This document shows, in pieces, positions 1-64,000 of a stretch of DNA of 64,000 bases (positions within the stretch are counted from its first letter, which is position 1; each line of letters begins with the position of its first letter). The DNA comes from Escherichia coli (GTDB taxonomy: Bacteria > Pseudomonadota > Gammaproteobacteria > Enterobacterales > Enterobacteriaceae). Where the stretch lies: NCBI RefSeq assembly GCF_003991155.1, contig NZ_CP031293.1. The stretch is one strand, 5' to 3'. The position numbers were made by a program, and so were the translations under genes. The notes beneath the pieces are model-generated. The model was not told where the DNA came from. It saw only the letters and a program-made list of their open reading frames with translations, and searched no databases.

Positions 1-391
1 ATAACTCAGTGGCCATTTTAATGTTTTTTAAGCCCATCTGGCATTGCCCCATATAATAAACCAAAGAGAAATCGTTATCGGGAGATAGCATTAAACAGAT
101 ATGATACATGTCGAATGCCTTTTGATAATCTTTCTTCAATTGACAGACGGCGGCATATCCTTTTAGATAGTTATAATTTTGGAAATCATAAATACAGAGA
201 AATTTAAAAAAGAGTTCAGCTTCGTCAAGTCTTCCTTTTTCATAAAAGTTATAAGCGTAAGCATAAACGCCTTCAAGGGTATCCGGGGTTATGCCATGCA
301 GCTCTGCAAGTGTTGCTCCCATACCTAATGCACGTTCGAACTTACTGGCAATTTCTTTATTTTCTTCTAAATCCAGATTTGCGCTTTCCAT
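1..391 (-). CDS. Type III secretion class II chaperone-like protein (SycD/LcrH/SicA/IpgC family, TPR); first ~130 codons, 3' end beyond window start; possibly eicA of the ETT2-associated eip locus
   Basis: Minus-strand frame starts at ATG (plus 389-391) after an AAGGAG Shine-Dalgarno and runs off the window edge. Translation MESANLDLEENKEIASKFERALGMGATLAELHGITPDTLEGVYAYAYNFYEKGRLDEAELFFKFLCIYDF...AAVCQLKK closely resembles SicA/IpgC. Absent from ORF track because no stop lies inside the window. Confidence 0.55.
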   Translation of the reverse strand, partial: MESANLDLEENKEIASKFERALGMGATLAELHGITPDTLEGVYAYAYNFYEKGRLDEAELFFKFLCIYDFQNYNYLKGYAAVCQLKKDYQKAFDMYHICLMLSPDNDFSLVYYMGQCQMGLKNIKMATEL

Positions 392-692
392 CTCTACTCT
401 CTCCTTTCGAACATTCTTTGTTCAGACTTCACCATTTTTTAGAGGGTGGTGATATCAAAATTCGCTCATTTTTATGTCCATCCGTTGGGCTTCGTTTTCT
501 GCATTAAAAACAAGTATTGTTTCAATGAGATAAGATTTTCTATGTGATGAAATGAAAATAATGTAGAGGGAAATTTATCCACAATCCTGATGAACGGGTT
601 CAATTTTGATTGGAATTTAAAAAAGCAGGTGATTTACTGATGTGCGAGCTTAAGTCAGCGGCTGCTGGCCTGAGCGCGGAGGTGTGCGAAAT

Positions 693-986
693 TCACATAT
701 CCGGGCATTCCACCTTACCCAGCGCTTCCCAGTAGTTATTCTGATTATTACGCTCCATCGCCACAATAGCTTCGCGGATATGTTGTTTGTTACTCTCATC
801 AGACAACATTAATTTTTCCCACGCTTCGTCTGATAATGACGCCTGTGGCGTGCAAATTTTACGTAAATCTTGCAATACCGTGGTTTTCTCTTTTGCCGAC
901 TGTAGCGAGCTGAATGGCGACTCGGCCTGAGAAATGGCTGGAAAAGTCAGGAATACGGTAATCATGAGTAGCATCGTTGGCTTCAT
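693..986 (-). CDS. yicS: YicS, small periplasmic protein (97 aa)
   Basis: ORF 693..1055 trimmed to internal Met (MKPTMLLMITVF... signal peptide); matches remembered E. coli YicS. Confidence 0.8.
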   Translation of the reverse strand: MKPTMLLMITVFLTFPAISQAESPFSSLQSAKEKTTVLQDLRKICTPQASLSDEAWEKLMLSDESNKQHIREAIVAMERNNQNNYWEALGKVECPDM

Positions 987-1194
987 AGCGGCAACCTTCT
1001 GCAAATGTGCATCGAATGAAGCATAAGTGTAGTTTGCTTTTACCGCTCTCATCATGCTGTACGAAAGGTGTTTGCGTGGTCAGTAAGAAGTGCCAGTTTT
1101 TTATACCTTTTTCTTCTATTCGATAGCTTTTCGTTTTTTAAATCGTAGTGATCTTGCCATTATAGTCAGTTAATGATTAAAAAAAGGATAAAAA

Positions 1195-2013
1195 ATGAAA
1201 CTGACAACACATCATCTACGGGCGGGGGCCGCATTATTGCTGGCAGGAATTCTGCTGGCAGGTTGCGACCAGAGTAGCAGCGATGCAAAACACATTAAAG
1301 TTGGCGTTATAAATGGCGCAGAACAAGATGTCGCGGAAGTCGCTAAAAAGGTGGCAAAAGAGAAATATGGCCTCGATGTTGAACTGGTAGGATTTAGCGG
1401 TTCGTTGCTACCGAACGATGCGACAAATCATGGCGAGCTTGATGCGAACGTCTTCCAGCATCGGCCCTTTCTTGAACAAGATAATCAGGCGCATGGTTAT
1501 AAACTGGTAGCGGTGGGAAATACGTTTGTCTTCCCTATGGCGGGTTATTCCAAAAAAATCAAAACCGTGGCGCAAATAAAAGAAGGCGCGACAGTGGCGA
1601 TCCCCAACGACCCGACCAACCTTGGTCGCGCGCTTTTACTGTTGCAAAAAGAGAAGCTAATTACTCTGAAAGAGGGAAAAGGGTTATTACCTACCGCACT
1701 GGATATAACCGATAATCCTCGTCATTTGCAGATTATGGAACTCGAGGGGGCGCAGCTCCCGCGCGTACTGGATGATCCCAAAGTTGATGTGGCGATTATC
1801 AGCACCACTTACATTCAGCAGACCGGACTTTCTCCGGTGCACGACAGCGTATTTATTGAAGATAAAAATTCGCCGTATGTGAACATTCTGGTAGCACGGG
1901 AAGATAATAAGAATGCAGAAAACGTGAAGGAATTTCTGCAATCTTATCAATCATCCGAAGTCGCTAAAGCGGCAGAAACCATCTTTAACGGTGGCGCGGT
2001 GCCTGGCTGGTAA
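1195..2013 (+). CDS. nlpA: Lipoprotein-28, methionine-binding lipoprotein family (MetQ paralog)
   Basis: 272 aa; lipobox LAGC after signal peptide; sequence matches E. coli NlpA. Confidence 0.9.
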   Translation: MKLTTHHLRAGAALLLAGILLAGCDQSSSDAKHIKVGVINGAEQDVAEVAKKVAKEKYGLDVELVGFSGSLLPNDATNHGELDANVFQHRPFLEQDNQAHGYKLVAVGNTFVFPMAGYSKKIKTVAQIKEGATVAIPNDPTNLGRALLLLQKEKLITLKEGKGLLPTALDITDNPRHLQIMELEGAQLPRVLDDPKVDVAIISTTYIQQTGLSPVHDSVFIEDKNSPYVNILVAREDNKNAENVKEFLQSYQSSEVAKAAETIFNGGAVPGW

Positions 2014-2016
2014 TTC

Positions 2017-2940
2017 TCACTCATCCCGCGCCGGACGATTTATTTTTCTGGCGCGGCGACGGGAATCCATTGAAATCAAAATCACTGATGACAGAATCAG
2101 AAGCGTTCCCAGCCAGTCCGGTAATGTGAATGTGATCCCCAGCAACAGCAAAGAGAGCAGCGCGCTACTTAATGGTTCTGCACAGCTCAAAATGCTGGCT
2201 TTTGGACCGCCAATTAATTGTGCTCCTTTCAGGTACAGACTAAATGTCAGGGACGTACCAATGACCACCAAATAAAAAAACGCCAGAATCAAACTGCCGT
2301 TAACGACAAAGTTTGTCCCTTGTCTGGCATAAAAAGGCAACAGAATCAGACCGCCGATCAGCATACTCCAGCCGACGACAGGCAACGTGCCATAGCGGGC
2401 AATTAGCGTTGAGGGATAGGTGGTATAGAATGCCGCAGCAAATGCCGAGGCAATGCCCCAGAATAACGCGGCAGGAGAGATCGATAATGACGTCGGATTA
2501 CCGTGTGTCACCAGTAAAAAAGTCCCGACCAGCGATGTCAAAATAGCGCAAAAAACCAGAATGCCCGGGCGCGATTTACGTACCAGTGAGAACCAGGCGA
2601 CGATAATCGTCGGTGAGAGGAATTGCAGCACCGTTGCCGTGGCTGCGTTCGATTTTTCGATGGTTAGCAAAAAAGTGAGCTGTACGGTTAGCGCGCCAAC
2701 CACGGAAAAAATCAGCAGACTAATGGCATCTTTGTGATTGTTAATAATAGAAAAGATTTTATCGCCATGAACAAATGACAGCGTCAGCAGAATCAAACCG
2801 GCGAATATCAAACGCGTCATAGTCAAAAACTGCGACGACATCTGGCTTTGCTCCATGATGTATTGCGCGCAGACCCCTGAACTTCCCCACAACACGGCGG
2901 CAATCAGAACGTTCAGCATCCCCTTTCTGGTGGAACCCAT
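2017..2940 (-). CDS. yicL: EamA/DMT-family inner membrane transporter YicL
   Basis: 307 aa polytopic membrane protein; position between nlpA and setC as in E. coli. Confidence 0.8.
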
Positions 2941-3050
2941 TTTTCCCTCTGCATACTGTTTTGTCGTTTATGTATGCAGGCATGATAGCAAAAATGGCGA
3001 GGATGGCTCTGTTTGCGCCACGCCGATTTTTCTTAGCCCAGACTGGTGAG

Positions 3051-4235
3051 CTAAATATCTTTAATAAACAGCAGGCAAATCATCGCAATACCCAACATCC
3101 CTATCGCCAGCCAGAACAACGCGTGGTAGCTCCAGATTTCAACCATAATTCCGTCAACAGAGCCGGCGATAATCCAGCCGACGCGTGAGGTATTTGCATA
3201 TAACGTTGTCGCAGAGCCTATTTTTTCAGGCATCAGATCCTGAAAATAAAGCATGCCGATACCACAGAGAATACCAAGGAAGATGGCATTAAGAATTTGC
3301 AATTCCAGCTCAACTGCCGGAGTCGTCGCCATGAGTACGCTGGCGTAAAAACACATTCCACTCACGATAGCAATGAGCATTAATAGCCGCTTGCCAATAC
3401 GTTTCATGTAATAGCCTGCGATTAACATCATCGGAATTTCCAGACCGGCAGCGATACCAATCATTTCTCCAGCCAGTTTATCGGTTAGATGCAGTTCATC
3501 AATAATAAATAGCGGCATATTTATCATGTAGAGATTATTCGCCGCCCACATCATTGAACAGACCACAAAAAGTAGCCGCGTATCCCGCTTCCTGTGGGTG
3601 GAGGGTAAAATTTCTATGGGTTGGGTAACGACAGGAATATTTCTTTGTATTGATGGCAAAAACAACCAGACTATCAGTCCGCAAACAACAAATGCGATGG
3701 CAGCGGTGAGATACATCACTTTAAAACTAAATCCCATTGCCAGTTCATAAGCGAGCGGTGGCCCGATAACCCAGGCAAGCGAGATCTGAGCACGTAAAAA
3801 TGTACTGAACATGACCGTCTCACGGCCTGTTCTGTCGGCGTGTTCACGGGCGAGGGCGAACATTTGCGGGTTTGCAGTGGAAGCAAAACTACTCAGAAGT
3901 ACGCCCGTTGAGAGGAGAATGAAGTAGTTGCGATTCCACGCAAAAAGCGTGCAGGCCAGCACTCCAAATAAGCAACATAGCAGGATCAGTAATTTACGGT
4001 CGCCTTGTTTATCGGAGTGCCTTGCCAGAAATTGACTGACCAGAATTCCCATAATAGCGCTACCGGTGAAGAAAAAACCTACCATTATAGGACGGGCTTT
4101 CAGTTCATCTGCGAGGAATATACTTAGGGTGGGAGTCTGGAGAGCGCCCGCAATACCCGTCAGAAAGGCGACAAGTAAAAATGCCGCGGCAGTGAGATCA
4201 AGTATTTTTGATGGAGTAGTAGCCGTTTTTTGCAT
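3051..4235 (-). CDS. setC: Sugar efflux transporter SetC (MFS)
   Basis: 394 aa MFS protein matching E. coli SetC; canonical neighbour of selC. Confidence 0.85.
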   Translation of the reverse strand: MQKTATTPSKILDLTAAAFLLVAFLTGIAGALQTPTLSIFLADELKARPIMVGFFFTGSAIMGILVSQFLARHSDKQGDRKLLILLCCLFGVLACTLFAWNRNYFILLSTGVLLSSFASTANPQMFALAREHADRTGRETVMFSTFLRAQISLAWVIGPPLAYELAMGFSFKVMYLTAAIAFVVCGLIVWLFLPSIQRNIPVVTQPIEILPSTHRKRDTRLLFVVCSMMWAANNLYMINMPLFIIDELHLTDKLAGEMIGIAAGLEIPMMLIAGYYMKRIGKRLLMLIAIVSGMCFYASVLMATTPAVELELQILNAIFLGILCGIGMLYFQDLMPEKIGSATTLYANTSRVGWIIAGSVDGIMVEIWSYHALFWLAIGMLGIAMICLLFIKDI

Positions 4236-4689
4236 TCTTCTGAATCACCGGGCGACAAAATATAACTGAGTTACAAATAAGTACCAGTCGAATGAGTATT
4301 GTATTAAGAATTTTTGAGTATCGCTGATACAACCAGAAAGCAATGCTAGCGCAATATTATAGGGCCAGCAATTGAGATTATTAGCAAAAGCATGTTAAGA
4401 GTTAATCACCGAATTTATATATTAATTATAGTAAGACAATGAGCTATTTTTGATAGTAAAAATAAAACAAATTTATTTGATATATTAAATGAACAAATTA
4501 ATCTTGATGGCAGTCTGATTATTGGTGAAGTTTACAGGTCAGTTTTTTTCGCCAGCGGTTAAAGGAATAGAATCGTCGTATAAAAAAAGGGTGTTCTGGG
4601 GCGTGTAAAACAACATCTTCACCTTAATGGCGATACAGTTGGCTGAGAGTCAGCAGGGGGGCAAATCACCTGCAAATAAACACGGCGCA

Positions 4690-4810
4690 TGCTGGCGCGA
4701 ATATCGCGGATGCGTTCGAGGACAGAAGAACCGACAGGCGGATTCTTCAGCCGCTCATCGTCCATCACAAAACCTTTGACCAGGTATTCCTGAAGCCGAT
4801 TGAATATTGA
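4690..4810 (-). pseudogene. Fragment of a RhuM-family (virulence protein RhuM-like) gene
   Basis: Minus-strand translation ...NRLQEYLVKGFVMDDERLKNPPVGSSVLERIRDIRASMRRV contains the LERIRDIRAS motif remembered from RhuM-family proteins; no intact ORF. Confidence 0.35.
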
Positions 4811-4872
4811 GCAGTAGAAAATATCTGGATTGACAGTATTACAAGGGATTGGAGAACGTCAGAAGAGGCATT

Positions 4873-4897
4873 TTGGCGGAAGATCACAGGAGTCGAA
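4873..4897. repeat. attR-like direct repeat: partial copy of selC 3' end (TTGGCGGAAGATCACAGGAGTCGAA)
   Basis: Exact 25-bp match to 49999..50023 (3' end of selC); additional AGAAGAGG shared just upstream. Confidence 0.8.
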
Positions 4898-5032
4898 TAT
4901 GAGAGTTAATGTTTTGATTTTAAATGATTAATACGTGTTGGATAAATGAGTAACCCCCATAAGAACCCCCAAATGACTTTGCGTAAGGGAATGAGGCTAA
5001 AATACACAATCGAATCAATTCTTAGAGCTTTA

Positions 5033-5878
5033 TTATGAAGGTAACACTCCCGGATAGTGTTTCGCAATAATCTCATTAAGTCTGTCAACCAGTTCTGGTT
5101 TCCTGAACGTGATGTGCGCGGAGCCCTTCTTAAAGTATCTGATGCTGAACATCTCATCTTCATAGTCCTCTTTACCCTGAACTGAGTGGATGTGATCATC
5201 CAGACGAATAGTGATGTTTTCCCGGTTGTCGGGGATCGGTTTGCCGCTGAACAGGTGTAGCATTCTTTCCAGATCGGCAAGTCGATCTGCCTGTTGCCCG
5301 GTGATAAGATGAAACCCCCACCGGTCCCACCTCACCAGGTTGTTGACGATAATTTTACTGCCAAATTTACAGGGCGAGTTGGTTTTGTAATCCCAGCCCA
5401 GTCCTCTGAAAACGTTGATCACCCCTCGCTCAAACACCTCATCCTTATTCTGGTGCAGTTGTTCAAATGTGCTCAGAATGTTCGCTTCATTGATTTTCGG
5501 AAAATTATCATATTCCAGTGACCGGTACCATGTATCACGGGCCTGTGCATCCATTAAGGAAAGCATCCCTGAACGTTGCATCAAGTTTCGCCAGATTTCA
5601 CGGTCAAGGTTCCGGGTGATGGCTTTCATTGCGGTTTCCGGTTTTTCCATCAGCCAGCAACCGCAGCGAAAATCCTGTTTCATCGCCCAGTCCAGGGCGG
5701 TTTTACCTCCAATACTTTCTGTCAGTACTGAGATTTCTGCCAGTTGCCGGATAAGTGTGTCGATTTGCAGCAGCGCACTCTTTCGTACAGCCAGAATGTG
5801 GCGGATACTGGTTGAGCAGATAACGTCCGTATGCCCGTTGACCAGTTCCGGGCGGGAGATTGTGATATCTGACATCAT
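5033..5878 (-). CDS. Conserved island-end protein, probably DUF4942 family
   Basis: 281-aa ORF at the integrase-distal island end downstream of the CbtA module; family assignment from memory. Confidence 0.55.
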   Translation of the reverse strand: MMSDITISRPELVNGHTDVICSTSIRHILAVRKSALLQIDTLIRQLAEISVLTESIGGKTALDWAMKQDFRCGCWLMEKPETAMKAITRNLDREIWRNLMQRSGMLSLMDAQARDTWYRSLEYDNFPKINEANILSTFEQLHQNKDEVFERGVINVFRGLGWDYKTNSPCKFGSKIIVNNLVRWDRWGFHLITGQQADRLADLERMLHLFSGKPIPDNRENITIRLDDHIHSVQGKEDYEDEMFSIRYFKKGSAHITFRKPELVDRLNEIIAKHYPGVLPS

Positions 5879-5890
5879 CGTTTTTCCTTT

Positions 5891-5930
5891 TGGTTTATAA
5901 ACGAAAACGCCAGCCCTGTTCAGGCTGGCG
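5891..5930 (-). terminator. Rho-independent terminator-like hairpin
   Basis: Stem CGCCAGCC/GGCTGGCG (5908-5930) followed on the minus strand by TTTTCGTTT. Confidence 0.5.
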
Positions 5931-5959
5931 TCAGTGGAATGAAGTCTGGTGAGTGAGAT

Positions 5960-6202
5960 TCACCGGTTCTGGTGCAGAAGCTGCAGTTGGCGCAGGGTAT
6001 GGATATCCTCCCTCGCCTGTTCAATACAGGACAACAGTGCTGCCGAATCCGTTTTATCCTCATTGTTGTCAAAGATAATTCCGGATTCGCAGTCGATATT
6101 GTCCTGCAGCCACGCAATCAGAATATCCAGTGCGGTTTCCGTGGTTAATGATTTCATGTTGCTCCTGGTTACCAGTTGAAAGTGGGTAAACCCGGCAGGC
6201 AT
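5960..6202 (-). CDS. Small YeeW-like protein
   Basis: 80-aa ORF (probable start at internal Met, ~6157) downstream of the cbtA-like toxin; resembles YeeW family. Confidence 0.4.
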   Translation of the reverse strand: MPAGFTHFQLVTRSNMKSLTTETALDILIAWLQDNIDCESGIIFDNNEDKTDSAALLSCIEQAREDIHTLRQLQLLHQNR

Positions 6203-6657
6203 TCAGCGCTGGCATCCAGATGAATGAGACTGACGCCATAACGTCGGGTAAGTGTGATAACCAGACGACGGAACGTTTTTGACAGCCCCAGGCGTTTAAG
6301 CCGCAGAACCGGATATGACCACGCATCGGTACGTAACAGATATCCGCTACCTGTGAAATGAATCCATTCTGATTCACCGAAGTCACTGGTCTGGTGTGAC
6401 AGCGAGTACAGCCAGGCGTTGTCCGTTTCCGTGATATGTGCGGTACTGCAGCGTATACCGGTCAGGGCAGCAAATGGTGGCATGCAGTCTGTTGAGGCCC
6501 GGTCAGATGCATCAACAACACGAAGGGAGTGGCCATTATCACAGACCACGTTAATCAGTTCAGCGAGATTAACACCATCGACGTCAACGACAATGCGTCC
6601 CATGTTCAGTGCCTGCACGTTAATGCTGTCGGCTTCCAGCGTCAGGGCCAGTTTCAT
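6169..6657 (-). CDS. Hypothetical protein, possibly DUF5983 family
   Basis: 162-aa ORF whose start overlaps the toxin stop (ATGA coupling). Confidence 0.5.
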
Positions 6658-7031
6658 TGTTTCGCCTCCGGATGTTTCCCCTGGGTAATGTTATTTACCG
6701 TTCTGTAGTTATCGCGGGTCATCAGGCCGGTTGCCCTGCGAGCCCGGAGAATATCAATACTGTTTATTAACTGAGAGCGGGTACAGGCGCTGAATCCCGG
6801 CTGGTCGGTACGTATCAGTGCGTATTTTTCAACGAGAAAGTTCACCGCATCACACAGTGAAATGCCAGCTTCAATATGCTGCTCAATCACACGTTCATCG
6901 GCGAACGGTGTGTCATTCAGTGTGAGGCCATAGTGCTGGTCCAGCAACCGGGACAGCAGTGTCTGCCAGATGGTGACGGGAGACGGGCAGCGAGATACCT
7001 CCCGTACATGTGTGTCGGATAATGTTTTCAT
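6654..7031 (-). CDS. Type IV toxin, CbtA/YeeV/YkfI family
   Basis: 125 aa; near-identical in long stretches to remembered YeeV (…[50 protein letters not shown]…). Confidence 0.85.
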
Positions 7032-7077
7032 CTTAAGTTCTCTGTAACTGGTAGTGCTAAAGGTGAGAGCTTCGGGG

Positions 7078-7452
7078 TTATGAGGTGGTTGCGGGTGCTG
7101 GTGTCGGATAAACAGTCAGATAAACGTAACCACAGGAGCCGAGGGTGTCGGCTTCGCAGGTCAGCCCTTTTGCATACAGCGTGACGGTATGCTGATGTCG
7201 GGGATTCAGTTCACCGCTGGTGAGCATGAGTTCCAGTTGTTTCATCAGCAGCGGAAAGGCCTGGTCCAGATGGTATGCATCTGCGTCGCTGAAGCGGCCT
7301 CTGATACCCGCGCGGTCGGCAAGGTAATGCAGGTGGTTACCCTCCTGCACCAGACGGGCGCCAAAACAGGGCCTCACTGTGCAGGGAAGCCCCCACCAGG
7401 GGCGGTCGTGATTGTCGTCGGGATGAGTTATCCCGGAGAGTTTGTCTGACAC
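7078..7452 (-). CDS. Type IV antitoxin, CbeA/YeeU/YfjZ family
   Basis: 124 aa; [43 protein letters not shown] matches YeeU. Confidence 0.85.
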
Positions 7453-7614
7453 GATAAAATCCTCTCTGAAAAGTGGTTAAGAATGGTTTAACGATGACAG
7501 GTCAGCCGGCGCGCTGACCGGTTTCGGTGAAGATGTATGCATTGATGAGAATGGCCTCATCCACAGCGGCGTCTGAGGTCATCTGGTCGTACTCGTTTCC
7601 CGGGTGACGGAACA

Positions 7615-7836
7615 TCAGTTCAGGGTGACACTCATCAGCCGGACATACGGGCCAAAACTGTCCTTACGGCGTTCTGCAAACACAGCCAGCACACCGGGAA
7701 TATCCTGCACTTCACGACCGGTATACGCTTCAGTGCCACCGTGCCAGCGGTACTTACCTGTGCAGAACGGAAAAAGACGGGATGCAGGATGCTGTTGGTG
7801 AATACGCATGGCTTCACCACGGGTGATGATTCTCAT
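7615..7836 (-). CDS. YeeT/YkfH-like protein (DUF987)
   Basis: 73-aa ORF in the conserved position between the RadC-like gene and the antitoxin. Confidence 0.55.
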   Translation of the reverse strand: MRIITRGEAMRIHQQHPASRLFPFCTGKYRWHGGTEAYTGREVQDIPGVLAVFAERRKDSFGPYVRLMSVTLN

Positions 7837-7898
7837 GATGTGATACCTCTGAAGACAGAAGATAAAAGTGAAAACAGGTGTGATGTGGTTGTGACGGG

Positions 7899-8375
7899 TT
7901 AAAGCAGACCATGTTCGGCAAAGGAGAATACCTGGCTGCCACCGACTATCAGATGGTCCGGCACCCGGATATCCACCAGGGCCAGCGCCTGAACCAGACG
8001 TTCCGTAATAAGCCGGTCTGCCTTACTGGGTGTGACTTCACCGGACGGATGATTGTGCGCCAGCACCACGGCAGCGGCATTGTGGTACAGGGCGCGTTTA
8101 ATCACCTCCCGGGGATGAACTTCCGTGCGGTTGATGGTGCCGGTGAAGAGGGTTTCACCGGCAATCAGCTGATTCTGGTTGTTCAGATACAGCACCCGGA
8201 ACTCTTCACGCTCCAGTCCCGCCATGTTCAGAATCAGCCATTCTCGTGCCGCACGGGTGGAGGTGAAGGCCACGCCGGGTTCATGAAGATGGCGGTCCAG
8301 GGTTTTCAGGGCCCGTTGAATGAGGCTGCGCTCACCGGGCGTCATTTCTCCGGGCAGAAAGGAAATCTGTTGCAT
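7899..8375 (-). CDS. RadC-like JAB-domain protein (YeeS/YfjY/YkfG family)
   Basis: 158 aa; HNHPSGEVTPSKADRLITERL matches the JAMM/RadC motif. Confidence 0.8.
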   Translation of the reverse strand: MQQISFLPGEMTPGERSLIQRALKTLDRHLHEPGVAFTSTRAAREWLILNMAGLEREEFRVLYLNNQNQLIAGETLFTGTINRTEVHPREVIKRALYHNAAAVVLAHNHPSGEVTPSKADRLITERLVQALALVDIRVPDHLIVGGSQVFSFAEHGLL

Positions 8376-8389
8376 TGTTCCGGCCCCTT

Positions 8390-8869
8390 TCAGTCAATGA
8401 TGCGCATAATGGCGCTGCATTCCGGATGCTGCAGGGCGTAATCCCGCAGCCGGTAATAATGGACCGTCATGGCATAACATTCCGTACGACAGGCATGATG
8501 GCTGTACGTCATCAGACAGGCGGCAATACCGGCAGCTTCCGGACTCATTTCAGCGCGGTTACCGTTCATGGCATTGAACAGTACCCATGTTTCGTCATCA
8601 TCGTCATCCGGTTCAGGTGCCATAAATGCGCCACCGTTGTTCAGGGTGTACAGATTCCAGATGCCCCCGCAGTAGTCTTCGCACAGACGGTCCATCCAGC
8701 CGAAGACACGGGGCTCCAGGGTCACCCACTGTGGAATGAGGCCAAAATGCTGCGGCCAGAAGCTGATACGTTGTTCATCAGGGACGGGAGTAGCAACCAG
8801 TTGGGGCTGGTTATTCCCTGGTGCTGTGGCTGAAGAAAGAGCAGTTGTGTTCTGAGAAACGATTTTCAT
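8390..8869 (-). CDS. Antirestriction protein, KlcA/ArdB-like (YfjX/YeeR-position)
   Basis: ORF 8390..8941 trimmed to Met25 (MKIVSQ...) with an upstream AAGGAT ribosome-binding site; acidic DDDDDE tract. Confidence 0.65.
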   Translation of the reverse strand: MKIVSQNTTALSSATAPGNNQPQLVATPVPDEQRISFWPQHFGLIPQWVTLEPRVFGWMDRLCEDYCGGIWNLYTLNNGGAFMAPEPDDDDDETWVLFNAMNGNRAEMSPEAAGIAACLMTYSHHACRTECYAMTVHYYRLRDYALQHPECSAIMRIID

Positions 8870-9134
8870 GAGTGAAATCCTTACAATGTGTATAAATGAG
8901 AGGAAATAAAGGCCGGGGGCTGACAACATCACGTTCATCACTGACCGTGAGACCCGGCAATATCAGGGATGAATGATATTCGGCTGAAATTCCGGACAGC
9001 CGTACGCGTAACCGTTCCGGTCACAGACGGATGGCCAGAAGATGCCATTGCCTGTACTCAGTCTGCACAGACTGAGTTCTCCGGGGCGTCGGGTGATTCT
9101 GGTGCCTGAATCACGCCTTCAGGGACAGATTGCA

Positions 9135-9953
9135 TCAGCGCAGGCTCTCCAGTAGCGTTTCTGCCATCACCCACAATGCGCGATTGAGCTTAATGTCGGT
9201 GTCGATGCTGTGAATGGCACGGGTGTGGATACGTTTTCCTCTGGCACTGCGACCGGAAATTCCGCCTTTCAGCATATTCTCCTGGATGGTCTGATAAGTA
9301 CTCCACAGGTCCTTACCGTAATCCTCCCGGCGTCGTGGCGTCAGAATGTCGGTAGTGGTGACGGGCTGATGTTCATCACCATAACGGTAAGTCAGCGCCG
9401 CCTGTGCCAGCGCCTGGCGTGCCGGTGGCGGCAGGACCAGCGACTGCATGGCATCACGCTTTTCCTCAATCCGGTCAAACACGCCCACCACTTCGTAAGC
9501 ACCTTCTATGACCCTGTCCACCACGTTTCCCCGGTGTGGCACCCGGACTTCTCCCAGCGACTGACCGCAGACCAGGCCATTGGTACAAATGGCACGAAAA
9601 TATCCGGGTAACATCTGGTAGCTGGATGAACCGTCATGGGAGTTGAGCAGAATAATTTCAGGCACATGCTGACCGGTTATCTGTCCGGCCCGCCGCAGAC
9701 GCAGCATATGTTTGGTATATTCCCGGCGGCTCTGGTCGCGCACACGGGTCTGGCAGGCGAAGAACGGCTGAAAGCCTTCCCGCTGCAGATTTTCCAGGAC
9801 GGTGATGGTGGGAATGTACGCATACCGTTCACTGCGGGAGGTGTGCCGGTCTTCTCCAAAAATACTCGGGACGTGGTACATCAGTTCTTCGCGTGTCAGT
9901 GGGCGCTCCCGACGGATCTGATTTACATGACCAAAACGACTGGCTAATTGCAT
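9135..9953 (-). CDS. DUF932-family protein (YfjQ-like)
   Basis: 272 aa; size, position and sequence resemble YfjQ of CP4-57. Confidence 0.65.
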   Translation of the reverse strand: MQLASRFGHVNQIRRERPLTREELMYHVPSIFGEDRHTSRSERYAYIPTITVLENLQREGFQPFFACQTRVRDQSRREYTKHMLRLRRAGQITGQHVPEIILLNSHDGSSSYQMLPGYFRAICTNGLVCGQSLGEVRVPHRGNVVDRVIEGAYEVVGVFDRIEEKRDAMQSLVLPPPARQALAQAALTYRYGDEHQPVTTTDILTPRRREDYGKDLWSTYQTIQENMLKGGISGRSARGKRIHTRAIHSIDTDIKLNRALWVMAETLLESLR

Positions 9954-9979
9954 ACTTTGCTCCTTATGAATGAATTAGC

Positions 9980-10021
9980 GGTATAAACGAAAAGGCCGCG
10001 TCTCCCGGAGAAGACGCGGCC
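9980..10021 (-). terminator. Rho-independent terminator-like hairpin
   Basis: Stem GGCCGCGTCT/AGACGCGGCC followed on the minus strand by TTTTCGTTTATA; same TATAAACGAAAA motif as the hairpin at 5891-5930. Confidence 0.5.
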
Positions 10022-10042
10022 TGATGGATGAAATGAAGACGT

Positions 10043-10276
10043 TTATTGCCTGAGAATTCCCTCACTGGCGAGGTACGAATTTAGCTGTTTTCCGGCGTCA
10101 GACTCAAAATTCCAGCACCGCCAGCGTAGTTGCCCTTCGGCATTGCGGATAACCAGCAGGAAATGCGTTCCATGGTCATCTTCAATAAGCACATTGCGGT
10201 AAGCTGTTGTGGCAGCCATTGCCTGTTTGCGTGAGAAAGGGCCTTCGGGCAATAAAACAGGGTGACAGTCCGACAT
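10043..10276 (-). CDS. Small hypothetical protein (77 aa)
   Basis: ORF sits in the operon-like minus-strand array and is followed by a terminator hairpin. Confidence 0.4.
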
Positions 10277-10281
10277 ACCGG

Positions 10282-10959
10282 CTATTTTCCGATAAATTCA
10301 ACGCTGGCACTGGTGGCATTACCGTCAGCACCAACCGTGACGGTCACTTTGTCGTACGCACGGTCTTCAGGATTGAATACTTCAAACTCAACCTTATTGC
10401 CTTTTACTTCGTAAGAGCCAAAATCAGCGGTTTCTGTTGTTTCCTCGTCATATTCCCGGGCGTATGCCTGCCGGGCAGCCTGCAGGACGGAGTCTTTATT
10501 AATAGTGGTCGTCTGTTTCGGGGAAAAACCGGCAAGTGATGTGACAAATTTCGGACAGACCTTCAGCATATCACCGCGGGTGAATTCCATTCGTACACCA
10601 AATGCCTGTAAAACGGACACATCACGCTCTGCTATGGAGTGAACGGCTTTTTTGACCATTTCCGGCGCCTGTCCGATTTCCACCTCAACAGCCCTGAATC
10701 CCGTCTGCTGATTACACATTTGTGATGTGGGGATCAGGTTACCGTTAATACTGATACGGCTGCCCAGGAGCGTCTGTACGCCATTCGGGCATCCCTGCAT
10801 CAGGCCGGTAATACCAATCGTGCCATTTTTCAGCATTACCAGCGCCTGACCATCTTCCGTCATGGTCTGACACCAGCCGTTTTTGACAGCCCAGTTGCCG
10901 GCGGAGGCGGAGAATGATGCCACAGTGAACAGCAGGGGAAAAAGAGCTCTGGTATTCAT
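10282..10959 (-). CDS. Secreted hypothetical protein (signal peptide, ~225 aa)
   Basis: ORF 10282..11064 trimmed to the internal Met preceding [20 protein letters not shown] (typical signal peptide). Confidence 0.5.
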
Positions 10960-11106
10960 GACTGACCTCTGAAATGAACGTACGGTGTTATTGATAATGA
11001 TGGAAGGTATGCAGTGACTGTTCAGGGAATGACGTAGCCGTATATTTAGTTTTCTGTTCAACATATTGTCTCCATACCTGTCGGGACGGCTTTGGCAGGC
11101 CGGCGA

Positions 11107-11787
11107 TCACAGGTTAAAGGTGTTGATAAGTTTATGGATGAAAGAGAAATGTGGCAGGGCGGAGATAAAACGCTCTTCAGCGACCAGACTGTGGATGTGG
11201 CCTCTCCGTTCAAACCGTTCTGATGTCAGGCTGACTGATTTGATATCTGCCAGAGGAAAGACCTGCAGTTTTCCCTTCTGTAACGCGATCAGATACCAGC
11301 TACCGCTGTAATAAATGAGCCGGCAGGGCTCCAGTGACGGATACCATCGCTCAGTCATCAGAGAGATGTGGATACACTGTCTTATTGCCAGGATGAGTTG
11401 CGAGAAACACTCGGGGAACGTTGCAGTGATATTCGGCGCCGGTAGCCAGATAAGGCAGGGAGAGGGCTCCTGGTTGTCGGTAAGACAGGTTATCAGTCGT
11501 CCGTTCCGGAGCGGAAGTATCCGTGCGATCCCGGTATTCTGTATAAAAGAAAGCATTTCAGGGATCGCACCTGGGCTGCTCTGTCGTCTGAGGCTGTACC
11601 TGCCATTTCTGTACTCTAAATCCAGGTGAACCAGACGCTGATGAAAATCGCGCTGTAAAGTACGTTCTGTAACGCCAAATTCATCTGACAGTGTTTTTAG
11701 TGACAGAGATTCTCCGGCCATCAGTCGGCTGATAATGAGTGATAAGCGAACCGCCAGGCGATCATGCCGGGAACGATTATCAGACAT
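11107..11787 (-). CDS. WYL-domain transcriptional regulator (YfjR-like, DeoR-type HTH)
   Basis: 226 aa; N-terminal HTH (LKTLSDEFGVTERTLQRDF); position next to the YfjP-like GTPase. Confidence 0.65.
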   Translation of the reverse strand: MSDNRSRHDRLAVRLSLIISRLMAGESLSLKTLSDEFGVTERTLQRDFHQRLVHLDLEYRNGRYSLRRQSSPGAIPEMLSFIQNTGIARILPLRNGRLITCLTDNQEPSPCLIWLPAPNITATFPECFSQLILAIRQCIHISLMTERWYPSLEPCRLIYYSGSWYLIALQKGKLQVFPLADIKSVSLTSERFERRGHIHSLVAEERFISALPHFSFIHKLINTFNL

Positions 11788-11989
11788 AGATGTGCACTCC
11801 GTAAGAAAACATCTTTTATTTCATGATGTTATTATGCCTCATGGTGTTGAAAGGATGTGTCGTATCTGAATAATCAGGAATAAAATGCAGCAGAAAAAAT
11901 ATTCCTTTAATTATCTGATTTTTAATGATGATTTCATAAAAAGAAGAATACTCATTAATCCAGCGACACATCCTGTCGGCGTGAGTGTG

Positions 11990-12874
11990 TCAGAACAGAC
12001 GATCCCACAGTGTTTCCAGCAGGCGGATAATGCGGTCCCGGGCTTTACGCAGAAGCTGTAACATCCAGACCGGAAAAGTGAACCGGGCAACGGCGTCGTC
12101 AAAACTTTTCCCGATGGCGTCACCAAAAGTCTGTTGTGCGTGTTTCTGGGCCTGTTCAGAGCGGTTTTCCCCCCGGATATGTGAATAAACCGCACTGGTT
12201 GCCTGCGGTGGCAGGGCGTGGATCATCAGCGACACAAACGCCGGAAGATTCCAGCCGACAGGCGCAGCAACGGGGAGTACCGGAAATGATGACGGGAACA
12301 GGGTTGCCACCCTGGCTGTAACAGTTGCCAGTGAGAGTTCCTGGTGACGGGATGGGCATTTTTCTGTGGCATTCCATTCTTCAGCAGGAAACACGCGATC
12401 GGCATGGCTGAGAACAAACAGAAAACGCGAGGGATCTGCACCTTCATTCAGTAAAAACTGATGCATGGCAATATCGGCAGCATACGCACGTTCATCAGCC
12501 CGCAGGATCCAGATAATCAGATCCAGTTCCGGCAGTAACTGACGGTAAAGCTCCCGGTATTCCTGATCATGCTGCGGTGTCTCACCAATGCCGGGCAGAT
12601 CGACCAGCGTCATTCTGCGTTCACCAATCTGCAGGGTGAGGCGATGAGCCTGGCGGGTGCAGCCGTTCAGGGGATGCGTGGCGCAGATACGGGACTGAAA
12701 AATGGCATTACACAGACTGCTTTTGCCGGAGCCGGATTTACCCATAATGCCAATCACGGGCTCGTAATGAATAACACCGTGGAGATGTTCAAGGATTTTC
12801 TGGCGAATTTCTTCAGGAAGAAACGTCAGATATGATTTCACTTGCGCGGAGAGGGAAGAATTGCTGAATGGCAT
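11990..12874 (-). CDS. YfjP/YkfA-like GTPase
   Basis: 294 aa; P-loop GIMGKSGSGKSS and DLPG motif. Confidence 0.8.
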   Translation of the reverse strand: MPFSNSSLSAQVKSYLTFLPEEIRQKILEHLHGVIHYEPVIGIMGKSGSGKSSLCNAIFQSRICATHPLNGCTRQAHRLTLQIGERRMTLVDLPGIGETPQHDQEYRELYRQLLPELDLIIWILRADERAYAADIAMHQFLLNEGADPSRFLFVLSHADRVFPAEEWNATEKCPSRHQELSLATVTARVATLFPSSFPVLPVAAPVGWNLPAFVSLMIHALPPQATSAVYSHIRGENRSEQAQKHAQQTFGDAIGKSFDDAVARFTFPVWMLQLLRKARDRIIRLLETLWDRLF

Positions 12875-12974
12875 ACCGGTATCCTGTTGATTTCACTGAA
12901 CCGGATCACACTAATCCGGTTTATCATTCAGGTAATATGGGTGTGAAAATTTTTCCATTGACGGGAAGAAGAGT

Positions 12975-14198
12975 ATGGCTAAAAACAAAGGTATCTGTCG
13001 GAATAAAAAATGCAGTAATCCTGTTTCAGAATTTGATGAGGCAAATGCCTTAAGGTTATGCGATGATCATTATAAGCTATGGAAGCGAAATAAAGAGAAT
13101 CGTCGGGTCAGGAATATTTGTCGTATAATTAGTAGATATGACAAAAGTCTGGACTGGGAGATATTTTATAGAGTAAGAGATGCTGCAAAAAATAAAACGG
13201 GAAAGAGAATTATTGAGGACGCAAAAATATTACATCAATGGCGTGCTTCAAAGCAAGTAAGAAAAAGTTTTCACAAGGGTGTGCTTCGGTCACGGGAATG
13301 GCTTAATACACAGGAGTTACTGAGCAGAAAACATATATCTGTTACAGGTGAACTATTTAAATTTTACATAAAAGATATTATCAGATTATATTGCTATAAG
13401 TTTCTCTACAGCAGAGAATATCTTAATGAAAACGCATACAAAAAACGATATCAGAGAGATATTCACCCCAGAAAAGTTAATGTTCCGATACTGCAACTTG
13501 AAGTTGCATGGATAAATAATAATTGCCGCTCAAGTGATTCAAGCACTGATATTATTATCCTTCCGAGGATGATAAGAAGAATGGTTGTATTTAATTATAC
13601 GAAGATAAATAAACAATTAGAGAAAGTGTTGGGGGGGATAGCACGAAAACAAACCTCAGAAAGGAATAAAGGCGGTCTCTATACCAGAATAAAAAAAGAA
13701 AGTGACTTTCTTTCTATGGATAGATTTATGGTGGAAATAGAAAATATCATAAGACCTGAAAGGTTTCCTACATCAATTTATCCAGTCTTTTCACATTCAT
13801 TTATTGAACGAGAGCTTCCGCTACTGAATCTTGCCCGATCACAGTATAAAAGAGCAATAAGTAAAAGAGTGGCGAATTCAATTTTTTATACTTTGCAAAA
13901 AACTAACGTGGCATTATGGCTATATCTTGAAATGTTTGCTCTGGTGGCATTCATTAAACTGTATACAGGAAAAGGTTTTGAATTCATAAAGAACATGTGT
14001 GTATTTATCGATTATGAGAAAGGGATAATAAAATCCACACATGAAGAACTGCTGGGTGAAATTAAGCGTAACATTCAAGTGAATTTGAAGGTGAATCCTG
14101 ATAATTTTCCAGAGTTAATAGACATATACAATTCATGCTTTAGTGAAAATATATTGTCATATGATATTCAGGATGGTAATTTTAAATGGCGCTCATGA
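12975..14198 (+). CDS. Orphan hypothetical protein, 407 aa, AT-rich, lysine/arginine-rich with N-terminal Cys/His cluster
   Basis: Long uninterrupted ORF in strongly AT-rich DNA, divergent from the GTPase gene; no family recognised. Confidence 0.6.
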   Translation: MAKNKGICRNKKCSNPVSEFDEANALRLCDDHYKLWKRNKENRRVRNICRIISRYDKSLDWEIFYRVRDAAKNKTGKRIIEDAKILHQWRASKQVRKSFHKGVLRSREWLNTQELLSRKHISVTGELFKFYIKDIIRLYCYKFLYSREYLNENAYKKRYQRDIHPRKVNVPILQLEVAWINNNCRSSDSSTDIIILPRMIRRMVVFNYTKINKQLEKVLGGIARKQTSERNKGGLYTRIKKESDFLSMDRFMVEIENIIRPERFPTSIYPVFSHSFIERELPLLNLARSQYKRAISKRVANSIFYTLQKTNVALWLYLEMFALVAFIKLYTGKGFEFIKNMCVFIDYEKGIIKSTHEELLGEIKRNIQVNLKVNPDNFPELIDIYNSCFSENILSYDIQDGNFKWRS

Positions 14199-15434
14199 TG
14201 TAAAAATATTAATTTCACATTACATATTAATTATTCACAAAAAACATATAATTAATTTCAATGAGTTACATATAAAAATGTTGATGATTAGCCAGCTTAG
14301 TATGGTTATGCAATGTGATGCTTAACGCTTACAGATAATAACACATTCATATGAGCTATATATCATAATATTCAATAATCATGATATGCTAATCTGATTA
14401 TGGATAAAAATTACTGAATGACGCCATATTATGATTGGCAGTGTTTCCTGTATACGATGACTTATCTCTCCCGCATCATATGGGGGCACGTTTCTTAGGA
14501 AAAGTGACGGGGTTACAGAAGCCAATTACGATAGTTTGTTGTAGAGTTATCACGAGTTTTTGTTGTTCTGAAGACGGAATCAAAAAAATAATTCCAGAGT
14601 AAACCTGTCTGTTTTTTGACCAGTAAAGATCCATGCTGGCCGTGAAAAACTGAAATCAACACTCAGTCTGCATGGATGTCTGAAGATATTGAGAATGTCG
14701 GGAATGGTACTATATACGTATTATACAGACATATCTTCACTAAGTGTTATACACGCATTTTCATAAACAATTCTACAAGTGTTTTCATTAAGCATTGCTG
14801 TACACATTGTTTGATCTGATACACATCCAGTTTAGTAAATCTTTACGTTAGCTAAAATCAGTTTAAAGCTGCTACAAAACAATTTTTCTTGTTTAAGTAA
14901 TCAGGATGATATTCTATTTTTCTGAAGTTACGTTTAACCTTTTCTTAGTTTTTGTGTTTTTAGTCGTTAACCTGAGACAAGTGTCTTTATGTAAAAACGC
15001 AAATCCGGCTGAGATAACCTGGCGTGATTTACTGTGTGCTTACGATGATTTTGTTAAATGGTTTTATGGATGATTTTGTAACGATGAGATTGATGAGATG
15101 ATTAACTGGCCCTGGTGTTTTTTCTCAGCGCAAGACTCTTTTCAGGAAAAGCGTGATGATTGGTTCTGGTGTTTTGATTCAGATGAGGTTTACGTTATCG
15201 ATGGTTAACCGTTTTTATGGAGCGTAGTTAAAAGTAACGTTTTCAGTATAAGAAAATCGATTCTGATGTTGGTGGTTTTTGTTCTTGGGGCGGGGGTGTC
15301 TGTAAACAGGTTTTAATCGCGCTGTTCGGCTCTGTGATTGAGTTGTGTGGTTAAGCTGTAGGTGTGGTGTGATCTTACACAGCAATAGTGGACACGCGGC
15401 TAAGTGAGTAAACTCTCAGTCAGAGGTGACTCAC

Positions 15435-15734
15435 ATGACAAAAACAGTATCAACCAGTAAAAAACCCCGTAAACAGCATTCGCCTGAATTTCGCAGTGAA
15501 GCCCTGAAGCTTGCTGAACGCATCGGTGTTACTGCCGCAGCCCGTGAACTCAGCCTGTATGAATCACAGCTCTACAACTGGCGCAGTAAACAGCAAAATC
15601 AGCAGACGTCTTCTGAACGTGAACTGGAGATGTCTACCGAGATTGCACGTCTCAAACGCCAGCTGGCAGAACGGGATGAAGAGCTGGCTATCCTCCAAAA
15701 GGCCGCGACATACTTCGCGAAGCGCCTGAAATGA
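15435..15734 (+). CDS. insE: IS3 transposase OrfA
   Basis: [29 protein letters not shown]... matches IS3 OrfA; ORF-track start 15426 is an upstream GTG. Confidence 0.85.
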
Positions 15735-16597
15735 AGTATGTCTTTATTGAAAAACATCAGGCTGAGTTCAGCATCAAAGCAATGTGCCGCGTGCTCCGGG
15801 TGGCCCGCAGCGGCTGGTATACGTGGTGTCAGCGGCGGACAAGGATAAGCACGCGTCAGCAGTTCCGCCAACACTGCGACAGCGTTGTCCTCGCGGCTTT
15901 TACCCGGTCAAAACAGCGTTACGGTGCCCCACGCCTGACGGATGAACTGCGTGCTCAGGGTTACCCCTTTAACGTAAAAACCGTGGCGGCAAGCCTGCGC
16001 CGTCAGGGACTGAGGGCAAAGGCCTCCCGGAAGTTCAGCCCGGTCAGCTACCGCGCACACGGCCTGCCTGTGTCAGAAAATCTGTTGGAGCAGGATTTTT
16101 ACGCCAGTGGCCCGAACCAGAAGTGGGCAGGAGACATCACGTACTTACGTACAGATGAAGGCTGGCTGTATCTGGCAGTGGTCATTGACCTGTGGTCACG
16201 TGCCGTTATTGGCTGGTCAATGTCGCCACGCATGACGGCGCAACTGGCCTGCGATGCCCTGCAGATGGCGCTGTGGCGGCGTAAGAGGCCCCGGAACGTT
16301 ATCGTTCACACGGACCGTGGAGGCCAGTACTGTTCAGCAGATTATCAGGCGCAACTGAAGCGGCATAATCTGCGTGGAAGTATGAGCGCAAAAGGTTGCT
16401 GCTACGATAATGCCTGCGTGGAAAGCTTCTTTCATTCGCTGAAAGTGGAATGTATCCATGGAGAACACTTTATCAGCCGGGAAATAATGCGGGTAACGGT
16501 GTTTAATTATATCGAATGTGATTACAATCGGTGGCGGCGGCACAGTTGGTGTGGCGGCCTCAGTCCGGAACAATTTGAAAACAAGAACCTCGCTTAG
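15731..16597 (+). CDS. insF: IS3 transposase OrfB (DDE integrase domain; made as OrfAB fusion by -1 frameshift)
   Basis: 288 aa with DDE motif region (…HTDRGGQY…CYDNA…). Confidence 0.85.
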
Positions 16598-16911
16598 GCC
16601 TGTGTCCATATTACGTGGGTAGGATCAGTGTTGCTGTTGATTTACAGCGCCAGAAAGCGTTCTGATTGCGTTTCTGACGTTTTGTTTGCGCGTTCTGTTG
16701 ATCCGTTTCCCTTCAGGCTTTGTAGTTTTTAAAAAACATTTATGCCGTTGTTGTGTGTTTTACTCTGCGTGTAGGTTTATTTTTTCTTCGTGGGGGATTC
16801 ATTCTGTTTTAATCAGGAGCCATTGGCGTTGCTCAATGGCGGGATGCCGTAAAGTTTTACCGCAGTGATTAATGATGTGAAGTCAATCCAAATCAACGGA
16901 GATCTCTCATC

Positions 16912-17643
16912 ATGAATCAACCAATACACAATGCTTACTGGTTATCCCGTTTTGAAAGTATTCTCAACAGTGCCCTGGCGCAACACCGTGCCGTCTCGTT
17001 AATCCGGGTGGATTTACGTTTCCCTGAGTATATGCCTGTCACCATCATGGATCCCGATCCGGATTCAGCGGTGATTTCCCGTTTTTTCGCATCCCTGAAA
17101 GCCAAAATTCAGGCTTACCAGCGGAAAAAAAGATGGGCCAATCAGCGTGTGCATGCAACCAGCCTGCGTTATTTCTGGTGCCGGGAGTTCGGCAAGATGT
17201 ATGGCAGGAAACATTATCACGTGATATTACTGCTCAACAAAGATACCTGGTGCTCGCTCGGGGATTTCAGCGAACCGTCTTCGCTGGCGACGATGATCCA
17301 GGAGGCATGGTGCAGCGCCCTGCATCTTGAGCCCTGGCAAGGCGATGGCCTGGTCCATTTTTCCAGGTGGACGCCTTCCCGTAAACCGACATCGTCTGAT
17401 GCTCGCCCTTCTTCCGATGACACGCCTTTGTCGGGTGGATGTTCTGATACCAGGAAGGCTTCAGACAAAAAGCCAGGTGAAGCCGCTGTGCTCTGGATCA
17501 AGCGTGGTGATGTGGAAGCGCTGCAGAAAGCCCGGAACAGAGCCAGTTATCTCGTGAAATATGAGACGAAGCAGCATGACGGTTCCGGGCAACGTAATTA
17601 TGGTTGCAGTCGTGGGCCGGGGCGTCTACTGGATGGCAGGTGA
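16912..17643 (+). CDS. YagK/YfjJ-family protein (inovirus Gp2-like domain)
   Basis: 243 aa; …SLIRVDLRFPEY… and …HYHVILLL… motifs typical of the family. Confidence 0.55.
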   Translation: MNQPIHNAYWLSRFESILNSALAQHRAVSLIRVDLRFPEYMPVTIMDPDPDSAVISRFFASLKAKIQAYQRKKRWANQRVHATSLRYFWCREFGKMYGRKHYHVILLLNKDTWCSLGDFSEPSSLATMIQEAWCSALHLEPWQGDGLVHFSRWTPSRKPTSSDARPSSDDTPLSGGCSDTRKASDKKPGEAAVLWIKRGDVEALQKARNRASYLVKYETKQHDGSGQRNYGCSRGPGRLLDGR

Positions 17644-18163
17644 ACCCGGTAAAACAGCATCCGGTGCCTGAGCGTATACCACGGTCAGGACGTTGGCTGA
17701 CGCCCTTAGCTCGTTTTCTGATAATCGCCCTGAAGTCATGAAACGGTATTTTTATCTGCTTCCATTCTCATGTTCATATTTCCCCTTACACTTTCACTGT
17801 CTGTCATTGGAAGTACCGATTTATTTTGGTGCTGCTCACTTACTGCCATTCACGGAAGAGGATAGTGGTGAACCGTACGATCCTGACTGCTGGCGAGGGA
17901 AGGTTCAGAACTGGTATGAGGTTTAGTGCTGGAAGATGACTTTGAATCCCGGACTGAGCAGTGAGGGGGCAGTGGGAGGATGCTCTGGTGTAACAGGCCT
18001 GGATTGCAAAATACAAAACCGGTTGTACACTCGTAACGGGCAAAAGGATACGGGCAATAACACGTGGTACCCGGTGAGACAGGATCTTGTATCGCATTAC
18101 CGGGAATATTCTGACAGGTGAAATGTTCTGATAAGAATCATCCTGAGGGAGGATACAACGGAT

Positions 18164-18616
18164 ATGCACGTTATTAACAGCGGCATTCGTGATGTGAAAT
18201 TTGGTGAAAATGTGAAAGTCGTCATGCCAGTAAACCTCTATGAATGTGAACTGGGGGATGATGTTTTTATCGGTCCCTTTGTGGAAATACAGAAGGGATG
18301 CATCATTGGCAAGCGGAGCCGAATTCAGTCCCACAGTTTCATCTGTGAGAACGTCATTTTAGGTGATGGCTGTTTCATCGGTCATGGCGTAACTTTTGCT
18401 AATGATCTTTTTAAGTGTGGTGGTCCCGATGCCTCTGCAGAAAGCTGGATACGTATCGTATTAGGTAACACTGTAACAGTGGGTAGCGGAGCGACTATTT
18501 TAACAACAGAAATTTGCAGTGGAGCAGTGATTGGGGCTGGTAGTGTGGTTACAAAGCCCGTGCTGGTAAAAGGCGTGTATGCCGGTAATCCAGCCAGACT
18601 TTTGAGAACGCTTTAA
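18164..18616 (+). CDS. Hexapeptide-repeat (left-handed beta-helix) acetyltransferase
   Basis: 150 aa with repeated [LIV]G..[LIV] hexapeptide pattern. Confidence 0.65.
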   Translation: MHVINSGIRDVKFGENVKVVMPVNLYECELGDDVFIGPFVEIQKGCIIGKRSRIQSHSFICENVILGDGCFIGHGVTFANDLFKCGGPDASAESWIRIVLGNTVTVGSGATILTTEICSGAVIGAGSVVTKPVLVKGVYAGNPARLLRTL

Positions 18617-19151
18617 TTATTATATTTACAAATCGTAAGCCAGAATTGACTCCAGACCATTATGTGCCTTATTCACCATGAGTGAAATGCGGGATGAGCC
18701 TGCAAGTTAAGAGGATATCGGAAACCAGCAACCAGGGCAGTGAGAGCGCTGTCGGGGTCATTGATATCTCCGAAGGGAAGCCCTGGTATAAGGTGTTTGC
18801 ATAAAATTATTAAACAGGCTCATTTTTAGCGATCCTCATGAAATTCATCGTAACATCCTGAATATCTTATGGTGTTTCCTGTCATCTCCGGTATTTATTC
18901 CGTTCATGCAAATAACCTGATGAAACAGGGCAACGCCATAAAACCGGATAAGGACAACATGGATTAACGATAAAAATTGTGATCCTGTTTTCATTTTTCA
19001 CTTTTTGATTCTGGACTGGTATTTACATTTCTAAAAACAGGCATAAAGTGAACACATGTTTGATTTTGAATATATGTTCAACTCTATCTGCGTGGTCGAA
19101 TAGAAATACAGATTTATTATTTTTGTGTTTTTAAATGTCAGGAGATGTGCC

Positions 19152-20087
19152 ATGTGTGATAAGGAATACATCATCACAATTGGCTCTGCCAATATAGATA
19201 TAGCCGGATATTCGTATGCCTCCTTAAATTATGCTGATTCTAACCCGGGGAAGATTAAATTCACGCCCGGAGGTGTGGGGCGTAATATTGCACATAATCT
19301 TGCTCTGCTGGGTAAAAAATCATGGCTGATGTCAGCTGTGGGAGATGATTTCTACGGGCAATCATTATTAGCACAAACGACTCAGTCCGGCGTTAATGTT
19401 GATAAATGTCTGATTGTTAATGGAGAAAATACCTCAAGTTATTTATCACTTCTCGATAAAACCGGTGAAATGTTGGTGGCAATAAATGACATGACGATTA
19501 GTGAACATATTTCAGCTGAGTTTTTATCACAGCATATTGATTTTATTCAGGGAGCGAAGGTTATTGTTGCAGACTGTAATATCAGTGAGTCAACACTTGT
19601 CTGGCTACTGAATAATGCAGGTAAGGTTCCGGTATTTGTTGACCCGGTATCTGCATGGAAGTGTGTCAAAATTCGTGAACATTTAGCACAAATTCATACT
19701 CTCAAGCCCAACCGGCTTGAAGCAGAAACACTCAGTGGTATTTCGCTTTCAGATCGGAATGATGCTGAAAAAGTGGCGGTATGGTTCCATACACATGGTC
19801 TGAATCGCCTTGTGCTCAGCATGGGGGGGGATGGAGTTTATTACAGCGAACTGTACGGAGCCAGCGGCTGGTCGCCGCCAGTAAAAACACAGGTGGTGAA
19901 CGTTACGGGGGCAGGGGATGCCATGATGGCAGGGCTGGCTTCCTGCTGGGTTGATAATATGCCATTTATTGATTCCATTCGATTTGCACAGGGGTGTTCA
20001 TCAATGGCGCTGGCCAGTGAGTATACCAATAATCCTGAATTATCTGTTGCTAACGTTAAAAGCTTAGTGGAGAAACAGAATGTCTGA
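19152..20087 (+). CDS. PfkB-family kinase, pseudouridine kinase (PsuK/YeiC)-like
   Basis: ORF 19125..20087 trimmed to Met10 after an AGGAGA ribosome-binding site; PfkB motifs GGVGRNIA and GAGDA. Confidence 0.75.
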   Translation: MCDKEYIITIGSANIDIAGYSYASLNYADSNPGKIKFTPGGVGRNIAHNLALLGKKSWLMSAVGDDFYGQSLLAQTTQSGVNVDKCLIVNGENTSSYLSLLDKTGEMLVAINDMTISEHISAEFLSQHIDFIQGAKVIVADCNISESTLVWLLNNAGKVPVFVDPVSAWKCVKIREHLAQIHTLKPNRLEAETLSGISLSDRNDAEKVAVWFHTHGLNRLVLSMGGDGVYYSELYGASGWSPPVKTQVVNVTGAGDAMMAGLASCWVDNMPFIDSIRFAQGCSSMALASEYTNNPELSVANVKSLVEKQNV

Positions 20088-21015
20088 AATAACCATTTCT
20101 TCTGAATTACTGCAAATTTCACCGGAAGTACAGGATGCCATTAACAGTAAAAAACCTGTTGTTGCTCTCGAGTCAACAATTATCTCACATGGTATGCCTT
20201 TTCCTCAGAATGCTCAGACGGCTATTGAAGTCGAAGAAACTATACGTAAACACGGAGCAGTACCAGCCACCATTGCCGTTATTGGCGGTGTAATGAAAGT
20301 CGGGTTAAGTAAAGATGAGATTGAATTACTGGGTCGCGAAGGACATAACGTTACCAAAGTCAGTCGCCGGGATTTACCTTTCGTTATTGCTGAAGGAAAA
20401 CATGGTGCAACAACGGTAGCTTCAACCATGATTATTGCTGCTCTTGCCGGAATTAAAGTTTTTGCCACAGGAGGAATTGGCGGCGTTCATCGCGGTGCAG
20501 AACACACTTTTGATATTTCAGCCGACCTACAGGAACTGGCACATACTAATGTCACCGTGGTTTGTGCAGGCGCGAAATCCATTCTCGATTTAGGGTTAAC
20601 CACGGAATATTTAGAAACATTTGGTGTACCTTTAATTGGCTATCAGACAAGATCATTGCCGGCATTTTTTTGCCGCACCAGTCCGTTTGAGGTCAGTATA
20701 CGTCTGGACAGTGCAAAAGAGATTGCCCGCGCGATGGCAGTGAAATGGCAAACCGGCCTGAACGGTGGTCTGGTTGTTGCCAATCCGATTCCGGAAGCTT
20801 ACGCCATGGCGGAAGAGAAAATTAATGCAGCAATTGACCAGGCCGTAAAAGAAGCGGAAGTGCAGGGCATTACCGGTAAAGAAAGCACACCGTTCCTGCT
20901 GGCACGGGTGGCAGAATTAACCGGTGGTGACAGTCTGAAATCAAATATTCAGCTGGTATTCAACAACGCAGTTCTGGCCTGTGAGATAGCAAAAGAATAT
21001 CAACAAATTGTCTGA
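20080..21015 (+). CDS. Pseudouridine-5'-phosphate glycosidase (PsuG/YeiN, IndA family)-like
   Basis: 311 aa, collinear with PsuG; start overlaps the upstream kinase stop. Confidence 0.8.
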   Translation: MSEITISSELLQISPEVQDAINSKKPVVALESTIISHGMPFPQNAQTAIEVEETIRKHGAVPATIAVIGGVMKVGLSKDEIELLGREGHNVTKVSRRDLPFVIAEGKHGATTVASTMIIAALAGIKVFATGGIGGVHRGAEHTFDISADLQELAHTNVTVVCAGAKSILDLGLTTEYLETFGVPLIGYQTRSLPAFFCRTSPFEVSIRLDSAKEIARAMAVKWQTGLNGGLVVANPIPEAYAMAEEKINAAIDQAVKEAEVQGITGKESTPFLLARVAELTGGDSLKSNIQLVFNNAVLACEIAKEYQQIV

Positions 21016-21098
21016 TATAAATGAACGGGCAGTGTGAGGTCGCCCGAAATTACCTGAACCAGATTCCGTGTCTGGTTCAGGTATAAGGGGAGAGCATT

Positions 21099-22349
21099 AT
21101 GGACATCATGAGAAGTATAGTGGGAATGGCAGTATTGCTGATAATTGCATTTCTACTATCAGTGAATAAAAAACGTATCAGTTTACGTACCACAGGAGCT
21201 GCACTGGTTCTTCAAATCGCGATTGGTGGGATCATGCTCTATTTCCCCCCGGGGAAATGGCTGGTTGAACAGGCTGCACTGGGCGTACATAAAATTATGT
21301 CTTACAGTGATGCGGGCAGTGCCTTTATTTTTGGCTCTCTGGTAGGGGACAAAATGGACGTACTGTTCGATGGGGCGGGTTTTATCTTCGCCTTCCGTGT
21401 ACTTCCTGCCATCATTTTTGTTACAGCGCTTATCAGTCTGCTGTACTACATCAGAGTGATGGGGGGGCTTATCCGTATTCTGGGGGGGATTTTTCAGAAA
21501 GCTCTGAACATAAGTAAAGTTGAGTCATTTGTGGCAGTAACGACAATTTTCCTGGGGCAAAACGAGATCCCGGCAATTGTAAAACCGTTTATTAATCGTC
21601 TGAATCGTAATGAATTATTTACTGTCATCTGCAGTGGGATGGCTTCGATTGCCGGTTCAATGATGATCGGCTATGCCGGGATGGGGGTTCCGATTGACTA
21701 TTTGCTGGCGGCGTCGTTGATGGCGATCCCGGGGGGGATCCTTTTTGCCCGTATTCTGAGTCCGGCCACAGAAGAATCAAAAGTCACTTTTGAAAATCTT
21801 TCTTTCACTGATACTCCTCCCAAAAGTGTTATTGAAGCAGTGGCCAGCGGGGCGATGACCGGGTTGAAAATCGCTGTCGGAGTTGCAACGGTAGTGATGA
21901 CCTTTGTTGCTATTATTGCTCTGATTAACGGTATAATCGGTGGTATCGGAGGCTGGTTTGGTTATGGTAATATTACCCTTGAGGGCATTTTCGGCTGGAT
22001 TTTGGCTCCCCTTGCGTGGATCATGGGCGTTGACTGGGCGGATGCTTCACTGGCAGGAAGTCTGATTGGTCAGAAGCTGGCAATTAACGAATTTGTTGCT
22101 TATCTCAATCTTTCACCCTATTTACAGCCAGGCAGTACGCTTGATGTGAAAACCACCGCAATTATTTCTTTTGCACTGTGTGGTTTTGCCAACTTTGGCT
22201 CCATTGGTGTGGTGGTGGGTGCCTTTTCAGCCATATCACCTCAGCGTGCACCTGAAATTGCACAACTGGGCATGCGTGCACTGGCGGCGGCCACCCTGTC
22301 AAACCTGATGAGTGCGACTATCGCTGGTTTTTTCATTGGGCTGGCATAA
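21099..22349 (+). CDS. NupC-family nucleoside transporter (PsuT/YeiM-like)
   Basis: 416-aa polytopic membrane protein with NupC-like sequence. Confidence 0.8.
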   Translation: MDIMRSIVGMAVLLIIAFLLSVNKKRISLRTTGAALVLQIAIGGIMLYFPPGKWLVEQAALGVHKIMSYSDAGSAFIFGSLVGDKMDVLFDGAGFIFAFRVLPAIIFVTALISLLYYIRVMGGLIRILGGIFQKALNISKVESFVAVTTIFLGQNEIPAIVKPFINRLNRNELFTVICSGMASIAGSMMIGYAGMGVPIDYLLAASLMAIPGGILFARILSPATEESKVTFENLSFTDTPPKSVIEAVASGAMTGLKIAVGVATVVMTFVAIIALINGIIGGIGGWFGYGNITLEGIFGWILAPLAWIMGVDWADASLAGSLIGQKLAINEFVAYLNLSPYLQPGSTLDVKTTAIISFALCGFANFGSIGVVVGAFSAISPQRAPEIAQLGMRALAAATLSNLMSATIAGFFIGLA

Positions 22350-22367
22350 AAAATACAATCCCGGGTG

Positions 22368-23462
22368 TTACCCCCGGGATGTTTTTAACAGATATTGCGC
22401 GTTATTAACGGAAAGTGTTGGGTTATTGATGCTGGTGCTGGCACGTGACAGTGCTGCACATGCCATCGCAAAGTGAGCACTTTCCTGGAAACTACTTCCT
22501 TCCAGAAAACTGTAAAGCAGACCTGCCATAAAGCCATCATCTGCACCAAAGCTGTCCACAACGGCATGAACGGGCGGTGTGAGCAGAAATTGTTCTCCCT
22601 CTCTTTGGCTACAGAAAACGGATTCATCTCCCATCCAGACAAAAATCTGTTGCACACCCTGCTGATGTAGTGCGTTCACTGCGGTGAGTAGATCGGTCTC
22701 ATTGTTGACAGGGGAACCCCATAATATCTCCAGTTCTTTTTGTGTGGGTTTCAGGGTATGGATATGCGGAAGCCAGTTTTTTACATTAACAGCCTTAAAT
22801 TTCGACACTGTATCAATAAAAACGGGAATGCCGTCAGCGACCGTAAAGATCCATTCAAGGGCGGCAGGTGTCAGATTACAGTCAGCCAGCACCACGCCAG
22901 CGTGACGGATTAACATACGTGAGGCGTCCAGCAACTGCGGCGTCAGTTGTTGCAGAATATGGGTATCATTAATCGCCATCACTGTTTCTGCCTGTAGGTC
23001 GGCGATGGAGACATAAGTTGAAGTATTTTGTCCGTTCAGTCGAATACAATTGGTGACATTAACGCCGGCCAGGCGGGTCTGCTCCAGTAATGTTTCGCCA
23101 TAAAAATCATTGCCTACAGCAGATATCAGATGCACATTGCGGCCCAGAAGGGCGAGATTATGGGCGATGTTGCGTCCGACACCTCCGGCAGAGCAGTAAA
23201 TACTGCCCGGACTGGAGGATTTCTGTGGATAATGGATATCCGCCACCCCACGGATATCCATGTTAATCGCCCCAAGAACAACACAGTATTCCTGTTCTGT
23301 CAGGATGTAGCCTTTCCCTTTAATCGCACCTTTGCGCATCAGATCCATAATGTGTGCAGCAACACGCGACCGACTGATTTGTAAAATCTCAGCAATTTCA
23401 TTCTGCTGGATCAGTGGGTTGTGACGCAGGATCCTGAGTATCTCTTTTTCTCTGTTGTCCAT
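22368..23462 (-). CDS. HTH-domain + PfkB kinase fusion protein (YeiI-like)
   Basis: 364 aa; N-terminal winged-helix (ILRILRHNPLIQQNEIAEILQISRSRVAAHI) plus PfkB kinase motifs. Confidence 0.75.
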   Translation of the reverse strand: MDNREKEILRILRHNPLIQQNEIAEILQISRSRVAAHIMDLMRKGAIKGKGYILTEQEYCVVLGAINMDIRGVADIHYPQKSSSPGSIYCSAGGVGRNIAHNLALLGRNVHLISAVGNDFYGETLLEQTRLAGVNVTNCIRLNGQNTSTYVSIADLQAETVMAINDTHILQQLTPQLLDASRMLIRHAGVVLADCNLTPAALEWIFTVADGIPVFIDTVSKFKAVNVKNWLPHIHTLKPTQKELEILWGSPVNNETDLLTAVNALHQQGVQQIFVWMGDESVFCSQREGEQFLLTPPVHAVVDSFGADDGFMAGLLYSFLEGSSFQESAHFAMACAALSRASTSINNPTLSVNNAQYLLKTSRG

Positions 23463-23900
23463 GATTATGCAACTGCCTGTTCGGTTTTTCGTCAGCGATC
23501 ATCAAAGTAAATAGCTTCGTTTTTCCCGGTGAACGTGAAGCTAGGGGAGATTATACTTCCGGATGTTCATTCAGGGCAGAAGAATAATACATCAGTTAAT
23601 TTTCTGTTAGTACTTTGTAGTCGAATGTTTGGGGAGTGTGTCTGAATGACAGCCAGATGGAATGACTTTTTGTAGCCAGGTCATGACTACGACTCATACG
23701 CTATTCTTAATTCTTATTTCTTTCCATTATACGCAAGTATTTTTAATTTAGGTTTATTACTATAATTATATTCACTTTGTCTTTATTCACTCTGTTTTTA
23801 CTTACTCTCTATCTTTACTCATTCCATTACTCTGACCCTCACCCGATTATACTTACTCCCTTCCTTGTCTAATCTTCATTGCCACCATTATCATGGTATC

Positions 23901-23927
23901 CACCTTCTCCACCTTCTCCACCTTCTC
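23901..23927. repeat. Tandem repeat 3 x CACCTTCTC inside a ~200-bp polypyrimidine (CT-rich) tract
   Basis: Direct reading of sequence. Confidence 0.6.
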
Positions 23928-24762
23928 CTTCATTCAATCATAACTACTGTAATTCATACGATACTCAGATAAGTTATTTTACTACGTTGTTGCTAATATC
24001 TACCTGTTATCAGTCTTCACTGAAACAGCAATTGATTTTAGTCATTATCCATAATGAACTGTATTGACTTAACGATGATTGTTGTTGACCTGAAGTGTTT
24101 TAACTATTCTGGTAAATATCAATACTTCTGTCATCACTGATTAACTGGATGTTTACTCTTTGATAAGGTATCCATGATTTCGTCATGTTTAACAGCGCAG
24201 GATAAACAATGAAATTAACAGAGTGAATTCCTGATTATATTTGTTCGTTTCTGATTATCTTGTATGTTAAACAAAATGAAAATTATCCATCCATGGTATA
24301 TTTTATTCTGGTACCGTGTACCCGTTAACGCTCATGTTTTGAAGTGAGTTGTTTTTAACAGATTAAATGAGAGTGTATGATTTTATCAGGTTACAGATAT
24401 GTGTTGGCCTTGTACACGTTTTTGCAGACTCACTGAGAGCAAGTTTGTAGTTTATGATGTGATTGGTCGCAATATGTTTCTTAATCTCCAGGTAGTGGGG
24501 TTTTAGCTCGTATTTTACAGTATTTCGTGATGTTTTATTGAGTCTGTATTTTCTTTACTCCTCGTTTATCTCATCTCTTTAGCTAATACCATCAGATAAT
24601 CCATTTCTTTCTGCATAATGCTGCGTATCGTTAATAACCCGTCGTATCCATTCTGCTACAGCATGCCTGATAAATACCATCTGTAAGTTATTACCGTTAT
24701 GAGCGAAAGCATTAATTCGTTCACAGAGCTTAAAACATCATTAACTTTCAGGAGTCATCAAC

Positions 24763-25329
24763 ATGCCTAAATCTTACACACCAAACTGGTTTTTTACCGC
24801 TTTACTTGACAATCACATCAATCAAATGCTGGCACGTTATTCCTGCCTGCGAGCTTTACGGATGGATTTCTTCTACAGGAAAGATACGCCTGATTTCTTA
24901 CAACCTGATCATCGCTGGCTTGAATTGCAGTTGCGTATGATGCTGGAACAGGTTGAACAATTTGAAAATATCGTTGGCTTCTTCTGGGTGATTGAATGGA
25001 CGGCTGATCATGGTTTTCATGCGCATGCGGTTTTCTGGATCGATCGTCAGAGGGTTAAAAAAATATATCCCTTTGCGGAGCGGATTACGGAATGCTGGCG
25101 GTCTATTACGCATAACAGCGGTTCGGTACATCGCTGTACATATCAGCCGCATTATACATACAACATCAACATTCCTGTGCGCCACAACGATCCTGAAAGC
25201 ATCAATAATATTCGCGGTGCCCTGCATTATCTGGCGAAAGAAGAGCAAAAAGACGGGTTGTGTGCCTACGGCTGCAATGAAGTTCCTGAACGTCCTGCTG
25301 CAGGGCGTCCTCGTAAGCCTCACTTCTGA
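24763..25329 (+). CDS. YagK/YfjJ-family protein (paralog)
   Basis: 188 aa; …LRALRMDFFYRKD… motif; upstream region similar to that of the 16912 gene. Confidence 0.5.
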   Translation: MPKSYTPNWFFTALLDNHINQMLARYSCLRALRMDFFYRKDTPDFLQPDHRWLELQLRMMLEQVEQFENIVGFFWVIEWTADHGFHAHAVFWIDRQRVKKIYPFAERITECWRSITHNSGSVHRCTYQPHYTYNINIPVRHNDPESINNIRGALHYLAKEEQKDGLCAYGCNEVPERPAAGRPRKPHF

Positions 25330-25575
25330 AGCTTAAGGCCTGAGCCTCCGCTCCTGGAAACACTCCGTCGGTAAAACCTTACCACCTTGCTTAATGATGT
25401 GAACTGAAGTCAACGGAGATCATTCATCCTGAACCTGAATCCGGTGTTCTGTCCCTTATCTTCCCGTTCTGCTTCAGTTCTTCACTTATTCCATCAACCC
25501 CATCCGCAAACCATAACACGTCAGCGCATCCACGGGCAGGACGCGTTGTGGGCTGCGCATAACGGAACATATCTT

Positions 25576-25959
25576 ATGAATGCTATTCCTTATTTCGACT
25601 ATAGCCTGGCACCCTTCTGGCCATCTTATCAGAACAAAGTCATCGGCGTCCTTGAGCGTGCGCTACGTGAGCAGTCCTGCGCCCGGGTACGGCGGATCCT
25701 GCTTCGCCTGCCGGGGGAACATGACAACATCTTCAGTGACAGAAAAACCTGGTTCGGTATGGCCTTTATCGAAACTGTCAGTGCGCTGATGAATGCAACC
25801 CCCGGACGCGACCTCTGCTGGCTCCTGACCCGTCATCCTGAAAAGCCGGAATACCACGTGGTGCTGTGTGTCAGACAGGAGTATTTCGACGGCCCTGAAC
25901 TGGACCGGCTGATTCTGGATGCCTGGAGCAACGTACTGGGCTTCGCGTCACCGGGTTAA
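25576..25959 (+). CDS. YagK/YfjJ-family-like protein, short (paralog or fragment)
   Basis: ORF 25444..25959 trimmed to Met45; …ARVRRILLRLPGEHD… and …YHVVLCV… motifs. Confidence 0.4.
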   Translation: MNAIPYFDYSLAPFWPSYQNKVIGVLERALREQSCARVRRILLRLPGEHDNIFSDRKTWFGMAFIETVSALMNATPGRDLCWLLTRHPEKPEYHVVLCVRQEYFDGPELDRLILDAWSNVLGFASPG

Positions 25960-26219
25960 GCAAAGCCGTATCAGAAGCAGATCACCCGGGATGTAGTACT
26001 GGACAGTCGTTCGCCGGACTGCGAAGACCTGTTTAAAGACCTGATCTGGGCATTCAGCGATTTTGCCCGCGATCGTCGTGGTGTGTGCGATCCGGAAGCT
26101 CGTTGCCTTGCCGGTAATCCCGGGTATCCCGGATCTGCAGGACCGTTCTGAAAACACGGCTCAGCATCTTCTTCCGCATTTGCACAACCTTCATAAATCT
26201 CACAAAGGACATTCTGACC

Positions 26220-26453
26220 ATGTTGACCACAACAAACCACGACAGCGTGTTGCTGCGTGCCGACGATCCCCTGATCGACATGAACTACATCACCAGTTTC
26301 ACTGGCATGACAGATAAATGGTTTTACAAGCTGATCAGTGAAGGCCATTTCCCTAAACCCATCAAACTGGGGCGCAGCAGCCGCTGGTACAAAAGTGAGG
26401 TGGAGCAGTGGATGCAGCAACGAATCGAGGAATCCCGGGGGGCAGCAGCATGA
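26220..26453 (+). CDS. AlpA-family phage/island transcriptional regulator
   Basis: …MNYITSFTGMTDKWFYKLISEGHFPKPIKLGRSSRWYKSEVEQWM… is a typical AlpA HTH. Confidence 0.7.
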   Translation: MLTTTNHDSVLLRADDPLIDMNYITSFTGMTDKWFYKLISEGHFPKPIKLGRSSRWYKSEVEQWMQQRIEESRGAAA

Positions 26454-26704
26454 AACGTGTTGTAATGCCGGCGCTGGTATTGCGGAAATCAGCCCTGTCC
26501 CCGATGCTGGCGACACTCCCGCTCATCTTTCAGCTGACTCCTCTGGTCAGCCAACTGTTTGTCATCATTTCCTGACTGATTCGTCATTCCCTTCGTCCCG
26601 CCAGTCGCTGGTGTTTGTATTGTACCGTGCCGGTGTTGATGTGCGCTTTCCGTGTGTCTGCACCGGCTTAACAAAATTCAACAGGGTTTGAAAAGGAACA
26701 TTTC

Positions 26705-27253
26705 GTGCAAATAACCGAAGCCTTAATTTCAGAGCCGGGAGACATCCGGCGTTTTGTTCAGCAGGCGGTGGACCACTGGCCGCATCTGCTGGCATTTTAC
26801 TTCACACTCCATTCGGCAGAAGGAAATATCAACGGGCGACAGATTCATGCATTCTGTACTTCCTTTTACCGACAGGTGCACGAACGTATTACTGAGCGTA
26901 ATCACACGGCCAGTCCATCCTCGCCGGTGGTATTACGCTGGTTGCGGGAACAACATGGAGGAGCAACAATACGATGCCTGTTGCTGCTCAGCCAGACGAG
27001 CATTTGCCATCCGCGGGCCAGTGCCACGGTTGATGAACAATGTTCGCAAGTGGTGGATTTGCTGCAACAGAGCTGGCAGGTGATAAGTGCTGGCGGACAA
27101 TGCCGGGTGGAAAGGTGTTTTCGGGTTGCCCGGGGTGATACATCCGGCCAGTATGTTGCGTTAAAAACAGTCGCATTGTCTCTGGGGTTACCGGTTGTGA
27201 CCGCCATTACCCATCGTCCGGTACAGCGCTGTACATTGATTACAGCTCAGTGA
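26705..27253 (+). CDS. Hypothetical protein (possibly degenerate YagK/YfjJ-family)
   Basis: 182-aa ORF downstream of alpA. Confidence 0.4.
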   Translation: MQITEALISEPGDIRRFVQQAVDHWPHLLAFYFTLHSAEGNINGRQIHAFCTSFYRQVHERITERNHTASPSSPVVLRWLREQHGGATIRCLLLLSQTSICHPRASATVDEQCSQVVDLLQQSWQVISAGGQCRVERCFRVARGDTSGQYVALKTVALSLGLPVVTAITHRPVQRCTLITAQ

Positions 27254-27484
27254 ATCAGCGCTTTCTGGCTTTTCGTCGGTCATTCTGTCAACGCCACGAT
27301 GTTTGACCGTTATGGGGATGCGGACGATTTCCTGCACAGCGTTGTTTCACGGTGGTGGATGATGCAGCACCGCTGTTAAAAACAGTCGTTCAGTCCTTTG
27401 TGTTACCGGTTATGACAACAATCAGCTGGTGATGGTCGTGTGAACCAGCTGCGCTTCCGTTGATTCTTATGGACTGATAAAGTT

Positions 27485-27859
27485 TTGTCTGCTGAATCTT
27501 TATACGGAATTCTTTTCAGTATGCGTACACGAATTGATTATCTGGCGGATAAATACAGTTTTACTGAGCTGAATGAGTCTCCCCGTCTTCGCCGGCAGTG
27601 GCAGGATGTTCTGGAGGAGTGTCGGCAGACAGAGGCAGGGCCAGAAGAACGGTTGCGTATTGCACTGTTGAATGTGGATTACGTCACCAGTTTTGAACTG
27701 CCTTTTCGCTTGTTGCTTACCCGTACACCACAACTGACTGCTATGCTGCGTGAAGAATGGGATATCAGCCAGAAAAATGTGGTGTTCAACGATAAACGCT
27801 TTGGCTGCGTGTACAGCCTGAAGGCCAGTCTTTGTGGTGTGCTTCAGGCCGATGCTTAG
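27485..27859 (+). CDS. Hypothetical protein
   Basis: 124-aa ORF; no family recognised. Confidence 0.35.
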   Translation: MSAESLYGILFSMRTRIDYLADKYSFTELNESPRLRRQWQDVLEECRQTEAGPEERLRIALLNVDYVTSFELPFRLLLTRTPQLTAMLREEWDISQKNVVFNDKRFGCVYSLKASLCGVLQADA

Positions 27860-27862
27860 GCG

Positions 27863-28315
27863 TTATACGAATCCGGCAGAGTAACGGAAGCCGCGTGTAT
27901 GGCTCATTCCCGGAGAAGAATCCACGATGTGCATGTAAGAGTGCCAACCGACATCACCACGGAAGCCCTGCAGCGTATCGGCAATGGTTTGTTCCAGACC
28001 ATGCCGCTTACAGACCTCGAAATCAGTCACCGTGCAAGGTTCATAACCGCCAATCTGAAATGCCACCACCACAAAATCGGCATCCTGTAAGGCTTCTTTC
28101 TGTTGGGTGTGGCAGGTGATTTTGCCGCTGGCCCCTGCTGAATCCATCAGCTTACGCACCACAATATGCGACTCTTCCCGGCGGGTGGGATCAATGTCCA
28201 TCAGGGCAATATGCGCCGTTTTCAGCGCCTCACGATGGAACACATCACCAAGAATATTTTTAACGAAAATCGTCGAACCAGCGCCGATAAATGTAATTTT
28301 GGGTGCAGACATCAT
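27863..28315 (-). pseudogene. melA: 5' fragment of alpha-galactosidase gene melA (GH4)
   Basis: MMSAPKITFIGAGSTIFVKNILGDVFHREALKTAHIALMDIDP… matches the MelA N-terminus; reading frame ends after ~150 codons. Confidence 0.7.
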
Positions 28316-28596
28316 GCAGATCTCCTGGCTTGCTTGATAACTTCATCATGGCAGGCGAATCTGCAGAAAACCTCCGGCTTCCAGATTGAGAATTCCCATA
28401 AACTCAGATCCTGCGTGAAGCATCAGTAAATCTGAGTTTATGGGAATAAATTACCTGAAAAGAAGAGTTTTCGGCCTCATGATGCTCGGACGGACCCCTC
28501 TCCTCTCTGGGTAGAGGGTGAAAACCGTGCTCCCACTCGCAGTCATCCTCCCTCACTCCTGCCATAATTCTGATATTCCAGGAAAGAGAGCCATCC

Positions 28597-28764
28597 ATGA
28601 ATACAGATCTCTTTATGTGCAGCAGTGCTTTAATCATCCCCGTGCCAGTAATAGCAGGGGTGAAAGATCTCGAAATAACACTGATAATCAGGGCGACGAT
28701 CCCAGCCGGCTTCGCGTTTTTATCGCTGCCTGCCGCGCCTTTCTTCTCCAGCAGCACATTATAG
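28597..28764 (+). pseudogene. melR: Degenerate 5' end of melR (AraC-family melibiose regulator)
   Basis: Frame begins MNTDLFMCSS (MelR N-terminus) then diverges; divergent from the melA fragment across a ~280-bp gap, as in the mel locus. Confidence 0.35.
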
Positions 28765-28801
28765 AGCAGGCGATAAACCTGCTGTACCTCATTACCAATA
28801 A

Positions 28802-28978
28802 CTATCTGGAACTGAAGCCTTTCTCCACCACGCAGATCAGGCCAGGGAGGGCACCAATCTGCGCATTGTTAACCTTTGAGCTGTCGTTGAACTCGGGGTA
28901 AGCAATGGTGAGCATACGGATGTTTTCCGCACCGCCCATCACGTAGAGGATTTTGTCTGCTGTTTCGTTATAGTTCAT
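28802..28978 (-). pseudogene. Degenerate N-terminal fragment of a glucose-family PTS EIIB domain
   Basis: …ADKILYVMGGAENIRML…KVNNAQIGALPGLICVVEKG resembles BglF-type EIIB but lacks the catalytic Cys motif. Confidence 0.3.
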
Positions 28979-29398
28979 AGTGTCCCCTAGTGTTGGCGCA
29001 AAAAAGACCAAAACGGCAGTGGCAATGGCATTCTCCAGCGTTTAAACGGAGAGCCGGATGCGTTGAAAGGTGCTGCTCCGGTTCGGAGAGGAGATACTGG
29101 GAAATAGTTCGACTACCCCCTATCTCTTACTCTACTCTGGACAGGTTAACGATGAGATACCTCACAGTAATATTTGCTCTGTTCGCAAGAAAGCTAGTGG
29201 GATGGGTAATGTTGTTGGACTGAATCGCCACGGATAATCAGGCATTTCTGAGTTGTTTCAAGAAGGCGGCATTATTTGTGCTGCTCGTATCCCGGTCATC
29301 AGTGAACCGGTGAACGTAAATCAGCCGGAGGCACGATTTGGGCAAAAGAGATTTCCTGACAGGCAAGAAGCCAGCGAATGGCTGGCTTCCTGAAGGAT

Positions 29399-30646
29399 TT
29401 AGCCAAATTTAGGTAACACGTTAAAGACGTTACCGAACCAGCATAAAATTACGGTTATACCAAAGAGAATGACAATCGCCGGAATAAGATTGCCGCCCCA
29501 GACTGTGAACATCTGATTGGGAAATTTCTTGCGGGCTTTGATTGCCAGCACTGCGGGAATAATGACCGCCCAGATGGTGGCGCACAGTCCGGCACCGCCG
29601 ATCCCGTAAATAAAGCCGTTCGGGAAGATCAGATACAACAACGCGGGTGGCAGGAAGGTTAACAGCACGGTTTTGAAACGCCCGGCGTGGGAGTTATCAA
29701 TCTTAAACAGATCCGCCAGATAATCGAACAATCCCAGCGTGACACCAAAGAACGAACTGGCAACAGCTAAGTTAGAGAACACCAGCAGGCAAAACTCGAT
29801 AATCCCATGCTGTTTGGTGCCGAGGAATGATTTCACCAGCGAATCAACGTTGCCGCCTGAGGAGATTATCGCCTTAAAGCTTTCTCGCGGGATATTCCCC
29901 ATCGTGCAATAGAGCCAGAAGAGATAAATCACCAGCGCCAGCAGCGAACCGAAGACCACGCTTTTGATTAGCTTATCTTTGCGTTTTCCATAGCAAATAA
30001 TCAGGCTGGGAATATTGCCGTGGAAACCAAATGACGCCAGACACACCGGCAAAGCCATAAAGATATACGGGAAGTAAGACTTACCCGCAGTGGAGCTGGC
30101 TGCATCGCGCAGAATGGAATAATCGGCCTGGAAGAAGAGAGAGCCAAACACGATCACAAAGGAGATAATCTTCAGCCCGAGGAACAATGAGGTAATACGA
30201 CTGGCGGCTAACGAACTTATCCACAATACGCTGGCAACGAAAATGGCTGTGCAGACTCCGACAATACGTGGATTAGCGTGATAACTCAGATTCATTGATA
30301 TCGTTTCGCTAATGATTGCGCCGTTAGCAGAAATATAGGCATAAGTGAGGATATAGAGAACGAAGGCAACGGTAATACCGCTGATAATGTTCCAGGTGTT
30401 ACCGATTAAATCTTTGGCGATGGTGTTAAAACTGGATCCGACGGGATAGTTTAAATTTGCTTCTAATAACAATAACCCGGAATGAAGCATTGAAAACCAG
30501 GCAATGATAAGGATAAAGGCTCCCCAGAAAAACCAGGCACCGGCAAGATCAACAGGTAAAGCAAACATCCCACCGCCAATTACCGTACCGGCTATAACCA
30601 TAACACCCCAAAATGCAGAGTGTTTTTTTTCAGCTTGTTCAGTCAT
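29399..30646 (-). CDS. tnaB: Low-affinity tryptophan permease TnaB
   Basis: 415 aa; matches E. coli TnaB. Confidence 0.9.
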   Translation of the reverse strand: MTEQAEKKHSAFWGVMVIAGTVIGGGMFALPVDLAGAWFFWGAFILIIAWFSMLHSGLLLLEANLNYPVGSSFNTIAKDLIGNTWNIISGITVAFVLYILTYAYISANGAIISETISMNLSYHANPRIVGVCTAIFVASVLWISSLAASRITSLFLGLKIISFVIVFGSLFFQADYSILRDAASSTAGKSYFPYIFMALPVCLASFGFHGNIPSLIICYGKRKDKLIKSVVFGSLLALVIYLFWLYCTMGNIPRESFKAIISSGGNVDSLVKSFLGTKQHGIIEFCLLVFSNLAVASSFFGVTLGLFDYLADLFKIDNSHAGRFKTVLLTFLPPALLYLIFPNGFIYGIGGAGLCATIWAVIIPAVLAIKARKKFPNQMFTVWGGNLIPAIVILFGITVILCWFGNVFNVLPKFG

Positions 30647-30737
30647 GATGCCACCTTTAGATGAAGGCTATTTTTATTATTGAGGATGTAGGGTAAGAGA
30701 GTGGCTAACATCCTTATAGCCACTCTGAGTGTTTTAA

Positions 30738-32153
30738 TTAAACTTCTTTCAGTTTTGCGGTGAAGTGACGCAATACTTTCGGTTCGTAGGTAAAGGTTAA
30801 CCCTTTAATATTCGCCGCGTTCTCTTTCACATGTTTAAAGGCTTCAATAATGAAGTCCATATGTGTTTGAGTATATGTTGCGCGCGGAATGGTTAAACGC
30901 AGCAGTTCAGCCGGGCATGGCAGTTGTTTACCGGTTTTCGGATCGCGGCCTAACAGGAAAGAGCCAATTTCTACCGCACGGATACCGGCGACTTTATACA
31001 GCTCGCAGGCCAGCGCCTGTGCCGGGAACTGATCTGCCGGGATATGCGGCAGTAGTTTACCGGCATCAACGAATGCCGCGTGACCGCCCGCCTGCTGGCA
31101 GACAACGCCAATCTCTTCCAGGCCATCGACCAGATACTGCACCTGCGCAATACGATAAGCCAGCCAGTCCAGATTCATGCCGTCATACAGACCTACCGCC
31201 AGACGCTCCATAGCGCCGCCTTCCAGGCCGCCATATGTCGGGAAGCCTTCCTGCACCACGCAAAGGGTTCTGCATTCGGTGTACACATCAAAGAAGCTGT
31301 CGTCTTTCATGCACAGCAGGCCGCCCATCGGCACCATCGCATCTTTCTTGGCGGACATCGCCAGCATATCGGCATATTTGTAGGTTTCGCGGGTGATTTG
31401 CTCGATGGTCCAGTCTTTGTATTCTGCTTCACGCTGCTTGATGAAATAGGCGTTTTCGGCAAAGCGTGCGGAGTCCATTACCACCGGAATATCGTATTTC
31501 TTCGCGATGCTGTACATCGCTTTTAAGTTTGCCAGTGAAACCGGCTGACCACCTGCGGAGTTACTGGTGATGGTTGCAACGATATACGGCACGTTATTCG
31601 GGCCAACTTCTTCAATACCGCGTTCTAATCCCTCAAGGTCAAAGTTGCCTTTAAAGTCGTAACGCACGCCCGTATCGAAGGCTTCTTTGATATAGACGTT
31701 ACGCACGGTACAGCCGTTAATCTGGCTATGGCCCTGCGTGGTATCAAAGAAATAGTTAGAGAACGCCACCATTTTGCTGCGATCCAGGCCTTTTTCCTGC
31801 TCGCGTTTTTTAATCAGTACCGGAATATAGATTTGCTCTGCACCACGGCCCTGGTGAGTCGGAATAGTGTATTGATAACCAAAGATATTTTTCACTGACT
31901 CGGCTAACGCGTAGTAGCTGCGGCTGCCGCTGTAAGCTTCGTCGCCGCGCATCATCGCGGCCTGCATACTCTGCGTCACCGCCCCGGTACCGCTGTCGGT
32001 CAGTAAATCGATAAACACATCTTCACTATCCAGCAGGAACGGGTTCATGCCGGCTTTAATAATTGCTTCTTCACGATAAGCGCGAGTGGTACGTTTTACT
32101 GGCTCAATAACACGAATGCGGAACGGTTCAGGGAGATGTTTAAAGTTTTCCAT
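30738..32153 (-). CDS. tnaA: Tryptophanase TnaA
   Basis: ORF 30738..32168 trimmed to [11 protein letters not shown] (471 aa); matches E. coli TnaA. Confidence 0.9.
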
Positions 32154-32359
32154 TACGTAATCCTTCATTTATTTTAAGGACAGAAAATTACGGAGATATT
32201 GCAAATGCAATACCCGATAGTTCGCTAAAATATTTGCAAGAGACATCATTTATAAAAATGAATGATAGTCTTTACAAAAGCAGAAATAAGATATGCCAAA
32301 CAGACAGGTTAGATGGAATTCAATCTATTTGACAAAAATGATGGTTACAGAAAGGCAAG

Positions 32360-32434
32360 TTAAGGGTGGTGTTCAACAATCTTGTTGTCGATATTGAACC
32401 ATTTTGAGGTCACACATATATGTAAGATATTCAT
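32360..32434 (-). CDS. tnaC: tna operon leader peptide TnaC (24 aa)
   Basis: Minus-strand ATG AAT ATC TTA CAT ATA TGT GTG ACC TCA AAA TGG TTC AAT ATC GAC AAC AAG ATT GTT … CCT TAA gives MNILHICVTSKWFNIDNKIV..P with Trp12 and Pro24, ~205 bp upstream of tnaA. Confidence 0.75.
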   Translation of the reverse strand: MNILHICVTSKWFNIDNKIVEHHP

Positions 32435-32509
32435 AATGCACTTATCCTCGAAAGACACGAGGTTACAGTATAATACTCAAGAAATTTGTCTATCCTGAAA
32501 TTGTTTAAA

Positions 32510-32525
32510 TGTGAATCGAATCACA
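32510..32525 (-). promoter_or_regulatory. CRP (CAP) binding site of the tna promoter
   Basis: TGTGAatcgaaTCACA perfect consensus half-sites ~80 bp upstream of tnaC; tna promoter is known to be CRP-dependent. Confidence 0.55.
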
Positions 32526-33488
32526 GTTGGTTATTAGTGATATAAAATGACAATGATTTTGCATCATTAAAAATATTTATCAATTACGTTGATAAAACTA
32601 TTACATGCAGGTGTTAATAAATGGTGATAAAAATGGTAAATGACAGAGATGTAATGTTGAAGATGATTCCTTGATGAGAATTATGTTCTACGGAAGTGGT
32701 ACATCAACTTTTTGGGAAGGTATATAAATAAAGCAGAATAGATCACGTTTGGCACACATCTGATTACTCATGTAATTAACTAATTTCAGCACGGTTTTTC
32801 TTGCTTTTTTAGAGTAATTAATATACCGATGCCCAAGATGAATATCATAAGAAATACTATCAAAATAATGTCTGGAATGAAATATTATACAGATGAATGA
32901 TTGCGGTTACCTGATGATTTAAATAATGAATATGTGATTTGCTTGTTATATAAGAAAATTTAAATATTGCCGATAGTGTATTGAATAGTGCCTGCTTAAC
33001 GGGGTCCCCTGTTAAGTTGTCAAGCATGTTTATGAGACTGCTGGGGGATAAAAAGTCCCGGCACACATCCTGCTAACAGGACATCACTGCACTGTCTGAG
33101 CGATAAACGCTTGGTTGTGTCGTATTCCACGGCTCATTTTACGTGTGTAGTACGTTTGGGTATTGGTTTTCGGAGAGCAGCAAAGGCTGACAGGAACAAT
33201 GCCCGTTTGATGAGTTTATTGTCTCGTCTTGGCGGATGTTCGCCACATATTGATGAACCGTAACGCTAGGTAAAAAGGGGAAGCAAGACCCCACTGTTTC
33301 ACTTCAAAAGCCTTGCTTATGTAGAGTGATGAGATGGAGTGCCAGAAGGCCTGGAGTGGCAGAATAACGACTGCGGCATGCGTACCGGGAGCGATCATGG
33401 TTTGTTGTACCAGTGCCTGAGTGATGTCTGCCGCGGGGCGTTTTTCAAGATGAGGCTCAAGCTTGCAGGGCTGCCAGCTTCTTTTCAC

Positions 33489-34883
33489 TTAGCGAAGCCA
33501 GTTTTTCCGGCCTACGGCTACTCCCCGTAAGGCGTTCTCTGCGATGTTGTTGTCGATTTCCACCCAGCCATTGCTGCAGTACACGTTCAGGCCATCCCAC
33601 TGTTTCAGCAGGTATGCGAACGCTTTTGCCGTATCTGAGTGACGCGACAGTGTTTTCATCTGTTGCTGTATCCAGTCATACAGTGACTGCATCAGTGGCG
33701 CGGCTCTGGCTTTTCTTGCCGCCAGACGCTGTTCTGCTGAACAGCCCCGGACCTCTGCCTCGATGGCATACAGTTCACCGATACGCTGCAGGGCTTCCGT
33801 GGTGATGTAGGTGGGCGCTCTTGCATGCACATCGTGGATTTTTCTCCGGGCATGAGCCATACACGCGGCTTCCGTTATTCTGCCGGATTCGTATAACGCC
33901 CGGTAACCACCGTAAGCATCGGCCTGAAGCACACCGCTGTAACCGGCCAGGTGATTTTGTGGATGGATACCTTTCCGGTCCGGACTGTACGCGAACCAGA
34001 CCGCCGGGGGCATCTGTGAACCGGCGTTACGGTCATCACGGACGTAGACCCACAGCCGGGCTGTCCGGGTTTTACCGCTGCCCGGCTCCTGGACCGGGAC
34101 GGGGATATCATCAGCATGGACTTTACCGGGCATCAGCACATACTGGCGCAGGACGTCATACAGCGGCTCCAGCAGTTCAGCAACAGCACCTGTCCAGCGC
34201 CCCAGTGTGGCACGGCTCAGCTCCACTCCCTGACGACGGTATATTTCTGACTGGCGGTATAACGGCAGATGGTCTGCATATTTCCCGGTGACAACATGGG
34301 CCAGAAGCCCCGCTCCGGCATAACTGCGTGCAATGGGTTTTGAAGGTACTGGTGCCTGCACGATATGGTCGCACCGGCAACAGGCCTGTTTCGGACGTTG
34401 TGTTTCGATAACCTTAAAGGCGCTGCTGATAAGCTCCAGTTGCTCTGACACATCACATCCCAGAGAACTGAGTTCACCACCACAGGCAGGACAGCATTCC
34501 TCTTCCGGCCGGATAACCCGGGTTTCACGGGGAAGTGAGGCCGGTAACGGTTTACGGGCTGAAGACTGGCGCAGGGCGGATGGCAGTACCGGGTCATATT
34601 GCTCACCCAGCGTTTCCGCCATTTCTTCCTGAAGTGCGCTGATTCGCTCCTGTGCTTCCTGTATCTGCCGTTCGGTTTTTGCACGAAGTTTTTCTGAGCT
34701 TTTACCGAACTGCATACGTTGCAGTTTCGCAACCAGCGCCTTCAGCCGGTTGATTTCGGAAGCATAAGCCGCCACCCGCTGTGAGAGCAGGCGGTTGTAT
34801 TCAGCCATCTGGCGGATGGTGTCCTGTTGCGTCTGCAACAGTGCCCGCAGGCGGGCGTTCTCATGAGCAAGTGAGGTGTCCAT
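33489..34883 (-). CDS. IS66-family transposase TnpC (orf3), C-terminally truncated
   Basis: 464 aa with the CxxC…CxxC zinc-finger region and DDE domain typical of IS66 TnpC. Confidence 0.75.
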
Positions 34884-34902
34884 ATCCTCACTTTACAACG
34901 GG

Positions 34903-35250
34903 TTATATGCGGATTCCAGCGCGTTCCGTTCGTTTCGGGTGCTTCCAGTTGATACCTTCAAGAAGCATGGATAACTGAGCCGGAGTAAGGTGCACCTTGC
35001 CGTCACGGGTGACTGGCCAGACGAAGCGGCCCCGCTCCAGGCGTTTGGTGAAGAGGCACAGTCCGTCACTGTCAGCCCACAACACTTTTATCTGGTCACC
35101 CCGGCGTCCGCGGAAGATGAACAGGTGTCCGGAGAACGGGTCATCCTTCAGGACGTTCTGAACTTTTGATGCCAGGCCGTTAAAGCCATTTCGCATATCG
35201 GTGATACCTGCAACCAGCCAGATACGCGAACCTGCAGGGAGAGATATCAT
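34903..35250 (-). CDS. IS66-family TnpB (orf2)
   Basis: 115 aa; MISLPAGSRIWLVAGITDMRNGFNGL… typical of IS66 orf2. Confidence 0.75.
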   Translation of the reverse strand: MISLPAGSRIWLVAGITDMRNGFNGLASKVQNVLKDDPFSGHLFIFRGRRGDQIKVLWADSDGLCLFTKRLERGRFVWPVTRDGKVHLTPAQLSMLLEGINWKHPKRTERAGIRI

Positions 35251-35927
35251 CAGTGGCTGCTCCCTTTTATTTCGCGGATAAGTGTCTGTAATAACGCCGG
35301 CGTCAGTTTACCTTTAAGCCTGAGAGTTCCGGCCGGCAGAACCAGCTCACAACACAGACTGTCGGACGGTGTATTTATCTGCTCTGGTTCCTGTGCGGGG
35401 GCCGGGATTTTATTATCCGGCTCCGGCGTTAACGTCACGGGAAGCAGTGCCGGCATATTTTTTCCGGAAGGCAGCAGGCCACCTTTCCGGTATTGATGGC
35501 GCCAGTTGAAGAGCAGGTTATCGTTGATTCCGTTTTCCCGGGCGATCTGCGCCACACAGGCTCCGGGCTGCAGTGACTGCTCCACTAAGGCGATTTTAAA
35601 CTCATAAGGGAAGTTGGGCCGCCGGGGACGTTTTTTTACCACGGGGGCTTCGGATATAACGGTGCTTTCAGGACGTACGACTGGTACCGTGGAAAATTGT
35701 CCGTAAAGGCAGGCATCAAGTTCCTGCTCCGACATGCCTGCGGGCAAAGGCCACGAAAGGCCAGCTCTCCGAAAGCGCACGAACATACTACAAACTGTTG
35801 ATTTTGGTACACCCAGGCGACGCCCGGCCACAACCCGGGGTAAATGTTCTTCAAAGTGAAGACGTAAAGCTTCAGTGATCCAGGTCCGGTGTTTCATACG
35901 ATAGTGTCCATTAAAAATGATGGACAT
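35250..35927 (-). CDS. IS66-family orf1 (TnpA) with N-terminal extension
   Basis: C-terminal half (…FPYEFKIALVEQSLQPGACVAQIARENGINDNLLFNWRHQY…) is IS66 orf1-like; N-terminal ~65 aa of unclear origin. Confidence 0.55.
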   Translation of the reverse strand: MSIIFNGHYRMKHRTWITEALRLHFEEHLPRVVAGRRLGVPKSTVCSMFVRFRRAGLSWPLPAGMSEQELDACLYGQFSTVPVVRPESTVISEAPVVKKRPRRPNFPYEFKIALVEQSLQPGACVAQIARENGINDNLLFNWRHQYRKGGLLPSGKNMPALLPVTLTPEPDNKIPAPAQEPEQINTPSDSLCCELVLPAGTLRLKGKLTPALLQTLIREIKGSSH

Positions 35928-35976
35928 TATTTTTGTAGAGCCGGAGGAAACAGACCAGACGGTTTAAATGAGCCGG

Positions 35977-36180
35977 TTACTTTCCCTCGCGCCATTGTTG
36001 TCGCCATTTGAACAACAGATTGGCGTTAATGCCATTTTCAAGAGCAAGTTTTGAGATGGATATCCCGGGTTCACAGGAGGCAGCAACGAGCTGCTGTTTA
36101 AATTCGGGAGGATAATTAGGGCAGCCTTTTCGCCTGCCGGGAGTCACATTTTTCTGCATATCTGACACTTTGGTTCCCAC
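35977..36180 (-). pseudogene. IS66-family orf1 N-terminal fragment
   Basis: …NYPPEFKQQLVAASCEPGISISKLALENGINANLLFKWRQQW… paralogous to the adjacent orf1. Confidence 0.5.
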
Positions 36181-36836
36181 TACTTATTTGGTGGACACCA
36201 CTTTGTCTAATTCGTCAGATTCTGACCAGACGGTTCAGGCTGTACGCTTACGTAGAACGCAGGTTCGTTTCGGTTCAGGATCGCGACAGTGCCCCCTCAC
36301 CTTCAGCTACAGTTCCCATAGAATTTTTTTCAGGTCAGTAATACTGGCTGCTGTTGTTGTCAGGATTTGATAGCTCATAAGCCCCGTTTGTCTTATTGGT
36401 ATAAGAGCATCTTTAAAAGCACTCTTAAAAGTACTCGTGTTGAAAAAACAGCCAGAACAAATGAAGTATGGCTCTTTCCGACAACTCTCTAAAACGTTCT
36501 GTAACACATTCTGAGCGTTTTTACGTCAGTTAGGCACGCCGCTCAGTGCTTCTGAGCGGCCTTGTTGCCGCGATCTGTTGTCCTGATCTTGATAAATGAA
36601 CATCAATACGGCGTTCCGTCAGTGTTTACAATAACTCCCAATTCATAACTACTTTTAACACATTTGTGTGATTCCCCCTTTCTGCTGAAAATATAGTTAT
36701 TTCCAATATAATCAATGAGTTTTATTAATTTGTTGATTTTTTTTTTCATGTTTTTTTTGTGATAATTATCATTTGAATGTGAATGTTGCTCCTGAATAAT
36801 GTTTATCAAAGTTGTCTGGTACGAGGGAGAAATTTC

Positions 36837-38099
36837 ATGGCTATCATCATGGGGATCATCGCTGACGATTTTACTGGCGCGACTGATATTGCCTGCTTTA
36901 TGGCAGAGAATGGTTTTCGGGTTGCGCTGTTGCCCGGTTTGCATGCACTCACGCAGTCATGGGATGAAGAGGCTGATGCAATAGTCATTTCACTGAAAAG
37001 TCGTTCATTACCCGCGAATCAGGCAATTGAGCAGACTTTGCTAAGTTATCATTGGTTGCGTGACTGTGCGGGGGCGCAGCAGATCTATTTCAAATATTGC
37101 TCAACATTTGATTCCACTGCAGATGGCAATATCGGCCCGGTCAGCGATGCACTGATGAAGGTGATGGGCACACCTTATGTCGTGCATTGTCCCGCTTTGC
37201 CCCAAAATGGCCGAACAGTTATCCATGGACATCTTTTTGTTAACGGTATACCCCTTAACGAATCCGGCATGGAAAAACACCCCCTGAATCCAATGACCGA
37301 CACTAACCTGCTGCGCGTACTGGCTGCACAAACCCCCAATAGAGTTGGTAATCTTGATCTGAGGACAGTTCAACAGGGCGAGCAAGCCATCACCACCGCA
37401 CTTTCCCGTTGTCAGGCTGAAGGGAAGCAACACATTATTGTCGATACATTAACTGAAAATGATCTGCAAAGCCTGGCAAATGTATTACGCCATACACCTT
37501 TACTGGCTGGGGGATCCGGACTGGGTGGGGCGTTAGCCGCTTTTTTACAGCAACATCCTTATACGCCAGCCTCCGCGTTTCCCAATCCTGCCAGAACGGT
37601 AATCTTCTCCGGAAGTTGTTCAGTGATGAGTAATCGACAGGTGGATGCTTATAAATCGCATGCAGCCACGCAGTTGCTTGATGTTGCTCGTTGTCTGGAC
37701 GATGGCAATAGATATATCGATCAATTACTTGAATGGACAATTGCGCACATCAATGATCCGCTTGCTCCGTTGATTTACGCCACTCAACCTGCGGATGTGT
37801 TGAAATCTATACAGCAAACCTGGGGTGAACACGCGGCAAGTAAAGCCATTGAACAAACTTTTGCGCAGCTTAGCCAAAAATTGCAGGTCGCGGGTGTCAA
37901 CACTTTTATTGTTGCTGGGGGAGAAACTTCCGGGACTGTAGTGGAAGCGCTAAATGTGAAACGGCTAACAGTGGGGAGCACTATTACGCCGGGCGTACCA
38001 TGGGTTTTTTCGGCAGAACCGCCCCTGGCACTGGCGCTGAAATCTGGCAATTTTGGGGAGCCTGATTTTTTCATTAAGGCTCAGGAGCATGGATTATGA
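36837..38099 (+). CDS. Four-carbon acid-sugar kinase family protein (DUF1537; OtnK/YgbK-like)
   Basis: ORF 36783..38099 trimmed to Met19 after a GAGGGAG ribosome-binding site; N-terminal MGIIADDFTGATD motif. Confidence 0.75.
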   Translation: MAIIMGIIADDFTGATDIACFMAENGFRVALLPGLHALTQSWDEEADAIVISLKSRSLPANQAIEQTLLSYHWLRDCAGAQQIYFKYCSTFDSTADGNIGPVSDALMKVMGTPYVVHCPALPQNGRTVIHGHLFVNGIPLNESGMEKHPLNPMTDTNLLRVLAAQTPNRVGNLDLRTVQQGEQAITTALSRCQAEGKQHIIVDTLTENDLQSLANVLRHTPLLAGGSGLGGALAAFLQQHPYTPASAFPNPARTVIFSGSCSVMSNRQVDAYKSHAATQLLDVARCLDDGNRYIDQLLEWTIAHINDPLAPLIYATQPADVLKSIQQTWGEHAASKAIEQTFAQLSQKLQVAGVNTFIVAGGETSGTVVEALNVKRLTVGSTITPGVPWVFSAEPPLALALKSGNFGEPDFFIKAQEHGL

Positions 38100-38734
38100 G
38101 TGAACTCATCGAACAAAAATTACGTGAACAACTCGTCTATTACGGGCGTTCGCTCTTTATGCGCGGTTTCAGTAGTGGCGGTTCCGGCAATATCAGCGTC
38201 AAACTGGCTGAAGACCGTTTTTTGGTCACGCCGACCAATTCCTGTCTTGGCGAGTTAGATAGTGAAAGAGTGAGTCTTATCGATATTCATGGCAACCATA
38301 TCAGTGGTGATAAGCCGTCAAAAGAGGTGCCTATGCATCTTGCCTGGTATCGACATCGTCCGAACTGTGGAGCGGTGGTACATCTGCACTCGCCATGGCT
38401 GACGGCACTTTCGTGTTTACCTTGCACAACACCAGAGAATTGCTTACCGCCGCTCACTCCCTATTACGTGATGCGTGTGGGGAAATTACCATTATTGCCT
38501 TATTTCAAACCAGGACATGAGGATATCGCTACGGCATTAAGCCATATAGCGGCCGACTCTACCGCAGCTCTGTTGGCGAATCATGGCCCCGTTGTCAGCG
38601 GAAGAACATTGCGCGAAGCGGTATTTAATGCCGAAGAGCTGGAAGACAGTGCCCGTATCTGGCTGACCTTAAAACCACTTGGCTATGTTCCTCTTTCGGC
38701 AAAAGACATCGCTGAACTGGAACAGGCCAGATGA
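38096..38734 (+). CDS. Class II aldolase/adducin-family protein (OtnC/YgbL-like decarboxylase)
   Basis: 212 aa; start overlaps the kinase stop; class II aldolase-fold motifs. Confidence 0.7.
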   Translation: MSELIEQKLREQLVYYGRSLFMRGFSSGGSGNISVKLAEDRFLVTPTNSCLGELDSERVSLIDIHGNHISGDKPSKEVPMHLAWYRHRPNCGAVVHLHSPWLTALSCLPCTTPENCLPPLTPYYVMRVGKLPLLPYFKPGHEDIATALSHIAADSTAALLANHGPVVSGRTLREAVFNAEELEDSARIWLTLKPLGYVPLSAKDIAELEQAR

Positions 38735-38749
38735 TAACGAGGTGAGAGG

Positions 38750-39556
38750 ATGATACCCGAGCAAAGGCGAGACTTTATTTACCGCTATGTCCATGAGAAA
38801 AACGTTGCTTCATTTAATGAACTGGCTGAGTTGATGAGCGTTTCGCATATGACAGTGCGTCGTGATATTCAATTACTGGAAGAAGAAGGCAAAGTTATTA
38901 CCATAAATGGCGGCGTTAAGCTGAACAACCAACTTAAATTGGAGTTACCGTGGCGAGAAAAAGCTGAACTGCATCATGATATTAAGCGTGACATGGGGCA
39001 GCTTGCTGCGATGTTGATCGAACCCGGGCAGACACTCTATTTAGATGCCGGAACCTCATTATTTGAGGTCGCAAAAGCAATCGTTGCCAGCCAGTGCTTT
39101 AATCTCACTATCGTGACAAATGATTTCTCTATCAGCCATTACCTGATGGATATGCAACATATCACGCTTTACCACACCGGGGGATTGGTAGATCAACGCA
39201 ATCGTTCTTGTTTGGGGAAAAGTGCAGCTGATTTTCTGCGCACGATTAATATCGATGTTGCATTTCTTAGCTCCTCTTCATGGGATACACAAAGAGGAAT
39301 GTCAACACCAAATGAAGGTAAAGCTACAGTGAAAGAGGCGGCGCTTACGGTCTCCCGTCGCCGCGTATTAGTGTGTGATAGCAGTAAATTCGGTAAATAC
39401 GGAATGTTCCATATATGCGAGCTCAGCCAATTGACCGATATCATTTCAGATAACCAGTTGCCTTTATCGGCGCAGGAAAGCATTACACAGCTGGGCGTGA
39501 AATTACATCTGGTTAATAGCCGGGAGGGAACGCAGCATGTTGAAGCTGGCGGCTAA
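38750..39556 (+). CDS. DeoR-family transcriptional regulator (YgbI-like)
   Basis: 268 aa; N-terminal HTH (…FNELAELMSVSHMTVRRDIQLLEEEGKV…) plus sugar-binding domain. Confidence 0.75.
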   Translation: MIPEQRRDFIYRYVHEKNVASFNELAELMSVSHMTVRRDIQLLEEEGKVITINGGVKLNNQLKLELPWREKAELHHDIKRDMGQLAAMLIEPGQTLYLDAGTSLFEVAKAIVASQCFNLTIVTNDFSISHYLMDMQHITLYHTGGLVDQRNRSCLGKSAADFLRTINIDVAFLSSSSWDTQRGMSTPNEGKATVKEAALTVSRRRVLVCDSSKFGKYGMFHICELSQLTDIISDNQLPLSAQESITQLGVKLHLVNSREGTQHVEAGG

Positions 39557-40313
39557 TCTCGACTGGTTGTTCACAGAACTGCCGATGTCTGCACGGTTTC
39601 ATGCAGCCAGACGGGAGGGGTTTCGTGCTGTTGAAGGAATGTTTTTCTGTCAGCATTCTCTGGATATGCTGAGAATTGCGCAGCAAGAATCGGGAATGAG
39701 CGTGGTGCTGATGAATGCTCCGGCAGGTGACTGGCTACGAGGTGAGCGTGGCCTGGCTGCACTTCCTGGCCGCGATGATGAATACCTGAACAGTTTGCTC
39801 ATTGCCCGCCGATATGCAGGGACGCTGGGATGCAGGCAGGTTCATGTTATGGCGGGCCTTCGGGATCACTCTGTGACAGAAGATGAACAACTGGAGTTAC
39901 TGGTTAATCGCTTGTGCATAGCCTGCGATGTGCTGGCGGAAAAAGATATTACAGTATTAATCGAACCCCTGAATTCTGAAGATATGCCTGGCTATATTAT
40001 TAATAGCCTTCCTCGAGCAAAAGATATTATCCGGCGGGTTTCTCACCAAAATATTGGTTTGCAGTTTGATATTTATCATTGCCAGAAAATTCATGGTAAT
40101 GTCACCCAAAATATAGATAAATATTTATCAATAGTTAAGCATTTTCAGATTGCCTCTGTGCCTGGTCGCCACGAACCAGGTTCTGGTGAGCTAAATGATA
40201 CGTGGATATTAAATTTTATTAATCAAAAAAACTTCCAGGGCTGGATTGGCTGTGAGTATAAACCTTCCACACTGACAACCGAGTCATTACGCTGGATGAA
40301 ACCATATTTATAA
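39537..40313 (+). CDS. Hydroxypyruvate isomerase-family TIM-barrel protein (OtnI/YgbM-like)
   Basis: 258 aa, xylose-isomerase-like TIM barrel; overlaps regulator stop. Confidence 0.65.
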   Translation: MLKLAANLDWLFTELPMSARFHAARREGFRAVEGMFFCQHSLDMLRIAQQESGMSVVLMNAPAGDWLRGERGLAALPGRDDEYLNSLLIARRYAGTLGCRQVHVMAGLRDHSVTEDEQLELLVNRLCIACDVLAEKDITVLIEPLNSEDMPGYIINSLPRAKDIIRRVSHQNIGLQFDIYHCQKIHGNVTQNIDKYLSIVKHFQIASVPGRHEPGSGELNDTWILNFINQKNFQGWIGCEYKPSTLTTESLRWMKPYL

Positions 40314-40334
40314 AATCTTTTTCTGGAGGAAAAT

Positions 40335-41147
40335 ATGTCGGATACCGTCATAATTTCGTTGGCACCTGTGGCCGCAGACTGCACCAGAGTCATACCCGAA
40401 GAATTGGCGCAGGAAATTTTGGCTTGCGTTGAATATGGAGCAGCAATTGTTCATTTACACGTTCGTGATAAGCAAGGCAAGTTAACGCCAGATACAACCG
40501 ATTTCCAGTCAACCATTGATCTCGTCAGACATCAATCAGACTTAATTATTCAGGCTTCTACGGGCGGAGTCTCTGCCATGTCAATAGCCGAGCGTTGCGC
40601 GCCTCTGGACTGCCCTGGCGTTGAAATGGCGTCGCTGAATGTAGGGTCGGTGAACCTTGGTGATGCCGTCTACGCTAATCCAACACCGGATGTCGAATAT
40701 TGTTCACAGCAAATTACCGCGCGTAGTATTGTTCCTGAATTTGAAGTGTTTGAAATTGGAATGGTTAATAATATTTTAACCCTCAATGAAAAGATAAAAT
40801 TCAGAAACCCCATGTTATTTAATATTGTACTTGGTCATAGAGGAAGTTCTCCGGCGACAATAGATGCATTAATTGCGATGCGCAGTATGATCCCGCGAGA
40901 TGCATTATGGGGTATTACTCACTTTGGCAGAAAGAATTTTGATGTTATTGCTGCTGCGGTAGCTATGGGAGCTAGCGAGGTCAGAATTGGTTTTGAAGAT
41001 AGTTATTATTTAAGTGCAGAGGAGATGGCGGAACAAAATTATCAGCAAGTTAAAAAACTCGCCAGACTTATTCGTAGTATGGATAAACAAGTGGCCTCAC
41101 CGGAAATTGCCCGACGGATATTAAATATCCCAATCCGGCAGCAATGA
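40335..41147 (+). CDS. Beta-keto acid cleavage enzyme (BKACE/DUF849, 3-keto-5-aminohexanoate cleavage enzyme family)
   Basis: 270 aa; …AAIVHLHVRDKQGK… resembles the BKACE metal-binding motif. Confidence 0.6.
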   Translation: MSDTVIISLAPVAADCTRVIPEELAQEILACVEYGAAIVHLHVRDKQGKLTPDTTDFQSTIDLVRHQSDLIIQASTGGVSAMSIAERCAPLDCPGVEMASLNVGSVNLGDAVYANPTPDVEYCSQQITARSIVPEFEVFEIGMVNNILTLNEKIKFRNPMLFNIVLGHRGSSPATIDALIAMRSMIPRDALWGITHFGRKNFDVIAAAVAMGASEVRIGFEDSYYLSAEEMAEQNYQQVKKLARLIRSMDKQVASPEIARRILNIPIRQQ

Positions 41148-41168
41148 CGACAGACAGGACATTTTACT

Positions 41169-42479
41169 ATGACTATAACAACCCTAATACAAAAAGCAGG
41201 ACTTACAATCTGTATAGCTGGCGGTGTACTCGCGGCAACAGGCGGGTTGATGCAATCCGCTGTGCTCTGGCAACCTGGATTGGTGATGCTTACTGCAGGC
41301 TTTGCCCTCGGTGCTGGTTACTGGCCGATACTTCGAAGTTATCAATTCACGTTATGGATTATCGCAGGTTTCGTGGCTGCGATGACCTGGTCGATGGATT
41401 TGATTGTCTGGGGCGGGTTTAACATTACTCACAAATGGATCGTGTTTTTAGTCATTCAGGCAACGATGTTCAGTATGGGTACCAAACTGACGATTCAGGA
41501 TTTTATCGATGTTGCCAAAATGCCATGGGCGGTGTTTATTGGCACCTTCTGCCACTTTGTGATTATGCCGTTGCTGGGGCTAACCATTACGCTGTTATTT
41601 GATTTTCCGCCAGAAGTTGCGGTGGGGATCCTGCTCATAGGTGCCTGCCCTAGCGGTTTATCATCAACTGTTATGGTTTATATCGCTAACGCGAACCTCG
41701 CGCTGGCGGTATCAATCGCCGCAGTTTCTACGCTGGCAGCAACGGTTATGACGCCGTTGTGGGTAAATTTGCTGGCTGGCTCCATGATTGACATCCAACT
41801 TACCGCAATGGTTATGGACGTGGTGAAAATTGTCCTTATACCAATTGGTGCAGCAATTTTGCATGACTACCTGAAAACGTACGCTGGAGTTCGAGGTCGA
41901 CGAACCGTGCAGCTTCTCGCCGGGATCTGCGCCCTGTGGCTAATTTACATGAGCTCTGGTGGTTGGGACTATCTCTTTGACAACGCCAGTGCAGACGTAC
42001 AAATGTATGCCGTGGTACTGAACTTTGTCACGGGTGGCATTGTATGGGCGTTGTTCTATAACTGGCTGTACAGTCGCGTGGAAGGCATTCAAAAGATTAT
42101 GCCAACCATCTCTATGATTGGGATCATCTTCTTTACCACCACCGCTGCGGCAGCTGGTCGTGATAACCTGTTGCAGGTTGGTTTCCTGCTTTGTTTCGCC
42201 ATGTTGTTGCATAACCTTGGCGGTTTCCTGATTGGCTATCTGATGAGTCGCTGGATATTCCGCATGGACGAACAATCGTCCCGTACCGTAGCCTTTGAAG
42301 TGGGATTGCAAAACGGAGGTATGGCGTCAGGTCTGGCAGCGGCAATGGGCAAACTGGCTACAGTTGGCCTTGCCTCTGCAGTCATGACACCTCTCGGCAA
42401 TGTGAGTGGTTCGCTGTTGGCAAACTACTGGCGCAAAAAAGACGCTCGTAAAGCACAGACTGCGAATAAAGACAAATAG
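41169..42479 (+). CDS. BASS-fold (bile acid:Na+ symporter-like) membrane transporter
   Basis: 436-aa polytopic protein; …GACPSGLSSTVMVYIANANLALAVSIAAVSTLAA… resembles BASS crossover motifs. Confidence 0.6.
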   Translation: MTITTLIQKAGLTICIAGGVLAATGGLMQSAVLWQPGLVMLTAGFALGAGYWPILRSYQFTLWIIAGFVAAMTWSMDLIVWGGFNITHKWIVFLVIQATMFSMGTKLTIQDFIDVAKMPWAVFIGTFCHFVIMPLLGLTITLLFDFPPEVAVGILLIGACPSGLSSTVMVYIANANLALAVSIAAVSTLAATVMTPLWVNLLAGSMIDIQLTAMVMDVVKIVLIPIGAAILHDYLKTYAGVRGRRTVQLLAGICALWLIYMSSGGWDYLFDNASADVQMYAVVLNFVTGGIVWALFYNWLYSRVEGIQKIMPTISMIGIIFFTTTAAAAGRDNLLQVGFLLCFAMLLHNLGGFLIGYLMSRWIFRMDEQSSRTVAFEVGLQNGGMASGLAAAMGKLATVGLASAVMTPLGNVSGSLLANYWRKKDARKAQTANKDK

Positions 42480-42514
42480 TCTGCCTGTTGTAACCTTTCA
42501 AAAGGAAACTCAAT

Positions 42515-42934
42515 ATGACGACATTGACCCTGAAACAAGCATTGCTTGCAGTAGAGTATGCGCTTGATCTTGCAGTGCAACAATATGCTGGCCGTCCTTT
42601 AAGTGTGGCAGTATGCGATGTTAATGGTGAATTGCTGAGCTTTGCCCGCATGGATAGAGCCAAACTGTTAACTATTGAATTAACGCAGCGTAAAGCACGA
42701 ACCAGTAGTCGTCTGGGCTGTACGACAGCAGCATTCTTACAGCGTCTACAAAAAGAGCAACTTGATATCAGCTATTTTGGAGATCCCCGGTTTACCGCAT
42801 TACCAGGAGGGATCCCTATTCTGGTTAAAGGAAAATGCATTGGTGCTGTTGCTGTGGGGGGATTATCCGCACGAGAAGATCATGATGCGGCACAGGCTGT
42901 CGCAGATAAACTGCTTGAGGAGATGACCAAATGA
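42515..42934 (+). CDS. GlcG/HbpS-like protein (DUF336)
   Basis: 139 aa; …GGIPILVKGKCIGAVAVGG… typical of GlcG-like proteins. Confidence 0.65.
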   Translation: MTTLTLKQALLAVEYALDLAVQQYAGRPLSVAVCDVNGELLSFARMDRAKLLTIELTQRKARTSSRLGCTTAAFLQRLQKEQLDISYFGDPRFTALPGGIPILVKGKCIGAVAVGGLSAREDHDAAQAVADKLLEEMTK

Positions 42935-43581
42935 AAAAAATAGCCATGCTTCACACCAGTTCAGCCACGCTTGCGGTGATGCAACAACTGATAGGCGATA
43001 TCATGCCTGAGGCTGAAGTGATGCATCTGGTTGAGGAGTCTATGATTAAGCAGGTGATGAAAGCGGGCGGTGTTACGCCAGATATCGCCGCACGGATCGC
43101 TGATTACATACGGATCGCTGAAAAAGCCGACTGCGATATTTTCATTACCGCTTGTTCATCAATTGGTACTGCTGTCGAACAGTGTCAATTTATGACTTCA
43201 GTACAACTGGCACGGATTGACTGTGCGATGGTGGATGAAGCAATCAACAAAGGGGAACACATTGCTGTGCTGGCAACGGTGGCCACAACGCTGAAACCGA
43301 CGCTTGATTTTGTCCGGCGAAAAGTTCAGGAAAGTGGAAAACAGCGGATTATTACACCTGTTTTAATGGAAGAAGCCTTCCATGCGTTATTGAATGGTGA
43401 TATGGGAACGCATGACCGCATTGTGAGTGAAGGATTACAAAAGGCCTTTGGGCAGGCAGATGTTATTATGTTAGCGCAGGCATCGATGGCACGGGTGCTG
43501 CAAAATATGCCTGAGCCTCCGGTTCCGGTATTAACATCGCCAGAAAGCGGTATTCGCTGGTTGAAAACATTCGCGAGTTAA
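42931..43581 (+). CDS. Asp/Glu/hydantoin racemase-family enzyme
   Basis: 216 aa; start overlaps GlcG stop; conserved Cys-containing ACSS segment. Confidence 0.6.
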   Translation: MKKIAMLHTSSATLAVMQQLIGDIMPEAEVMHLVEESMIKQVMKAGGVTPDIAARIADYIRIAEKADCDIFITACSSIGTAVEQCQFMTSVQLARIDCAMVDEAINKGEHIAVLATVATTLKPTLDFVRRKVQESGKQRIITPVLMEEAFHALLNGDMGTHDRIVSEGLQKAFGQADVIMLAQASMARVLQNMPEPPVPVLTSPESGIRWLKTFAS

Positions 43582-44101
43582 GTCAGGTATAGTTTCTATA
43601 TTAAAGACGTTTACACATAATGGTGTACAGGCCCATTCAGAAACGGAACTGGGAATTTATTAACGGATAATCCGGAAACGTATTAAATGGCAGAAGGTAA
43701 CTACTTTCTGCCATTTCACAGACAGGATGTACATATTAATCGGCCATGATGGTTGACATAAAAAATGCATCGGCAGTGATGTGGCAAGTTTTTCCCGGAC
43801 AATGTTTTTCTTCATCCCACTTGCAGAAAATATATAATATTATATTTTATATAACATTTTCTAACTCATTGAATACACTTGCAAATCTTCTCATTCTTAC
43901 TTAGAAATATTATTAATTTTAACGTTCTTTGTTGAATGTTTGTTTGGTTACAGCCATCTAATTTTTTAAATGCACAGTATCTGTGGATAACTTTGCGTAA
44001 ACACTGGGGACAGAGCTCGTTGAACCAGAGAAAGCACGCATGAAAACAAAATACTCATTCTTTAACCATTCTGTATAAGATCAGATGTCAGATCTGCTCA
44101 A

Positions 44102-44157
44102 TTCCGCTTTCCCGGTCACTGACTCGCTACGCTCGATCGTTCGGTTGCGGCGAGCGG
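44102..44157. other. ColE1/pBR322-type primosome assembly site (pas/ssi)-like sequence
   Basis: TTCCGCTTTCCCGGTCACTGACTCGCTACGCTCGATCGTTCGGTTGCGGCGAGCGG is ~90% identical to the remembered pBR322 segment TTCCGCTTCCTCGCTCACTGACTCGCTGCGCTCGGTCGTTCGGCTGCGGCGAGCGG. Confidence 0.4.
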
Positions 44158-44455
44158 AGTCTCCTTTCTCAAAATCAGGCTTCGTGCATCTGGTCACAAA
44201 CCCGTATATCAATCATCATTGATGAGAAATTATCTTTATGAGGGCGTTTTTTTGGTTTCAGTTTTGCACGGAACCAGGAGATTTTTGGGAGTTGTTTTAT
44301 GTATGTTGTAAATAAAATTTTAATATTGACATCTACTGTACGTGCATAGAGTACGCCGGTGACCAACGTCAGCATTCCACTGTTCCAGTAACTAATTAAC
44401 GTAAGTGAAGTTATCGAGGAAGCAATACTGGATGGAGAAGTCGTCCTTGAGGTAT

Positions 44456-44737
44456 TCACTTTCCTTTCGTTCTGCCCATTAGTGGACAGCTAACTAGTGG
44501 CAGGACATCGGAGTACAGCACCTTCCCGTTGTTATTTATCAGCACGGCAGCTTTCTGGTTATTGACGAGCACAGTTTTCACGCCGCCGCCAAAGTTGTGG
44601 AAGACTCGCACCAGTGACTCATGGGTATGTTCAGCATCCTGTATGGGGCAGCAAAGAGATAGAAGCGACGTGAGAACCCCCTGCGTATTAGTCGCGAAGT
44701 TAATGCAGCATCGTTGTCTGACCAGTACCCCAGTCAT
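44456..44737 (-). pseudogene. IS21-family IstA transposase fragment
   Basis: …DAEHTHESLVRVFHNFGGGVKTVLVNNQKAAVLINNNGKV… matches the IstA segment …DAEHTYESLVRAFRYFGGCVKTVLVDNQKAAVLKNNNGKV…. Confidence 0.55.
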
Positions 44738-44952
44738 GCTGGAGCTGGTAATCCGGCTGAGTTTTGAAGCGAACCGTTTTCTTCGATTTCCGTCTGGGAA
44801 GTAATCAGACTCAGCACGGACAAAAATTGCAGCGCCCGGATGGCACGGGTAATGGTCAGATTACCGGATGCGGATTAGGTGCCGCGTAGTGAAGCGCGCC
44901 GGATTCAGAGTCGCTAGTATGGTCATACAGCGAAGGAAAGCCGCCAATTTTT

Positions 44953-45225
44953 GTGCCGGACGTGGAATATACAGCGAATGCTGATGTAAAAGGCGCTCGT
45001 AATATTTTAGCTGCGGGACATACTGTGCTTGCCAGGGAAGGGATGGTGCAGTCAGACCACCCGTTGAAGCGAAATGAACCTGAACCATACGACAACCTGA
45101 AAGTAGCAGGAATCCACGCCCTGAAGGACGTGGAGGAAGTCAAATCGATGGTAGGTTGTAGGTTTATGGCAACATCTGCTTCATTAGATACATGTCGATA
45201 TACAGAACATATATCACATTTATGA
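44953..45225 (+). pseudogene. 3' fragment of an IS200/IS605-family tnpB (RNA-guided nuclease) gene
   Basis: …ANADVKGARNILAAGHTVLAREGMVQ… resembles the conserved TnpB C-terminus; no N-terminal part upstream. Confidence 0.4.
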
Positions 45226-45903
45226 ATTTTCTTTTATCCTGCTATTTTGGGGTTTATTGTGAAAGTAACTTTCAAGAACAGGCAGATAGTACCAGGATTC
45301 AGGATGTTTTTTCAGGAATTCATTTAAAAATGATTGCATTGTTAAATATAAATCTTTGTTATTTCCTTTATGTATAAAATCATAAATCCACACGTAATTA
45401 CTGTAATTAGAATCAAAGTATGATGCAATAAAATACGCATTAGCACCTGCGCGTCTTACAATATATTCCCAACCACCGTGCAACCATGCTTTCTTATTCA
45501 GTAGACAAGCTTCTCTTACAGAACCATAGTTTTCGCTACTATACACTGAGGGTATATCTGGTAATATAATCAAATTAGCTCCGTTTTTTACAAGCTTAAT
45601 CATGGCCTTTATTTCTGTAATGCCATTTTTTTCGAAAACAGTAATCTGATGCCCAAGTCCAGAAAGTGAATGTATTAATTCCAACTCATTGAGACCATTT
45701 ACAGAACTTCTATAAAAAATAAAATGTGAGTTAGATTTATATGAAAGTAGAATTTTATGAATGGCTGTCCAGTATTCACCAGAATGTAAAACTACAAACA
45801 CAGAATTATTAAGTGTTTTATGTAATGCATCCAAAAAACAGTCTTCATATATAAATTTTGTACGGTGTGCATACTCATGAAGGGTATTCATAGACACAAT
45901 CAT
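45220..45903 (-). CDS. Orphan hypothetical protein, 227 aa, AT-rich (weak resemblance to LpxL/LPLAT-type acyltransferases)
   Basis: Uninterrupted ORF in low-GC DNA; family assignment uncertain. Confidence 0.5.
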   Translation of the reverse strand: MIVSMNTLHEYAHRTKFIYEDCFLDALHKTLNNSVFVVLHSGEYWTAIHKILLSYKSNSHFIFYRSSVNGLNELELIHSLSGLGHQITVFEKNGITEIKAMIKLVKNGANLIILPDIPSVYSSENYGSVREACLLNKKAWLHGGWEYIVRRAGANAYFIASYFDSNYSNYVWIYDFIHKGNNKDLYLTMQSFLNEFLKKHPESWYYLPVLESYFHNKPQNSRIKENS

Positions 45904-45983
45904 TTTAGCCCTATTACTGACAATAATGATAATTGATATTCTGAGCGTATCGAAAATAAGTCCGAATTATCAGAAGGTTTATT

Positions 45984-46756
45984 ATGAAAATACTCATTGC
46001 AGGGGCAACCGGAAGTATTGGTCTTCATGTCGTGAATACCGCTATTGAAATGGGTCATCAGCCCGTGGCGCTGGTCAGAAATAAACGCAAAGTAAAATCT
46101 CTTCCTCGTGGAACAGATGTTTTTTACGGCGATGTTTCAATGCCGGAAACACTCACCGAATTGCCGAAAGATATTGATGCCATCATCTTCACTCTCGGTT
46201 CTGATGGCCAGGGGCGTATTGGTGCCAGAGCGATCGATTACGGAGGAGTGCGTAATATTTTGCGAATATTCAGGGATACACCTGTTCGTATCAGCTAATG
46301 ACCACGATTGGCGTGACTGAGCGGCTCAGCACTTGGAATCAACGCACTGAGGTTCATGACAGGAAAAGACGTGCCGAGCGTCTGGTCAGGGCCAGCGGTC
46401 ATCCCTATATTATCGTCCGGCCCGGCTGGTTTGATTACAACAATGATGATGAACACAGGATCGTTATGCTTCAGGGGGATCGTCGCCATGCAGGAACACC
46501 GGAAGATGGTGTGATATCCCGGGAGCAAATCGCCCAGGTTCTGGTCAGTGCCCTGACCAACGACGAGGCAAAAAATAAAACGTTCGAGCTGGTGGCTGAA
46601 CGAGGTGAAGCACCACAGGATCTTACCCCACTGTTTGCAGAACTGCAGACTGATGATGCACAAAAAAATGATGGGGTTCTGGACATAGACAATATGCAGC
46701 TGAGAGAAGAACCGGAGTGCATTATTAACGAGCTGAACCTGTATTCAAAAAATTAA
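45984..46756 (+). pseudogene. NAD(P)-binding SDR/NmrA-like oxidoreductase gene split into two ORFs (104 aa + 152 aa)
   Basis: N-terminal Rossmann motif GATGSIGLHVV in ORF1; ORF2 continues the same fold in a different frame; ORFs overlap at TAATG (46296-46300). Confidence 0.5.
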
Positions 46757-46897
46757 ACAATCTACAACCCTGACAATTTTGTCATATAGCGGTCAGCCTC
46801 ATGACAGTTTAAGTCTGTATATTTACATACACAAACGGGGATAGTTCCCTTGATACGAATCCAGTTTTAAACATAGATTTTAAAAGAGGTATTAAAT

Positions 46898-47149
46898 ATG
46901 AAAGCATTACTTATTACTACATTGGTCATGGGGTTTATTTCAGTGAATGCCGCATCTGCAGCTCAGGAAATTAACCATGCAGATGGGAAAGAAAAGATAG
47001 GTGTAGTCTCAGCCAGCAATGCCTATACGCTTGATGAATTATCGAATACGCTTTCTCGTAAGGCTGATGAACAAGGAGCAACATCGTTCAAAATTCTGTC
47101 AACCACGGGGAATAACCGGCTGCACGGGGTTGCTGAAATCTATAAGTAA
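46898..47149 (+). CDS. DUF1471 (YdgH/BhsA/McbA-family) periplasmic stress protein
   Basis: 83 aa with signal peptide and the family's C-terminal …FKI.S..G.N.L.G.AEIYK motif. Confidence 0.7.
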   Translation: MKALLITTLVMGFISVNAASAAQEINHADGKEKIGVVSASNAYTLDELSNTLSRKADEQGATSFKILSTTGNNRLHGVAEIYK

Positions 47150-47205
47150 ATCATTAGTATCCTGAGCAGGATGTGTCTTAACCCTCTTATAGCGAGCGTC
47201 GATTT

Positions 47206-47541
47206 ATGTTTAGAACAGAAGACATCATCGATGAGATAACCCAATGGATTGATTCAAATTTACATAAGCCGCTGAAGATAGAGGATGTTGCTGCGCGGGC
47301 AGGATACTCGAGGTGGCATCTTCAGCGGATTTTTGTGCAGGTGAGAGAAATTAGCCTTGGGAAGTACATAAGAGATACGAAACTTAGACTTGCAGCAAAA
47401 GATCTTATCGCGACTAATGAGCCAGTGATGGTTATCGCCTTTAAATATGGATTCGATTCACAACAAACTTTTACTCGGATTTTCTTTAAAAAATATAAAT
47501 TGCCACCATTGAAATATAGGGTAATGACTCCAACTTATTGA
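47206..47541 (+). CDS. MarA/SoxS-like small AraC-family regulator, C-terminus replaced by IS1 insertion
   Basis: 111-aa ORF with two HTH motifs; its last 7 codons lie inside IS1. Confidence 0.6.
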
Positions 47542-48038
47542 TAGTGTTTTATGTTCAGATAATGCCCGATGACTTTGTCATGCAGCTCCACCGATTTTGA
47601 AAACGACAGCGACTTCCGTCCCAGCCGTGCCAGGTGCTGCCTCAGATTCAGGTTATGCCGCTCAATTCGCTGCGTATATCGCTTGCTGATTACGTGCAGC
47701 TTTCCCTTCAGGCGGGATTCATACAGCGGCCAGCCATCCGTCATCCATATCACCACGTCAAAGGGTGACAGCAGGCTCATAAGACGCCCCAGCGTCGCCA
47801 TAGTGCGTTCACCGAATACGTGCGCAACAACCGTCTTCCGGAGCCTGTCATACGCGTAAAACAGCCAGCGCTGGCGCGATTTAGCCCCGACGTATCCCCA
47901 CTGTTCGTCCATTTCCGCGCAGACGATGACGTCACTGCCCGGCTGTATGCGCGAGGTTACCGACTGCGGCCTGAGTTTTTTAAATGGCGGAAAATCGTGT
48001 TGAGGCCAACGCCCATAATGCGGGCGGTTGCCCGGCAT
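47535..48038 (-). CDS. insB: IS1 transposase InsB
   Basis: 167 aa matching IS1 InsB. Confidence 0.9.
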
Positions 48039-48232
48039 CCAACGCCATTCATGGCCATATCAATGATTTTCTGGTGCGTACCGGGTTGAGAAGCGGTGTA
48101 AGTGAACTGCAGTTGCCATGTTTTACGGCAATGAGAGCAGAGATAGCGCTGATGTCCGGCGGTGCTTTTGCCGTTACGCACCACTCCGTCAGTAGCTGAA
48201 CAGGAGGGACAGCTGATAGAAACAGAAGCCAC
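47957..48232 (-). CDS. insA: IS1 InsA
   Basis: 91 aa matching IS1 InsA (zinc finger CPSC…CSHC). Confidence 0.9.
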
Positions 48233-48522
48233 TGGAGCACCTCAAAAACACCATCATACACTAAATCAGTAAGTTGGCAGCATCACCGAAATATAGAAAC
48301 GCGGAAAGGAGAAAAAAACTTCACCAGCCCATGTCTTAAGTTCTGTCAGTATGGCTACAGCCTGTTTGCTGAGTGGCACAAGGTGTGGTGTTCGAATCTT
48401 GGTTCCCCAATGAGAGTTCAGGCGGTGTGGGCAAATAAAAAAGAAAACATAAATAAAACCATCCGACCGTTGGTGGGGCTGGATGGTTATTCATTATTTC
48501 TATGTCACTGAACTTTCATTCA

Positions 48523-49704
48523 TCAGATCTGCTCAGAAAGTGAATCAATGTAGTCAGCATACCACTGCATCATTTCACGGCGACCATCCAGATACTGGGC
48601 ATGATTATAGGTACCTCTGATAGCGTTTTTATCCATATGAGCTAACTGCATTTCAATCCAGGCAGAATTAAAGCCCTGTTCGTGCAGAATTGTACTCATG
48701 GTGTGTCTGAAACCGTGCCCTGTGAGTCTTCCCTTATATCCTAGTAATTCAATGACTTGGTTTATGCTTTCCTTACTAATTGGTTTGCGAGGATCGTTCC
48801 TACCGATAAAGACCAGAGGATGATGTTTTGAGATTGGTTCAAGTTGCTTAAATAGCGCAATGACCTGCTCAGAGAGCGGCACAATATGAGGTCGCTTCAT
48901 CTTCATTACTTCTGCCGGGATCTCCCATAATTTTGTCTCAAAATCGATATCCTCCCAGCGTGCGAAACGCAATTCTTGAGTTCGTACACCAGTTAGCATA
49001 ATGATTTGAGTGGCTGTCTTAGTGATAATACTTCCGGTATAACCCGCCAGATCATTGAGGAAGTGGGGAAGTTCATTAGCAGTAAGAAAGGGAAAATGTA
49101 CTTTTTTCGGTGTAGCTAAAGCACTGGCAAGATCGGGAGCAGGGTTGTAGTTAGCCCGACCAGTAACAATTGCATAGCGGAACACCTCTCCACAGCGCTG
49201 GCGGACCTTACGCATTTTCTCCAGAGCTCCACGTTTTTCCATTTTACGCAATGCTTCCAGTAACTCCATTGGTTTGATTTCAGCAATAGGGCGTTTGCCA
49301 ATATAGGGAAAAATATCTTTTTCAAAGGTATCAATGATTTCATCACGATAGCGTAATGACCACCGATCGGCTTTTGACTGATGCCATTCTCGAGCAACGG
49401 CCTCAAATGTGTTTTTCAAACTCATTTGCAGCGCGATTTTTTCTTCTTTTTTTGTCTCACCCGGATCGCATCCTGCAGCGAGGATTTTCCTAGCTTCACT
49501 GCGTTTTTCGCGAGCGTCGGCTAGAGTTACATCGGGGTATACGCCAATAGAAAGCATCTTTTCTTTGCCAGCAAAGCGGTACTTCATACGCCAATATTTA
49601 GAACCATTAGTGTTAATGAGTAGATACATACCGCCACCATCAGACAGCTTATAGGGCTTTTCTTTTGGTTTTGCGGTTTTCACTTTAATATCAGTTAACG
49701 CCAT
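48523..49704 (-). CDS. P4-type tyrosine integrase (site-specific recombinase)
   Basis: 393 aa; catalytic HGFRHT and C-terminal Tyr region; immediately adjacent to selC. Confidence 0.9.
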   Translation of the reverse strand: MALTDIKVKTAKPKEKPYKLSDGGGMYLLINTNGSKYWRMKYRFAGKEKMLSIGVYPDVTLADAREKRSEARKILAAGCDPGETKKEEKIALQMSLKNTFEAVAREWHQSKADRWSLRYRDEIIDTFEKDIFPYIGKRPIAEIKPMELLEALRKMEKRGALEKMRKVRQRCGEVFRYAIVTGRANYNPAPDLASALATPKKVHFPFLTANELPHFLNDLAGYTGSIITKTATQIIMLTGVRTQELRFARWEDIDFETKLWEIPAEVMKMKRPHIVPLSEQVIALFKQLEPISKHHPLVFIGRNDPRKPISKESINQVIELLGYKGRLTGHGFRHTMSTILHEQGFNSAWIEMQLAHMDKNAIRGTYNHAQYLDGRREMMQWYADYIDSLSEQI

Positions 49705-49998
49705 GACATCCTCCGGATTTTGATGAATCCATGTTCCTGGACTTCTGCCAGTAACTGACCTGATATCCCCAATGCACCCCCATGTATAACAAAGATGTTG
49801 TTAAAAGCCGTTGTTATATATCACATTTTTTCCATTATGGGGGTGCTGATATTTTAAGAGAAAATAGTACCCCCTAAAGTACCCCCAAAAGCAACTTGAT
49901 ATGGGGTGATACCGGTTGACCTCGGGATACAAAGAAATCCTGATATACAATAGGTTATATGGAGATTGTTGATATAAGGAGAGTTCAGAAGAGGTTAA

Positions 49999-50023
49999 TT
50001 GGCGGAAGATCACAGGAGTCGAA
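49999..50023. repeat. attL core: 25-bp direct repeat overlapping the 3' end of selC
   Basis: Identical to 4873..4897. Confidence 0.8.
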
Positions 50024-50094
50024 CCTGCCCGGGACCGCTGGCGGCCCCAACTGGATTTGAAGTCCAGCCGCCTCACCGGAGACGACGATCTTCC
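50000..50094 (-). tRNA. selC: tRNA-Sec (selenocysteine tRNA)
   Basis: Reverse complement matches the 95-nt E. coli selC sequence GGAAGATCGTCGTCTCCGGTGAGGCGGCTGGACTTCAAATCCAGTTGGGGCCGCCAGCGGTCCCGGGCAGGTTCGACTCCTGTGATCTTCCGCCA. Confidence 0.95.
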
Positions 50095-50386
50095 GCGCCT
50101 CGATTGCTACATGGAGGCGGGGCGCATTATAGCTACTTCCTTGAGTTTCTACATCCCCCAGATCAGTTTTTTCCGCCTAATACACGCAGCGTATTATCAC
50201 GAAAGCATTATAATTCATATAAAACCCATACTTTACAATGATATATGAGCGTAATTTACGCTACCACGATCACATAAAACAAGAATCATAAATTAATAAC
50301 CAGATATCGGAATATTCGCTCTCACAGGGATGGTTTACAAAATGCGTTATCGGTCTCAGCACCCCTATAGCATCAAGGAAAAGCAG

Positions 50387-51769
50387 ATGAAGAGTGAAGT
50401 GTTGTCCGTTAAAGAGAAAATTGGTTATGGCATGGGAGACGCCGCCAGCCACATTATTTTCGATAACGTAATGTTATATATGATGTTCTTTTATACCGAT
50501 ATTTTTGGCATTCCTGCCGGATTTGTCGGAACCATGTTTTTGGTCGCTCGTGCACTGGATGCGATTTCCGATCCTTGCATGGGGTTGTTGGCCGATCGAA
50601 CGCGCTCTCGCTGGGGTAAATTTCGTCCGTGGGTACTGTTTGGCGCACTGCCATTTGGGATCGTCTGTGTACTGGCCTATAGCACGCCAGATCTCAGTAT
50701 GAACGGAAAAATGATTTATGCAGCAATTACTTACACCCTACTTACCTTACTTTATACCATCGTTAATATCCCTTACTGCGCATTGGGTGGGGTAATCACC
50801 AATGACCCGACTCAGCGTATCTCGCTGCAATCCTGGCGTTTTGTGCTGGCGACCGCGGGAGGCATGCTCTCTACTGTTCTGATGATGCCACTGGTTAATT
50901 TAATTGGTGGTGATAATAAACCACTCGGTTTCCAGGGCGGAATCGCGGTCCTTTCCGTGGTGGCATTTATGATGCTGGCATTTTGTTTCTTCACCACTAA
51001 AGAACGCGTTGAAGCACCACCTACAACGACGTCTATGCGGGAAGATTTACGTGATATCTGGCAAAACGACCAGTGGCGTATTGTCGGTTTACTAACCATT
51101 TTCAATATTCTGGCGGTATGCGTACGCGGTGGGGCGATGATGTATTACGTCACATGGATTTTGGGTACGCCGGAAGTGTTTGTCGCTTTTCTTACCACTT
51201 ATTGCGTGGGTAACCTGATTGGTTCCGCACTGGCGAAACCGCTGACCGACTGGAAATGTAAAGTCACTATCTTCTGGTGGACGAACGCCCTGCTGGCAGT
51301 GATTAGCCTGGCGATGTTCTTTGTTCCTATGCAGGCCAGCATCACCATGTTTGTCTTCATCTTCGTGATTGGTGTGCTGCATCAACTGGTGACACCTATC
51401 CAGTGGGTAATGATGTCCGATACCGTCGATTACGGCGAGTGGTGCAATGGTAAACGCCTGACCGGGATCAGTTTTGCTGGCACGCTGTTTGTGCTCAAAC
51501 TGGGGTTGGCCTTCGGCGGCGCTCTTATCGGCTGGATGCTGGCTTATGGCGGATATGATGCGGCAGAAAAAGCGCAGAACAGCGCCACGATTAGCATCAT
51601 TATTGCGCTATTCACGATTGTTCCGGCGATCTGTTATTTGCTGAGCGCGATTATCGCTAAACGCTACTACTCACTCACGACGCACAATCTGAAAACCGTT
51701 ATGGAACAGCTGGCCCAGGGCAAACGCCGTTGCCAGCAACAATTCACCTCTCAAGAAGTGCAGAACTAA
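50387..51769 (+). CDS. yicJ: GPH-family transporter YicJ
   Basis: ORF 50330..51769 trimmed to MKSEVLSVKEKIGYG (460 aa); matches E. coli YicJ. Confidence 0.85.
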   Translation: MKSEVLSVKEKIGYGMGDAASHIIFDNVMLYMMFFYTDIFGIPAGFVGTMFLVARALDAISDPCMGLLADRTRSRWGKFRPWVLFGALPFGIVCVLAYSTPDLSMNGKMIYAAITYTLLTLLYTIVNIPYCALGGVITNDPTQRISLQSWRFVLATAGGMLSTVLMMPLVNLIGGDNKPLGFQGGIAVLSVVAFMMLAFCFFTTKERVEAPPTTTSMREDLRDIWQNDQWRIVGLLTIFNILAVCVRGGAMMYYVTWILGTPEVFVAFLTTYCVGNLIGSALAKPLTDWKCKVTIFWWTNALLAVISLAMFFVPMQASITMFVFIFVIGVLHQLVTPIQWVMMSDTVDYGEWCNGKRLTGISFAGTLFVLKLGLAFGGALIGWMLAYGGYDAAEKAQNSATISIIIALFTIVPAICYLLSAIIAKRYYSLTTHNLKTVMEQLAQGKRRCQQQFTSQEVQN

Positions 51770-51778
51770 GGAACGGCA

Positions 51779-54097
51779 ATGAAAATTAGCGACGGAAACT
51801 GGTTGATTCAACCTGGCCTCAATTTGATTCACCCGCTTCAGGTGTTCGAGGTTGAACAGCAGGGTAATGAAATGGTGGTCTATGCTGCCCCTCGTGATGT
51901 GCGTGAACGTACCTGGCAGCTTGATACGCCTTTATTTACGCTGCGCTTTTTCTCCCCACAGGAAGGTATTGTCGGTGTACGGATTGAGCATTTTCAGGGG
52001 GCGCTGAATAACGGTCCTCATTATCCGCTCAATATTTTGCAGGACGTGAAGGTCACAATCGAAAACACAGAACGTTACGCTGAGTTTAAAAGTGGCAACT
52101 TAAGCGCGCGTGTCAGCAAAGGTGAGTTCTGGTCACTGGATTTTCTGCGCAACGGCGAACGTATTACCGGTAGTCAGGTGAAAAATAACGGCTACGTGCA
52201 GGACACGAATAATCAACGAAATTATATGTTTGAGCGGCTGGATCTTGGCGTTGGCGAAACAGTTTACGGTCTGGGAGAGCGCTTTACTGCCCTGGTGCGC
52301 AATGGCCAGACGGTAGAGACCTGGAACCGGGACGGCGGCACAAGTACTGAACAGGCGTATAAAAATATTCCGTTCTATATGACTAACCGTGGTTATGGGG
52401 TACTGGTCAATCATCCTCAATGCGTCTCTTTTGAAGTGGGATCGGAGAAAGTCTCCAAAGTGCAGTTCAGCGTTGAGAGTGAATATCTCGAATACTTTGT
52501 TATCGACGGCCCGACGCCGAAAGCGGTACTTGATAGTTATACCCGTTTTACTGGTCGTCCGGCGCTGCCGCCCGCGTGGTCCTTCGGCCTGTGGCTAACC
52601 ACTTCATTTACCACCAACTACGACGAAGCGACGGTAAACAGCTTTATCGATGGTATGGCGGAACGCAATCTGCCGCTGCATGTTTTCCACTTTGACTGTT
52701 TCTGGATGAAAGCCTTCCAGTGGTGCGATTTTGAGTGGGACCCGCTGACTTTCCCGGACCCGGAAGGGATGATCCGCCGCCTGAAAGCGAAAGGGCTAAA
52801 AATCTGCGTCTGGATTAACCCCTATATCGGGCAAAAATCCCCTGTCTTTAAAGAGTTACAAGAGAAAGGTTATTTACTCAAACGCCCGGACGGTTCGCTG
52901 TGGCAGTGGGATAAATGGCAGCCAGGTCTGGCGATTTATGACTTTACCAATCCGGATGCCTGCAAATGGTACGCCGACAAACTGAAAGGTCTGGTCGCGA
53001 TGGGCGTTGATTGCTTTAAGACCGACTTTGGCGAACGTATTCCAACCGATGTTCAATGGTTTGATGGTTCCGATCCGCAGAAAATGCATAACCATTATGC
53101 GTACATCTACAACGAACTGGTGTGGAACGTGCTCAAGGAAACCGTTGGCGAGGAAGAAGCCGTCTTGTTTGCCCGCTCGGCCTCCGTCGGTGCGCAGAAA
53201 TTCCCGGTACATTGGGGTGGCGACTGTTACGCTAACTACGAATCAATGGCGGAAAGCCTGCGCGGTGGTTTGTCTATTGGCCTTTCTGGTTTTGGCTTCT
53301 GGAGCCACGATATCGGCGGCTTTGAGAATACCGCTCCGGCGCACGTTTACAAACGCTGGTGCGCGTTTGGTTTGCTCTCCAGCCATAGCCGTTTACACGG
53401 CAGCAAATCTTATCGTGTGCCGTGGGCCTATGATGATGAGTCCTGTGATGTGGTGCGCTTCTTCACGCAACTGAAATGCCGCATGATGCCGTATCTGTAT
53501 CGTGAAGCTGCACGTGCAAACGCCCGGGGTACCCCGATGATGCGGGCCATGATGATGGAGTTCCCGGACGATCCGGCTTGTGATTACCTTGACCGTCAAT
53601 ACATGTTAGGCGATAACGTGATGGTTGCTCCGGTGTTCACTGAAGCGGGCGATGTGCAGTTCTACCTGCCGGAAGGTCGCTGGACACACCTGTGGCACAA
53701 CGATGAACTCGACGGTAGTCGCTGGCATAAACAGCAGCACGGCTTCCTGAGTCTGCCCGTTTATGTGCGTGATAACACCCTACTGGCGCTGGGCAACAAC
53801 GAGCAACGTCCCGATTACGCGTGGCACGAAGGCACGGCATTCCAGCTCTTTAATCTGCAAGACGGGCATGAAGCCATCTGTGAAGTGCCCGCTGCCGATG
53901 GTTCCGTTCTTTTCACCCTGAAAGCGGCGCGTACTAGCAACACAATTACTGTGACTGGTGCGGGCGTGGCGAAGAACTGGACGCTGTGCTTGCGCAATGT
54001 TGTGAAAGTAAATGGTCTGCAAGGCGGTTCGCAGGCTGAAAGTGAGCAGGGGCTGGTGGTGACGCCTCAAGGGAATGCGCTGACAATTACGTTGTAA
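51779..54097 (+). CDS. yicI: Alpha-xylosidase YicI (GH31)
   Basis: 772 aa; matches E. coli YicI. Confidence 0.9.
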
Positions 54098-54111
54098 TCT
54101 ATTGAAGAATG

Positions 54112-54142
54112 CCGGATACGAATGGTTTTGTGTCGTATCCGG
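54112..54142 (+). terminator. Hairpin downstream of yicI (possible terminator; no clear T-tract)
   Basis: Stem CCGGATACGA/TCGTATCCGG with 11-nt loop. Confidence 0.3.
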
Positions 54143-54391
54143 TAAATAATCTCACATCTGGTAATAAATATTTCTTCCATCGTATTTGCGAGCATGATCA
54201 CGATTATTCATCACGAAAATGTGATCTGTGCTGAAAAATATCCCTTAACCGCCTTGCTTTGTTTTATCACTGTCCGGATTACGGACATATTTTAGTATTG
54301 TTGTGAAATTATTCTGCTTTATATTTACCCTCAGAGATGGCAACTGAAGCTCTTCCTCATAGGGCTTCTTAATCTGTGATAAGGGTAAAAA

Positions 54392-55945
54392 ATGCAAATG
54401 ATTACCTCGCGACAAAACAGATTATTACGATTCCTTTTACCTCGAAGGGAATATACGACTATTGTTACGATTGCCGGCTATTTAAATGTTTCGGAAAAAA
54501 CCATTCAACGTGATTTACGTTTACTTGAGCAATGGCTGGGGCAATGGAGAATAAATGTTGAGAAGCGTGCTGGCGCGGGTGTGATGTTAAGCGCGGAGAA
54601 TATTGCTGATTTGCTGCATCTTGATCATTTGTTGGGAGCAGAATGTGAAGAGATTGATGGTGTAATGAATAATGCCAGGCGCGTTAAAATAGCGTCGCAG
54701 TTATTAAGTGAAACACCGAATGAAACGTCGATCAGTAAATTGTCAGAACGCTACTTTATCAGCGGAGCCTCTATTGTTAATGACCTGAGAGTAATTGAGT
54801 CCTGGCTTGCGCCGTTGGGGTTATCATTGATCCGCAGCCCAAGTGGTACGCATATTGAAGGTAGTGAAGGGCAAGTCCGACAGGCAATGGCATTACTGAT
54901 TAACGGCATTATTAACCATAATGAGCCGCAAGGTGTCGTGTATTCACGTCTGGATCCCGGAAGTTATAAAGCATTAGTCCATTATTTTGGAGAAGAAGAG
55001 GTGTTATTTGTCCAGTCATTGTTACTGGATATGGAAAATGAATTAAGTTGGTCTTTGGGAGAGCCTTATTACGTTAACATTTTTACTCACATCCTTATTA
55101 TGATGTATCGCAACACGCACGGGAATGCGTTATCCAGAGAAGAAGATCAAACCAGGCAATATGATGAAAATATCTTTAATGTTGCCAGTCAGATGATTCA
55201 TAAGATAGAACAACGAATTGCACATACATTGCCCGATGATGAAGTCTGGTTTATTTATCAATATATCATTTCATCAGGTGTGGCGATTGATGGACAAAAA
55301 GATGTGAGCATTATTTCACATATGCAGGCCAGCAATGAAGCGCGTCTGATTACCTGGCGTTTAATTACGGTATTCAGTGACATCGTGGACTGCGATTTTA
55401 GTGAAGACAGCGCATTATATGATGGCTTGTTGGTTCATATTAAGCCGCTGATTAACCGACTAAATTATCGCATTCATATCCGTAATCCATTGCTGGAAGA
55501 TATTAAAGCAGAATTAGCGGATGTCTGGCGGTTGACGCAATATGTGGTGAATCAGGTATTTAAAACCTGGGGTGAGAATGCAGTGAGCGAGGATGAAGTG
55601 GGTTACCTGACCGTTCATTTTCAGGCTGCGATGGAGCGGCAAATTGCCCGTAAACGCGTATTACTGGTCTGTTCAACCGGAATCGGAACTTCGCATCTAC
55701 TGAAAAGCCGTATTCTGCGAGCGTTTCCTGAATGGACGATTGTTGATGTTATTTCAGCAGCGAATTTATCACAGGTTTTGCCTGACAATATCGAACTGAT
55801 TATTTCGACCATTAATTTGCCTACAGTCACTATGCCGGTCGCTTATGTTACCGCTTTTTTTAATGATGCCGATATTAAGCGGGTCACTGAAATGGTGATT
55901 ACGGAAAAATTACATCATGCGACGTCTCGGGTCGTTGAAATTTAA
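54392..55945 (+). CDS. PRD-containing transcriptional activator (MtlR/LicR/Mga-type) with C-terminal PTS EIIB-like domain; frz-type operon
   Basis: 517 aa; N-terminal HTH, PRD-like central region, C-terminal …VLLVCSTGIGTSHLL… EIIB-like phosphorylation motif. Confidence 0.7.
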   Translation: MQMITSRQNRLLRFLLPRREYTTIVTIAGYLNVSEKTIQRDLRLLEQWLGQWRINVEKRAGAGVMLSAENIADLLHLDHLLGAECEEIDGVMNNARRVKIASQLLSETPNETSISKLSERYFISGASIVNDLRVIESWLAPLGLSLIRSPSGTHIEGSEGQVRQAMALLINGIINHNEPQGVVYSRLDPGSYKALVHYFGEEEVLFVQSLLLDMENELSWSLGEPYYVNIFTHILIMMYRNTHGNALSREEDQTRQYDENIFNVASQMIHKIEQRIAHTLPDDEVWFIYQYIISSGVAIDGQKDVSIISHMQASNEARLITWRLITVFSDIVDCDFSEDSALYDGLLVHIKPLINRLNYRIHIRNPLLEDIKAELADVWRLTQYVVNQVFKTWGENAVSEDEVGYLTVHFQAAMERQIARKRVLLVCSTGIGTSHLLKSRILRAFPEWTIVDVISAANLSQVLPDNIELIISTINLPTVTMPVAYVTAFFNDADIKRVTEMVITEKLHHATSRVVEI

Positions 55946-55971
55946 TGTCAGAATTTTATGAGGTATGACGA

Positions 55972-56442
55972 ATGGACATAACAAAAATCCTGAATACGAA
56001 TCGCGTTATTTTAGATATGCAAGCGACGAATAAAGCGGAGGCGATTGAAGAATTAACTAATCTTCTCAAAAAAGATGGTGCGATCGATTGTCGGGAAACC
56101 TTTATTAAAGATGTCTGGCAGCGCGAAGCGGAAGGCTCGACTGGTTTTGAAAATCATATTGCGATCCCGCATGGTAAATCTTCTGCGGTAATTAATACTA
56201 CGCTGGCAATTGGCCGTACCCGCCAGGATATTCCCTGGGAAACGCTGGATGGCAGTAGCGTGCGCTGTATTATTTTATTTGCGGTACGTCTTGAAGATCA
56301 AAATACCACTCATATCCGTTTACTTTCCCAGGTCGCGGGCGCGCTGGCGGATGATGACATCATAGAACAATTGTTAGTTGAGACGAGTCCGCAAAAAATC
56401 ATTGATCTCTTTAGTCAGTATGCACAATCCGATGTCTGCTAA
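55972..56442 (+). CDS. PTS EIIA component, fructose/mannitol type
   Basis: 156 aa; …HIAIPHGK… active-site His motif. Confidence 0.75.
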   Translation: MDITKILNTNRVILDMQATNKAEAIEELTNLLKKDGAIDCRETFIKDVWQREAEGSTGFENHIAIPHGKSSAVINTTLAIGRTRQDIPWETLDGSSVRCIILFAVRLEDQNTTHIRLLSQVAGALADDDIIEQLLVETSPQKIIDLFSQYAQSDVC

Positions 56443-56459
56443 ATAACAGGGAGTATGTC

Positions 56460-56774
56460 ATGAATATTGTCTGTGTTGCCGCCTGTACGGCGGGTATTGC
56501 TCATACCTATATTGCTCGTGAAAAGTTAATCAAAGGAGCAAAAGCTCTGGGCCATACCATTAAAGTTGAAACCCAGGGAACCATTGGTACAGAAAATGAA
56601 TTACAGGCGGCAGATATCTCTGCTGCTGACGTCGTGATTCTTGCTGTAGATGTGAAAATAAAAGGAGAAGAACGCTTCACCAATAAACGTATTGTGCGAG
56701 TAAAGACAGAGATCGTCATTAAATCGCCCGTTCAATTTCTTGAAAAGGTCGAAAAATCACTGGGAAACAAATGA
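56460..56774 (+). CDS. PTS EIIB component, fructose type
   Basis: 104 aa; N-terminal …IVCVAACTAGIAHTY… Cys phosphorylation motif. Confidence 0.75.
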   Translation: MNIVCVAACTAGIAHTYIAREKLIKGAKALGHTIKVETQGTIGTENELQAADISAADVVILAVDVKIKGEERFTNKRIVRVKTEIVIKSPVQFLEKVEKSLGNK

Positions 56775-56798
56775 TCCTTATACTGGAGGGATCTTAAT

Positions 56799-57890
56799 AT
56801 GAAAGACAATAAAATTCCGGTTTCACAGGAAATTAAAAAACATTTATTAACCGGCATCTCGTGGATGATACCCCTTATTGTGGCCGCCGGGATATGTATT
56901 GCGTTGGGGCAAGTTCTTGGCGGTACAGATGTTGGTGAAAAAACAGGAACAATCCCGTGGATGCTTAATCAGATTGGCGGCTGGGGAATGGGGCTGATTG
57001 TGCCGCTGATTAGCGCGGCAATTGCCTATTCTATTGCCGATCGTCCCGGATTTGCCCCGGGTCTGATTGTCGGCTTTCTCTGTGGGCAAATCCATACCGG
57101 ATTTATTGGCGGTATGTTGGGTGGTTTCCTGGTGGGCTACACCATTTTGCTACTTAAACGCTATATCCGCCTGCCGCAGTCGATGCAAGGACTCATGCCA
57201 ATCATGGTGTTGCCGGTATTAAGCACCATTATCGGTGGGCTGTTAATGATGACGCTGATTGGTAAACCCATCGCCTGGTTACAAGAAGCACTGATTCATT
57301 TGCTCGAGTCGATGCAGGGCGGATCGCGCTTCCTGATGGGGGCCATACTTGGCGCGATGGCAACCTTCGATTTCGGTGGTCCGGTCAACAAAACCATGTC
57401 GCTGTTTTCCGATGGCTTGCTGGTCAGTGGCGTCTACGGACCAGAAGCCGTGAAATTTGTCGGCTCAATCATCCCTCCGTTTGGCATCACACTTTCGTTC
57501 TTACTGACACGCCATAAATACACCCGTGCGGAGCGCGAGGCGCTGAAAGCCGCGTTTCCGATGGGGATCTGCATGATCACTGAAGGAGTCATTCCGATCG
57601 CCGCGCGTGACCTGCTGCGAGTAGTGGGATCTTGTGTGGTGGCATCGGCGGTCGCGGGCGGCTTAATCATGGTGTGGGGCGTGGAGAGTCCGGTTCCGCA
57701 TGGCGGCATGTTTGTTGTGCCTCTGTTCACCCATCCTCTGCTGTTTTGCCTGGCGCTGGGTATAGGCACGGTGATTTGTGGCGTGATGCTTTCACTCTGG
57801 AAGAAACCGGTAACGGAACGCGACGAAGAGTTTGACGAACTGAGCGATCAAAAGCTGAAAGATGAAGAGATCACTTTCACCCTCGAATAA
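56799..57890 (+). CDS. PTS EIIC component, fructose-like
   Basis: 363-aa polytopic membrane protein. Confidence 0.75.
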   Translation: MKDNKIPVSQEIKKHLLTGISWMIPLIVAAGICIALGQVLGGTDVGEKTGTIPWMLNQIGGWGMGLIVPLISAAIAYSIADRPGFAPGLIVGFLCGQIHTGFIGGMLGGFLVGYTILLLKRYIRLPQSMQGLMPIMVLPVLSTIIGGLLMMTLIGKPIAWLQEALIHLLESMQGGSRFLMGAILGAMATFDFGGPVNKTMSLFSDGLLVSGVYGPEAVKFVGSIIPPFGITLSFLLTRHKYTRAEREALKAAFPMGICMITEGVIPIAARDLLRVVGSCVVASAVAGGLIMVWGVESPVPHGGMFVVPLFTHPLLFCLALGIGTVICGVMLSLWKKPVTERDEEFDELSDQKLKDEEITFTLE

Positions 57891-57901
57891 CCGGAGGCCC
57901 T

Positions 57902-58753
57902 ATGTTTGCCGATATGAAAAGTATGGTGATGAAAGCCTGGCATGAACATTACGCCTTACTGGCGATCAACTGTATGAATCTGGAAAGTGCTCACGCAGCT
58001 ATCCGCGTGGCGGAGAAGAATCGCGCTCCGATCATTCTCAATCTCTATCAGGGGCATCTGGCGCATTTTCCAGCACCCGTCGCGGCGGCAGTGGTTAAAA
58101 CGCTCGCGGAATCTGCCTCAGTACCGGTCGCTCTGGCGCTTGATCATGGCAAAAATCCGGACTGTATTCGTCAGGCGTTTCGTGCTGGTTTCAGCGGATT
58201 AATGATTGATGCTTCTGCTTTTCCCCTGGAGGAAAACGTGCGCCAGACCAGGGCGGTGGTGGAACTCGCCGCCAGCGTGCAGCTCTGCGTGGAAGGCGAA
58301 CTGGGCCATCTGGCAGATGCGCCGCGTTACGACCAGGCCGCCAATGCAGACCTGATGACGCAACCCACTGATGTGGAACCGTTTATCGCGCAGACAGGCA
58401 TTGATCTACTGGCCGTCTCGGTAGGCACGGCGCACGGCATGTACGCGCCTGGTGTTGTACCTGCTATTGATTTTCAGCGTCTGGCGGAGATTTTCCACTG
58501 CTCGAGCGTGCCTCTGGCATTACATGGCGGTAGCGGTACGCCGTTCGATCAGCTCCAGCTCTGTACGACGCTGGGGGTAGCAAAAATCAACGTGGGGGCG
58601 GCCATTTTTGAACGGGGGAAATCCGCGCTCCTGCATACCCTCTGTCACGATATATCCATTGAACTGGTGGACGCGCTGAAAGCTATGGAACTGGCCTTCG
58701 AAGAAGCGATTACACCGTATTTACAGGCGAGCGGCTCTATCGGCAAAGCCTGA
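57902..58753 (+). CDS. Class II ketose-bisphosphate aldolase (GatY/KbaY/FbaA family)
   Basis: 283 aa; …LDHG…, …GELG…, …TAHG… motifs. Confidence 0.7.
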   Translation: MFADMKSMVMKAWHEHYALLAINCMNLESAHAAIRVAEKNRAPIILNLYQGHLAHFPAPVAAAVVKTLAESASVPVALALDHGKNPDCIRQAFRAGFSGLMIDASAFPLEENVRQTRAVVELAASVQLCVEGELGHLADAPRYDQAANADLMTQPTDVEPFIAQTGIDLLAVSVGTAHGMYAPGVVPAIDFQRLAEIFHCSSVPLALHGGSGTPFDQLQLCTTLGVAKINVGAAIFERGKSALLHTLCHDISIELVDALKAMELAFEEAITPYLQASGSIGKA

Positions 58754-58833
58754 TTCATTTTCTGTCATGGCCTTTATGCCAGTGCAATAACGCACCGGCA
58801 GGGCGGACTACACGCTGAAACTGGAGATTTAAC

Positions 58834-59694
58834 ATGTTAGTTTCGATGAAAGAATTACTGCAACCTACCCGCCAGCACGGCTTTGCCATTGGCGCATTTA
58901 ATGTGGCGGATAACTGTTTCCTTCGCGCAGTCGTGGATGAAGCAGAAGCGACAAATACTCCGGCGATTATTGCCATCCATCCCAGCGAACATGATTTTGT
59001 GGGCGATGCCTTTTTCGCTCACGTTCGCGAAATTACCCAGCGTAGTCCGGTCCCGTTTGTACTGCACCTCGATCATGGTGCCTCTGTAGAGCATGTTTTG
59101 CGTGCGATTCGCTGCGGATTTACCTCAGTAATGATCGACGGTTCGCTGCTGCCGTATGAAGAAAACGTGGCGCTGACCGCAGAAGTGGTTCGCCTCGCTC
59201 ACGCGGTTGGAGTGTCGGTTGAGGGTGAACTGGGAACCATCGGACAAACAGGAACGTCGGTAGAAGGTGGTGTTTCACAAGTGACCTACACAGATCCGGC
59301 GCAGGCCGCCGATTTTATTGCTCGTACAGGTGCCGACACTCTGGCTGTGGCGATTGGTACAGCACATGGCATCTATCCAAAAGGGATGCAGCCGAAGCTG
59401 CAAATGGACATTTTGCGCGACATTGCCGGACGTATTGATATTCCGCTGGTGCTACACGGTGGTTCGGCAAACCCGGACGCGGAGATTGCTGAATCAGTTA
59501 CGCTCGGCGTCGGCAAAATCAATATCTCCAGCGATATGAAATACGCCTATTTCCAGAAAGTGCGTGAAATTCTCGCTAAAGAGAGCTGGTGGGACCCGAA
59601 CGTCATCTATCCGGATGCGATTAACGCGGCGCGGGAAGTCATTCGCCACAAAATGAAACTGTTCGGTTCGCTCGGTAAAGCATCACTGTACTAA
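58834..59694 (+). CDS. Class II ketose-bisphosphate aldolase (second paralog)
   Basis: 286 aa; …LHLDHG…, …EGELGTIG…, …TAHGIYP… motifs. Confidence 0.75.
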   Translation: MLVSMKELLQPTRQHGFAIGAFNVADNCFLRAVVDEAEATNTPAIIAIHPSEHDFVGDAFFAHVREITQRSPVPFVLHLDHGASVEHVLRAIRCGFTSVMIDGSLLPYEENVALTAEVVRLAHAVGVSVEGELGTIGQTGTSVEGGVSQVTYTDPAQAADFIARTGADTLAVAIGTAHGIYPKGMQPKLQMDILRDIAGRIDIPLVLHGGSANPDAEIAESVTLGVGKINISSDMKYAYFQKVREILAKESWWDPNVIYPDAINAAREVIRHKMKLFGSLGKASLY

Positions 59695-59741
59695 GCCAGA
59701 AGGGCGGGGTGACCCGCCTTTTACGCAACAAGGAACGAGAA

Positions 59742-60674
59742 ATGCACTATCTGGGGTTGGATATTGGTGGGACCAAAATCGCCGCCGTCGTCATGGATGC
59801 GCATGGCTGGGAGATTCGCCGTTACCGCTGCCCGACGCAAAAGTCGACATATCAACAATTTGTCTCATGTGTTGTGGCGCTTATCGAGCAGATTAGGCGG
59901 GACGTTCAACGACCGATGCTGACAGGGATCGCCTTACCCGGCAGTATCTCGCCACTCACTGGCCTGATTAAAAACGCGAATATTCAGGTGATTAACGGTC
60001 ATGCGTTACAGGCTGATTTGCAGCAATTGCTTGGGCAACCGGTGGTGATAGCCAATGATGGTAACTGTTTCGCGCTATCAGAAGCTTGCGACGGTGCCGG
60101 GCAAGATTATGACGTGGTATTTGGTATTACGCTTGGTACGGGCTGCGGCGGTGGCATTGCCATCAAGCAACGACCGTTTATAGGGGCCTGGGGAAATGCT
60201 GCCGAATGCGGTCATATCACGTTGCCAGGCTATACGGAGCAGGAAGATGGTCCATCAGTCAGTTGCTATTGCGGCAAACACAACTGCGTGGAGTCGTTTG
60301 TTTCCGGCAGCGGTTTTAGTGAACGCTATCAACAGATGACTGGTAACTTGCTCACTCCTGCGGCGATTGTCACCCTGGCACAACGTGGTGATGCTGGTGC
60401 CATGCAGCAGGTGGCACGTTTTCGCCAACAGCTTGCCCGCACGCTGGCAACCATCGTTAATGTTGTTGACCCTGGCGTGATTGTGATCGGCGGCGGGCTT
60501 TCGAATGTGGAACTGCTTATCACCGATCTGAACGCAGAAGTTGCTCCACTGGTTTTCACCGATCAATTCACCACTCCCATTGTAAAAGCACAGCACGGCG
60601 ACAGTAGCGGAATGCGTGGCGCTGCCTGGCTTGCTATGCGCAACGGAGAAGCCAATGAAACGTTCACAAATTAA
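59742..60674 (+). CDS. ROK-family sugar kinase
   Basis: ORF 59709..60674 trimmed to MHYLGLDIGGTK; ROK zinc motif CYCGKHNCVE. Confidence 0.75.
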   Translation: MHYLGLDIGGTKIAAVVMDAHGWEIRRYRCPTQKSTYQQFVSCVVALIEQIRRDVQRPMLTGIALPGSISPLTGLIKNANIQVINGHALQADLQQLLGQPVVIANDGNCFALSEACDGAGQDYDVVFGITLGTGCGGGIAIKQRPFIGAWGNAAECGHITLPGYTEQEDGPSVSCYCGKHNCVESFVSGSGFSERYQQMTGNLLTPAAIVTLAQRGDAGAMQQVARFRQQLARTLATIVNVVDPGVIVIGGGLSNVELLITDLNAEVAPLVFTDQFTTPIVKAQHGDSSGMRGAAWLAMRNGEANETFTN

Positions 60675-61335
60675 TTATGTTATTGATAAAGCACATGCCA
60701 TTGCGCAGACCTTCCGCGTTTGTTTGCCAGAGTTCGCCTATTTTACGGTGGATGACTGGCTGCAGCGGGAACGGGATAACTGGCAAGAAGTGGTCGACTT
60801 ACAGCTCGGTTGGGATATCACCGATTTTGGTCGTGGTGATTTCAACCAAACGGGACTAACACTGCTAACGATGCGCAACGGCGCGCTGGGGTCGGCGGCA
60901 TATCCAAAACCGTATGCTGAGAAAATGTTGCAGATCCAACAAGATCAGCAGACTCCCTGGCATTTTCACACCCACAAAATGGAAGATATCCTCAATCGGG
61001 GCGGTGGAGACTTATGCATGCAGTTGGCCTGGGCCAACGAAGCCAATCTCTGTGATGATCAACGAGTCATTACCGTGAGTGTTGATGGTCAGCGGCGTAC
61101 CATGAAACCTGGTGAAACGCTGGTGCTAAAGCCGGGGCAGGGCATTTGCCTGCCGCCGCGTCTGTATCATCGCTTCTGGGCGGAAAAAGCGTTTGTTCTC
61201 GGCTGGGAAATTTCGATGGTAAATGATGACCAACACGATAATTATTTTCTTGAGCCGGGAGGACGTTTTCCGGCGATAGAAGAAGATGAACCGGTGAAAT
61301 GGTTATTGTGCAGTGAGTATGGAATTTTGCGCTAA
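60655..61335 (+). CDS. Cupin-superfamily sugar isomerase-like protein (D-lyxose/mannose isomerase type)
   Basis: ORF 60616..61335 trimmed to Met14 after a GGAGAAG ribosome-binding site; …WHFH.H…E… cupin metal-site pattern. Confidence 0.6.
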   Translation: MKRSQINYVIDKAHAIAQTFRVCLPEFAYFTVDDWLQRERDNWQEVVDLQLGWDITDFGRGDFNQTGLTLLTMRNGALGSAAYPKPYAEKMLQIQQDQQTPWHFHTHKMEDILNRGGGDLCMQLAWANEANLCDDQRVITVSVDGQRRTMKPGETLVLKPGQGICLPPRLYHRFWAEKAFVLGWEISMVNDDQHDNYFLEPGGRFPAIEEDEPVKWLLCSEYGILR

Positions 61336-61344
61336 TAACGGGGA

Positions 61345-61380
61345 ACGCTAGCGCTGATATCCGCTAGCGTCCTTATTTTT
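61345..61380 (+). terminator. Rho-independent terminator between the frz-type operon and yicH
   Basis: Stem ACGCTAGCG/CGCTAGCGT followed by CCTTATTTTT. Confidence 0.6.
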
Positions 61381-63088
61381 ACTGCACCGGCTCCGTCGAC
61401 GTAACTTCACCACTGGAAACGACGCCCGCATTTATGGTTTGAGTCACTTGCTGCTTTGCGGCATTCACGGCATGCAATTGCCCGCTAACCGTAGGTTTCA
61501 GCGGGACATTGGCCTGAATATCGCCACTGGCGGTAAGCTGAATATTGCCGTCGCCAGTCAACGGTAATTCAGGCCATCCCCAATGTTGCAAAATATTCAC
61601 CGGCACACCGCGTCCATTCAGGCTGATATGGGTCTGACGTTGTGGCGTTTGTGAAACACTGGCGGTGGCTTCCAGAATGCCTTTTTCAGTAAATGCACTC
61701 AGTTCGCTGATATTCACCGTGCTGCTGTTGGCGGTCAGCGCCAGCGATGGGCGACGAACATCAACACGATTGAATGTCGCGGCGGCGGCATTCAGATTCG
61801 CCGAACCACTCCAGACGCCCCATTTATGATCGGTAACCAGCGTCAGGTTGGCACCGTAACCATCGAGCGCGGTGAGCTGCCACGGGAAGTCAGGGTCGAT
61901 ATCAATGATCAGATTGCGGCTGGCGCTAAATCTCTTCAGTTGCAGGCTGTTTAACCAACCGGGTGTCGTTTCCATCCACAACTGTTGCCAGTTTTTTGGC
62001 AAGGTATATTCCAGTCCGGCAATTGCCGCATCATCGAGGATCAACATTTTCCCGTCACGCAACCAGTTCCCTGACGTTCTGACCATGCCCCCTTCCCAGC
62101 GGCTGGTGAACTGGCGCAGTGCTACGCCCTGCGGGGAAAATTCCGCGTTTATAATCGGGTCAAATAAATGCAGCGAACCATAAATGAACTCGCTGGCGTT
62201 CATCGACAGTTTGCCTTCCTGTGTCTGCCAGTCATCTTTACTGAAGGTCATGTTGCGCAAGCTGAGATCGAGGTCGGTCACCGCCCAGTCCGGACCTTGC
62301 AAACGAGCATCGATCACTTCCAGGCGACCAATCTGCAACGACGGGACAGAGCGTAATGGCGCAAAGAAGTCGGTTAGCGATTTTTCGCTTTGTAGACGGA
62401 TATCCGCCATGCGCAGATTTTCCACTTGCCAGCTGCCGTCGGCGTTACGCTGCGCGTTTCCGGTTAATGTCCCGCGGGCGATGTCGGCACCCAGGTTAGT
62501 CAGCGTAACGCGATCGTTATCAATACTGCCTTCAATCAGTACATTGGTGGCAGGAACATCATTGAGCGAAAGCGATCCGGCACTAAACTGAATCTGCGCC
62601 TTCGTACCCAGCACTTTACCGGCTTCTGGTGACCACGGAACCACGCCGCCATTTACCCGCTGCGCGCTCAGTTTCCATTCGCTATTCGGGCTATTAAACG
62701 CCATATTACGCAGTTGCAGACGATCGGCTTTGAACGGTAGCGGCGCGGTCTGGTCGGTGAGATTCAGCGTCCCGTTTTCCAGCAGGATGGTATCGACATG
62801 GCGTGGTTCGGTCAGTTGCCGACTGCTTAGCGCAATGTCGACACTTTTTGCCACCAGGGTCGCGGGCTGGCCATCACGACCAAACGTGACGTTCTCCAGC
62901 ACGATATGAGATGGCGCGGAAAAACGGTGATCCATCGCCCCGAAGGCCAGATGATAGTCGCTATTCTCGGAAACCCATGCGCTGATATGTTCTGCTCCCC
63001 AGCGAGTTTGCAGAAGAAAATAGAGGCCAGCGATCACCACTAACAGAGCGATGAGAATGTAGAGAAGCAGCTTCCCAATAAATTTCAT
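61379..63088 (-). CDS. yicH: AsmA-family protein YicH
   Basis: ORF 61379..63112 trimmed to MKFIGKLLLYIL (569 aa); matches E. coli YicH. Confidence 0.85.
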   Translation of the reverse strand: MKFIGKLLLYILIALLVVIAGLYFLLQTRWGAEHISAWVSENSDYHLAFGAMDHRFSAPSHIVLENVTFGRDGQPATLVAKSVDIALSSRQLTEPRHVDTILLENGTLNLTDQTAPLPFKADRLQLRNMAFNSPNSEWKLSAQRVNGGVVPWSPEAGKVLGTKAQIQFSAGSLSLNDVPATNVLIEGSIDNDRVTLTNLGADIARGTLTGNAQRNADGSWQVENLRMADIRLQSEKSLTDFFAPLRSVPSLQIGRLEVIDARLQGPDWAVTDLDLSLRNMTFSKDDWQTQEGKLSMNASEFIYGSLHLFDPIINAEFSPQGVALRQFTSRWEGGMVRTSGNWLRDGKMLILDDAAIAGLEYTLPKNWQQLWMETTPGWLNSLQLKRFSASRNLIIDIDPDFPWQLTALDGYGANLTLVTDHKWGVWSGSANLNAAAATFNRVDVRRPSLALTANSSTVNISELSAFTEKGILEATASVSQTPQRQTHISLNGRGVPVNILQHWGWPELPLTGDGNIQLTASGDIQANVPLKPTVSGQLHAVNAAKQQVTQTINAGVVSSGEVTSTEPVQ

Positions 63089-63208
63089 GGTCTTCCATCC
63101 CGTGAAATGCACATAAGGGAGTTATGCACGATTTACGCGCAATCCTCAAGGCGGGAATGGTGAAAGAGGTGAGACTGCGGCGGTAATTATCTTACCGCCG
63201 CCAGTGAA

Positions 63209-64000
63209 TTACTGTTTTTCTGGTGGGAAAATCAGATTCAGCACGATGGCAGTAATACCGCCCGCGGCGATCCCGGAGGAGAGCAGGTTTTTCAGCCATT
63301 CAGGGGCAAACTGCAAAATCAGCGGCTGCTGAGACACGCCCAGACCGACCGCCAGCGACAGCGCGATAATCAGAATCGCCCGGCGGTTCAGCGGCTCACG
63401 AGAAACGATACGCACACCGGAGGCGGCGATGGTGCCAAACATTACAAGCGTTGCGCCGCCCAGAACCGGTTCTGGAATGTGTTGTACAAAACCGCTCACT
63501 GCCGGGAACAGACCCAGCACGATCAACATCAGCGCGACGACAAAACCGACATAGCGGCTGGCAACACCGGTTAACTGGATCACCCCGTTGTTCTGCCCGA
63601 AGCAGGAGTTCGGGAAGGTATTAAATACCGCCGAGACAAACGAGTTCAGGCCGTTTGCCAGCACGCCGCCTTTCAGGCGTTTCATGTACAGCGGACCGGA
63701 AACCGGCTGTTCGGAAACGTCAGAGGTCGCCGTGATATCGCCAATGGTTTCCAGCGAAGTGATCATAAAGACCAGCATCAGCGGCAGCAGCAGACTCCAT
63801 TCAATGCCAAGACCGTAATAGAGCGGCGTTGGCACCATAATCAGTTCTTGCGTCATCGGTTCGTTGCTTTCTGGCAACATGTCCATAAACCACGCCAGCG
63901 CATATCCAGCCGCCATCGCAATCACCAGTGAGGCCACGCGTAAGTAAGGGTTACGTTGACGGTTAAGCAGGATAATTAAGGCTAAGACCACGCCTGCCAG
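63209..64000 (-). CDS. xanP: Xanthine permease XanP (YicE), C-terminal part; N-terminus beyond window end
   Basis: C-terminus …[21 protein letters not shown] matches XanP; frame remains open to the window edge. Confidence 0.85.

Follow-up and report, generated by a model that had tools for sequence, protein, structure and literature searches.

An intact eip translocator operon headed by the chaperone gene eicA and probably orphaned from ETT2 in Escherichia coli ST457

The gene cut by the left edge of the 64,000-nucleotide stretch of E. coli DNA analyzed here (contig NZ_CP031293.1; hereafter the window) is very probably the 5′ part of eicA, the chaperone gene of the eip operon, and in the lineage of the window, ST457, this operon would be an intact, orphaned module. 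ST457 is a multidrug-resistant lineage from humans, animals, and water. It keeps the whole translocator operon while the secretion machine presumed to use it is missing. The find of eicA and its island adds nothing new on its own, since good descriptions of both the gene and the island exist and eilA and air are virulence markers that are reported as a matter of routine. The sole new item is the eip-without-ETT2 state, which ST457 shares with about a quarter (~24%) of eip carriers; our literature search returned no report of eip without ETT2, and none that joined ST457, eilA, and ETT2.

The left end of the window contains the following features.

1 to 391, minus strand: 5′ portion of eicA, comprising codons 1-130 of 165 and the first base of codon 131 (ORF translation)
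401 to 405, minus strand: Shine-Dalgarno motif AGGAG, read from the sequence, with the ATG of eicA nine bases downstream
392 to 692, minus strand: upstream region of eicA and right-hand edge of the eip island (GC content, promoter scan, and K-12 alignment)
693 to 986, minus strand: yicS, the first backbone gene, outside the island (RefSeq annotation of a near-identical genome and K-12 alignment)

From an ATG at 391-389 on the minus strand, 130 stop-free codons run up to the window edge, where base 1 opens codon 131. The initial annotation had placed the start of a minus-strand gene here behind a good ribosome-binding site, and both calls hold, with AGGAG at 405-401 nine bases 5′ of the ATG. 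It had also noted AT-rich DNA at the nepI-yicS site of K-12, which agrees with a GC content of 37.4% at 1-692, against 46.7% at 693-4235 and 47.4% in the whole window (38.5% in the upstream region of eicA, 392-692), and with homology to K-12 from 693 onward. The promoter scan of positions 1-1200 gave no sigma-70 consensus match upstream of eicA on the minus strand, and its hits within the eicA ORF were not above shuffle expectation; an EilA-dependent promoter of eicA presumably lies within 392-692. Folding of the minus strand gave no convincing terminator downstream of yicS.

The window ends at codon 130, and we took the 3′ end of eicA and the rest of the operon from near-identical genomes. 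Our reference was strain 2016C-3878 (NZ_CP029747.1; its eip locus extract is L001), which differs from window 1-64000 by one mismatch (within 1-20700) and one IS1 insertion; window positions 1-700 match many complete E. coli chromosomes at 100% identity. The 130 residues encoded in the window are identical to residues 1-130 of WP_000443165.1 from 2016C-3878, a protein of 165 amino acids. An interruption of the frame immediately outside the window had been named as an outcome that would undo the initial reading, and none is present in 2016C-3878, where eicA continues for 35 uninterrupted codons to its stop. The translocator genes expected further left are also there in this genome, among them one for a translocator of the SipB/IpaB type and one for a tip protein of the SipD/IpaD type. 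The order after eicA is a 60-codon ORF, eipB, eipC, eipD, eilA, iatC/air, and nepI, with products of 593 (EipB), 383 (EipC), 449 (EipD), 565 (EilA), and 3321 (IatC/Air) amino acids.

A BLAST alignment of the 2016C-3878 locus with the corresponding K-12 region delimits the eip island to 17.5 kb (L001 3187-20694), standing in for 51 bp of K-12 where the 3′ ends of nepI and yicS face each other; the two genes are convergent in K-12 and lie ~40 bp apart. Homology to K-12 restarts at the stop codon of yicS, window position 693, so that 692 marks the island edge. The eicA-eipD block has a GC content of 38.3%. The island junctions showed neither a tRNA nor an integrase, and no obvious direct repeat, and selC lies 49 kb from the island within the window (50000-50094, minus strand).

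The products of the operon fit a translocator set to different degrees. EipB carries a Pfam SipB domain (E = 2.5e-10) and gives weak matches to IpaB and SipB structures in the PDB; EipD matches the tip-complex family PF06511 (E = 9e-34) and TIGR02553 (E = 2e-39, under the cut-off of that model); and EilA passes the HilA/EilA model of NCBIfam. EipC has no family match in NCBIfam, Pfam, the PDB, or PHROGs, and its assignment as minor translocator comes from gene position and from its name in the literature. RefSeq labels EipC as hypothetical. The 60-codon ORF between eicA and eipB (orf60, MNINGKNASF..., L001 19702-19884, minus strand) is intact in the ST457 allele and has no match in NCBIfam or PHROGs.

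The island of enteroaggregative E. coli (EAEC) 042 reportedly goes back to Ren et al. 2004, and the dependence of the eip genes on EilA is reportedly from Sheikh et al. 2006. The island was treated by Fox et al. 2020 (PMC7058095), and its insertion site, between nepI (yicM) and yicS/nlpA, and its gene order have been described (PMC7058095, PMC11068852). In this literature the locus is named eip or selC-B, with eicA as its chaperone gene, eipB, eipC, and eipD as SPI-1/Ipa-like translocator genes, eaeX/air as an adhesin gene, and eilA as the gene of a HilA-like activator whose targets are the eip genes, air, and two ETT2 genes (PMC7058095, PMC2808357, PMC4210603, PMC11068852); the EilA dependence of the eip genes is covered in two of these reports (PMC7058095, PMC4210603). 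The 042 locus (extract L004) shares with ours both the insertion between yicS and nepI and the order eicA-eipB-eipC-eipD-eilA-air, and window 1-692 aligns to it without gaps at 96.8% identity. Identities at the protein level are 162/165 for EicA, 560/593 for EipB, 322/383 for EipC, 432/449 for EipD, and 560/565 for EilA. As site, gene order, and the 162/165 match of EicA all agree with the published locus of 042, the feature in the window is, by alignment, eicA of eip (selC-B), with both the gene and its island already known. ROD60 of 042 was also considered as the location of eip and ruled out, being an unrelated prophage-like island.

The two alleles differ in several respects. EipB is 94% and EipC 84% identical between them, EipC being of equal length in both (L001 16701-17852 versus L004 20776-21927) and the most divergent eip protein. 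The adhesin IatC/Air/EaeX has 3321 amino acids in ST457 (L001 3391-13356) and 3806 in 042 (L004 25272-36692), a difference in line with published accounts of how its count of Ig-like repeats varies. The 60-codon ORF, intact in ST457, is annotated as frameshifted in 042. Strain 042 has ETT2 at glyU and the lineage of the window is without it.

In 2016C-3878, yqeG, tRNA-Gly, actS, and xdhA are contiguous at the glyU site, with ETT2 absent (L007 38035-40485), where 042 has ~28 kb of ETT2. Of a functional ETT2, made up of apparatus and translocators, the apparatus island at glyU is therefore absent. In 042 itself, RefSeq annotates the SctQ-family gene of ETT2 as frameshifted and the SpaN/EivJ gene as split (L005 10295-11282). 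The empty glyU junction was found at ≥99.9% identity in 43 complete genomes, among which are 25 of the 30 that were listed as having an eicA region of 100% identity; three of these empty-glyU strains are published as ST457 (PMC5430464, PMC9860340).

We then joined the empty junction to 1.2 kb of 042 eivA/sctV in a chimeric query, which found exactly one place in each of the 43 chromosomes. With one place per chromosome, none of the 43 contains ETT2 eivA at megablast sensitivity, and a query of the same design with escV of the locus of enterocyte effacement (LEE) from Sakai likewise detected no LEE escV in them. The absence of an injectisome is thus read from two markers, ETT2 eivA and LEE escV, in chromosome records and at megablast sensitivity; no plasmid was found to carry ETT2 DNA. 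As ETT2 is absent and the LEE was not detected, the eip operon of ST457 is most likely orphaned. The initial annotation had suggested an ETT2-associated eicA-eipBCD locus or another T3SS remnant just outside the window: the locus lies immediately left of it in 2016C-3878, while the association with ETT2, true of EAEC 042 and of most carriers, fails in the lineage of the window, where glyU is empty and chromosomal eivA was not found.

Among 5426 complete E. coli genomes, about 740 contain window 1-700, nearly always in single copy (741 records and 745 places for this query alone), and 721 have matches over at least 80% of the 7.4-kb block from eilA to eicA. A chimera of window 1-700 and eivA matched 1483 records at 2049 places; computed from the two queries, ~562 records hold both eip and eivA, and at least ~179 of the 741 hold eip without the eivA segment. 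Among the matches listed, the eip-only genomes carry eicA alleles between 100% and about 97% identical, so eip has been kept without ETT2 in several lineages. The converse also occurs, as O157:H7 has eivA and the LEE and lacks eip. CUVET19-1993 carries a close eip allele (99.1% identical) together with a full ETT2. A review describes the distribution of eip as closely tied to intact ETT2 (PMC11068852), and by our counts this holds for most carriers, although not for all and not for the lineage of the window.

Parts of the island are also lost on occasion. IS insertions or partial deletions of eip occur in a few genomes. One type of remnant consists of a 5′ piece of the chaperone gene abutting iatC and another of just eilA-eipD; with only such fragments left in a few genomes, the island appears to be undergoing attrition in some lineages. 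One match to the eicA region was a plasmid record.

An operon that persists without its machine might be doing something else. The eip genes could have a role under selection that is independent of an injectisome in ETT2-less lineages, for instance through flagellar type III export or with EicA as a regulatory partner in an EilA-Air adhesion or biofilm circuit, and eip would then be more than a mere adjunct to intact ETT2. In ST457 none of the five genes is truncated, and the at least ~179 of 741 eip records without eivA come from several lineages. We compared the ST457 and 042 alleles by the Nei-Gojobori method, all genes being full length, and obtained dN/dS ratios of 0.046 for eicA, 0.045 for eilA, 0.16 for eipD, 0.31 for eipB, and 0.52 for eipC, with 0.03 to 0.17 for flanking backbone genes. 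At the codon level this shows long-term constraint on the eicA chaperone, and with intact eip genes and strong purifying selection on eicA and eilA the operon could still be functional. However, the comparison spans an ETT2-positive and an ETT2-negative lineage and is therefore silent on the ETT2-less period; ST457 is nearly clonal at the eip locus, so the genes have had little time to decay; and the eip genes of some genomes do carry IS insertions or deletions. We regard an injectisome-independent role for EicA and EipB, EipC, and EipD as possible but unsupported, and as an unlikely explanation of the locus. Should the eip proteins act in ST457 nonetheless, the view of eip as the completion of ETT2 would need revision; should they be inert, ST457 would be a natural control for studies that credit phenotypes to ETT2 or eip.

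The role proposed for EAEC 042 and ST69 is that of a working translocon that serves ETT2: EicA would hand EipB and EipC to the ETT2 needle, and freed EicA might co-activate effectors with the InvF-like EivF. Several observations speak for it, as the island is shared with 042 and encodes near-identical proteins, about three-quarters of eip carriers are also eivA positive, the 99.1% allele of CUVET19-1993 sits beside a full ETT2, and the literature ties eip to intact ETT2 (PMC7058095, PMC11068852). For the lineage of the window we nevertheless find this reading improbable, more so than an injectisome-independent role, given the empty glyU site and the failure to find chromosomal eivA or LEE escV. 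Strain 042 is usually cited as carrying intact ETT2, and even there RefSeq flags the frameshifted SctQ-family gene.

The strong resemblance to class II translocator chaperones that was noticed in the initial annotation was borne out by profile searches and by matches in the PDB, and it goes far beyond chance. In Pfam the 130-residue fragment matches TPR_3 twice (E = 1e-9 and 7e-7), and the full protein scores 113.2 bits on TIGR02552, the SycD/LcrH chaperone model, above the curated cut-off of 104.8. In the PDB search, residues 5-153 align with residues 2-149 of Shigella IpgC at E = 1.3e-39, covering nearly all of EicA with 64 of 148 residues identical. The size (19.2 kDa) and pI (4.6) of EicA are small and acidic, and its gene is directly upstream of the translocator genes both in the near-identical genome and in 042. 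Model score, TPR_3 repeats, full-length alignability, small acidic size, and gene position thus all accord with membership in the class II chaperones of TIGR02552. EicA has no match in PHROGs. With only 130 codons visible and TPR motifs so common, a generic TPR protein or a chance frame in AT-rich DNA might be considered, but this reading is refuted and has practically no chance of being correct, as the IpgC match extends over 149 residues, the TIGR02552 cut-off is exceeded, the Pfam match is to TPR_3 and not to general TPR families, and SipB- and SipD-type genes lie directly downstream.

By these PDB and NCBIfam matches, which settle the family on sequence grounds, EicA is a class II translocator chaperone of the SycD/LcrH/SicA/IpgC type, nearest to the IpgC/SicA branch. 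The top-scoring NCBIfam model is that of SicA, NF011859 (150 bits, E = 6e-44, residues 13-160). The score is under the equivalog cut-off of this model, 184 bits, so by the criterion of NCBI EicA is not a SicA orthologue, and it is best described from its scores as a distinct member of the TIGR02552 family.

Among characterized relatives, IpgC of Shigella flexneri (PDB 3gyz, 3ks2, 6scb) is likewise a TPR chaperone of class II whose gene immediately precedes ipaB-ipaC-ipaD, although it belongs to another species and another secretion system, the plasmid-borne Mxi-Spa. SicA of Salmonella SPI-1 shares the same operon logic, sicA-sipB-sipC-sipD. SycD/LcrH of Yersinia, PcrH of Pseudomonas, and AcrH of Aeromonas share the TIGR02552 family and the TPR fold, but their structures are far more distant matches to EicA (E = 1e-12 to 1e-9 in the PDB search) and serve systems of the Ysc type rather than the Inv-Mxi-Spa type. 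In addition to its role as a chaperone, IpgC co-activates MxiE. We know of no MxiE-like partner of EicA, and such a partner, if encoded by ETT2, could not exist in an ETT2-less strain.

In the reading we favor, that of an intact, orphaned module, eicA would be the first gene of an eicA-(orf60)-eipB-eipC-eipD operon on an island that also carries eilA and air/iatC, and the HilA-like EilA would drive its transcription, as described in the literature. By analogy with IpgC, SicA, and SycD, EicA, an all-TPR protein, would act in the cytoplasm by binding an N-terminal chaperone-binding segment in EipB and probably also in EipC; it would prevent these hydrophobic proteins from aggregating or becoming toxic and would present them to a type III injectisome. 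The sequence PMLAPP at residues 62-67 of EipB fits P/VxLxxP, a pattern we take from the IpgC-IpaB literature to be the chaperone-binding motif. In ST457 the injectisome step would be unable to occur by the usual route, as no injectisome was detected, and the operon would perhaps persist through its linkage to the eilA-air adhesin genes and not as a working translocon.

Further into the window, a mosaic island of ~45 kb (4236-49999) occupies the tRNA-Sec site between setC and selC. It is not the LEE, and 042 has a different, 11-kb element at its selC site. A RhuM-family gene fragment at the setC-side edge (4634-4795) is common to the window and 042. The island has a tyrosine integrase gene beside selC (about 48523-49704, minus strand), CP4-type genes (cbtA/yeeU toxin-antitoxin, antirestriction, and radC), copies of IS3 and IS66, pseudouridine utilization genes, and a sugar-acid cluster that contains otnK. 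A 768-bp IS1 copy at 47520-48287, with a 9-bp target duplication (GAAATATAG), is missing from 2016C-3878, which indicates that the window belongs to another genome of the ST457 type. Within the same island, a tnaC-tnaA-tnaB (tryptophanase) cluster lies at 29399-32434 on the minus strand with IS66 and IS110 remnants at its flanks; as the canonical tna operon of K-12 sits elsewhere, this cluster may be a second copy.

Follow-up and report, generated by a model that had tools for sequence, protein, structure and literature searches.

The interval between setC and the genomic island at the tRNA gene selC holds a short stretch resembling rhuM, and it raises the question of whether this stretch is what remains of an insertion at selC that had already decayed when the present island came. 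We analysed a 64,000-nucleotide stretch of Escherichia coli DNA (contig NZ_CP031293.1), referred to below as the window, and all coordinates are those of the window unless a locus or strain is named. The fragment and its chromosomal flanks are arranged as follows.

3051-4235, minus strand: setC, the chromosomal neighbour, encoding an MFS sugar efflux transporter (ORF list, Pfam MFS_1)
4236-4633: AT-rich stretch between setC and the fragment (composition profile)
4634-4801, minus strand: rhuM pseudogene fragment, the same as K-12 yicT, b4653 (Pfam, tblastn, DNA alignment, PGAP)
4797-4858: spacer of 62 bp separating the fragment from the selC-derived repeat

The rhuM fragment is contained in the minus-strand translation read from window 4900-4560, NRLQEYLVKGFVMDDERLKNPPVGSSVLERIRDIRASMRRVYLQVICPPADSQPTVSPLR*. 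Within it, the translation of 4619-4846 matched the Pfam family PF13310 (Virulence_RhuM) with E = 8.2e-13 and a score of 48.7 bits, against a curated cut-off (gathering score) of 33.7 bits, and by this score the fragment belongs to the RhuM family; residues 16-60 of the translation (window 4667-4801) correspond to profile positions 50-98 of 252. A tblastn comparison with a RhuM protein, the check that the initial annotation had proposed for its claim of a RhuM-like remnant, gave a significant match to the intact 345-aa RhuM of E. coli AVS0713 (E = 6e-22), so that both searches bear the claim out. Codons 121-172 of RhuM align clearly and a faint likeness continues to about codon 185; eight residues of the intact protein (VPDYFDEM) are absent. 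At the DNA level, window 4667-4796 aligns with intact rhuM with a single in-frame gap of 24 bp near 4722/4723; leaving this gap aside, 130 bases align with the AVS0713 gene at about 91% identity. The start codon is missing and the N- and C-terminal parts are both gone, leaving about 55 codons, or some 15% of rhuM. Lacking a complete PF13310 domain in an intact ORF, the fragment is a pseudogene and no working member of the family. It had initially been placed at 4690-4810, correct to within about 25 bp, and rightly between setC (3051-4235) and the island boundary (4898).

The fragment itself is already known, being annotated as yicT in K-12 and as a rhuM pseudogene by PGAP. In strain 2016C-3878, whose sequence agrees with the window at 99.998% once one IS1 is set aside, the stretch corresponding to window 4634-4795 is marked as a pseudogene by PGAP ('rhuM: RhuM family protein, incomplete, missing N-terminus and C-terminus'). 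The K-12 pseudogene yicT (b4653) occupies the interval from selC to setC at a distance of about 108 bp from selC, and both this position in the selC/setC interval and a DNA identity of 97-98% identify the fragment as yicT. In the literature searched, 'yicT' occurred only in unrelated senses. When every genome holding at least 80% of window 4640-4858 was counted as a carrier, the fragment was present in about 3630 of 5426 complete E. coli genomes.

On the other side of the spacer lie the att repeat and the present island, whose parts are listed here from the fragment toward selC.

4859-4897: distal att repeat of the present island (sequence reading, alignment with K-12)
4898-49999: present selC island, 45.1 kb (annotation of 2016C-3878, Pfam)
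4898-4988: attR-side arm, the conserved terminus of islands of this family, separating the DUF4942 gene from the att repeat
5033-5878: DUF4942 gene, end of the CP4-like module (Pfam)
48523-49704, minus strand: P4-type tyrosine integrase adjoining selC (Pfam)
50000-50094, minus strand: selC (tRNA-Sec), the integration target (ARAGORN)

Positions 4873-4897 are an exact 25-nt copy of 49999-50023, comprising 24 nt from the 3′ end of selC and one further nt, and the repeat extends imperfectly to 4859 (against 49985). In the alignment, K-12 and the window agree from setC across the fragment as far as 4897; beyond this base, K-12 enters selC and the window enters the island. With the distal att copy (4859-4897) between it and the island, the fragment (4634-4801) therefore stands on the chromosomal side of the selC 3′ duplication and is no part of the present island, which contains no rhuM between 4898 and 49999. 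Because the fragment marks the chromosomal side, the island boundary is fixed at 4897/4898. The fragment is also present in genomes without any island at selC, K-12 among them, and since island-free K-12 has the identical deletion and end points, the decay predates the present island, as the initial annotation had supposed. The O157:H7 match to the last 36 query bases adjoins selC and an integrase.

The far end of the island is a CP4-like module with antirestriction, RadC, CbeA/CbtA, DUF5983 and DUF4942 genes. As annotated in the near-identical 2016C-3878, the cargo is metabolic rather than classical virulence and comprises an otnK/aldolase/DeoR cluster, the tnaCAB tryptophanase operon, and a pseudouridine kinase and a glycosidase with a nucleoside transporter, besides several IS remnants and a CbtA/CbeA toxin-antitoxin pair. 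Relative to 2016C-3878, the window has a 768-bp insertion at 47520-48287, in which a 167-aa ORF (47535-48038, minus strand) matches the IS1 transposase domain; apart from this IS1 copy, which lies in the island near the integrase, window 2949-52626 showed no difference from that strain.

Intact rhuM genes also occur at selC. In 842 of the 5426 complete E. coli genomes, an intact rhuM lies directly after selC, at a distance of 52 bp. In AVS0713, about 40 bp on the 5′ side of this gene resemble the integrase-side arm of selC islands, and about 90 bp on its 3′ side resemble the terminus of the window's island (4898-4988) and are followed by a degenerate copy of the selC 3′ end. Judged by these flanks, the AVS0713-type islet is a collapsed island with rhuM as its sole surviving gene. 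Full-length islands, reached through a 94%-identical RhuM, show rhuM as the last cargo gene before attR, in the order antirestriction-RadC-DUF987-CbeA-CbtA-DUF5983-DUF4942-(87 bp)-rhuM-terminus-attR; one such island, with a misL-like autotransporter after it, belongs to a Salmonella enterica assembly. Window 4898-4988 shares about 79-83% identity with the stretch after rhuM in loci L003 (3291-3377), L005 (1789-1877) and L088-L090 (9066-9153). The window's island belongs to this rhuM-ending island family, yet it is without rhuM. In the S. enterica assembly (L089), attR is directly followed at 9155-9200 by sequence resembling the integrase-side arm (AACTCTCCCGACCTCAACAA) and then by the misL-like autotransporter, which suggests tandem islands at selC there too.

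Two genomes with an intact rhuM islet also carry pieces of a second rhuM. In Escherichia E69, window 4793-4898 (spacer plus att repeat) has a counterpart (L005 1875-1980) with 86% identity over 107 positions; the spacer counterpart lies beyond the outer att of the intact-rhuM islet, and next to it comes the start of a second rhuM (codons 1-14). The E69 backbone shares only about 86% identity with the window, so that E69 counts as a distant lineage. In AVS0713, another rhuM remnant, frameshifted and covering codons about 170-237, lies past the degenerate att. From these alignments, the fragment most likely derives from an older rhuM copy than the intact AVS0713-type gene. The remnants in the other lineages may be pieces of the same old rhuM, and it is their position that points to a common origin, since they barely overlap (codons 121-172 in the K-12 type, about 170-237 in AVS0713 and 1-14 in E69) and no DNA overlap was detectable between the K-12-type fragment and the old AVS0713 remnant. 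The old rhuM would itself have come as the cargo of an earlier insertion at selC. Such an older insertion, already put forward in the initial annotation, is supported by the att-bounded islets, by the rhuM-ending islands and by a tRNA-Sec gene upstream of rhuM in 28 of 80 loci surveyed. We consider it most likely that selC holds layered insertions.

We also searched the setC side for the far end of the older element. Repeat search and local alignment revealed no relic att or island-arm sequence above chance in window 2900-4858 (yicL to the fragment); with no att repeat or arm left toward setC, the outer boundary of the supposed older insertion was not located, which counts against this reading. 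The AT-rich stretch has a GC content of 26-28% around 4300-4600 in the composition profile, and local alignment of 4236-4680 with the intact-rhuM locus of AVS0713 was no better than with shuffled sequences; nor did this stretch show an Rfam hit or a surplus of promoter or terminator motifs. The examined genomes with intact rhuM, AVS0713 among them, lack setC, and none of the 80 rhuM loci contains a SetC homologue. The interval from yicL to the rhuM relic differs by lineage (L003 2182-3396; L005 2061-3278; window 2970-4633): it holds setC in the K-12 type, a 165-aa ORF without a family match in AVS0713 and a 405-aa cysteine-rich ORF without a Pfam match in E69. Homology of the backbone between lineages resumes about 29 bp upstream of yicL.

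Together, these results lead us to the following scenario. An old rhuM would once have lain about 100 bp downstream of selC in the Escherichia ancestor. In the lineage of K-12 and the window, deletions would have taken its leader and codons 1-120, and further deletions would have removed eight internal codons and all beyond about codon 172-185, with the AT-rich stretch and setC now following the truncated end. The leftover was then passed on vertically, drifting neutrally. Much later, the 45-kb island with its P4-type integrase entered the selC 3′ end in this strain, duplicating 24 nt of the tRNA and moving the fragment 45 kb from selC. The fragment is thus very probably a non-functional leftover of an old selC-adjacent rhuM that was later separated from selC by the island.

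A different account would make rhuM an ancient, vertically inherited neighbour of selC in Enterobacterales and the fragment a decayed core gene, which would then be no evidence of an insertion. We surveyed the linkage in the 80 closest RhuM loci of species-representative genomes, and in the 28 loci with tRNA-Sec upstream of rhuM, the two genes lie on the same strand with a gap that is often only 170-900 bp. Such adjacency, at 170-900 bp and without an integrase, was seen in Enterobacter, Huaxiibacter, Pseudescherichia, Pantoea, Morganella, Providencia, Proteus, Hafnia and Photorhabdus. Within Enterobacteriaceae, moreover, RhuM identity is 77-89%, near that of the flanking YicJ, YicL and NlpA (85-92%), and when 22 selC-linked loci from other genera were searched for a degenerate selC 3′ repeat downstream of rhuM, 21 yielded none, the only exception being P. 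vulneris, where a partial selC repeat lies about 110 bp after rhuM. All of this speaks for a resident gene, and the missing repeat fits residency as well as it fits island cargo. Against it stand RhuM proteins of 66-80% identity in Vibrio, Shewanella and Zhongshania, found in defence contexts away from selC; such identity in distant contexts indicates horizontal movement. Segments with rhuM are bounded by att repeats in E. coli, E69, P. vulneris and Salmonella-type islands, the space from selC to rhuM contains integrase fragments in E. albertii, Y. ruckeri, Photorhabdus and Morganella, and rhuM is missing from most E. coli. On balance, descent from a resident core gene seems unlikely to us, and we retain the origin from an insertion.

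The survey also yielded loci of other kinds. In Erwinia sp. ErVv1 and one Huaxiibacter locus (L008 and L010), rhuM lies about 5.5 kb downstream of tRNA-Leu(CAA), which is adjoined by a related integrase of about 44% identity; this arrangement indicates that RhuM islands use another tRNA site too. Two short metagenome-bin contigs assigned to Sphingobacterium and Bacillota (L033, L037) carry tRNA-Sec followed by a rhuM product 78% identical to the E. coli protein and look like mis-binned Enterobacterales DNA. Serratia sp. DD3 has two rhuM loci (83% and 78% identity) about 108 kb apart, each found on four contigs (L023-L026, L047-L050), and these repeats suggest a large segment that is either multi-copy or redundantly assembled.

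If a single generation of rhuM had existed at selC, the fragment could be the form, decayed in situ, of the copy that is still intact in AVS0713-type strains, trimmed by deletions in the K-12-type lineage. Position and orientation agree with this, both genes lying directly after selC in the same direction, as does the identity of about 91% in the 130 bases that align, the gap not counted. That identity is nonetheless lower than the 97% of the backbone. The 62-bp spacer is related neither to the 52-bp island-arm leader nor to the 5′ 360 bp of the intact gene, its alignment score against the 5′ region and leader of AVS0713 rhuM falling within the shuffled range; it matches instead the E69 sequence outside the intact-rhuM islet, ahead of the second rhuM start. 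AVS0713, furthermore, has its separate old remnant past the att copy. Decay in situ of the AVS0713-type copy is accordingly improbable both as the source of the fragment and as a history of one trimmed rhuM generation, and an older copy remains the preferred source.

To follow the decay, variation was compared across the window, K-12 and two more divergent strains. All four have the same fragment end points and the same 24-bp deletion, which indicates one ancestral event. In the 130-bp core of the fragment, 11 variable sites fall 5/2/4 over the three codon positions; setC has 33 variable sites distributed 5/1/27, and the density of variable sites in the fragment is three times that of setC. 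The K-12 yicT allele contains an in-frame TAA that the window allele does not have, and the allele of the two other strains has a 1-bp frameshift. The fragment is a neutrally drifting pseudogene without a function of its own. A present-day function, either as a small protein from the 49-codon ORF at 4619-4768 or as a regulatory or terminator element of selC or setC, would account for the keeping of the stretch in two thirds of E. coli; the same end points are kept in 3630 genomes, and a single weak hairpin resembling a terminator occurs at 4633-4619 on the strand of selC. Vertical inheritance explains this retention, however, and the variable sites are dense and show no codon-position bias, while the K-12 allele has a stop and other alleles have frameshifts. 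Counts of promoter and terminator motifs in a scan around the fragment stayed within shuffle expectation, and the fragment region had no Rfam match. We regard both the protein and the element, and with them a functional reason for retention, as highly improbable. That the likeness to RhuM arose by chance, for which only the shortness of the alignment (about 45-55 residues) could speak, is practically inconceivable given the Pfam E-value of 8.2e-13 above the curated threshold, the tblastn E-value of 6e-22, the blastn hits to this one rhuM segment among dozens of the 80 loci, and the independent PGAP annotation.

Taken alone, the fragment matters little, as an annotated pseudogene with no sign of function. 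It is useful as a landmark for the chromosomal side of the selC attachment site, and it shows that the island is a recent arrival at a site already used. What is mildly new is limited to the layered history and to rhuM as the terminal, sometimes sole surviving, gene of selC islands. The recurrence of rhuM after selC, its last place in the islands and its survival alone when they collapse offer a modest lead on selection for RhuM. It is possible, although we would stop short of calling it probable, that selC in Escherichia received at least three insertions and that rhuM was acquired at least twice, as the old copy and then as island cargo, with RhuM as the selected payload. If so, the old copy would survive as different scraps in each lineage and the second arrival would be the last cargo gene of the P4-integrase/CP4-like islands; rhuM alone would have been kept upon island collapse (842 of 5426 genomes), suggesting that RhuM, a defence candidate, is the payload, and this role would explain the linkage of selC and rhuM across Enterobacterales.

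The nearest relative of the locus is that of K-12, where yicT is the same remnant at the same place, with the same 24-bp deletion and end points; the difference is that yicT lies about 108 bp from selC, whereas in the window the 45.1-kb island comes between. The initial annotation had also tied the RhuM family to the selC-linked SPI-3 of Salmonella, in agreement with the literature: rhuM lies in the variable selC-proximal part of SPI-3 (PMC9251186; PMC3680342), a zone that is often deleted (PMC9251186). By the gene order of SPI-3 (PMC9251186), the fragment shares with it a selC-linked rhuM, since it adjoins the selC attachment site, and both belong to PF13310, which is named after the SPI-3 gene, and to a variable selC-proximal zone; the likeness is at the level of the family. 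The SPI-3 gene is intact, however, and here about 55 codons remain. The other SPI-3 genes (sugR, rmbA, misL, marT, mgtCB) do not occur here, the interval between the fragment and yicL being occupied by the AT-rich spacer and setC, and the locus is no copy of SPI-3. In the S. enterica assembly mentioned above, a RhuM 94% identical to the intact E. coli protein lies at a selC-type island end.

RhuM has been proposed as a toxin domain in restriction-modification operons or neighbourhoods (PMC3710099; PMC9881135). The intact E. coli protein, WP_001280586.1, consists of one PF13310 domain preceded by about 70 further residues at the N terminus. It matched the PADLOC phage-defence candidate PDC-S05 with E = 2.8e-173, whereas NCBIfam and PHROG gave no match and sequence searches detected no solved structure. 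In Zhongshania, rhuM adjoins a PLD-nuclease/helicase/DUF3427 gene. Compared with the RhuM-like proteins of such defence neighbourhoods, the window has only a dead fragment, which has no partner genes. The proposed defence or toxin role does not apply to a fragment of about 15% of the gene.

Genomic islands and their relics are found in tandem or layered at tRNA genes, and the islands at selC include LEE, PAI-I 536 and SHI-2. Unlike the LEE-type selC islands, the island of the window carries metabolic genes and a CP4-like module, with no type III secretion or classical virulence genes. In its architecture, it resembles the layered tRNA islands: it sits in the selC 3′ end, the tRNA end is duplicated, a P4-type integrase adjoins the tRNA, and what is probably the remnant of an earlier element lies distal to the newest island.

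Follow-up and report, generated by a model that had tools for sequence, protein, structure and literature searches.

The stretch of Escherichia coli DNA analysed here (64,000 nucleotides, hereafter the window) very probably carries a single genomic island, defined by its integrase, that belongs to the PAI I536-type selC family and is inserted in an ST457-type chromosome. The evidence fits a single integrase-defined skeleton, of which the integrase-proximal 21.7 kb have been remodelled by IS-associated cassettes. selC is a textbook hotspot for islands; the hotspot, the PAI I536-type integrase and the end modules were known already, and the island is an ordinary example.

Insertion site

ARAGORN and Rfam both identified selC as an intact tRNA-Sec gene on the minus strand (50000/50004–50094), with the same sequence as the selC of an empty-site strain. 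Even when up to three mismatches are allowed, the window has exactly two copies of the 25-mer TTGGCGGAAGATCACAGGAGTCGAA, both on the plus strand: one at 49999–50023, which overlaps the 3′ end of the intact selC (attL core), and a displaced, exact one at 4873–4897 (attR). The repeat extends imperfectly to 39 bp, with 35 of 39 positions identical between 4859–4897 and 49985–50023. The insert thus bounded, with setC (3051–4235, minus strand) on its left, measures 45,126 bp from repeat start to repeat start; it begins at the selC 3′ end, from which the direct repeats derive, and leaves the tRNA gene intact. This bears out the initial annotation, which had described a ~45-kb island at selC between 25-bp direct repeats, with an exact copy of the selC 3′ end on the setC side.

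When a synthetic query made of the left flank, one repeat and selC/yicJ was searched in 5426 complete E. coli genomes, an uninterrupted setC–selC–yicJ junction was found in 2467 of them. The interval between the repeats is therefore an insertion and not core genome. The outcome against which the initial annotation had staked its reading, a coincidental left 25-mer within ordinary core genome, is accordingly vanishingly improbable: none of 100 shuffled sequences matched the 25-mer (chance expectation 0), in the 2467 genomes the point at which the interval is absent coincides exactly with the repeat, and no point in favour of a chance match was found. The G+C content, a weak criterion, is 46.9% for the island (32 to 54% by segment) as compared with 50.2% for the right flank.

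Integrase and island ends

As the initial annotation had proposed, a P4-type integrase adjoins the intact selC. The gene (48523–49704, minus strand) lies 295 bp from the tRNA 3′ end and encodes a full-length protein of 393 amino acids with the three Pfam domains Arm-DNA-bind_3, Phage_int_M and Phage_integrase; the catalytic residues R241, H330, R333, H356 and Y366 are present in the alignment. The match to NF007246 (318 bits, E=7.6e-95) stays under the curated cutoff of 434 bits. At the amino acid level the protein is 97% identical to the integrase of the Eco889 selC island and 94% identical to that of PAI I536, and the DNA of the selC-adjacent integrase of strain U1 is 95.8% identical. No other intact integrase is found within the island.

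Just downstream of this gene, 89 bp are left of another, different gene for a tyrosine recombinase (48320–48408, minus strand; tblastn E=0.011). This relic is 93–97% identical in nucleotides to integrase genes elsewhere and is annotated as a partial integrase in strains I3 and 536. It indicates that the selC locus has hosted at least one older, second element. Since PAI I536 also carries the relic, it is ancient, and its presence in both PAI I536 and strain I3 means that it predates the present island variant.

The motif ACCCCC-N6-ACCCCCAAA, a candidate arm-type integrase binding site, matches twice in the 64 kb (0.01 expected), once inside each island end: at 4953–4973 in the distal arm and at 49869–49889 in the integrase-side arm, both on the plus strand. 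In the islands of Eco889, U1 and 536 each of the two arms keeps the motif, in the distal arm at the same place, and in strain I3 the integrase-side arm keeps it. Visual inspection first drew attention to the motif, and the sequences that conserve it are homologues of one another, not independent cases. Because each end has one copy, and related selC islands keep it too, the two ends look like the halves of one attP, and the integrase is predicted to bind the motif. From what its family is known to do, the integrase would recombine a 25-bp attP core with the identical selC 3′ end, so that an intact tRNA would be rebuilt at the integrase end (attL) and the displaced 25-bp copy left at the far end (attR).

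Shared distal block

The 22 kb at the distal end (4862–26772) are common to 350 complete genomes, whereas the full island occurs in 21. The block ends at 26772 in comparison with Eco889 and at 26469 with U1; in these two islands, which were inspected, it accompanies the closely related integrases described above. Its first part is a 'yee'/CP4-like maintenance module (5033–12874, minus strand; PGAP annotation of a 100% identical record) with genes for DUF4942, DUF957, DUF5983, the CbtA toxin, the YeeU antitoxin, DUF987, RadC/JAB, antirestriction, DUF932 and DUF905 proteins, a hypothetical protein, a WYL-type HTH regulator (assigned by a WYL match) and a GTPase. The segment 4862–12949 is 89–98% identical in nucleotides to the distal end of PAI I536. 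Next to it, in a segment of 34% G+C that belongs to the conserved part of the block, an orphan ORF of 407 amino acids (12975–14198, plus strand) gave no match in Pfam, NCBIfam, PHROG or PADLOC; the Eco889 and U1 islands hold the identical protein accession, and 16 homologues were found in total. An intact IS3 of 1258 bp (15370–16627, plus strand), whose ends and 3-bp target duplication GTG could be read, is not at the corresponding site in Eco889.

The shared cargo (16912–23462), 98.8–99.7% identical in the Eco889 and U1 islands, comprises genes for a Gp2/YfjJ-like protein, an acyltransferase, pseudouridine kinase, pseudouridine-5′-phosphate glycosidase, a NupC-family transporter and an HTH-sugar kinase (NCBIfam PRK09954, 732 bits). 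It is followed on the plus strand (24763–26453) by a YagK/YfjJ-domain protein, a pseudogene and an AlpA-family HTH protein (26220–26453; Pfam Phage_AlpA PF05930, E=2.5e-10, and PHROG excisionase families), which is likely to be the excision regulator. Transcription of alpA runs in the direction of int, from which the gene is separated by 22 kb; this convergent arrangement, unlike that of CP4-57, is a point against the favoured explanation.

One skeleton or serial integration

The initial annotation had attributed the region to serial integrations and IS-mediated rearrangement rather than to a single element, and had listed a second alpA/YfjJ-type module in opposite orientation (24763–27253). 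One part of this stands. The interior is mosaic and rich in IS, with the CP4-like module, the YfjJ/AlpA genes, several IS families, chromosomal fragments and metabolic genes, and the 89-bp relic speaks in favour of such a history. Serial integration as stated is not supported: the island has one intact integrase, the same arm motif at both ends and ends shared with PAI I536, and it contains no internal att remnant, even at low stringency. Nor does the supposed second module stand apart, as the YfjJ and AlpA genes sit within the block of 350 genomes.

On the reading of the initial annotation, at least two independent integrase-bearing islands would have accreted in tandem at selC, and later deletions would have erased the older integrase along with the internal att site, so that a composite was left. 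The relic, the two YfjJ-like genes and the AlpA gene far from int on the other strand, and the further partial integrase genes in the related Eco889, U1 and 536 islands would be consistent with such an accretion. We nevertheless regard it as unlikely in view of the missing att remnant and the common arm motif, of the occurrence of the relic in PAI I536 and strain I3 as well, and of the supposed second module lying in a block that, in the islands inspected, comes with a closely related selC integrase. Under the favoured reading of one integrase-defined island, the skeleton consists of the integrase with its arm, the distal toxin–antitoxin/antirestriction module and a 14-kb block with the pseudouridine genes and AlpA, and is common to other selC islands. 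The 21.7 kb beside the integrase form a variable slot, filled piece by piece in this lineage with IS66-, IS110-, IS1- and intron-associated cassettes, which brought the second tnaCAB, the oxo-tetronate-like operon and the RamA-like regulator block.

Lineage-specific slot

These 21.7 kb are restricted to 21 genomes and hold IS and intron debris, a divergent second tnaCAB, a 7-kb oxo-tetronate-like cassette and a RamA-like regulator. The debris zone (27521–29135) contains fragments of a DNA-binding gene, an IS66 transposase (27824–27982), melA and a beta-glucoside PTS gene, together with a group II intron domain V/VI remnant (29049–29135; Rfam RF00029, 50.1 bits). The tnaCAB operon follows on the minus strand (29336–32535; tnaB 29399–30646, tnaA 30738–32153, tnaC 32360–32434), flanked by inverted IS66-family segments. 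The reference genome has tna at two places. The island copy is 94.5–95% identical in nucleotides to every native E. coli tna locus, and its products match those of K-12 at 470 of 471 (TnaA), 405 of 415 (TnaB) and 22 of 24 (TnaC) residues. Extra tnaCAB copies are rare, at most 36 in 5424 genomes, and the island accounts for 21 of them.

Beyond lie, all on the minus strand, an IS110-family fragment (33084–33510), a truncated ISCro1 of the IS66 family (33498–35983), 99.8% identical to the ISCro1 of strain U1, and a small transposase ORF (35977–36159). The acid-sugar cassette (36627–43587, plus strand) was described with NCBIfam profiles as encoding a 3-oxo-tetronate kinase, a 3-oxo-tetronate-4-phosphate decarboxylase, a DeoR/YgbI-like regulator, a 2-oxo-tetronate isomerase-like protein, a BKACE enzyme, a BASS-family transporter, a GlcG/HbpS protein and a member of the Asp/Glu racemase family; OtnK (510 bits, cutoff 350) and OtnC (289 bits, cutoff 250) passed their cutoffs, and the remaining genes scored under theirs. 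The same eight genes occur at 89.6% nucleotide identity in two other draft assemblies, there too beside IS66 and group II intron genes.

The segment 43588–47519, found only in the 21 genomes, contains small hypothetical genes, an IncFII RepA fragment, a TnpB fragment, an acyltransferase-like ORF, a frameshifted SDR gene and a DUF1471 gene. A RamA/MarA-like regulator gene (47206–47541; NCBIfam ramA_TF 151.9 bits, under the cutoff of 180) has its 3′ end cut by an IS1 of 768 bp (47520–48287, minus strand), whose ends and 9-bp target duplication GAAATATAG were read. This IS1 is specific to the genome of the window: none of the 21 genomes that are identical in other respects has it. On the integrase side, the match with other selC islands breaks off where the int region ends, at 48530 (Eco889), 48536 (U1) and, with the relic included, 48320 (536 and I3).

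No LEE, SHI-2 or PAI-I cargo was found among the annotated features of the 100% identical record, in agreement with the initial annotation, and no haemolysin or fimbriae, type III secretion, aerobactin or tia/leoA genes that would make this a pathogenicity island are annotated. Likewise, the annotation includes no genes for a relaxase, type IV secretion or a coupling protein, and the ORFs of unknown function that were tested gave no such match; the island thus does not have the annotated gene content of an integrative conjugative or mobilizable element. Without transfer genes, it would not move between cells unaided.

Distribution in ST457 and mobility

All 21 complete copies share one locus and hardly differ from each other, a pattern that resembles vertical descent within a single clone more than continuing mobility; two of the carriers, MRY15-117 and MRY15-131, also belong to ST457. 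The ST457 strain CREC-544, in contrast, has an empty site, and its flanks (4,897 and 13,977 bp, 18.9 kb together) are identical to the window, the sole differences being four bases in the island-side arm. The other empty-site genomes sampled among the matches listed are about 97–98% identical over the junction.

The island might be a fixed, immobile remnant, its presence or absence among strains being due to homologous recombination of the flanking core DNA and not to the integrase. The near-identity of the 21 copies at one locus would agree with this, as would the lack of annotated relaxase or transfer genes, the many pseudogenes and IS insertions, and an exact scan of metagenome contigs for the attP junction, which gave no match and thus detected no excised or circular form, although this outcome is uninformative on excision itself. 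However, the empty site of CREC-544 is a clean attB between fully identical flanks, which counts against recombination because differences should have come in with an imported empty allele; moreover, the island retains a full-length integrase with the catalytic residues in place, and its two 25-bp repeats match perfectly. A frozen remnant is thus a possible but less probable reading, and we infer that the island may be competent to excise at present.

Significance

Beyond bookkeeping, the overall significance of the island is small. It has modest value in illustrating that the cargo on one selC skeleton is virulence-related in some strains but purely metabolic in others, this variation being confined to the stretch beside the integrase. 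Its clean presence or absence within ST457 offers a simple case, provided by nature, in which to test gain or loss through the integrase, and the second tnaCAB, ~5% divergent, could affect indole signalling. It is tempting to speculate that the island is still excision-proficient and that its lineage-specific slot matters for the fitness of the globally spread ST457 clone, but we consider this quite improbable. If true, a second tryptophanase operon, intact and to all appearance functional, would have reached ST457 from a lineage outside the sampled E. coli, with extra indole or indole under different regulation; ST457 would also have gained a new pathway for four-carbon acid sugars and an efflux activator resembling RamA, and the integrase-proximal slot at selC would be a general cassette-exchange platform for metabolic traits.

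Comparison with known systems

PAI I536 (PAI-536-selC) of uropathogenic E. coli 536 shares with the island the selC site, the second-integrase relic, the arm motif at both ends, an IntI536-type integrase with its arm (92.7% nucleotide identity over 48320–51383) and a homologous GTPase-to-DUF4942 module next to attR. Its P4-like integrase is needed for both integration and excision (PMC7286903). PAI I536 is ~77 kb long and carries alpha-haemolysin and F17-like and CS12-like fimbriae (PMC7545054), none of which is annotated here; conversely, the pseudouridine/AlpA block, tnaCAB and the otn cassette have no match in the roughly 26 kb of PAI I536 end sequence, in two segments, with which they were compared. 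The Eco889 and U1 selC islands (tia/leoA-type ends; grp, cut and dsd cargo) are larger, about 64 and 80 kb, and have the same 22-kb distal block, mostly at 98.8–99.7% identity, including the psuK/psuG/nupC genes and AlpA, as well as the arm motifs. Their integrase-proximal slot, however, holds tia, leoA, afa/dra, restriction systems and glycyl-radical propanediol or choline microcompartment loci, and lacks the tna, otn and ramA-like cargo.

The K-12 elements CP4-57 and CP4-44 likewise combine a P4-type integrase, an AlpA-family regulator and YfjJ-like proteins with the GTPase/DUF932/antirestriction/RadC/CbtA–YeeU gene set, but use other attachment sites (ssrA for CP4-57) and bear different cargo. 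In CP4-57, AlpA activates intA expression and excision. Assignment to a CP4-57-type cryptic prophage was rejected: int and AlpA are both present, but 22 kb apart, convergent and at selC instead of ssrA.

LEE, SHI-2, Tia-PAI, LPA and GIselC17584/1 also combine insertion at selC with a CP4-type integrase and a direct repeat of the 24-bp class (PMC6174562, PMC7545054); their defining cargo (type III secretion, aerobactin, tia/leoA, espI/iha) is not annotated here. The same design is seen, with another tRNA target and integrase type, in GI-pheV of E. coli (PLoS Genet 2024), which has a tRNA-adjacent P4-type integrase, tRNA-derived repeats, modular cargo and a variable 'yee' module, and in which gain and loss of modules, or of the entire island, take place inside a sequence type (PMC11537424). 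In GI-pheV, intP4 was reported as the sole conserved gene (PMC11537424), whereas the selC island also has the 22-kb distal block that it shares with the 350 genomes.

Site-specific integration at the 3′ end of selC

The only tRNA gene detected in the window by ARAGORN is that of tRNA-Sec (selC, 50000-50094, minus strand), an assignment confirmed by Rfam (83.8 bits). The 25-mer TTGGCGGAAGATCACAGGAGTCGAA overlaps the 3′ end of selC at 49999-50023 and recurs exactly at 4873-4897, the two copies being spaced by 45,126 bp and extending imperfectly to 39 bp. The window contains no third copy at up to three mismatches, and none of 100 shuffled sequences contained a match. The coordinates and the repeat proposed in the initial annotation proved correct. 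A hypothetical empty site, obtained by fusing window positions 4298-4897 to 50024-50623, was found unbroken in 2467 of 5426 complete E. coli genomes; together with the shuffles, this refutes the reading of the repeats as a chance match. The best match is strain CREC-544, which agrees with the window at every position of 4,897 bases on the left and 13,977 bases on the right and departs from it at four bases only (49995-49998), situated beside the core towards the island. CREC-544 belongs to sequence type ST457 (PMC5884925), as do the island carriers MRY15-117 and MRY15-131 (PMC5430464), and the island is therefore either present or cleanly absent inside one sequence type. Site-specific insertion with regeneration of the tRNA gene is thereby shown, as are a full-length P4-type integrase, perfect 25-bp repeats and, within the one sequence type, a strain whose empty site is clean and whose flanks are identical.

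The whole island is present at ~100% identity in 21 complete genomes, at the same locus in all of them, and these originate from humans, cattle, pigs, sheep, dogs, one mink and wastewater. Its left half (4000-27000) is found at no less than 80% coverage in 350 genomes; the right half, leaving aside IS elements, int and the native tna genes, is confined to the 21. A plasmid origin of this lineage-specific half was rejected, since its matches in PLSDB are IS elements and mislabelled chromosomes only. That every copy occupies one locus in one clone is what would be expected of a frozen, immobile remnant. We nevertheless regard this reading as rather doubtful, because the clean attB of CREC-544 within identical flanks favours precise integrase-mediated gain or loss over the import of a foreign empty allele. 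The further empty-site genomes sampled among the matches listed are ~97-98% identical over the junction.

The chromosome around the island has features of its own. The window opens (1-391) with the end of a gene for a SycD/LcrH-type type III secretion chaperone, whose locus in related genomes carries eilA, IpaD/SipB-like translocators and the adhesin gene iatC and adjoins yicS. Between yicI and yicH, the segment 54392-61335 encodes a BglG-type antiterminator, fructose-type PTS IIA/IIB/IIC components, two aldolases, a ROK protein and a D-lyxose/mannose isomerase, without mobility genes; this cluster is absent from I3, a strain with a related selC island, and hence represents a second variable segment. 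A fragment of rhuM, a gene of the Salmonella island SPI-3, which also resides at selC, lies at 4634-4795. Since it lies beyond the direct repeat, and since thousands of E. coli genomes have it in their "empty" selC site, it is a relic of much older selC-associated DNA and does not belong to the island.

Integrase and island ends

The ORF at 48523-49704 (minus strand) encodes a protein of 393 amino acids with Arm-DNA-bind_3, Phage_int_M and Phage_integrase domains, the P4-type architecture, and alignments place residues R241, H330, R333, H356 and Y366 where they are expected. The protein is 97% identical to the integrase of the selC island of strain Eco889 and 94% identical to that of PAI I536, the selC island of strain 536; a query consisting of int plus the arm matched over most of its length in ~1238 of 5426 genomes. 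Within the 64 kb of the window, the motif ACCCCC-N6-ACCCCCAAA has exactly two occurrences (0.01 expected). Both are on the same strand, one lying 56 bp inward of the left repeat and the other 110 bp inward of the right one. The motif is found at matching places at both ends of the islands of Eco889, U1 and 536 and at the integrase end in I3, these islands being homologous and thus lending no independent support to a motif first spotted by eye. It is a candidate arm-type site of the integrase, and its presence at both ends argues that the island ends are the two arms of one attP.

By analogy with PAI I536, the integrase would catalyse recombination between attP and attB, with the candidate arm motifs probably bound by its N-terminal domain. 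In CP4-57, AlpA is the excision regulator, and the AlpA-family protein of the island may act likewise. Relaxase or transfer genes are absent among the annotated features of the island, and transfer to another cell would thus depend on a helper or on general recombination. Metagenome contigs, scanned for exact matches to the attP junction of an excised circular form, contained none.

Just downstream of int lies an 89-bp remnant of another integrase gene (48320-48408); the annotations of I3 and 536 list it as a partial integrase, and integrase genes elsewhere match it at 93-97%. This ancient relic is the one feature that speaks for successive insertion of separate islands at selC. We consider such tandem accretion unlikely: a search of the window for internal att sites and further integrases returned just the two terminal repeats and the relic, and the skeleton of the island is common to related selC islands.

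A skeleton shared by related selC islands

Rather than a series of separate islands, the element most likely consists of a single skeleton with one variable slot. At the distal end, a 'yee'/CP4-like gene set (5033-12874, minus strand) encodes DUF4942, DUF957, DUF5983, CbtA, YeeU, DUF987, RadC, antirestriction, DUF932 and DUF905 proteins, a WYL-type regulator and a GTPase, and displays 89-98% DNA identity to the distal end of PAI I536. The adjoining block, 12950-26772, is conserved at 94-99.7% in the selC islands of Eco889 and U1. It comprises an orphan ORF for a protein of 407 amino acids, an IS3 element (15370-16627) that is missing from Eco889, two YfjJ/Gp2-like genes, an acyltransferase gene, pseudouridine kinase and glycosidase genes, a NupC-family transporter gene, an HTH-sugar kinase gene and a gene for an AlpA-family protein (Pfam PF05930). 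The initial annotation had counted this alpA/YfjJ module, as a second one in opposite orientation, among the signs of serial integration; it is therefore a conserved component of the island family, and no second integration of recent date in the strain studied here.

Two ~65-bp stretches of this block, 74-77% similar to each other, lie just upstream of the first YfjJ/Gp2-like gene (16849-16916) and just downstream of the second (25371-25433), and may represent a shared regulatory sequence. The orphan ORF (12975-14198) is located in a segment of 34% G+C and is conserved across the islands inspected. Its product has an N-terminal Cys/His cluster in which C8, C13, C29 and H32 are invariant; 16 homologues were found, none of the families in Pfam, NCBIfam, PHROGs or PADLOC matched, and the AlphaFold model is poor (pLDDT 64, pTM 0.42). 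As to defence genes, PADLOC analysis of ten unknown or cargo ORFs yielded partial matches of WYL and HTH type only, and, apart from selC, the only non-coding RNA reported by Rfam, at gathering thresholds and at E<=0.05, is the remnant of a group II intron.

The variable slot next to the integrase

Similarity to the other islands ends at 26772 on the distal side and, on the integrase side, where the int region ends, at 48530 in Eco889, 48536 in U1 and 48320 in 536 and I3, both of which carry the integrase relic. In Eco889, U1 and I3 the cargo of this slot differs, and includes tia, leoA, afa/dra, restriction systems and grp or cut microcompartment loci. Here the slot spans 21.7 kb. Part of it is debris, with fragments of melA, of genes for an IS66 transposase and a DNA-binding protein, and of a beta-glucoside PTS gene; a group II intron has left an isolated domain V/VI remnant (29049-29135; Rfam RF00029, 50.1 bits) that lies between this PTS fragment and tnaB. 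The slot further holds a complete tnaCAB operon (29336-32535) and an IS110 fragment adjoining a truncated ISCro1. These are accompanied by a cassette of oxo-tetronate-like genes, the otn cassette (36627-43587; 6,961 bp), and by an end block with RepA and TnpB fragments, an acyltransferase-like ORF, a frameshifted SDR gene, a DUF1471 gene and a gene for a RamA/MarA-like regulator.

Of the products of the otn cassette, the 3-oxo-tetronate kinase and decarboxylase score above the NCBIfam cutoffs, whereas the isomerase and the YgbI-like repressor fall below them; the remaining genes encode a BKACE enzyme, a BASS transporter, GlcG and a racemase-family protein. Its nearest named relatives are from Citrobacter (68-70% protein identity). 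It recurs at 89.6% identity in two draft assemblies (GCA_902840805.1 and GCA_902842565.1), in both with an IS66-family transposase gene upstream and a group II intron reverse transcriptase gene downstream, which suggests that it is a mobile cargo unit. Inverted sequences of the IS66 family (27823-27981 and 33778-33948; 94% complementary) bracket the tna segment, and these brackets, together with the IS66 and intron neighbours of the otn cassette elsewhere, support IS-associated accretion, as proposed in the initial annotation, yet restricted to one slot within a single skeleton.

The RamA/SoxS/MarA-like regulator of the AraC family (47206-47541) scores 151.9 bits against ramA_TF, below the cutoff of 180, and its nearest named relatives, at 83-86%, are from Klebsiella, Enterobacter, Citrobacter and Scandinavium. 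An IS1 element (47520-48287; 9-bp target duplication, GAAATATAG) has taken the place of its last ~14 codons in the window; this insertion is specific to this genome and occurs in none of the 21 island genomes; the intact form is that at L002:33206-33562.

A second tna operon

The genome carries tna in two places, and extra copies are rare, with 5460 places in 5424 genomes. In all other E. coli genomes the native operon shares 94.5-95% identity with the island copy, more than do the representatives of Escherichia species that were retrieved (89.7-91.8%; E. albertii, E. whittamii and two records with E. coli as title). With respect to K-12, tnaA differs at 32 of 1416 bases, with one change in 471 residues (470/471 identical), TnaB is identical at 405 of 415 residues, and TnaC at 22 of 24, with W12, D16 and P24 kept. 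Judging from these comparisons, the island tnaCAB is an intact xenologue under purifying selection from a source lineage near E. coli. Translocation of the native locus is ruled out by the two copies in the genome and the ~5% divergence of the island copy.

Relation to known islands

Literature searches for selC with tnaA, for ST457 genomic islands and for the strain names turned up no description of the island, which belongs to a known kind and, as far as we could find, is previously undescribed as an individual. PAI I536 is the closest known system, having the integrase, the relic, the arm motifs and the distal module in common with it; in contrast to PAI I536, the island has none of its virulence cargo among the annotated features. 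GI-pheV likewise combines a P4-type integrase with varying modular cargo, and there whole islands or modules have been gained and lost within one sequence type (PMC11537424).

Follow-up and report, generated by a model that had tools for sequence, protein, structure and literature searches.

The SaPI Stl master repressors and the lambdoid imm regions are immunity or specificity regions of satellites and phages. Many unrelated systems, also found in other defence islands, occupy the hotspots of P2-like phages and P4-like satellites (Rousset et al., 2022; PMC9122126). In E. coli K-12, the CP4-57 element has the gene order intA-alpA-yfjI-yfjJ-abpBA-yfjM-rnlAB-yfjP, with rnlA and rnlB immediately upstream of yfjP. 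The Pseudomonas tmRNA-site islands, which encode IntY, AlpA, an inovirus Gp2-like protein and RadC, are moved by jumbo-phage transduction and contain many orphan ORFs and defence systems, with no recognisable transfer machinery (PMC12595487).

The 64,000-nucleotide stretch of Escherichia coli DNA analysed here (the window; contig NZ_CP031293.1) carries a CP4-57-like island in which a sharply bounded, exchangeable cassette lies between a GTPase operon and a Gp2/AlpA module. What is new is this cassette, at 12950-14584, whose content is the gene for a 407-aa orphan protein that, with its homologues, we call family A. Shared with CP4-57 are genes for a YfjP GTPase, DUF932, WYL/HTH, antirestriction, RadC, DUF987, YeeU/CbtA-type toxin-antitoxin, YfjJ/Gp2-like and AlpA proteins, and K-12 also carries defence cargo upstream of its GTPase gene. 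Order and orientation differ, however, since alpA, yfjI, yfjJ, cargo and yfjP are all co-directional in CP4-57; K-12 lacks a family-A gene, and its YfjP is only 35% identical to the GTPase in the window (E=3e-62, including the GKSGSGKSS P-loop motif). An initial annotation had placed the gene at the position where CP4-57-type elements carry variable cargo. The variable cargo was borne out by four E. coli variants with identical junctions and different contents, while the K-12 analogy proved loose.

With the Pseudomonas tmRNA-site islands the locus shares a core of tyrosine integrase, AlpA, Gp2-like protein, RadC and an HTH protein, but those islands belong to another genus, use another attachment site, and family A was not reported there (PMC12595487). 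No family-A homologue outside Enterobacterales was found among 1.84 billion representative proteins or 100,044 species representatives. The likeness to the P2 and P4 hotspots (PMC9122126) lies in a discrete variable locus between conserved flanking element genes, in the AT-rich contents, and in the P4-type integrase and AlpA of the integrative element. Unlike in those hotspots, only two orphan families were seen in the slot here, both apparently slot-exclusive and without a significant PADLOC match. The locus is laid out as follows (window coordinates):

11990..12874, minus strand: YfjP-family GTPase gene, first in a long leftward backbone operon
12875..12949: backbone part of the divergent intergenic region, common to all four cassette types
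12897..12923: inverted repeat built on a CCGG-N11-CCGG core, occupying the -35 position relative to the rightward box
12931..12940: box GGTAATATGG, unchanged across 10 lineages
12933-12938: TAATAT, putative -10-like hexamer for the ORF; its complement, TATATT, is the putative -10-like hexamer for the GTPase operon
12950..14584: variable cassette, consisting of the ORF, a 25 bp 5' leader and a 386 bp allele-specific AT-rich 3' flank
12975..14198, plus strand: gene for the 407-aa orphan protein (family A), with an ATG start; RefSeq WP_001107219.1, 'hypothetical protein'
12996..13070, plus strand: codons of the CCCH zinc finger (C8, C13, C29, H32); model pLDDT ~89 for residues 11-40
14238..14249, plus strand: CAAAAAACATAT 12-mer, ~40 nt past the stop codon
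14585..15366: backbone spacer, starting with AAAATAATTCCAGAGTAAA, present in all cassette types at 73-87% identity
15370..16627, plus strand: IS3 within the backbone spacer, ends approximate
16630..16911: remaining backbone spacer, upstream of the Gp2-like gene
16912..17643, plus strand: Inovirus Gp2 / YagK-YfjJ-like (Rep-like) gene, flanking the slot on its right as part of the backbone
26220..26453, plus strand: AlpA-like gene, 12 kb from the ORF, past inserted cargo

The family-A ORF is a functional gene under purifying selection. At its base composition (A 0.377, C 0.135, G 0.201, T 0.288), a run of 407 stop-free codons would arise by chance with a probability of ~3e-16, and the remaining five frames of the region contain 17-51 stops each. 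Intact copies are present in 975 of 5,426 complete E. coli genomes (18%), and in 967 genomes the gene is full length at 90-100% nucleotide identity; UTI89 has a 99% identical copy (Q1R2M8). Within the allele dN/dS is 0.26-0.27; the GTPase gene has 0.13-0.22 and the Gp2-like gene 0.23-0.40. The opposite view, that the ORF is decaying or non-functional and retained by hitch-hiking only, could draw on L021-type islands, which do without it, so that it is dispensable for the island. That view is effectively refuted by a 407-codon open frame in 34% GC DNA, by the intact copies in 967 genomes with their dN/dS of 0.27, by motifs conserved in full-length homologues as low as 22% identity, and by a confident AlphaFold2 model. 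The same counts and dN/dS dispose of a degraded fragment, the possibility that the initial annotation had set against its own proposal.

The GC content of the ORF is 33.6%, against 53.4% for the adjoining GTPase gene, and the 1-kb bins from 13001 to 15000 are at 0.32-0.34, against 0.47-0.56 for most bins around them. The protein has a pI of 9.82, with 77 K+R vs 45 D+E. The first description of the ORF as AT-rich and very basic thus holds, as does its divergent placement beside the YfjP-like GTPase gene, across a spacer of 100 bp. Family-A genes have 32-37% GC in all lineages; AT-richness is therefore a trait of the family, and composition is no sign of recent acquisition.

A reading of the gene as fixed backbone was rejected. 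The synteny behind it came from loci found by searching with the gene itself, and an unbiased search with the GTPase gene recovered other cassette contents, which overturned it. In other E. coli islands the cassette is replaced as a unit, and four variants have the same junctions, at 12949/12950 on the left (12959 for L020) and 14584/14585 on the right, with flanks that match the window at ~93% identity on the left and 73-93% on the right. The four contents are all AT-rich orphans: the 407-aa gene, a 376-aa gene, a 319-aa gene together with an unrelated 266-aa family-B gene, and family B alone, as a 338-aa protein. The 376-aa occupant is a remote homologue of the 407-aa protein (16% identity, hhalign 98.7%), and the 319-aa occupant is, judging from a weak match, probably a finger-less family-A homologue. 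In family B, the other slot family, the C-terminal segment is weakly ribbon-helix-helix-like. Family A is the commonest occupant, and at least two, probably three, of the four cassette types hold family-A homologues, which is not the pattern of free-for-all cargo. One island variant, L021, has no family-A gene at all, so the function is dispensable for the island.

On the left, the operon encodes the GTPase, a WYL/HTH regulator at 11107-11787, DUF905, DUF932, antirestriction, RadC, DUF987, YeeU/CbtA and DUF4942 proteins. This GTPase variant, named 'GTPase family protein' or 'YfjP family GTPase' in RefSeq and with homologues that carry MMR_HSR1, occurs in 1,866 of 5,426 complete E. coli genomes (~1/3), often in several copies. 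The family-A gene adjoins the GTPase gene in 8 of 11 lineages, whether the two are divergent or co-directional; two of the other three lineages have apparently had the GTPase deleted and kept the WYL regulator, and in the third the contig is cut by an IS. In other genera alpA lies directly downstream of the family-A gene. An alpA remnant in the spacer of the window was considered and rejected, as tblastn gave a match only at 26220-26450. Every family-A context recovered is the same slot in one island type.

These neighbours raise the possibility of a backbone accessory that works with the GTPase or the Rep-like/AlpA module, whether in origin or oriT recognition, as a loader, or as a GTPase partner in island replication, transfer or maintenance. 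We consider this improbable. The GTPase gene is adjacent in either layout, the ORF lies between the Gp2/Rep-like gene and an antirestriction/RadC/DUF932 operon that we take to resemble a plasmid leading region, and the allele-specific 3' flank could serve as a cis site. However, the pairwise identities of ORF and GTPase across lineages are uncorrelated (Spearman 0.01), so the two do not co-evolve as a pair and their co-divergence was discarded. One and the same GTPase (~93-94% nucleotide identity) accompanies all four cassette types, including one that lacks family A, and the orphan protein shows neither a P-loop, HUH or tyrosine-recombinase signature nor a match by fold. In the 3' flank and spacer we found no iteron array, only weak two- or three-copy repeats, and a Rep-plus-origin model was rejected for want of iterons there.

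Searches of Pfam, NCBIfam, PADLOC and PDB sequences with the 407-aa protein were all without match, and PHROGs returned one match only, non-significant, which agrees with the earlier statement that no motif could be assigned to a known enzyme or defence family. The defence HMM set used was PADLOC-DB 2.0.0, which covers systems described up to 2023. In it, no family matched the ORF at E<=1; none matched five distant relatives or the 376-aa allele significantly (only DpdJ at E=0.031, on relative P0055), and nothing matched the other cassette proteins at E<=0.01. Family A comprises ~10 full-length clusters among the 1.84 billion representative proteins, all from Enterobacterales, and occurs in 3 of the 100,044 species representatives; no member turned up in 50,697 phage records, in 72,556 plasmids or in 2.9 million viral contigs. 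An AlphaFold2 model of the protein (pLDDT 79) had no meaningful fold match, AFDB50 returning uncharacterised Enterobacterales relatives only and BFVD nothing at E<=0.001. Two of the checks proposed with the initial annotation, a defence-system search and structure prediction, thus produced no assignment. The protein has no recognised DNA-binding fold, HTH or known sensor domain, no PDB relative, and no HNH or RT signature.

Four UniProt relatives (A0AAW5Z627, A0AAW5Z6I9, A0AAU7N7V1 and A0AAX3CP38) bear automatic names as HNH endonuclease or reverse transcriptase, which we treat as mislabels. For HNH endonuclease there was no Pfam HNH match at E<=10, no invariant catalytic His/Asn/Asp set and no fold match; for reverse transcriptase there was no RVT Pfam match at E<=10, and the catalytic residues are missing. 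The C...C...C..H-Y finger pattern also flanks some HNH nucleases, and this Cys/His finger is the only likeness of family A to HNH nucleases or reverse transcriptases. Homology to K-12 YfjH or YfjI was likewise rejected (hhalign probability <1%), as was RnlA/RnlB-type or other CP4-57 toxin-antitoxin cargo (no Pfam/NCBIfam match; a single-gene cassette of 1.63 kb).

The N-terminal Cys/His cluster noticed at the outset is C8-x4-C13...C29-x2-H32, and it is invariant in 14 family members that are each 22-37% identical to the query. One relative, P0049, has the CCCH finger in duplicate. The 407-aa and 376-aa alleles have in common only this finger, a few scattered residues and a C-terminal YNSxF motif. 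The zinc ligand H32 is the only invariant His in family A, and N24 is lost in distant members. Once remote alleles are included, no conserved catalytic-type residues are left; E176, for example, is H in the 376-aa allele. A profile of the finger alone gave a single PDB match, to a ClpK/ClpC N-terminal fragment at E=3, and in a large protein collection nothing except fragments of the same 407-aa protein.

What might such a protein do? Regulator-like and anti-phage roles are about equally likely, the former being our best guess and defence its close rival. In the anti-phage case, the slot would be a defence hotspot and the gene a single-gene anti-phage or abortive-infection factor that detects a phage component or obstructs it, with no classical enzymatic effector. 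We give this only slightly less weight than the regulatory reading below. The cassette is truly variable, with fixed junctions and four different AT-rich orphan contents; known defence genes lie near the slot in several islands (L002 has type I R-M, L011 has McrBC and TIR/BrxR-like genes, and L018 has a restriction endonuclease), AbpAB and RnlAB lie upstream of yfjP in K-12 CP4-57, and extreme allele divergence between near-identical flanks would also fit an arms race. Hotspots in satellites and prophages, moreover, contain many defence genes that had gone unrecognised (PMC9122126). Known defence genes usually move among many kinds of mobile element, whereas family A is confined to one slot of one Enterobacterales island type. 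This confinement and the lack of a catalytic signature weaken the anti-phage reading. Against it also stand the PADLOC results, without a significant match for the ORF, its distant relatives or the alternative cassette proteins; the mutual homology of at least two, probably three, of the four occupants; the lack of any effector-type domain or conserved catalytic residue; and a within-allele dN/dS of 0.27, which indicates no diversifying selection.

We tentatively favour reading the 407-aa protein as a factor that serves the island in specificity or regulation by binding nucleic acid, with no enzymatic activity, while giving this less than an even chance. Contacts with DNA or RNA would come from the N-terminal CCCH finger together with the basic surface, and the large, fast-diverging helical body would set specificity; it might recognise a partner or signal, or act on sites in the allele's own 3' flank, which in other genera is the region just upstream of alpA. 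The cassette gene would be driven from a backbone promoter whose control lies with a backbone factor such as the WYL/HTH regulator and not with the cassette protein, and the cassette would act as a phage or satellite immunity or specificity region (cf. SaPI Stl) rather than as free cargo. Consistent with such a role, the finger never varies among 14 relatives, survives in the allele at 16% identity and occurs twice in P0049, the pI is 9.8, no acidic/His constellation survives across alleles (E176 to H), and there is no enzyme domain. Family A is locked to one slot and never found in phages, plasmids or viral contigs. Homologous, hyper-divergent alleles between ~93% identical flanks are typical of specificity determinants, and the cassette brings its own 3' flank, of the size of the ORF-to-alpA spacer and with a 12-mer conserved across genera. 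Family B, with its weakly ribbon-helix-helix-like end, may also bind DNA, and AT-richness in all lineages is no mark of recent acquisition.

Several observations speak against a regulatory role, however. Homology lends DNA binding no support, and a lone small finger might just as well contact RNA or protein. For a regulator the protein is big at 407 aa, and it contains neither an HTH nor a known sensor domain. Alleles differ without any matching change in the palindrome at the divergent promoter, the 3' flank has no convincing operator or iteron arrays, and L021 lacks family A. From 1,068 places in 975 genomes we estimate that ~9% of carriers apparently have at least two copies of the same allele, which argues against strict immunity-type exclusivity. 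AT-rich orphan cassettes at mobile-element hotspots have often turned out to be defence genes (PMC9122126).

The resemblance of the slot to Stl and the lambdoid imm regions lies in its fixed position at a regulatory junction, in divergent homologous occupants swapped between near-identical flanks and, within family A, in a conserved small putative nucleic-acid-binding module joined to a variable body. Unlike Stl and CI, family A has no HTH and is unrelated to them in sequence or fold, the palindrome lies outside the cassette and does not co-vary, and one island variant (L021) is without family A. A more specific and rather unlikely version is that families A and B form an exchangeable sensor/immunity module, a Stl-like switch with a new fold, which through a palindrome-controlled backbone promoter would tie AlpA and the Gp2-like Rep to signals from a phage, helper or competing island, with allele type as the specificity.

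The divergent intergenic region bears on who would control whom. The cassette starts ~12 nt past the conserved backbone -10-like box, which suggests that the cassette gene is transcribed from a backbone promoter. The CCGG-N11-CCGG repeat is identical across the four E. coli cassette types and is not allele-specific; accordingly, the 407-aa protein is not an obvious regulator of the divergent promoter. The repeat looks like a palindrome rather than an RNA hairpin. A structured RNA was rejected there (RNAalifold stem of 5 bp, covariation term 0.04), and Rfam gave nothing at E<=1 for 11500-16000.

The leftward operon also encodes an ArdB/KlcA-type antirestriction protein and RadC, and small-finger, non-enzymatic binders are common among inhibitors. 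An anti-defence or host-manipulating protein, such as a system inhibitor or counter-silencer expressed early from the island, would fit this company, and hyper-divergent alleles would fit target tracking. With no known inhibitor similar to it, and 407 aa being large for such proteins, we think this role very improbable.

CP4-57-like islands with a GTPase/DUF932/antirestriction/RadC/CbtA backbone are very common, and this gene set underlies many islands. The gene is present in 18% of complete E. coli genomes, and relatives of known function or fold went undetected. As a regulator or sensor it would open a way into how this class of islands is controlled; as a defence protein it would be a new system of unusual, non-enzymatic architecture. 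For either role, the defined junctions and four natural cassettes are a ready isogenic series.

The only other open frame in the cassette, a small Cys-rich one at 14435-14602, is probably not a gene, as by eye its frame is intact in one allele but disrupted in another. The allele-specific non-coding 3' flank measures ~390-410 bp, and in other genera 285-495 bp separate the ORF from alpA. Several genera have the 12-mer in their family-A loci, 15-48 nt past the stop codon.

The open reading frame (ORF) lies exactly where the initial annotation had placed it (12975-14198, + strand, ATG start, 407 aa), and its product is named 'hypothetical protein' in RefSeq (WP_001107219.1). Given that the local sequence is 34% GC, 407 stop-free codons would arise by chance with a probability of ~3e-16, and the other five frames contain 17-51 stops. 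The properties described in that annotation were also recovered: the ORF has 33.6% GC vs. 53.4% for the adjacent GTPase gene, and it encodes a very basic protein (pI 9.82) with an N-terminal Cys/His cluster (C8-x4-C13...C29-x2-H32). The divergent YfjP-like neighbour, the GTPase gene at 11990-12874 (- strand), is 100 bp from the ORF, and its product is 35% identical to K-12 YfjP (E=3e-62). Among 5,426 complete E. coli genomes, 975 have intact copies of the ORF (90-100% nucleotide identity), which lie at several chromosomal sites and number up to four per genome. The dN/dS between alleles is 0.26-0.27, similar to that of neighbouring genes (GTPase, 0.13-0.22; DUF932, ~0.1; Gp2-like gene, 0.23-0.40), and full-length relatives at 22-37% identity have many invariant positions in common. 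An AlphaFold2 model from a 14-sequence alignment (mean pLDDT 78.8, pTM 0.67) predicts a mainly helical fold that includes two short pairs of strands. Decay of the ORF can effectively be ruled out, and the ORF is a functional orphan gene with a conserved zinc-finger motif.

The ORF protein falls outside every known family. Sequence searches of Pfam, NCBIfam, PADLOC and the PDB returned no match, bearing out its description as an orphan, and PHROGs gave a single match at E=0.08. When 1.84 billion representative proteins were scanned exhaustively with HMMER, 25 matches were obtained (~10 full-length clusters, the rest fragments), and a profile search added one further member of family A, as we call the protein's relatives. 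These are encoded in only 3 of 100,044 species-representative genomes, and none was found in the 50,697 phage records, 72,556 plasmids and 2.9 million viral contigs searched. Foldseek against AFDB50 returned uncharacterised Enterobacterales proteins only, and a BFVD fold search gave no significant match. Some family members and structural relatives (A0AAX3CP38, A0AAW5Z627, A0AAW5Z6I9 and A0AAU7N7V1) carry UniProt names that are apparently automatic; 'Reverse transcriptase' and 'HNH endonuclease' found no support in domain searches of the members tested.

Whether the ORF is fixed backbone rather than cargo could not be judged fairly from loci found through the ORF itself, which biases the inference towards a fixed gene. 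As an unbiased query, the GTPase gene together with the adjoining intergenic region was searched against E. coli genomes, giving 2,509 places in 1,866 genomes, about twice the number of ORF carriers. The other slot contents revealed in this way overturned the fixed-backbone reading. Among the ORF-less E. coli islands inspected (L-numbers denote individual loci), three further contents were found in the same place, as expected from the variable cargo position initially proposed:

L018 and L019: 376-aa protein (463 genomes)
L020: 319-aa protein (+ strand) and 266-aa protein (- strand, gene at 7015-7818)
L021: 338-aa protein (- strand, gene at 6094-7113)

The junctions are common to the four cassette variants. 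The left flank is ~93% identical up to window position 12949 (12959 in L020), and on the right, homology restarts at 14585 with AAAATAATTCCAGAGTAAA. The varying unit is therefore 12950-14584, comprising a 25-bp leader, the ORF and a 386-bp AT-rich 3' flank. The alternative contents are likewise AT-rich (34-40% GC) and had no significant match in PADLOC, NCBIfam or Pfam. As a kind of locus, bounded variable cassettes of integrative elements are well known.

Over its full length, the 376-aa protein is remotely homologous to family A (hhalign probability 98.7%, E=5e-16, 16% identity). It retains the finger, along with the ILP..R helix and a YNSFF motif at the C-terminus, and lacks SREW/NTQ, SREYL and E176. 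The 319-aa protein has no finger, and its matches to family A are weak (hhalign E=0.003, BLASTP E=0.005); the two are independent and collinear and span recognisable family-A motifs, so that it is probably a homologue as well. The minus-strand proteins of 266 and 338 aa are homologues of one another (23% identity, E=2e-8) and form family B, which proved unrelated to family A when the two were compared. Family B has no significant Pfam, NCBIfam or PADLOC match, and its C-terminus weakly resembles a ribbon-helix-helix domain (RHH_1, E=0.09). Given the homology among occupants, the slot is not filled at random: it holds A, distant A, finger-less A with B, or B alone, and neither family was seen outside it. 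One family-A member, P0049 (L007 8587-9984), has two tandem zinc fingers, the first of which is similar to the N-terminus of alleles of the 376-aa type (L018, L014), suggesting recombination between allele classes.

The ORF's element is a member of the CP4-57-like class. Its island spans setC to tRNA-Sec, with backbone genes for the GTPase, a WYL/HTH regulator, DUF905, DUF932, antirestriction, RadC, DUF987, YeeU/CbtA and DUF4942. A core consisting of an integrase, AlpA, a Gp2-like protein and RadC is common to this class and to recently described Pseudomonas islands, which are mobilised by jumbo-phage transduction (PMC12595487). Klebsiella, Citrobacter, Atlantibacter and further enterobacterial contigs also yielded family-A relatives, every one of them within this kind of island. 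The family-A gene and the GTPase gene diverge across a 92-106-bp spacer in seven lineages, with AlpA and a YagK/YfjJ (Gp2/Rep-like) gene next after the family-A gene. One lineage has int, two small genes, the family-A gene and the GTPase gene in that order, all co-directional, and in a related contig an IS interrupts the locus directly after the family-A gene; two others keep the WYL regulator, the GTPase gene being apparently deleted. Since family-A genes have 32-37% GC beside GTPase genes of 49-59% GC in all lineages, AT-richness is a trait of the family.

The backbone part of the intergenic region contains a GGTAATATRG box (12931-12940), unchanged in all 10 of the lineages compared, which represent several genera. 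On either strand the box reads as a -10-like hexamer. Adjoining it is an inverted repeat (12897-12923) with the conserved core CCGG-N11-CCGG, for which RNAalifold gave little support as an RNA hairpin. Judged from sequence, this one palindrome could control both divergent promoters; it is identical across the four cassette types and, if an operator, would be recognised by a factor of the backbone, not by the cassette protein. The cassette begins ~12 nt past the TAATAT hexamer, about where transcription is expected to start, so a backbone promoter probably drives any + strand gene in the slot.

On the 3' side, a 12-mer, CAAAAAACAYAT, occurs 15-48 nt past the stop codon in family-A loci from several genera, at loci where the family-A proteins are only ~35% identical and the flanks otherwise unalignable. 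Two or three loose copies of YGGTYYTGGTGTTTT, a partial match to the 12-mer's reverse complement, lie in the backbone spacer that precedes the Gp2-like gene:

12-mer, window: 14238-14249
12-mer, L002: 11296-11307
12-mer, L004: 11299-11310
12-mer, L011: 11248-11259
12-mer, L012: 11281-11292
12-mer, L016 and L017: 13264-13275
Spacer with loose copies, window: 14585-15366 and 16630-16911
Spacer with loose copies, L018: 9315-10460

In the window an IS3 copy (~15370-16627) lies within this conserved spacer; in the IS3-free E. coli loci L016, L018, L019 and L021, the spacer from slot to Gp2-like gene is continuous, AT-rich and ~1.5-1.9 kb long, with no annotated gene. A small Cys-rich ORF (14435-14602, + strand, ~40-55 aa, ...VCCRVITSFCC...) whose end coincides with the right-hand junction of the cassette is probably not a gene, as its frame is kept in L016 and broken in L017.

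Family A is confined to a single exchangeable slot in a single type of island, homologous slot alleles are hyper-divergent between near-identical flanks, and no catalytic signature is present. From the slot-locked distribution, the homology among occupants, the modules of both families that may bind DNA (for family B a weak match only) and the allele-specific non-coding flank, we infer, tentatively, that the ORF protein is a non-enzymatic nucleic-acid-binding specificity or regulatory factor. The cassette would then be an immunity-like region, with the zinc finger as an anchoring module and the variable helical body as the carrier of specificity, and the 3' flank of the gene, in other genera the stretch directly upstream of alpA, is a possible target of the protein. 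The main rival, the single-gene defence factor originally proposed, we rate only slightly lower: AT-rich orphan cassettes in mobile-element hotspots have a record of this kind (PMC9122126) and defence genes occur elsewhere in such islands, but the ORF has no significant PADLOC match, no effector-type domain and a narrow distribution, and selection within the allele is purifying, not diversifying. We rate two further roles below both the regulatory and the defence readings: a protein partnering the GTPase or the Rep-like module is improbable, and an anti-defence or host-manipulating protein more improbable still. The ORF is a well-defined, common candidate, open to experimental testing.

The window holds a composite selC island (3051-50094) from setC to tRNA-Sec, including:

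19125-22349: psuK/psuG and nucleoside-transporter cargo
24763-25329 and ~25594-26112: further Rep-like genes
26220-26453: alpA-like gene
29399-30646: tnaB, and 30738-32168: tnaA, of the tnaCAB operon
48523-49704: integrase gene
50000-50094: tRNA-Sec

It additionally holds IS66 and IS110 remnants and an otnK-type catabolic cluster. Other strongly AT-rich patches of the window are 32001-33000 (GC 0.32), 45001-46000 (0.34) and 24001-25000 (0.36). In the matching RefSeq genome, the start of the window (positions 1-400) falls within a SycD/LcrH-type type III secretion chaperone gene adjoining a SipB-like gene, which may be part of an ETT2-related cluster.

Follow-up and report, generated by a model that had tools for sequence, protein, structure and literature searches.

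Background

Among the closest described counterparts of the region studied here are the double-strand origins of HUH-type rolling-circle replication, such as the nic and bind loci of pMV158 RepB, the RBE and trs of AAV Rep, the ACCA repeats of parvovirus NS1 and the iterons of geminiviruses. The region was analysed within a 64-kb window (the whole stretch of Escherichia coli DNA, 64,000 nucleotides) and resembles these origins in that it adjoins an HUH gene and contains a cluster of repeats ~150 nt from a single asymmetric motif in an AT-rich setting. It differs from them in having neither a hairpin at the putative nick site nor a single-strand origin, in its imperfect repeats of variable number and in the distance of ~1 kb from site to gene. 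The host element is moreover an integrated island and not a plasmid or virus, and both nicking and binding are putative here.

The intergenic region (IG) that precedes gene II in Ff-type filamentous phages holds the nick site of gpII together with gpII-bound repeats, and consists of five strong hairpins, which form the packaging signal and the origins of the minus and plus strands. As with the Ff IG, at least 0.5 kb of non-coding DNA immediately precedes an 'inovirus Gp2' family gene in the present region, but neither strand of it folds more strongly than shuffled sequence and no other filamentous-phage genes are found with it.

A third comparison is the RP4-type oriT, located in the promoter region from which a relaxase operon and a leader or leading-region operon diverge. 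Here the ancestral HUH operon diverges from a block of antirestriction, DUF932, RadC and toxin-antitoxin genes, which are typical of plasmid leading regions (review PMC11541004). However, no resemblance to a known nic site is conserved, there is no inverted repeat by the motif, the protein is Rep-like and outside the known MOB families, and any mobilisation is putative. A sequence resembling the nic site of the F plasmid, GGTGTGGTG at 15361-15369 (the IS3 target), was rejected since it is found in this allele only, the other alleles having GGTTTTGGTG.

Iteron-type theta origins (pSC101, P1 and F) share with the region the direct repeats, DnaA-box-like sequences, AT-richness and an initiator-like gene nearby. 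Unlike in these origins, the repeat core is 7 nt and not 17–22 nt, the DnaA-like boxes are all imperfect, the initiator is of the HUH type and not a winged-helix RepA, and the candidate iterons proposed in an earlier sequence-only reading are unconserved. Where an iteron origin would hold at least three regular, conserved repeats of ~17–22 bp, the stretch holds two only.

Location and extent of the region

The queried stretch (14199-15369, 1171 nt) is flanked by the stop codon of a 407-aa ORF (12975-14198) and the left end of IS3 at 15370. Its G+C content is about one-third overall and 0.28–0.43 in 300-nt windows, compared to ~0.5 in flanking core genes, in agreement with its earlier description as AT-rich. 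Alignments with uninterrupted alleles, which continue straight across the IS3 site, together with a 3-bp target duplication (GTG) at 15367-15369 and 16628-16630, revealed a non-coding intergenic region of 1452 bp, recently split by IS3, of which the stretch makes up the distal two-thirds. This region consists of 14199-15369 and 16631-16911 and has its 3' end at the YagK/YfjJ 'inovirus Gp2' gene. Position 15369 is an insertion junction and no natural boundary, and the stretch is an incomplete unit; the junction itself is rare, with no more than 21 of the 5426 complete E. coli genomes having it. The parts surrounding the conserved module are:

14199-14566, + strand: allele-specific 3' flank of the 407-aa gene, outside the conserved module
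15370-16627, + strand: IS3, 1258 bp, inserted in the intergenic region
16631-16911, + strand: remaining intergenic region beyond IS3, with an inverted repeat, a palindrome and a GGAG ribosome-binding site
16912-17643, + strand: YagK/YfjJ ('inovirus Gp2 family') gene, 243 aa, an HUH endonuclease by Pfam, invariant motifs and fold

The leftmost part, 14199-14566, is homologous only in loci with the 407-aa gene (L003, L015, L022 and L023), the other alleles being unrelated to the left of ~14567, and it contains a terminator-like hairpin at 14468-14486. Searches with the 407-aa gene in Pfam, NCBIfam and PADLOC gave no match. Beyond IS3, the inverted repeat GCCATTG-N8-CAATGGC is found at 16819-16840 and the palindrome GTAAAGTTTTAC at 16849-16860.

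The nuclease gene and its island

The downstream gene matches the Pfam families PF11726 and PF23343, its nuclease motifs KHYHVILLL and YLVK are conserved and its predicted fold matches the origin-binding domains of pMV158 RepB, AAV Rep, parvovirus NS1 and geminivirus Rep, which shows that it encodes a nuclease of the HUH rolling-circle type. The 1452-bp region belongs to this gene, which is part of a CP4-57-like integrative island inserted at selC. Such islands bear CbtA/YeeU toxin-antitoxin pairs, antirestriction genes and RadC, next to a variable cargo for defence or virulence. A preprint places the Gp2-like gene among the likely core functions of the islands and assigns no role to it (bioRxiv 10.1101/2024.08.29.610337).

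The AlpA gene beside the nuclease gene has been lost from some islands, among them those of the studied window and of UTI89, with the module still kept, and the nuclease gene is broken in some copies (L017 and L006). An apparent excess of conservation in L017 was dismissed as the effect of a frameshifted nuclease pseudogene. The regions of yfjJ and yagK in K-12 were also considered as counterparts and rejected, as they show no DNA similarity, and K-12 transcript maps are for that reason not transferable.

Conservation of the module

Among the 5426 complete E. coli genomes, 1850 (about a third) contain the stretch at least in part, with up to 7 copies per genome; the E. coli copies number 2454. 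Its right-hand 785 nt are, in every related island examined, part of a module upstream of the Gp2 gene; this module is ~1066 bp (14585 onward) and is located directly upstream of the gene in every uninterrupted E. coli locus examined and on plasmids. It is split by an inserted gene in L015 (IS-free, 177 aa) and in L021, and other rearrangements are tolerated too. The same layout is found in distant relatives (Providencia, Morganellaceae, Brenneria and Klebsiella), where an AT-rich gap of 0.4–2.1 kb separates Gp2 and AlpA from a facing, leftward block of DUF932, antirestriction and GTPase genes. The sequence-only reading had proposed this comparison with related islands and named a lack of conservation as the outcome speaking against its suggestion; conservation was found.

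Most of the stretch is an AT-rich spacer drifting at about the neutral rate, which makes the earlier proposal of a degenerate or ancestral site half right. Non-coding identity is 79–92%, not above that of four-fold degenerate sites in the nuclease gene (86–94%), 51.5% of the columns are variable among 19 alleles, and indels of 4, 7, 11 and 20 nt occur. The only clearly constrained segment is the 60 bp before the nuclease ATG (16849-16908), nearly invariant in the 19 alleles with 4–7 variable columns per 40 (p 3e-8 to 9e-6). Including this segment three elements look constrained, the other two being a 14-nt motif and a direct-repeat array.

When viral contigs were searched with the 16-mer, 22 matches appeared, none with a Gp2 gene nearby; they were judged to be chance matches. 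The sole 'phage' match is a low-coverage contig and is putative. A scan of genome contigs with the nuclease protein gave 2 loci, while a full-text literature search for sequence strings of the region retrieved no paper.

Left-edge motif, repeat array and candidate promoter

The left part of the module contains three features:

14567-14603, + strand: left edge of the module, with the motif ATAATTCCAGAGTA at 14588-14601, 0–1 mismatch in every E. coli allele
14689-14718, + strand: candidate sigma-70 promoter, TTGAGA, a 17–18 nt spacer and TATAC(G/A), pointing into the array
14700-14830 (about), + strand: direct-repeat array AAGYRTT/ATACAC, ~150 nt downstream of the motif

The 14-mer ATAATTCCAGAGTA is identical in a Klebsiella plasmid (L018, BLAST match 20/21) despite a nuclease that is only 40% identical, which is hard to explain without selection. 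Variants with 2–3 mismatches are present in Providencia (ATAACTCCAGAGTT) and Brenneria (ATAACTCCAGACTT). The motif, ATAAYTCCAGAGT, is single-copy, asymmetric and fixed in orientation, always on the + strand and 250–1700 bp upstream of the nuclease gene, and it is retained between genera that share no other alignable sequence. Its 5' half resembles a -10 hexamer (AATAAT, GATAAT or GATAAC); no -35 element is conserved upstream of it, where the alleles diverge, and no hairpin or inverted repeat is conserved beside it, the nearby folds differing between lineages.

In the array, AAG(T/C)(A/G)TT units start at 14742, 14777 and 14790, and ATACAC-type units resembling DnaA boxes are located at 14721-14729, 14747-14755 and 14817-14825. 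Every allele has the array, with 3–7 copies against 0.1–0.3 expected, AAGYRTT being a motif defined post hoc after inspection of the data, and neither the 64-kb window nor any related locus has a second cluster of the kind. It is also the most variable part of the module, the copy number shifting by units of 12–13 and about 25 nt. The DnaA-like 9-mers (14721, 14747 and 14817) are all on the + strand with one mismatch each, none being perfect; no other part of the window is as rich in such boxes, but their number over the whole window is the same as in shuffles. A further motif, GTGT(T/C)(T/A)T, was enriched across genera in the inspected loci and was rejected after failing in the held-out loci L025, L018 and L014.

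A position-weight-matrix scan identified the candidate promoter in 14 of 14 alleles; it is weak and its -10 box lacks the final T. With a promoter tool, sites were no commoner than in shuffles and none was called in the module, the candidate at 14689-14718 included, and a tool scan for terminators found none inside the module.

The GATGATT repeats

The sequence-only reading had centred on another part of the stretch:

15097-15128, + strand: repeat 1, GATGATTAACTGGCCCTGGTGTTTTTTCTCAG, in an averagely variable segment
15155-15182, + strand: repeat 2, GATGATTGGTTCTGGTGTTTTGATTCAG, inside a moderately conserved block (15148-15207)

These had been described as two direct repeats of ~22 bp, ~65 bp apart, in a setting of recurring GATGAT motifs, and the whole as iteron-like. 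The pair does exist, as TGGCCCTGGTGTTTTTTCTCAG (15107-15128) and TGGTTCTGGTGTTTTGATTCAG (15161-15182) match at 17 of 22 positions with a spacing of 54 nt, but the distance is smaller than stated, the GATGATT preceding each repeat (15097 and 15155) being 58 nt apart. The recurrence is real, with four occurrences of GATGATT (15044, 15069, 15097 and 15155) against 0.11 expected. The iteron-like character, on the other hand, did not survive: 8.7% of dinucleotide shuffles (1171 nt) yield, within 120 nt, a 22-nt pair that is at least as good, TRF found no tandem array in the stretch, and 5 of the 14 alleles lack GATGATT, repeat 1 there reading CATTAACGATTCCTGACGTTTT. Due to a 20-nt indel the spacing ranges between 58 and 84 nt across alleles. 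The block 15148-15207 has 9–10 variable columns per 40 compared to 51.5% overall (p about 2e-4, borderline after multiple testing). Judged by sequence comparison, the GATGATT...CTGGTGTTTT pair is only marginally above chance and is unconserved as a pair, and these are not the functional repeats.

An iteron-type (theta) origin or a packaging site built on them is extremely improbable and is largely refuted by the allele comparison. The existence of the pair, the excess of GATGATT, the position of repeat 2 in the moderately conserved block and the three one-mismatch DnaA-box-like 9-mers 300–400 nt leftward would fit such a site; the two imperfect copies with their loss and shifting spacing among alleles do not, and there is neither a winged-helix RepA initiator gene, the neighbouring initiator-like gene being of the HUH type, nor a perfect DnaA box. 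The conserved array is situated 350 nt to the left of these repeats and has a different motif.

Coding capacity and RNA

The longest ORFs in the stretch are 47–60 aa and none is kept across 14 alleles, which bears out the earlier statement that no credible ORF lies between the 407-aa gene and IS3. Three-nt periodicity of substitutions was absent in every 150-nt window, a six-frame Pfam search gave no real match (one at E=0.025, below the family cutoff), nor did Pfam with the four frames poorest in stops, and tblastn with neighbouring proteins of related islands gave no match in the region. A small ORF at 15098-15208 and a longer Trp/Cys-rich frame were rejected on the grounds of allele-specific stops, 4- and 20-nt indels and lack of periodicity. 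A remnant of a decayed protein-coding gene might be read from one + frame with 13 stops against about 23 expected, from the Trp/Cys-rich read-through peptide of some alleles (WRDLLCAYDDF...WPWCFF...WFWCFD) and from an 89-aa ORF that UTI89 has there, but with stops that differ between alleles, frame-breaking indels, the negative periodicity, Pfam and tblastn results and, in 1850 genomes, no annotated homologue under the match except unrelated small minus-strand ORFs, this origin is most improbable. For annotation, the analysis explains a recurrent unannotated gap of 1–1.9 kb and marks the small minus-strand 'hypothetical proteins' there as doubtful.

The untranslated RNA locus that had also been suggested found no backing. 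Rfam 15 gave no match in 12000-17000 of the window at E up to 1, and with the intact UTI89 allele at E up to 5 only two matches to eukaryotic families, far below the gathering score. Sliding folds with RNA parameters placed 2 of 68 windows below z -2.5, which is close to chance, the sequence being less structured than its shuffles. With DNA parameters, 200-nt windows on both strands ranged from z -1.9 to +1.8 with no structured single-strand origin, and no stem of at least 6 bp is shared by the alleles. The small RNAs PapR and C271 (UTI89, pathogen-specific, non-K-12) were considered and rejected, as no match to their published primers and probes turned up in the window or at any locus. A small RNA or structured leader is accordingly very improbable, even with the length of the gene-free region, the one 120-nt window per strand with a folding z below -2.5 and one possible compensatory pair in a hairpin at 14951-15003 in its favour; the lack of an Rfam match, of a conserved stem and of a terminator in the module, and PapR and C271 lying elsewhere, weigh against it.

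Possible functions of the region

The region is very probably a non-coding, cis-acting part of the nuclease module. Our best guess, a tentative one, is that it serves as a cis-acting, protein-binding and origin-like site for the HUH nuclease of the island and at the same time as the control region of the nuclease gene. The HUH protein of the island may target the motif and the array, as a nic-like site and a tandem-repeat 'bind' locus respectively, so that the excised island would be nicked there and enter rolling-circle replication or single-strand transfer, and the nuclease(-AlpA) operon would have its promoter and operator in the same region. A cognate HUH (Rep) nuclease gene adjoins the region, as is expected for an origin. 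The regulatory or replication site of the sequence-only reading thus stays alive by the conservation of the module and its cross-genera 14-nt motif, and gains weight from the HUH nuclease downstream, whereas the repeats offered as evidence for it fall away. Several observations speak against an origin: many HUH nick sites are in or beside a hairpin and none is conserved at the motif, neither strand holds a structured single-strand origin, the array is the most variable part with AAGYRTT defined post hoc and GTGT(T/C)(T/A)T failing in held-out loci, non-coding identity does not exceed that of four-fold sites, some copies have a broken nuclease, and the motif lies anywhere between 250 and 1700 bp from the gene. 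In addition, HUH origins are sometimes situated inside the rep gene, as in phiX174 and P2, making an upstream site unnecessary.

Purely transcriptional control, where the region provides the nuclease(-AlpA) operon with its long upstream sequence and 5' leader, derives from a divergent promoter region that separated the two core operons of the island, and undergoes no nicking, is somewhat unlikely; array and motif would then be operators for an AlpA-type or WYL/HTH regulator, or a nucleation zone for H-NS silencing. AT-rich, horizontally acquired DNA is bound by H-NS, and a G+C content of 25–37% fits this. The homologous gap in distant relatives is a divergent intergenic region of 0.4–0.75 kb in which both promoters must find room, the relatives have an AlpA-family gene after the nuclease gene, the nearly invariant 60 bp before the ATG have a palindrome inside, the weak sigma-70-like promoter upstream of the array is kept in all 14 alleles and the 5' half of the motif is -10-like. 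Nevertheless, in the tool scan promoter-like sites did not exceed shuffles and were absent from the module, no -35 box is conserved upstream of the motif, a single-copy, asymmetric 14-mer of fixed orientation would be unusual as the operator of a dimeric regulator, the module is retained in islands without an adjacent AlpA gene (the studied window and UTI89 among them), and there are no terminators to account for a regulated 1-kb leader. It is unlikely that the region is mostly a functionless spacer that grew through insertions, deletions and slippage between a cargo slot and the nuclease gene, with repeats as products of slippage and only the proximal ~100 bp, which lie outside the queried stretch, of importance. 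Divergence equal to or above that of synonymous sites, the 51.5% variable columns in 19 alleles with their frequent indels and copy-number changes, the tolerance of IS3, of the 177-aa gene insertion in L015 and of rearrangements, the 0.4 kb that suffices in relatives and the low degree of structure are all consistent with a spacer, but the 14-mer that recurs in a Klebsiella lineage with a nuclease of only 40% identity, the persistence in every allele, despite turnover, of an array unique in 64 kb, and a paralogous locus with the same architecture and a different motif are not.

A more specific form of the origin-like reading, that motif and array are the long-missing origin (rolling-circle or oriT) of CP4-57-like islands, nicked after AlpA/Int-driven excision, is doubtful. 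If true, it would account for the wide spread in Enterobacterales of 'cryptic prophage' islands without capsid or conjugation genes. The gene-free module, whose cross-genus motif and array always accompany an HUH nuclease, is a testable candidate for a cis-acting site. The paralogous locus is a second YagK/YfjJ gene in the window (24763-25329), which has its own, different repeat array ~0.9–1.0 kb upstream, suggesting that array and protein vary together.

Extent of the region and the IS3 insertion

The AT-rich stretch at 14199-15369 (G+C 0.28-0.43 in 300-nt windows), whose + strand becomes increasingly and strongly T- and G-rich rightward, begins 1 base past the stop of a 407-aa ORF and ends 1 base short of the left inverted repeat of IS3. 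In uninterrupted relatives (UTI89, CFT073 and the metagenomic locus L022) the insertion point is read straight through. The two parts, 14199-15369 and 16631-16911, thus form one natural unit, an intergenic region of 1452 bp bounded on the right by a 243-aa gene of the 'inovirus Gp2' family (YagK/YfjJ).

Features of the region (window positions)
12975-14198, + strand: 407-aa ORF
14588-14601, strand of the 243-aa gene: conserved motif ATAATTCCAGAGTA at the module's left edge; E. coli alleles all differ from it by 0-1 mismatch
14700-14830: repeat array ~150 nt right of the motif, in which units of AAG(T/C)(A/G)TT and of ATACAC(G/A)T are interleaved
15370-16627: complete IS3, 1258 bp, with the 3-bp target duplication GTG at 15367-15369 and 16628-16630
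16849-16908: invariant proximal 60 bp, with the palindrome GTAAAGTTTTAC and a GGAG ribosome-binding site
16912-17643: 243-aa gene

Of 5426 complete E. coli genomes only 21 have the same IS3 junction; the insertion is thus recent, specific to one lineage and a marker of it. The target at 15361-15369 reads GGTGTGGTG, the core of the F-plasmid nic site; since other alleles have GGTTTTGGTG, the likeness is specific to this allele and probably due to chance.

Conservation upstream of the Gp2-family gene

Alignment against related islands, suggested by the sequence-only reading as a check of conservation, revealed a conserved module upstream of the Gp2-family gene. The stretch is matched in 1850 of the 5426 E. 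coli genomes, at 2454 places and up to seven times per genome, and the annotation beneath the matches holds nothing except small minus-strand 'hypothetical proteins'. Only the first 386 nt (14199-14584) accompany the 407-aa gene. The sequence from about 14567-14585 belongs to a module of ~1066 bp that directly precedes the Gp2-family gene in all uninterrupted loci examined, irrespective of whether the left neighbour is a 376-aa gene (CFT073-type islands) or a minus-strand gene for a 262-339-aa protein (others). In two related loci, L015 and L021, the module is split by an inserted gene. K-12 lacks a DNA homologue of the module.

The module is 79-92% identical to the window allele, whereas four-fold degenerate sites in the gene next to it reach 86-94%, and its conservation is thus no higher than at neutral sites; among 19 distinct alleles 51.5% of the columns are variable. 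Clear constraint is confined to the 60 bp preceding the ATG (p 3e-8 to 9e-6), with a borderline case at 15148-15207 (p about 2e-4), which includes the second of the two repeats described in the sequence-only reading.

The window is a chromosomal segment with a large island at selC (tRNA-SeC gene at 50000-50094; setC, yicL and nlpA to the left). Left of the region lies a leftward block typical of CP4-57-like islands, with genes for a GTPase, a WYL/HTH regulator, DUF932, an antirestriction protein, RadC, YeeU/CbtA and DUF4942. The same leftward block (DUF932, antirestriction, GTPase and a roughly 320-aa family) stands opposite the nuclease gene and AlpA in Providencia, Morganellaceae, Brenneria and an E. 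coli plasmid, with an AT-rich gap of 0.4-0.75 kb (25-37% G+C) between the two sides; in Klebsiella plasmids the corresponding gap is 1.7-2.1 kb. The E. coli region is thus a divergent intergenic region in enlarged form, with cargo genes such as the 407-aa ORF inserted into it.

The nuclease gene

The 243-aa gene product matches PF11726 (6e-36) and PF23343, REP_ORF2-G2P (5.5e-9), in Pfam, and among 23 homologues including K-12 YfjJ and YagK the residues H101 and H103 (motif KHYHVILLL) and Y213 and K216 (motif YLVK) are nearly invariant. Foldseek gave the same families, weakly (E about 0.01). From these families and motifs the product is an HUH endonuclease, its activity being predicted. In some copies the gene is frameshifted or truncated (L017 1517-2346, L006 3598-4305) with the upstream module still kept, and part of the family is thus decaying in E. 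coli.

The motif, the array and the repeats noted earlier

The 14-mer ATAATTCCAGAGTA recurs in a Klebsiella plasmid lineage (BLAST match 20/21), as the sole detectable similarity to its upstream gap of 2.1 kb; the nuclease there is only 40% identical. Counterparts are ATAACTCCAGAGTT in Providencia and ATAACTCCAGACTT in Brenneria. The motif always lies on the strand of the gene; compact relatives have it 250-350 bp upstream, and in E. coli and Klebsiella the distance is 1.07-1.7 kb. Taken singly, matches with 2-3 mismatches are weak; a further 2-mismatch match turns up by chance in locus L024, and a 12-mer control was not significant overall. The Klebsiella identity, unlike these matches, is not weak.

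The array holds three copies in the window allele and 3-7 in others against 0.1-0.3 expected, an enrichment that is large yet no independent test, the motif having been defined after the data were seen. Neither the 64-kb window nor any of the related loci holds a second cluster of this type. Copies are gained or lost in steps of 12-13 and about 25 nt, and three ATACAC units are one-mismatch DnaA boxes. A second YagK/YfjJ paralogue (24763-25329) has its own gene-free upstream region of 1.3 kb (from 23463; 35% G+C), with a TTCACT/TACTC direct-repeat array at 23766-23873, about 0.9-1.0 kb upstream of the start, and with TCCACCTTC repeated three times in perfect tandem (23899-23925); the layout is the same as at 14700-14830 and the motifs are different.

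The direct repeats that had been described as iteron-like do exist (15107-15128 and 15161-15182, 17/22 matching, each preceded by GATGATT), and the recurrence of GATGAT-type motifs was borne out, GATGATT occurring four times against 0.11 expected. However, the pair is not conserved across alleles, since GATGATT is wholly missing in 5 of 14 and the repeat spacing shifts from 58 to 77-84 nt by a 20-nt indel; the segment concerned, AGGTAATTCTCTTCATCATG or variants, is present between the repeats in 10 of 14 alleles and lacking in the window allele at 15132/15133. An equal or better pair appears in 8.7% of dinucleotide shuffles, and no tandem array was found at these repeats. The support for the pair is weak, and an iteron origin in this specific form is very improbable.

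Coding capacity and RNA

The absence of a credible ORF was confirmed, the longest in the stretch being at most 60 aa and none being conserved in position and frame across 14 alleles. The alleles differ by indels of 4, 7, 11 and 20 nt, the variable columns lack 3-nt periodicity in every 150-nt window, and neither Pfam searches of six-frame translations of the stretch nor tblastn with proteins from the neighbouring slots of related islands gave a real match or trace. A Trp/Cys-rich, protein-like frame of the window allele was rejected, being disrupted differently in other alleles. That the stretch is a pseudogene is hardly credible. In other alleles PGAP places small 'hypothetical proteins' (52-82 aa) on the minus strand across the area of the IS3 target (equivalent to about 15300-16720). 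They are low-complexity, vary in starts and stops by allele, are absent from the allele group of the window and are probably spurious.

Small minus-strand PGAP ORFs in related loci
L004: 3071-3253
L005: 3088-3261
L006: 3230-3403
L007: 3105-3353
L002 (CFT073): 6637-6795

An untranslated RNA locus, also suggested earlier, found no backing: a covariance-model search (Rfam) gave no real match in the window or an intact allele. Folding was unremarkable with RNA parameters (2 of 68 windows with z-score < -2.5) and gave no such window with DNA parameters, 14800-15350 folds worse than shuffles, no inverted repeat of at least 6 bp is common to all alleles, and the folds near ATAATTCCAGAGTA vary between lineages. 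PapR and C271, two small RNAs of UTI89, lie outside this region. An RNA locus is accordingly most improbable.

Possible function

The region is non-coding DNA of the HUH-nuclease module, in which three things stand out: a motif shared across genera, an array of direct repeats that persists while changing fast, and a segment next to the gene that does not vary. The remainder drifts. For proteins of the same fold (RepB, AAV Rep, NS1, geminivirus Rep), the recognition sequence consists of short tandem repeats next to the nick site. By this analogy, and because the motif is an asymmetric, single-copy site of fixed orientation relative to the gene and the paralogue has its own array, we tentatively suggest that motif and array may be the DNA target of the nuclease, the motif as a nic-like site and the array as a tandem-repeat binding locus. 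The same region would also hold the promoter and operator of the operon.

The main rival, rather unlikely in our estimate, is that the region has a purely transcriptional role, as a control or leader region that may be silenced by H-NS. In its favour are the ancestry as a divergent promoter region, the lack of variation in the proximal segment and the weak promoter that is conserved upstream of the array. Divergence at the neutral level supports a functionless spacer except for the proximal 100 bp, and this we regard as unlikely. The original observation is ordinary, AT-rich non-coding DNA with repeats that are not conserved; from its context comes a modest, testable lead to the way in which a very common family of islands might process its DNA. 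No description of the module or motif was found in the searchable literature, the sole relevant mention being a Gp2-like gene, with its role unassigned, in a list of probable core functions for a related class of islands (bioRxiv 10.1101/2024.08.29.610337).

Neighbouring genes

The leftward operon (5033-12874, minus strand; antirestriction, DUF932, RadC, YeeU/CbtA, DUF4942) resembles plasmid leading regions in content and, as in layouts centred on an oriT, is divergent from the HUH-nuclease gene. In many relatives a family of 262-339-aa proteins (blastp E 1e-8 to 1e-70), without a Pfam match, is transcribed away from the HUH gene and is apparently a further core component of the island family.

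Members of the 262-339-aa family in related loci
L018: 874-1842
L004: 545-1564
L019: 2425-3378
L005: 961-1749
L025: 2634-3593
L027: 2284-3255

In the window its place is taken by the 407-aa gene, an AT-rich orphan (31-36% G+C) without a match in Pfam, NCBIfam or PADLOC. A terminator-like hairpin at 14468-14486 (CTCCCGCATCATATGGGGG, then a T-rich tail), the sole such site in the region, lies 270 nt past its stop and may terminate it. Elsewhere the slot holds the 376-aa gene, with a similar Cys/His-rich N-terminus, or a minus-strand gene of a roughly 320-aa family, and the slot between the GTPase gene and the nuclease gene looks like a hot spot for cargo.
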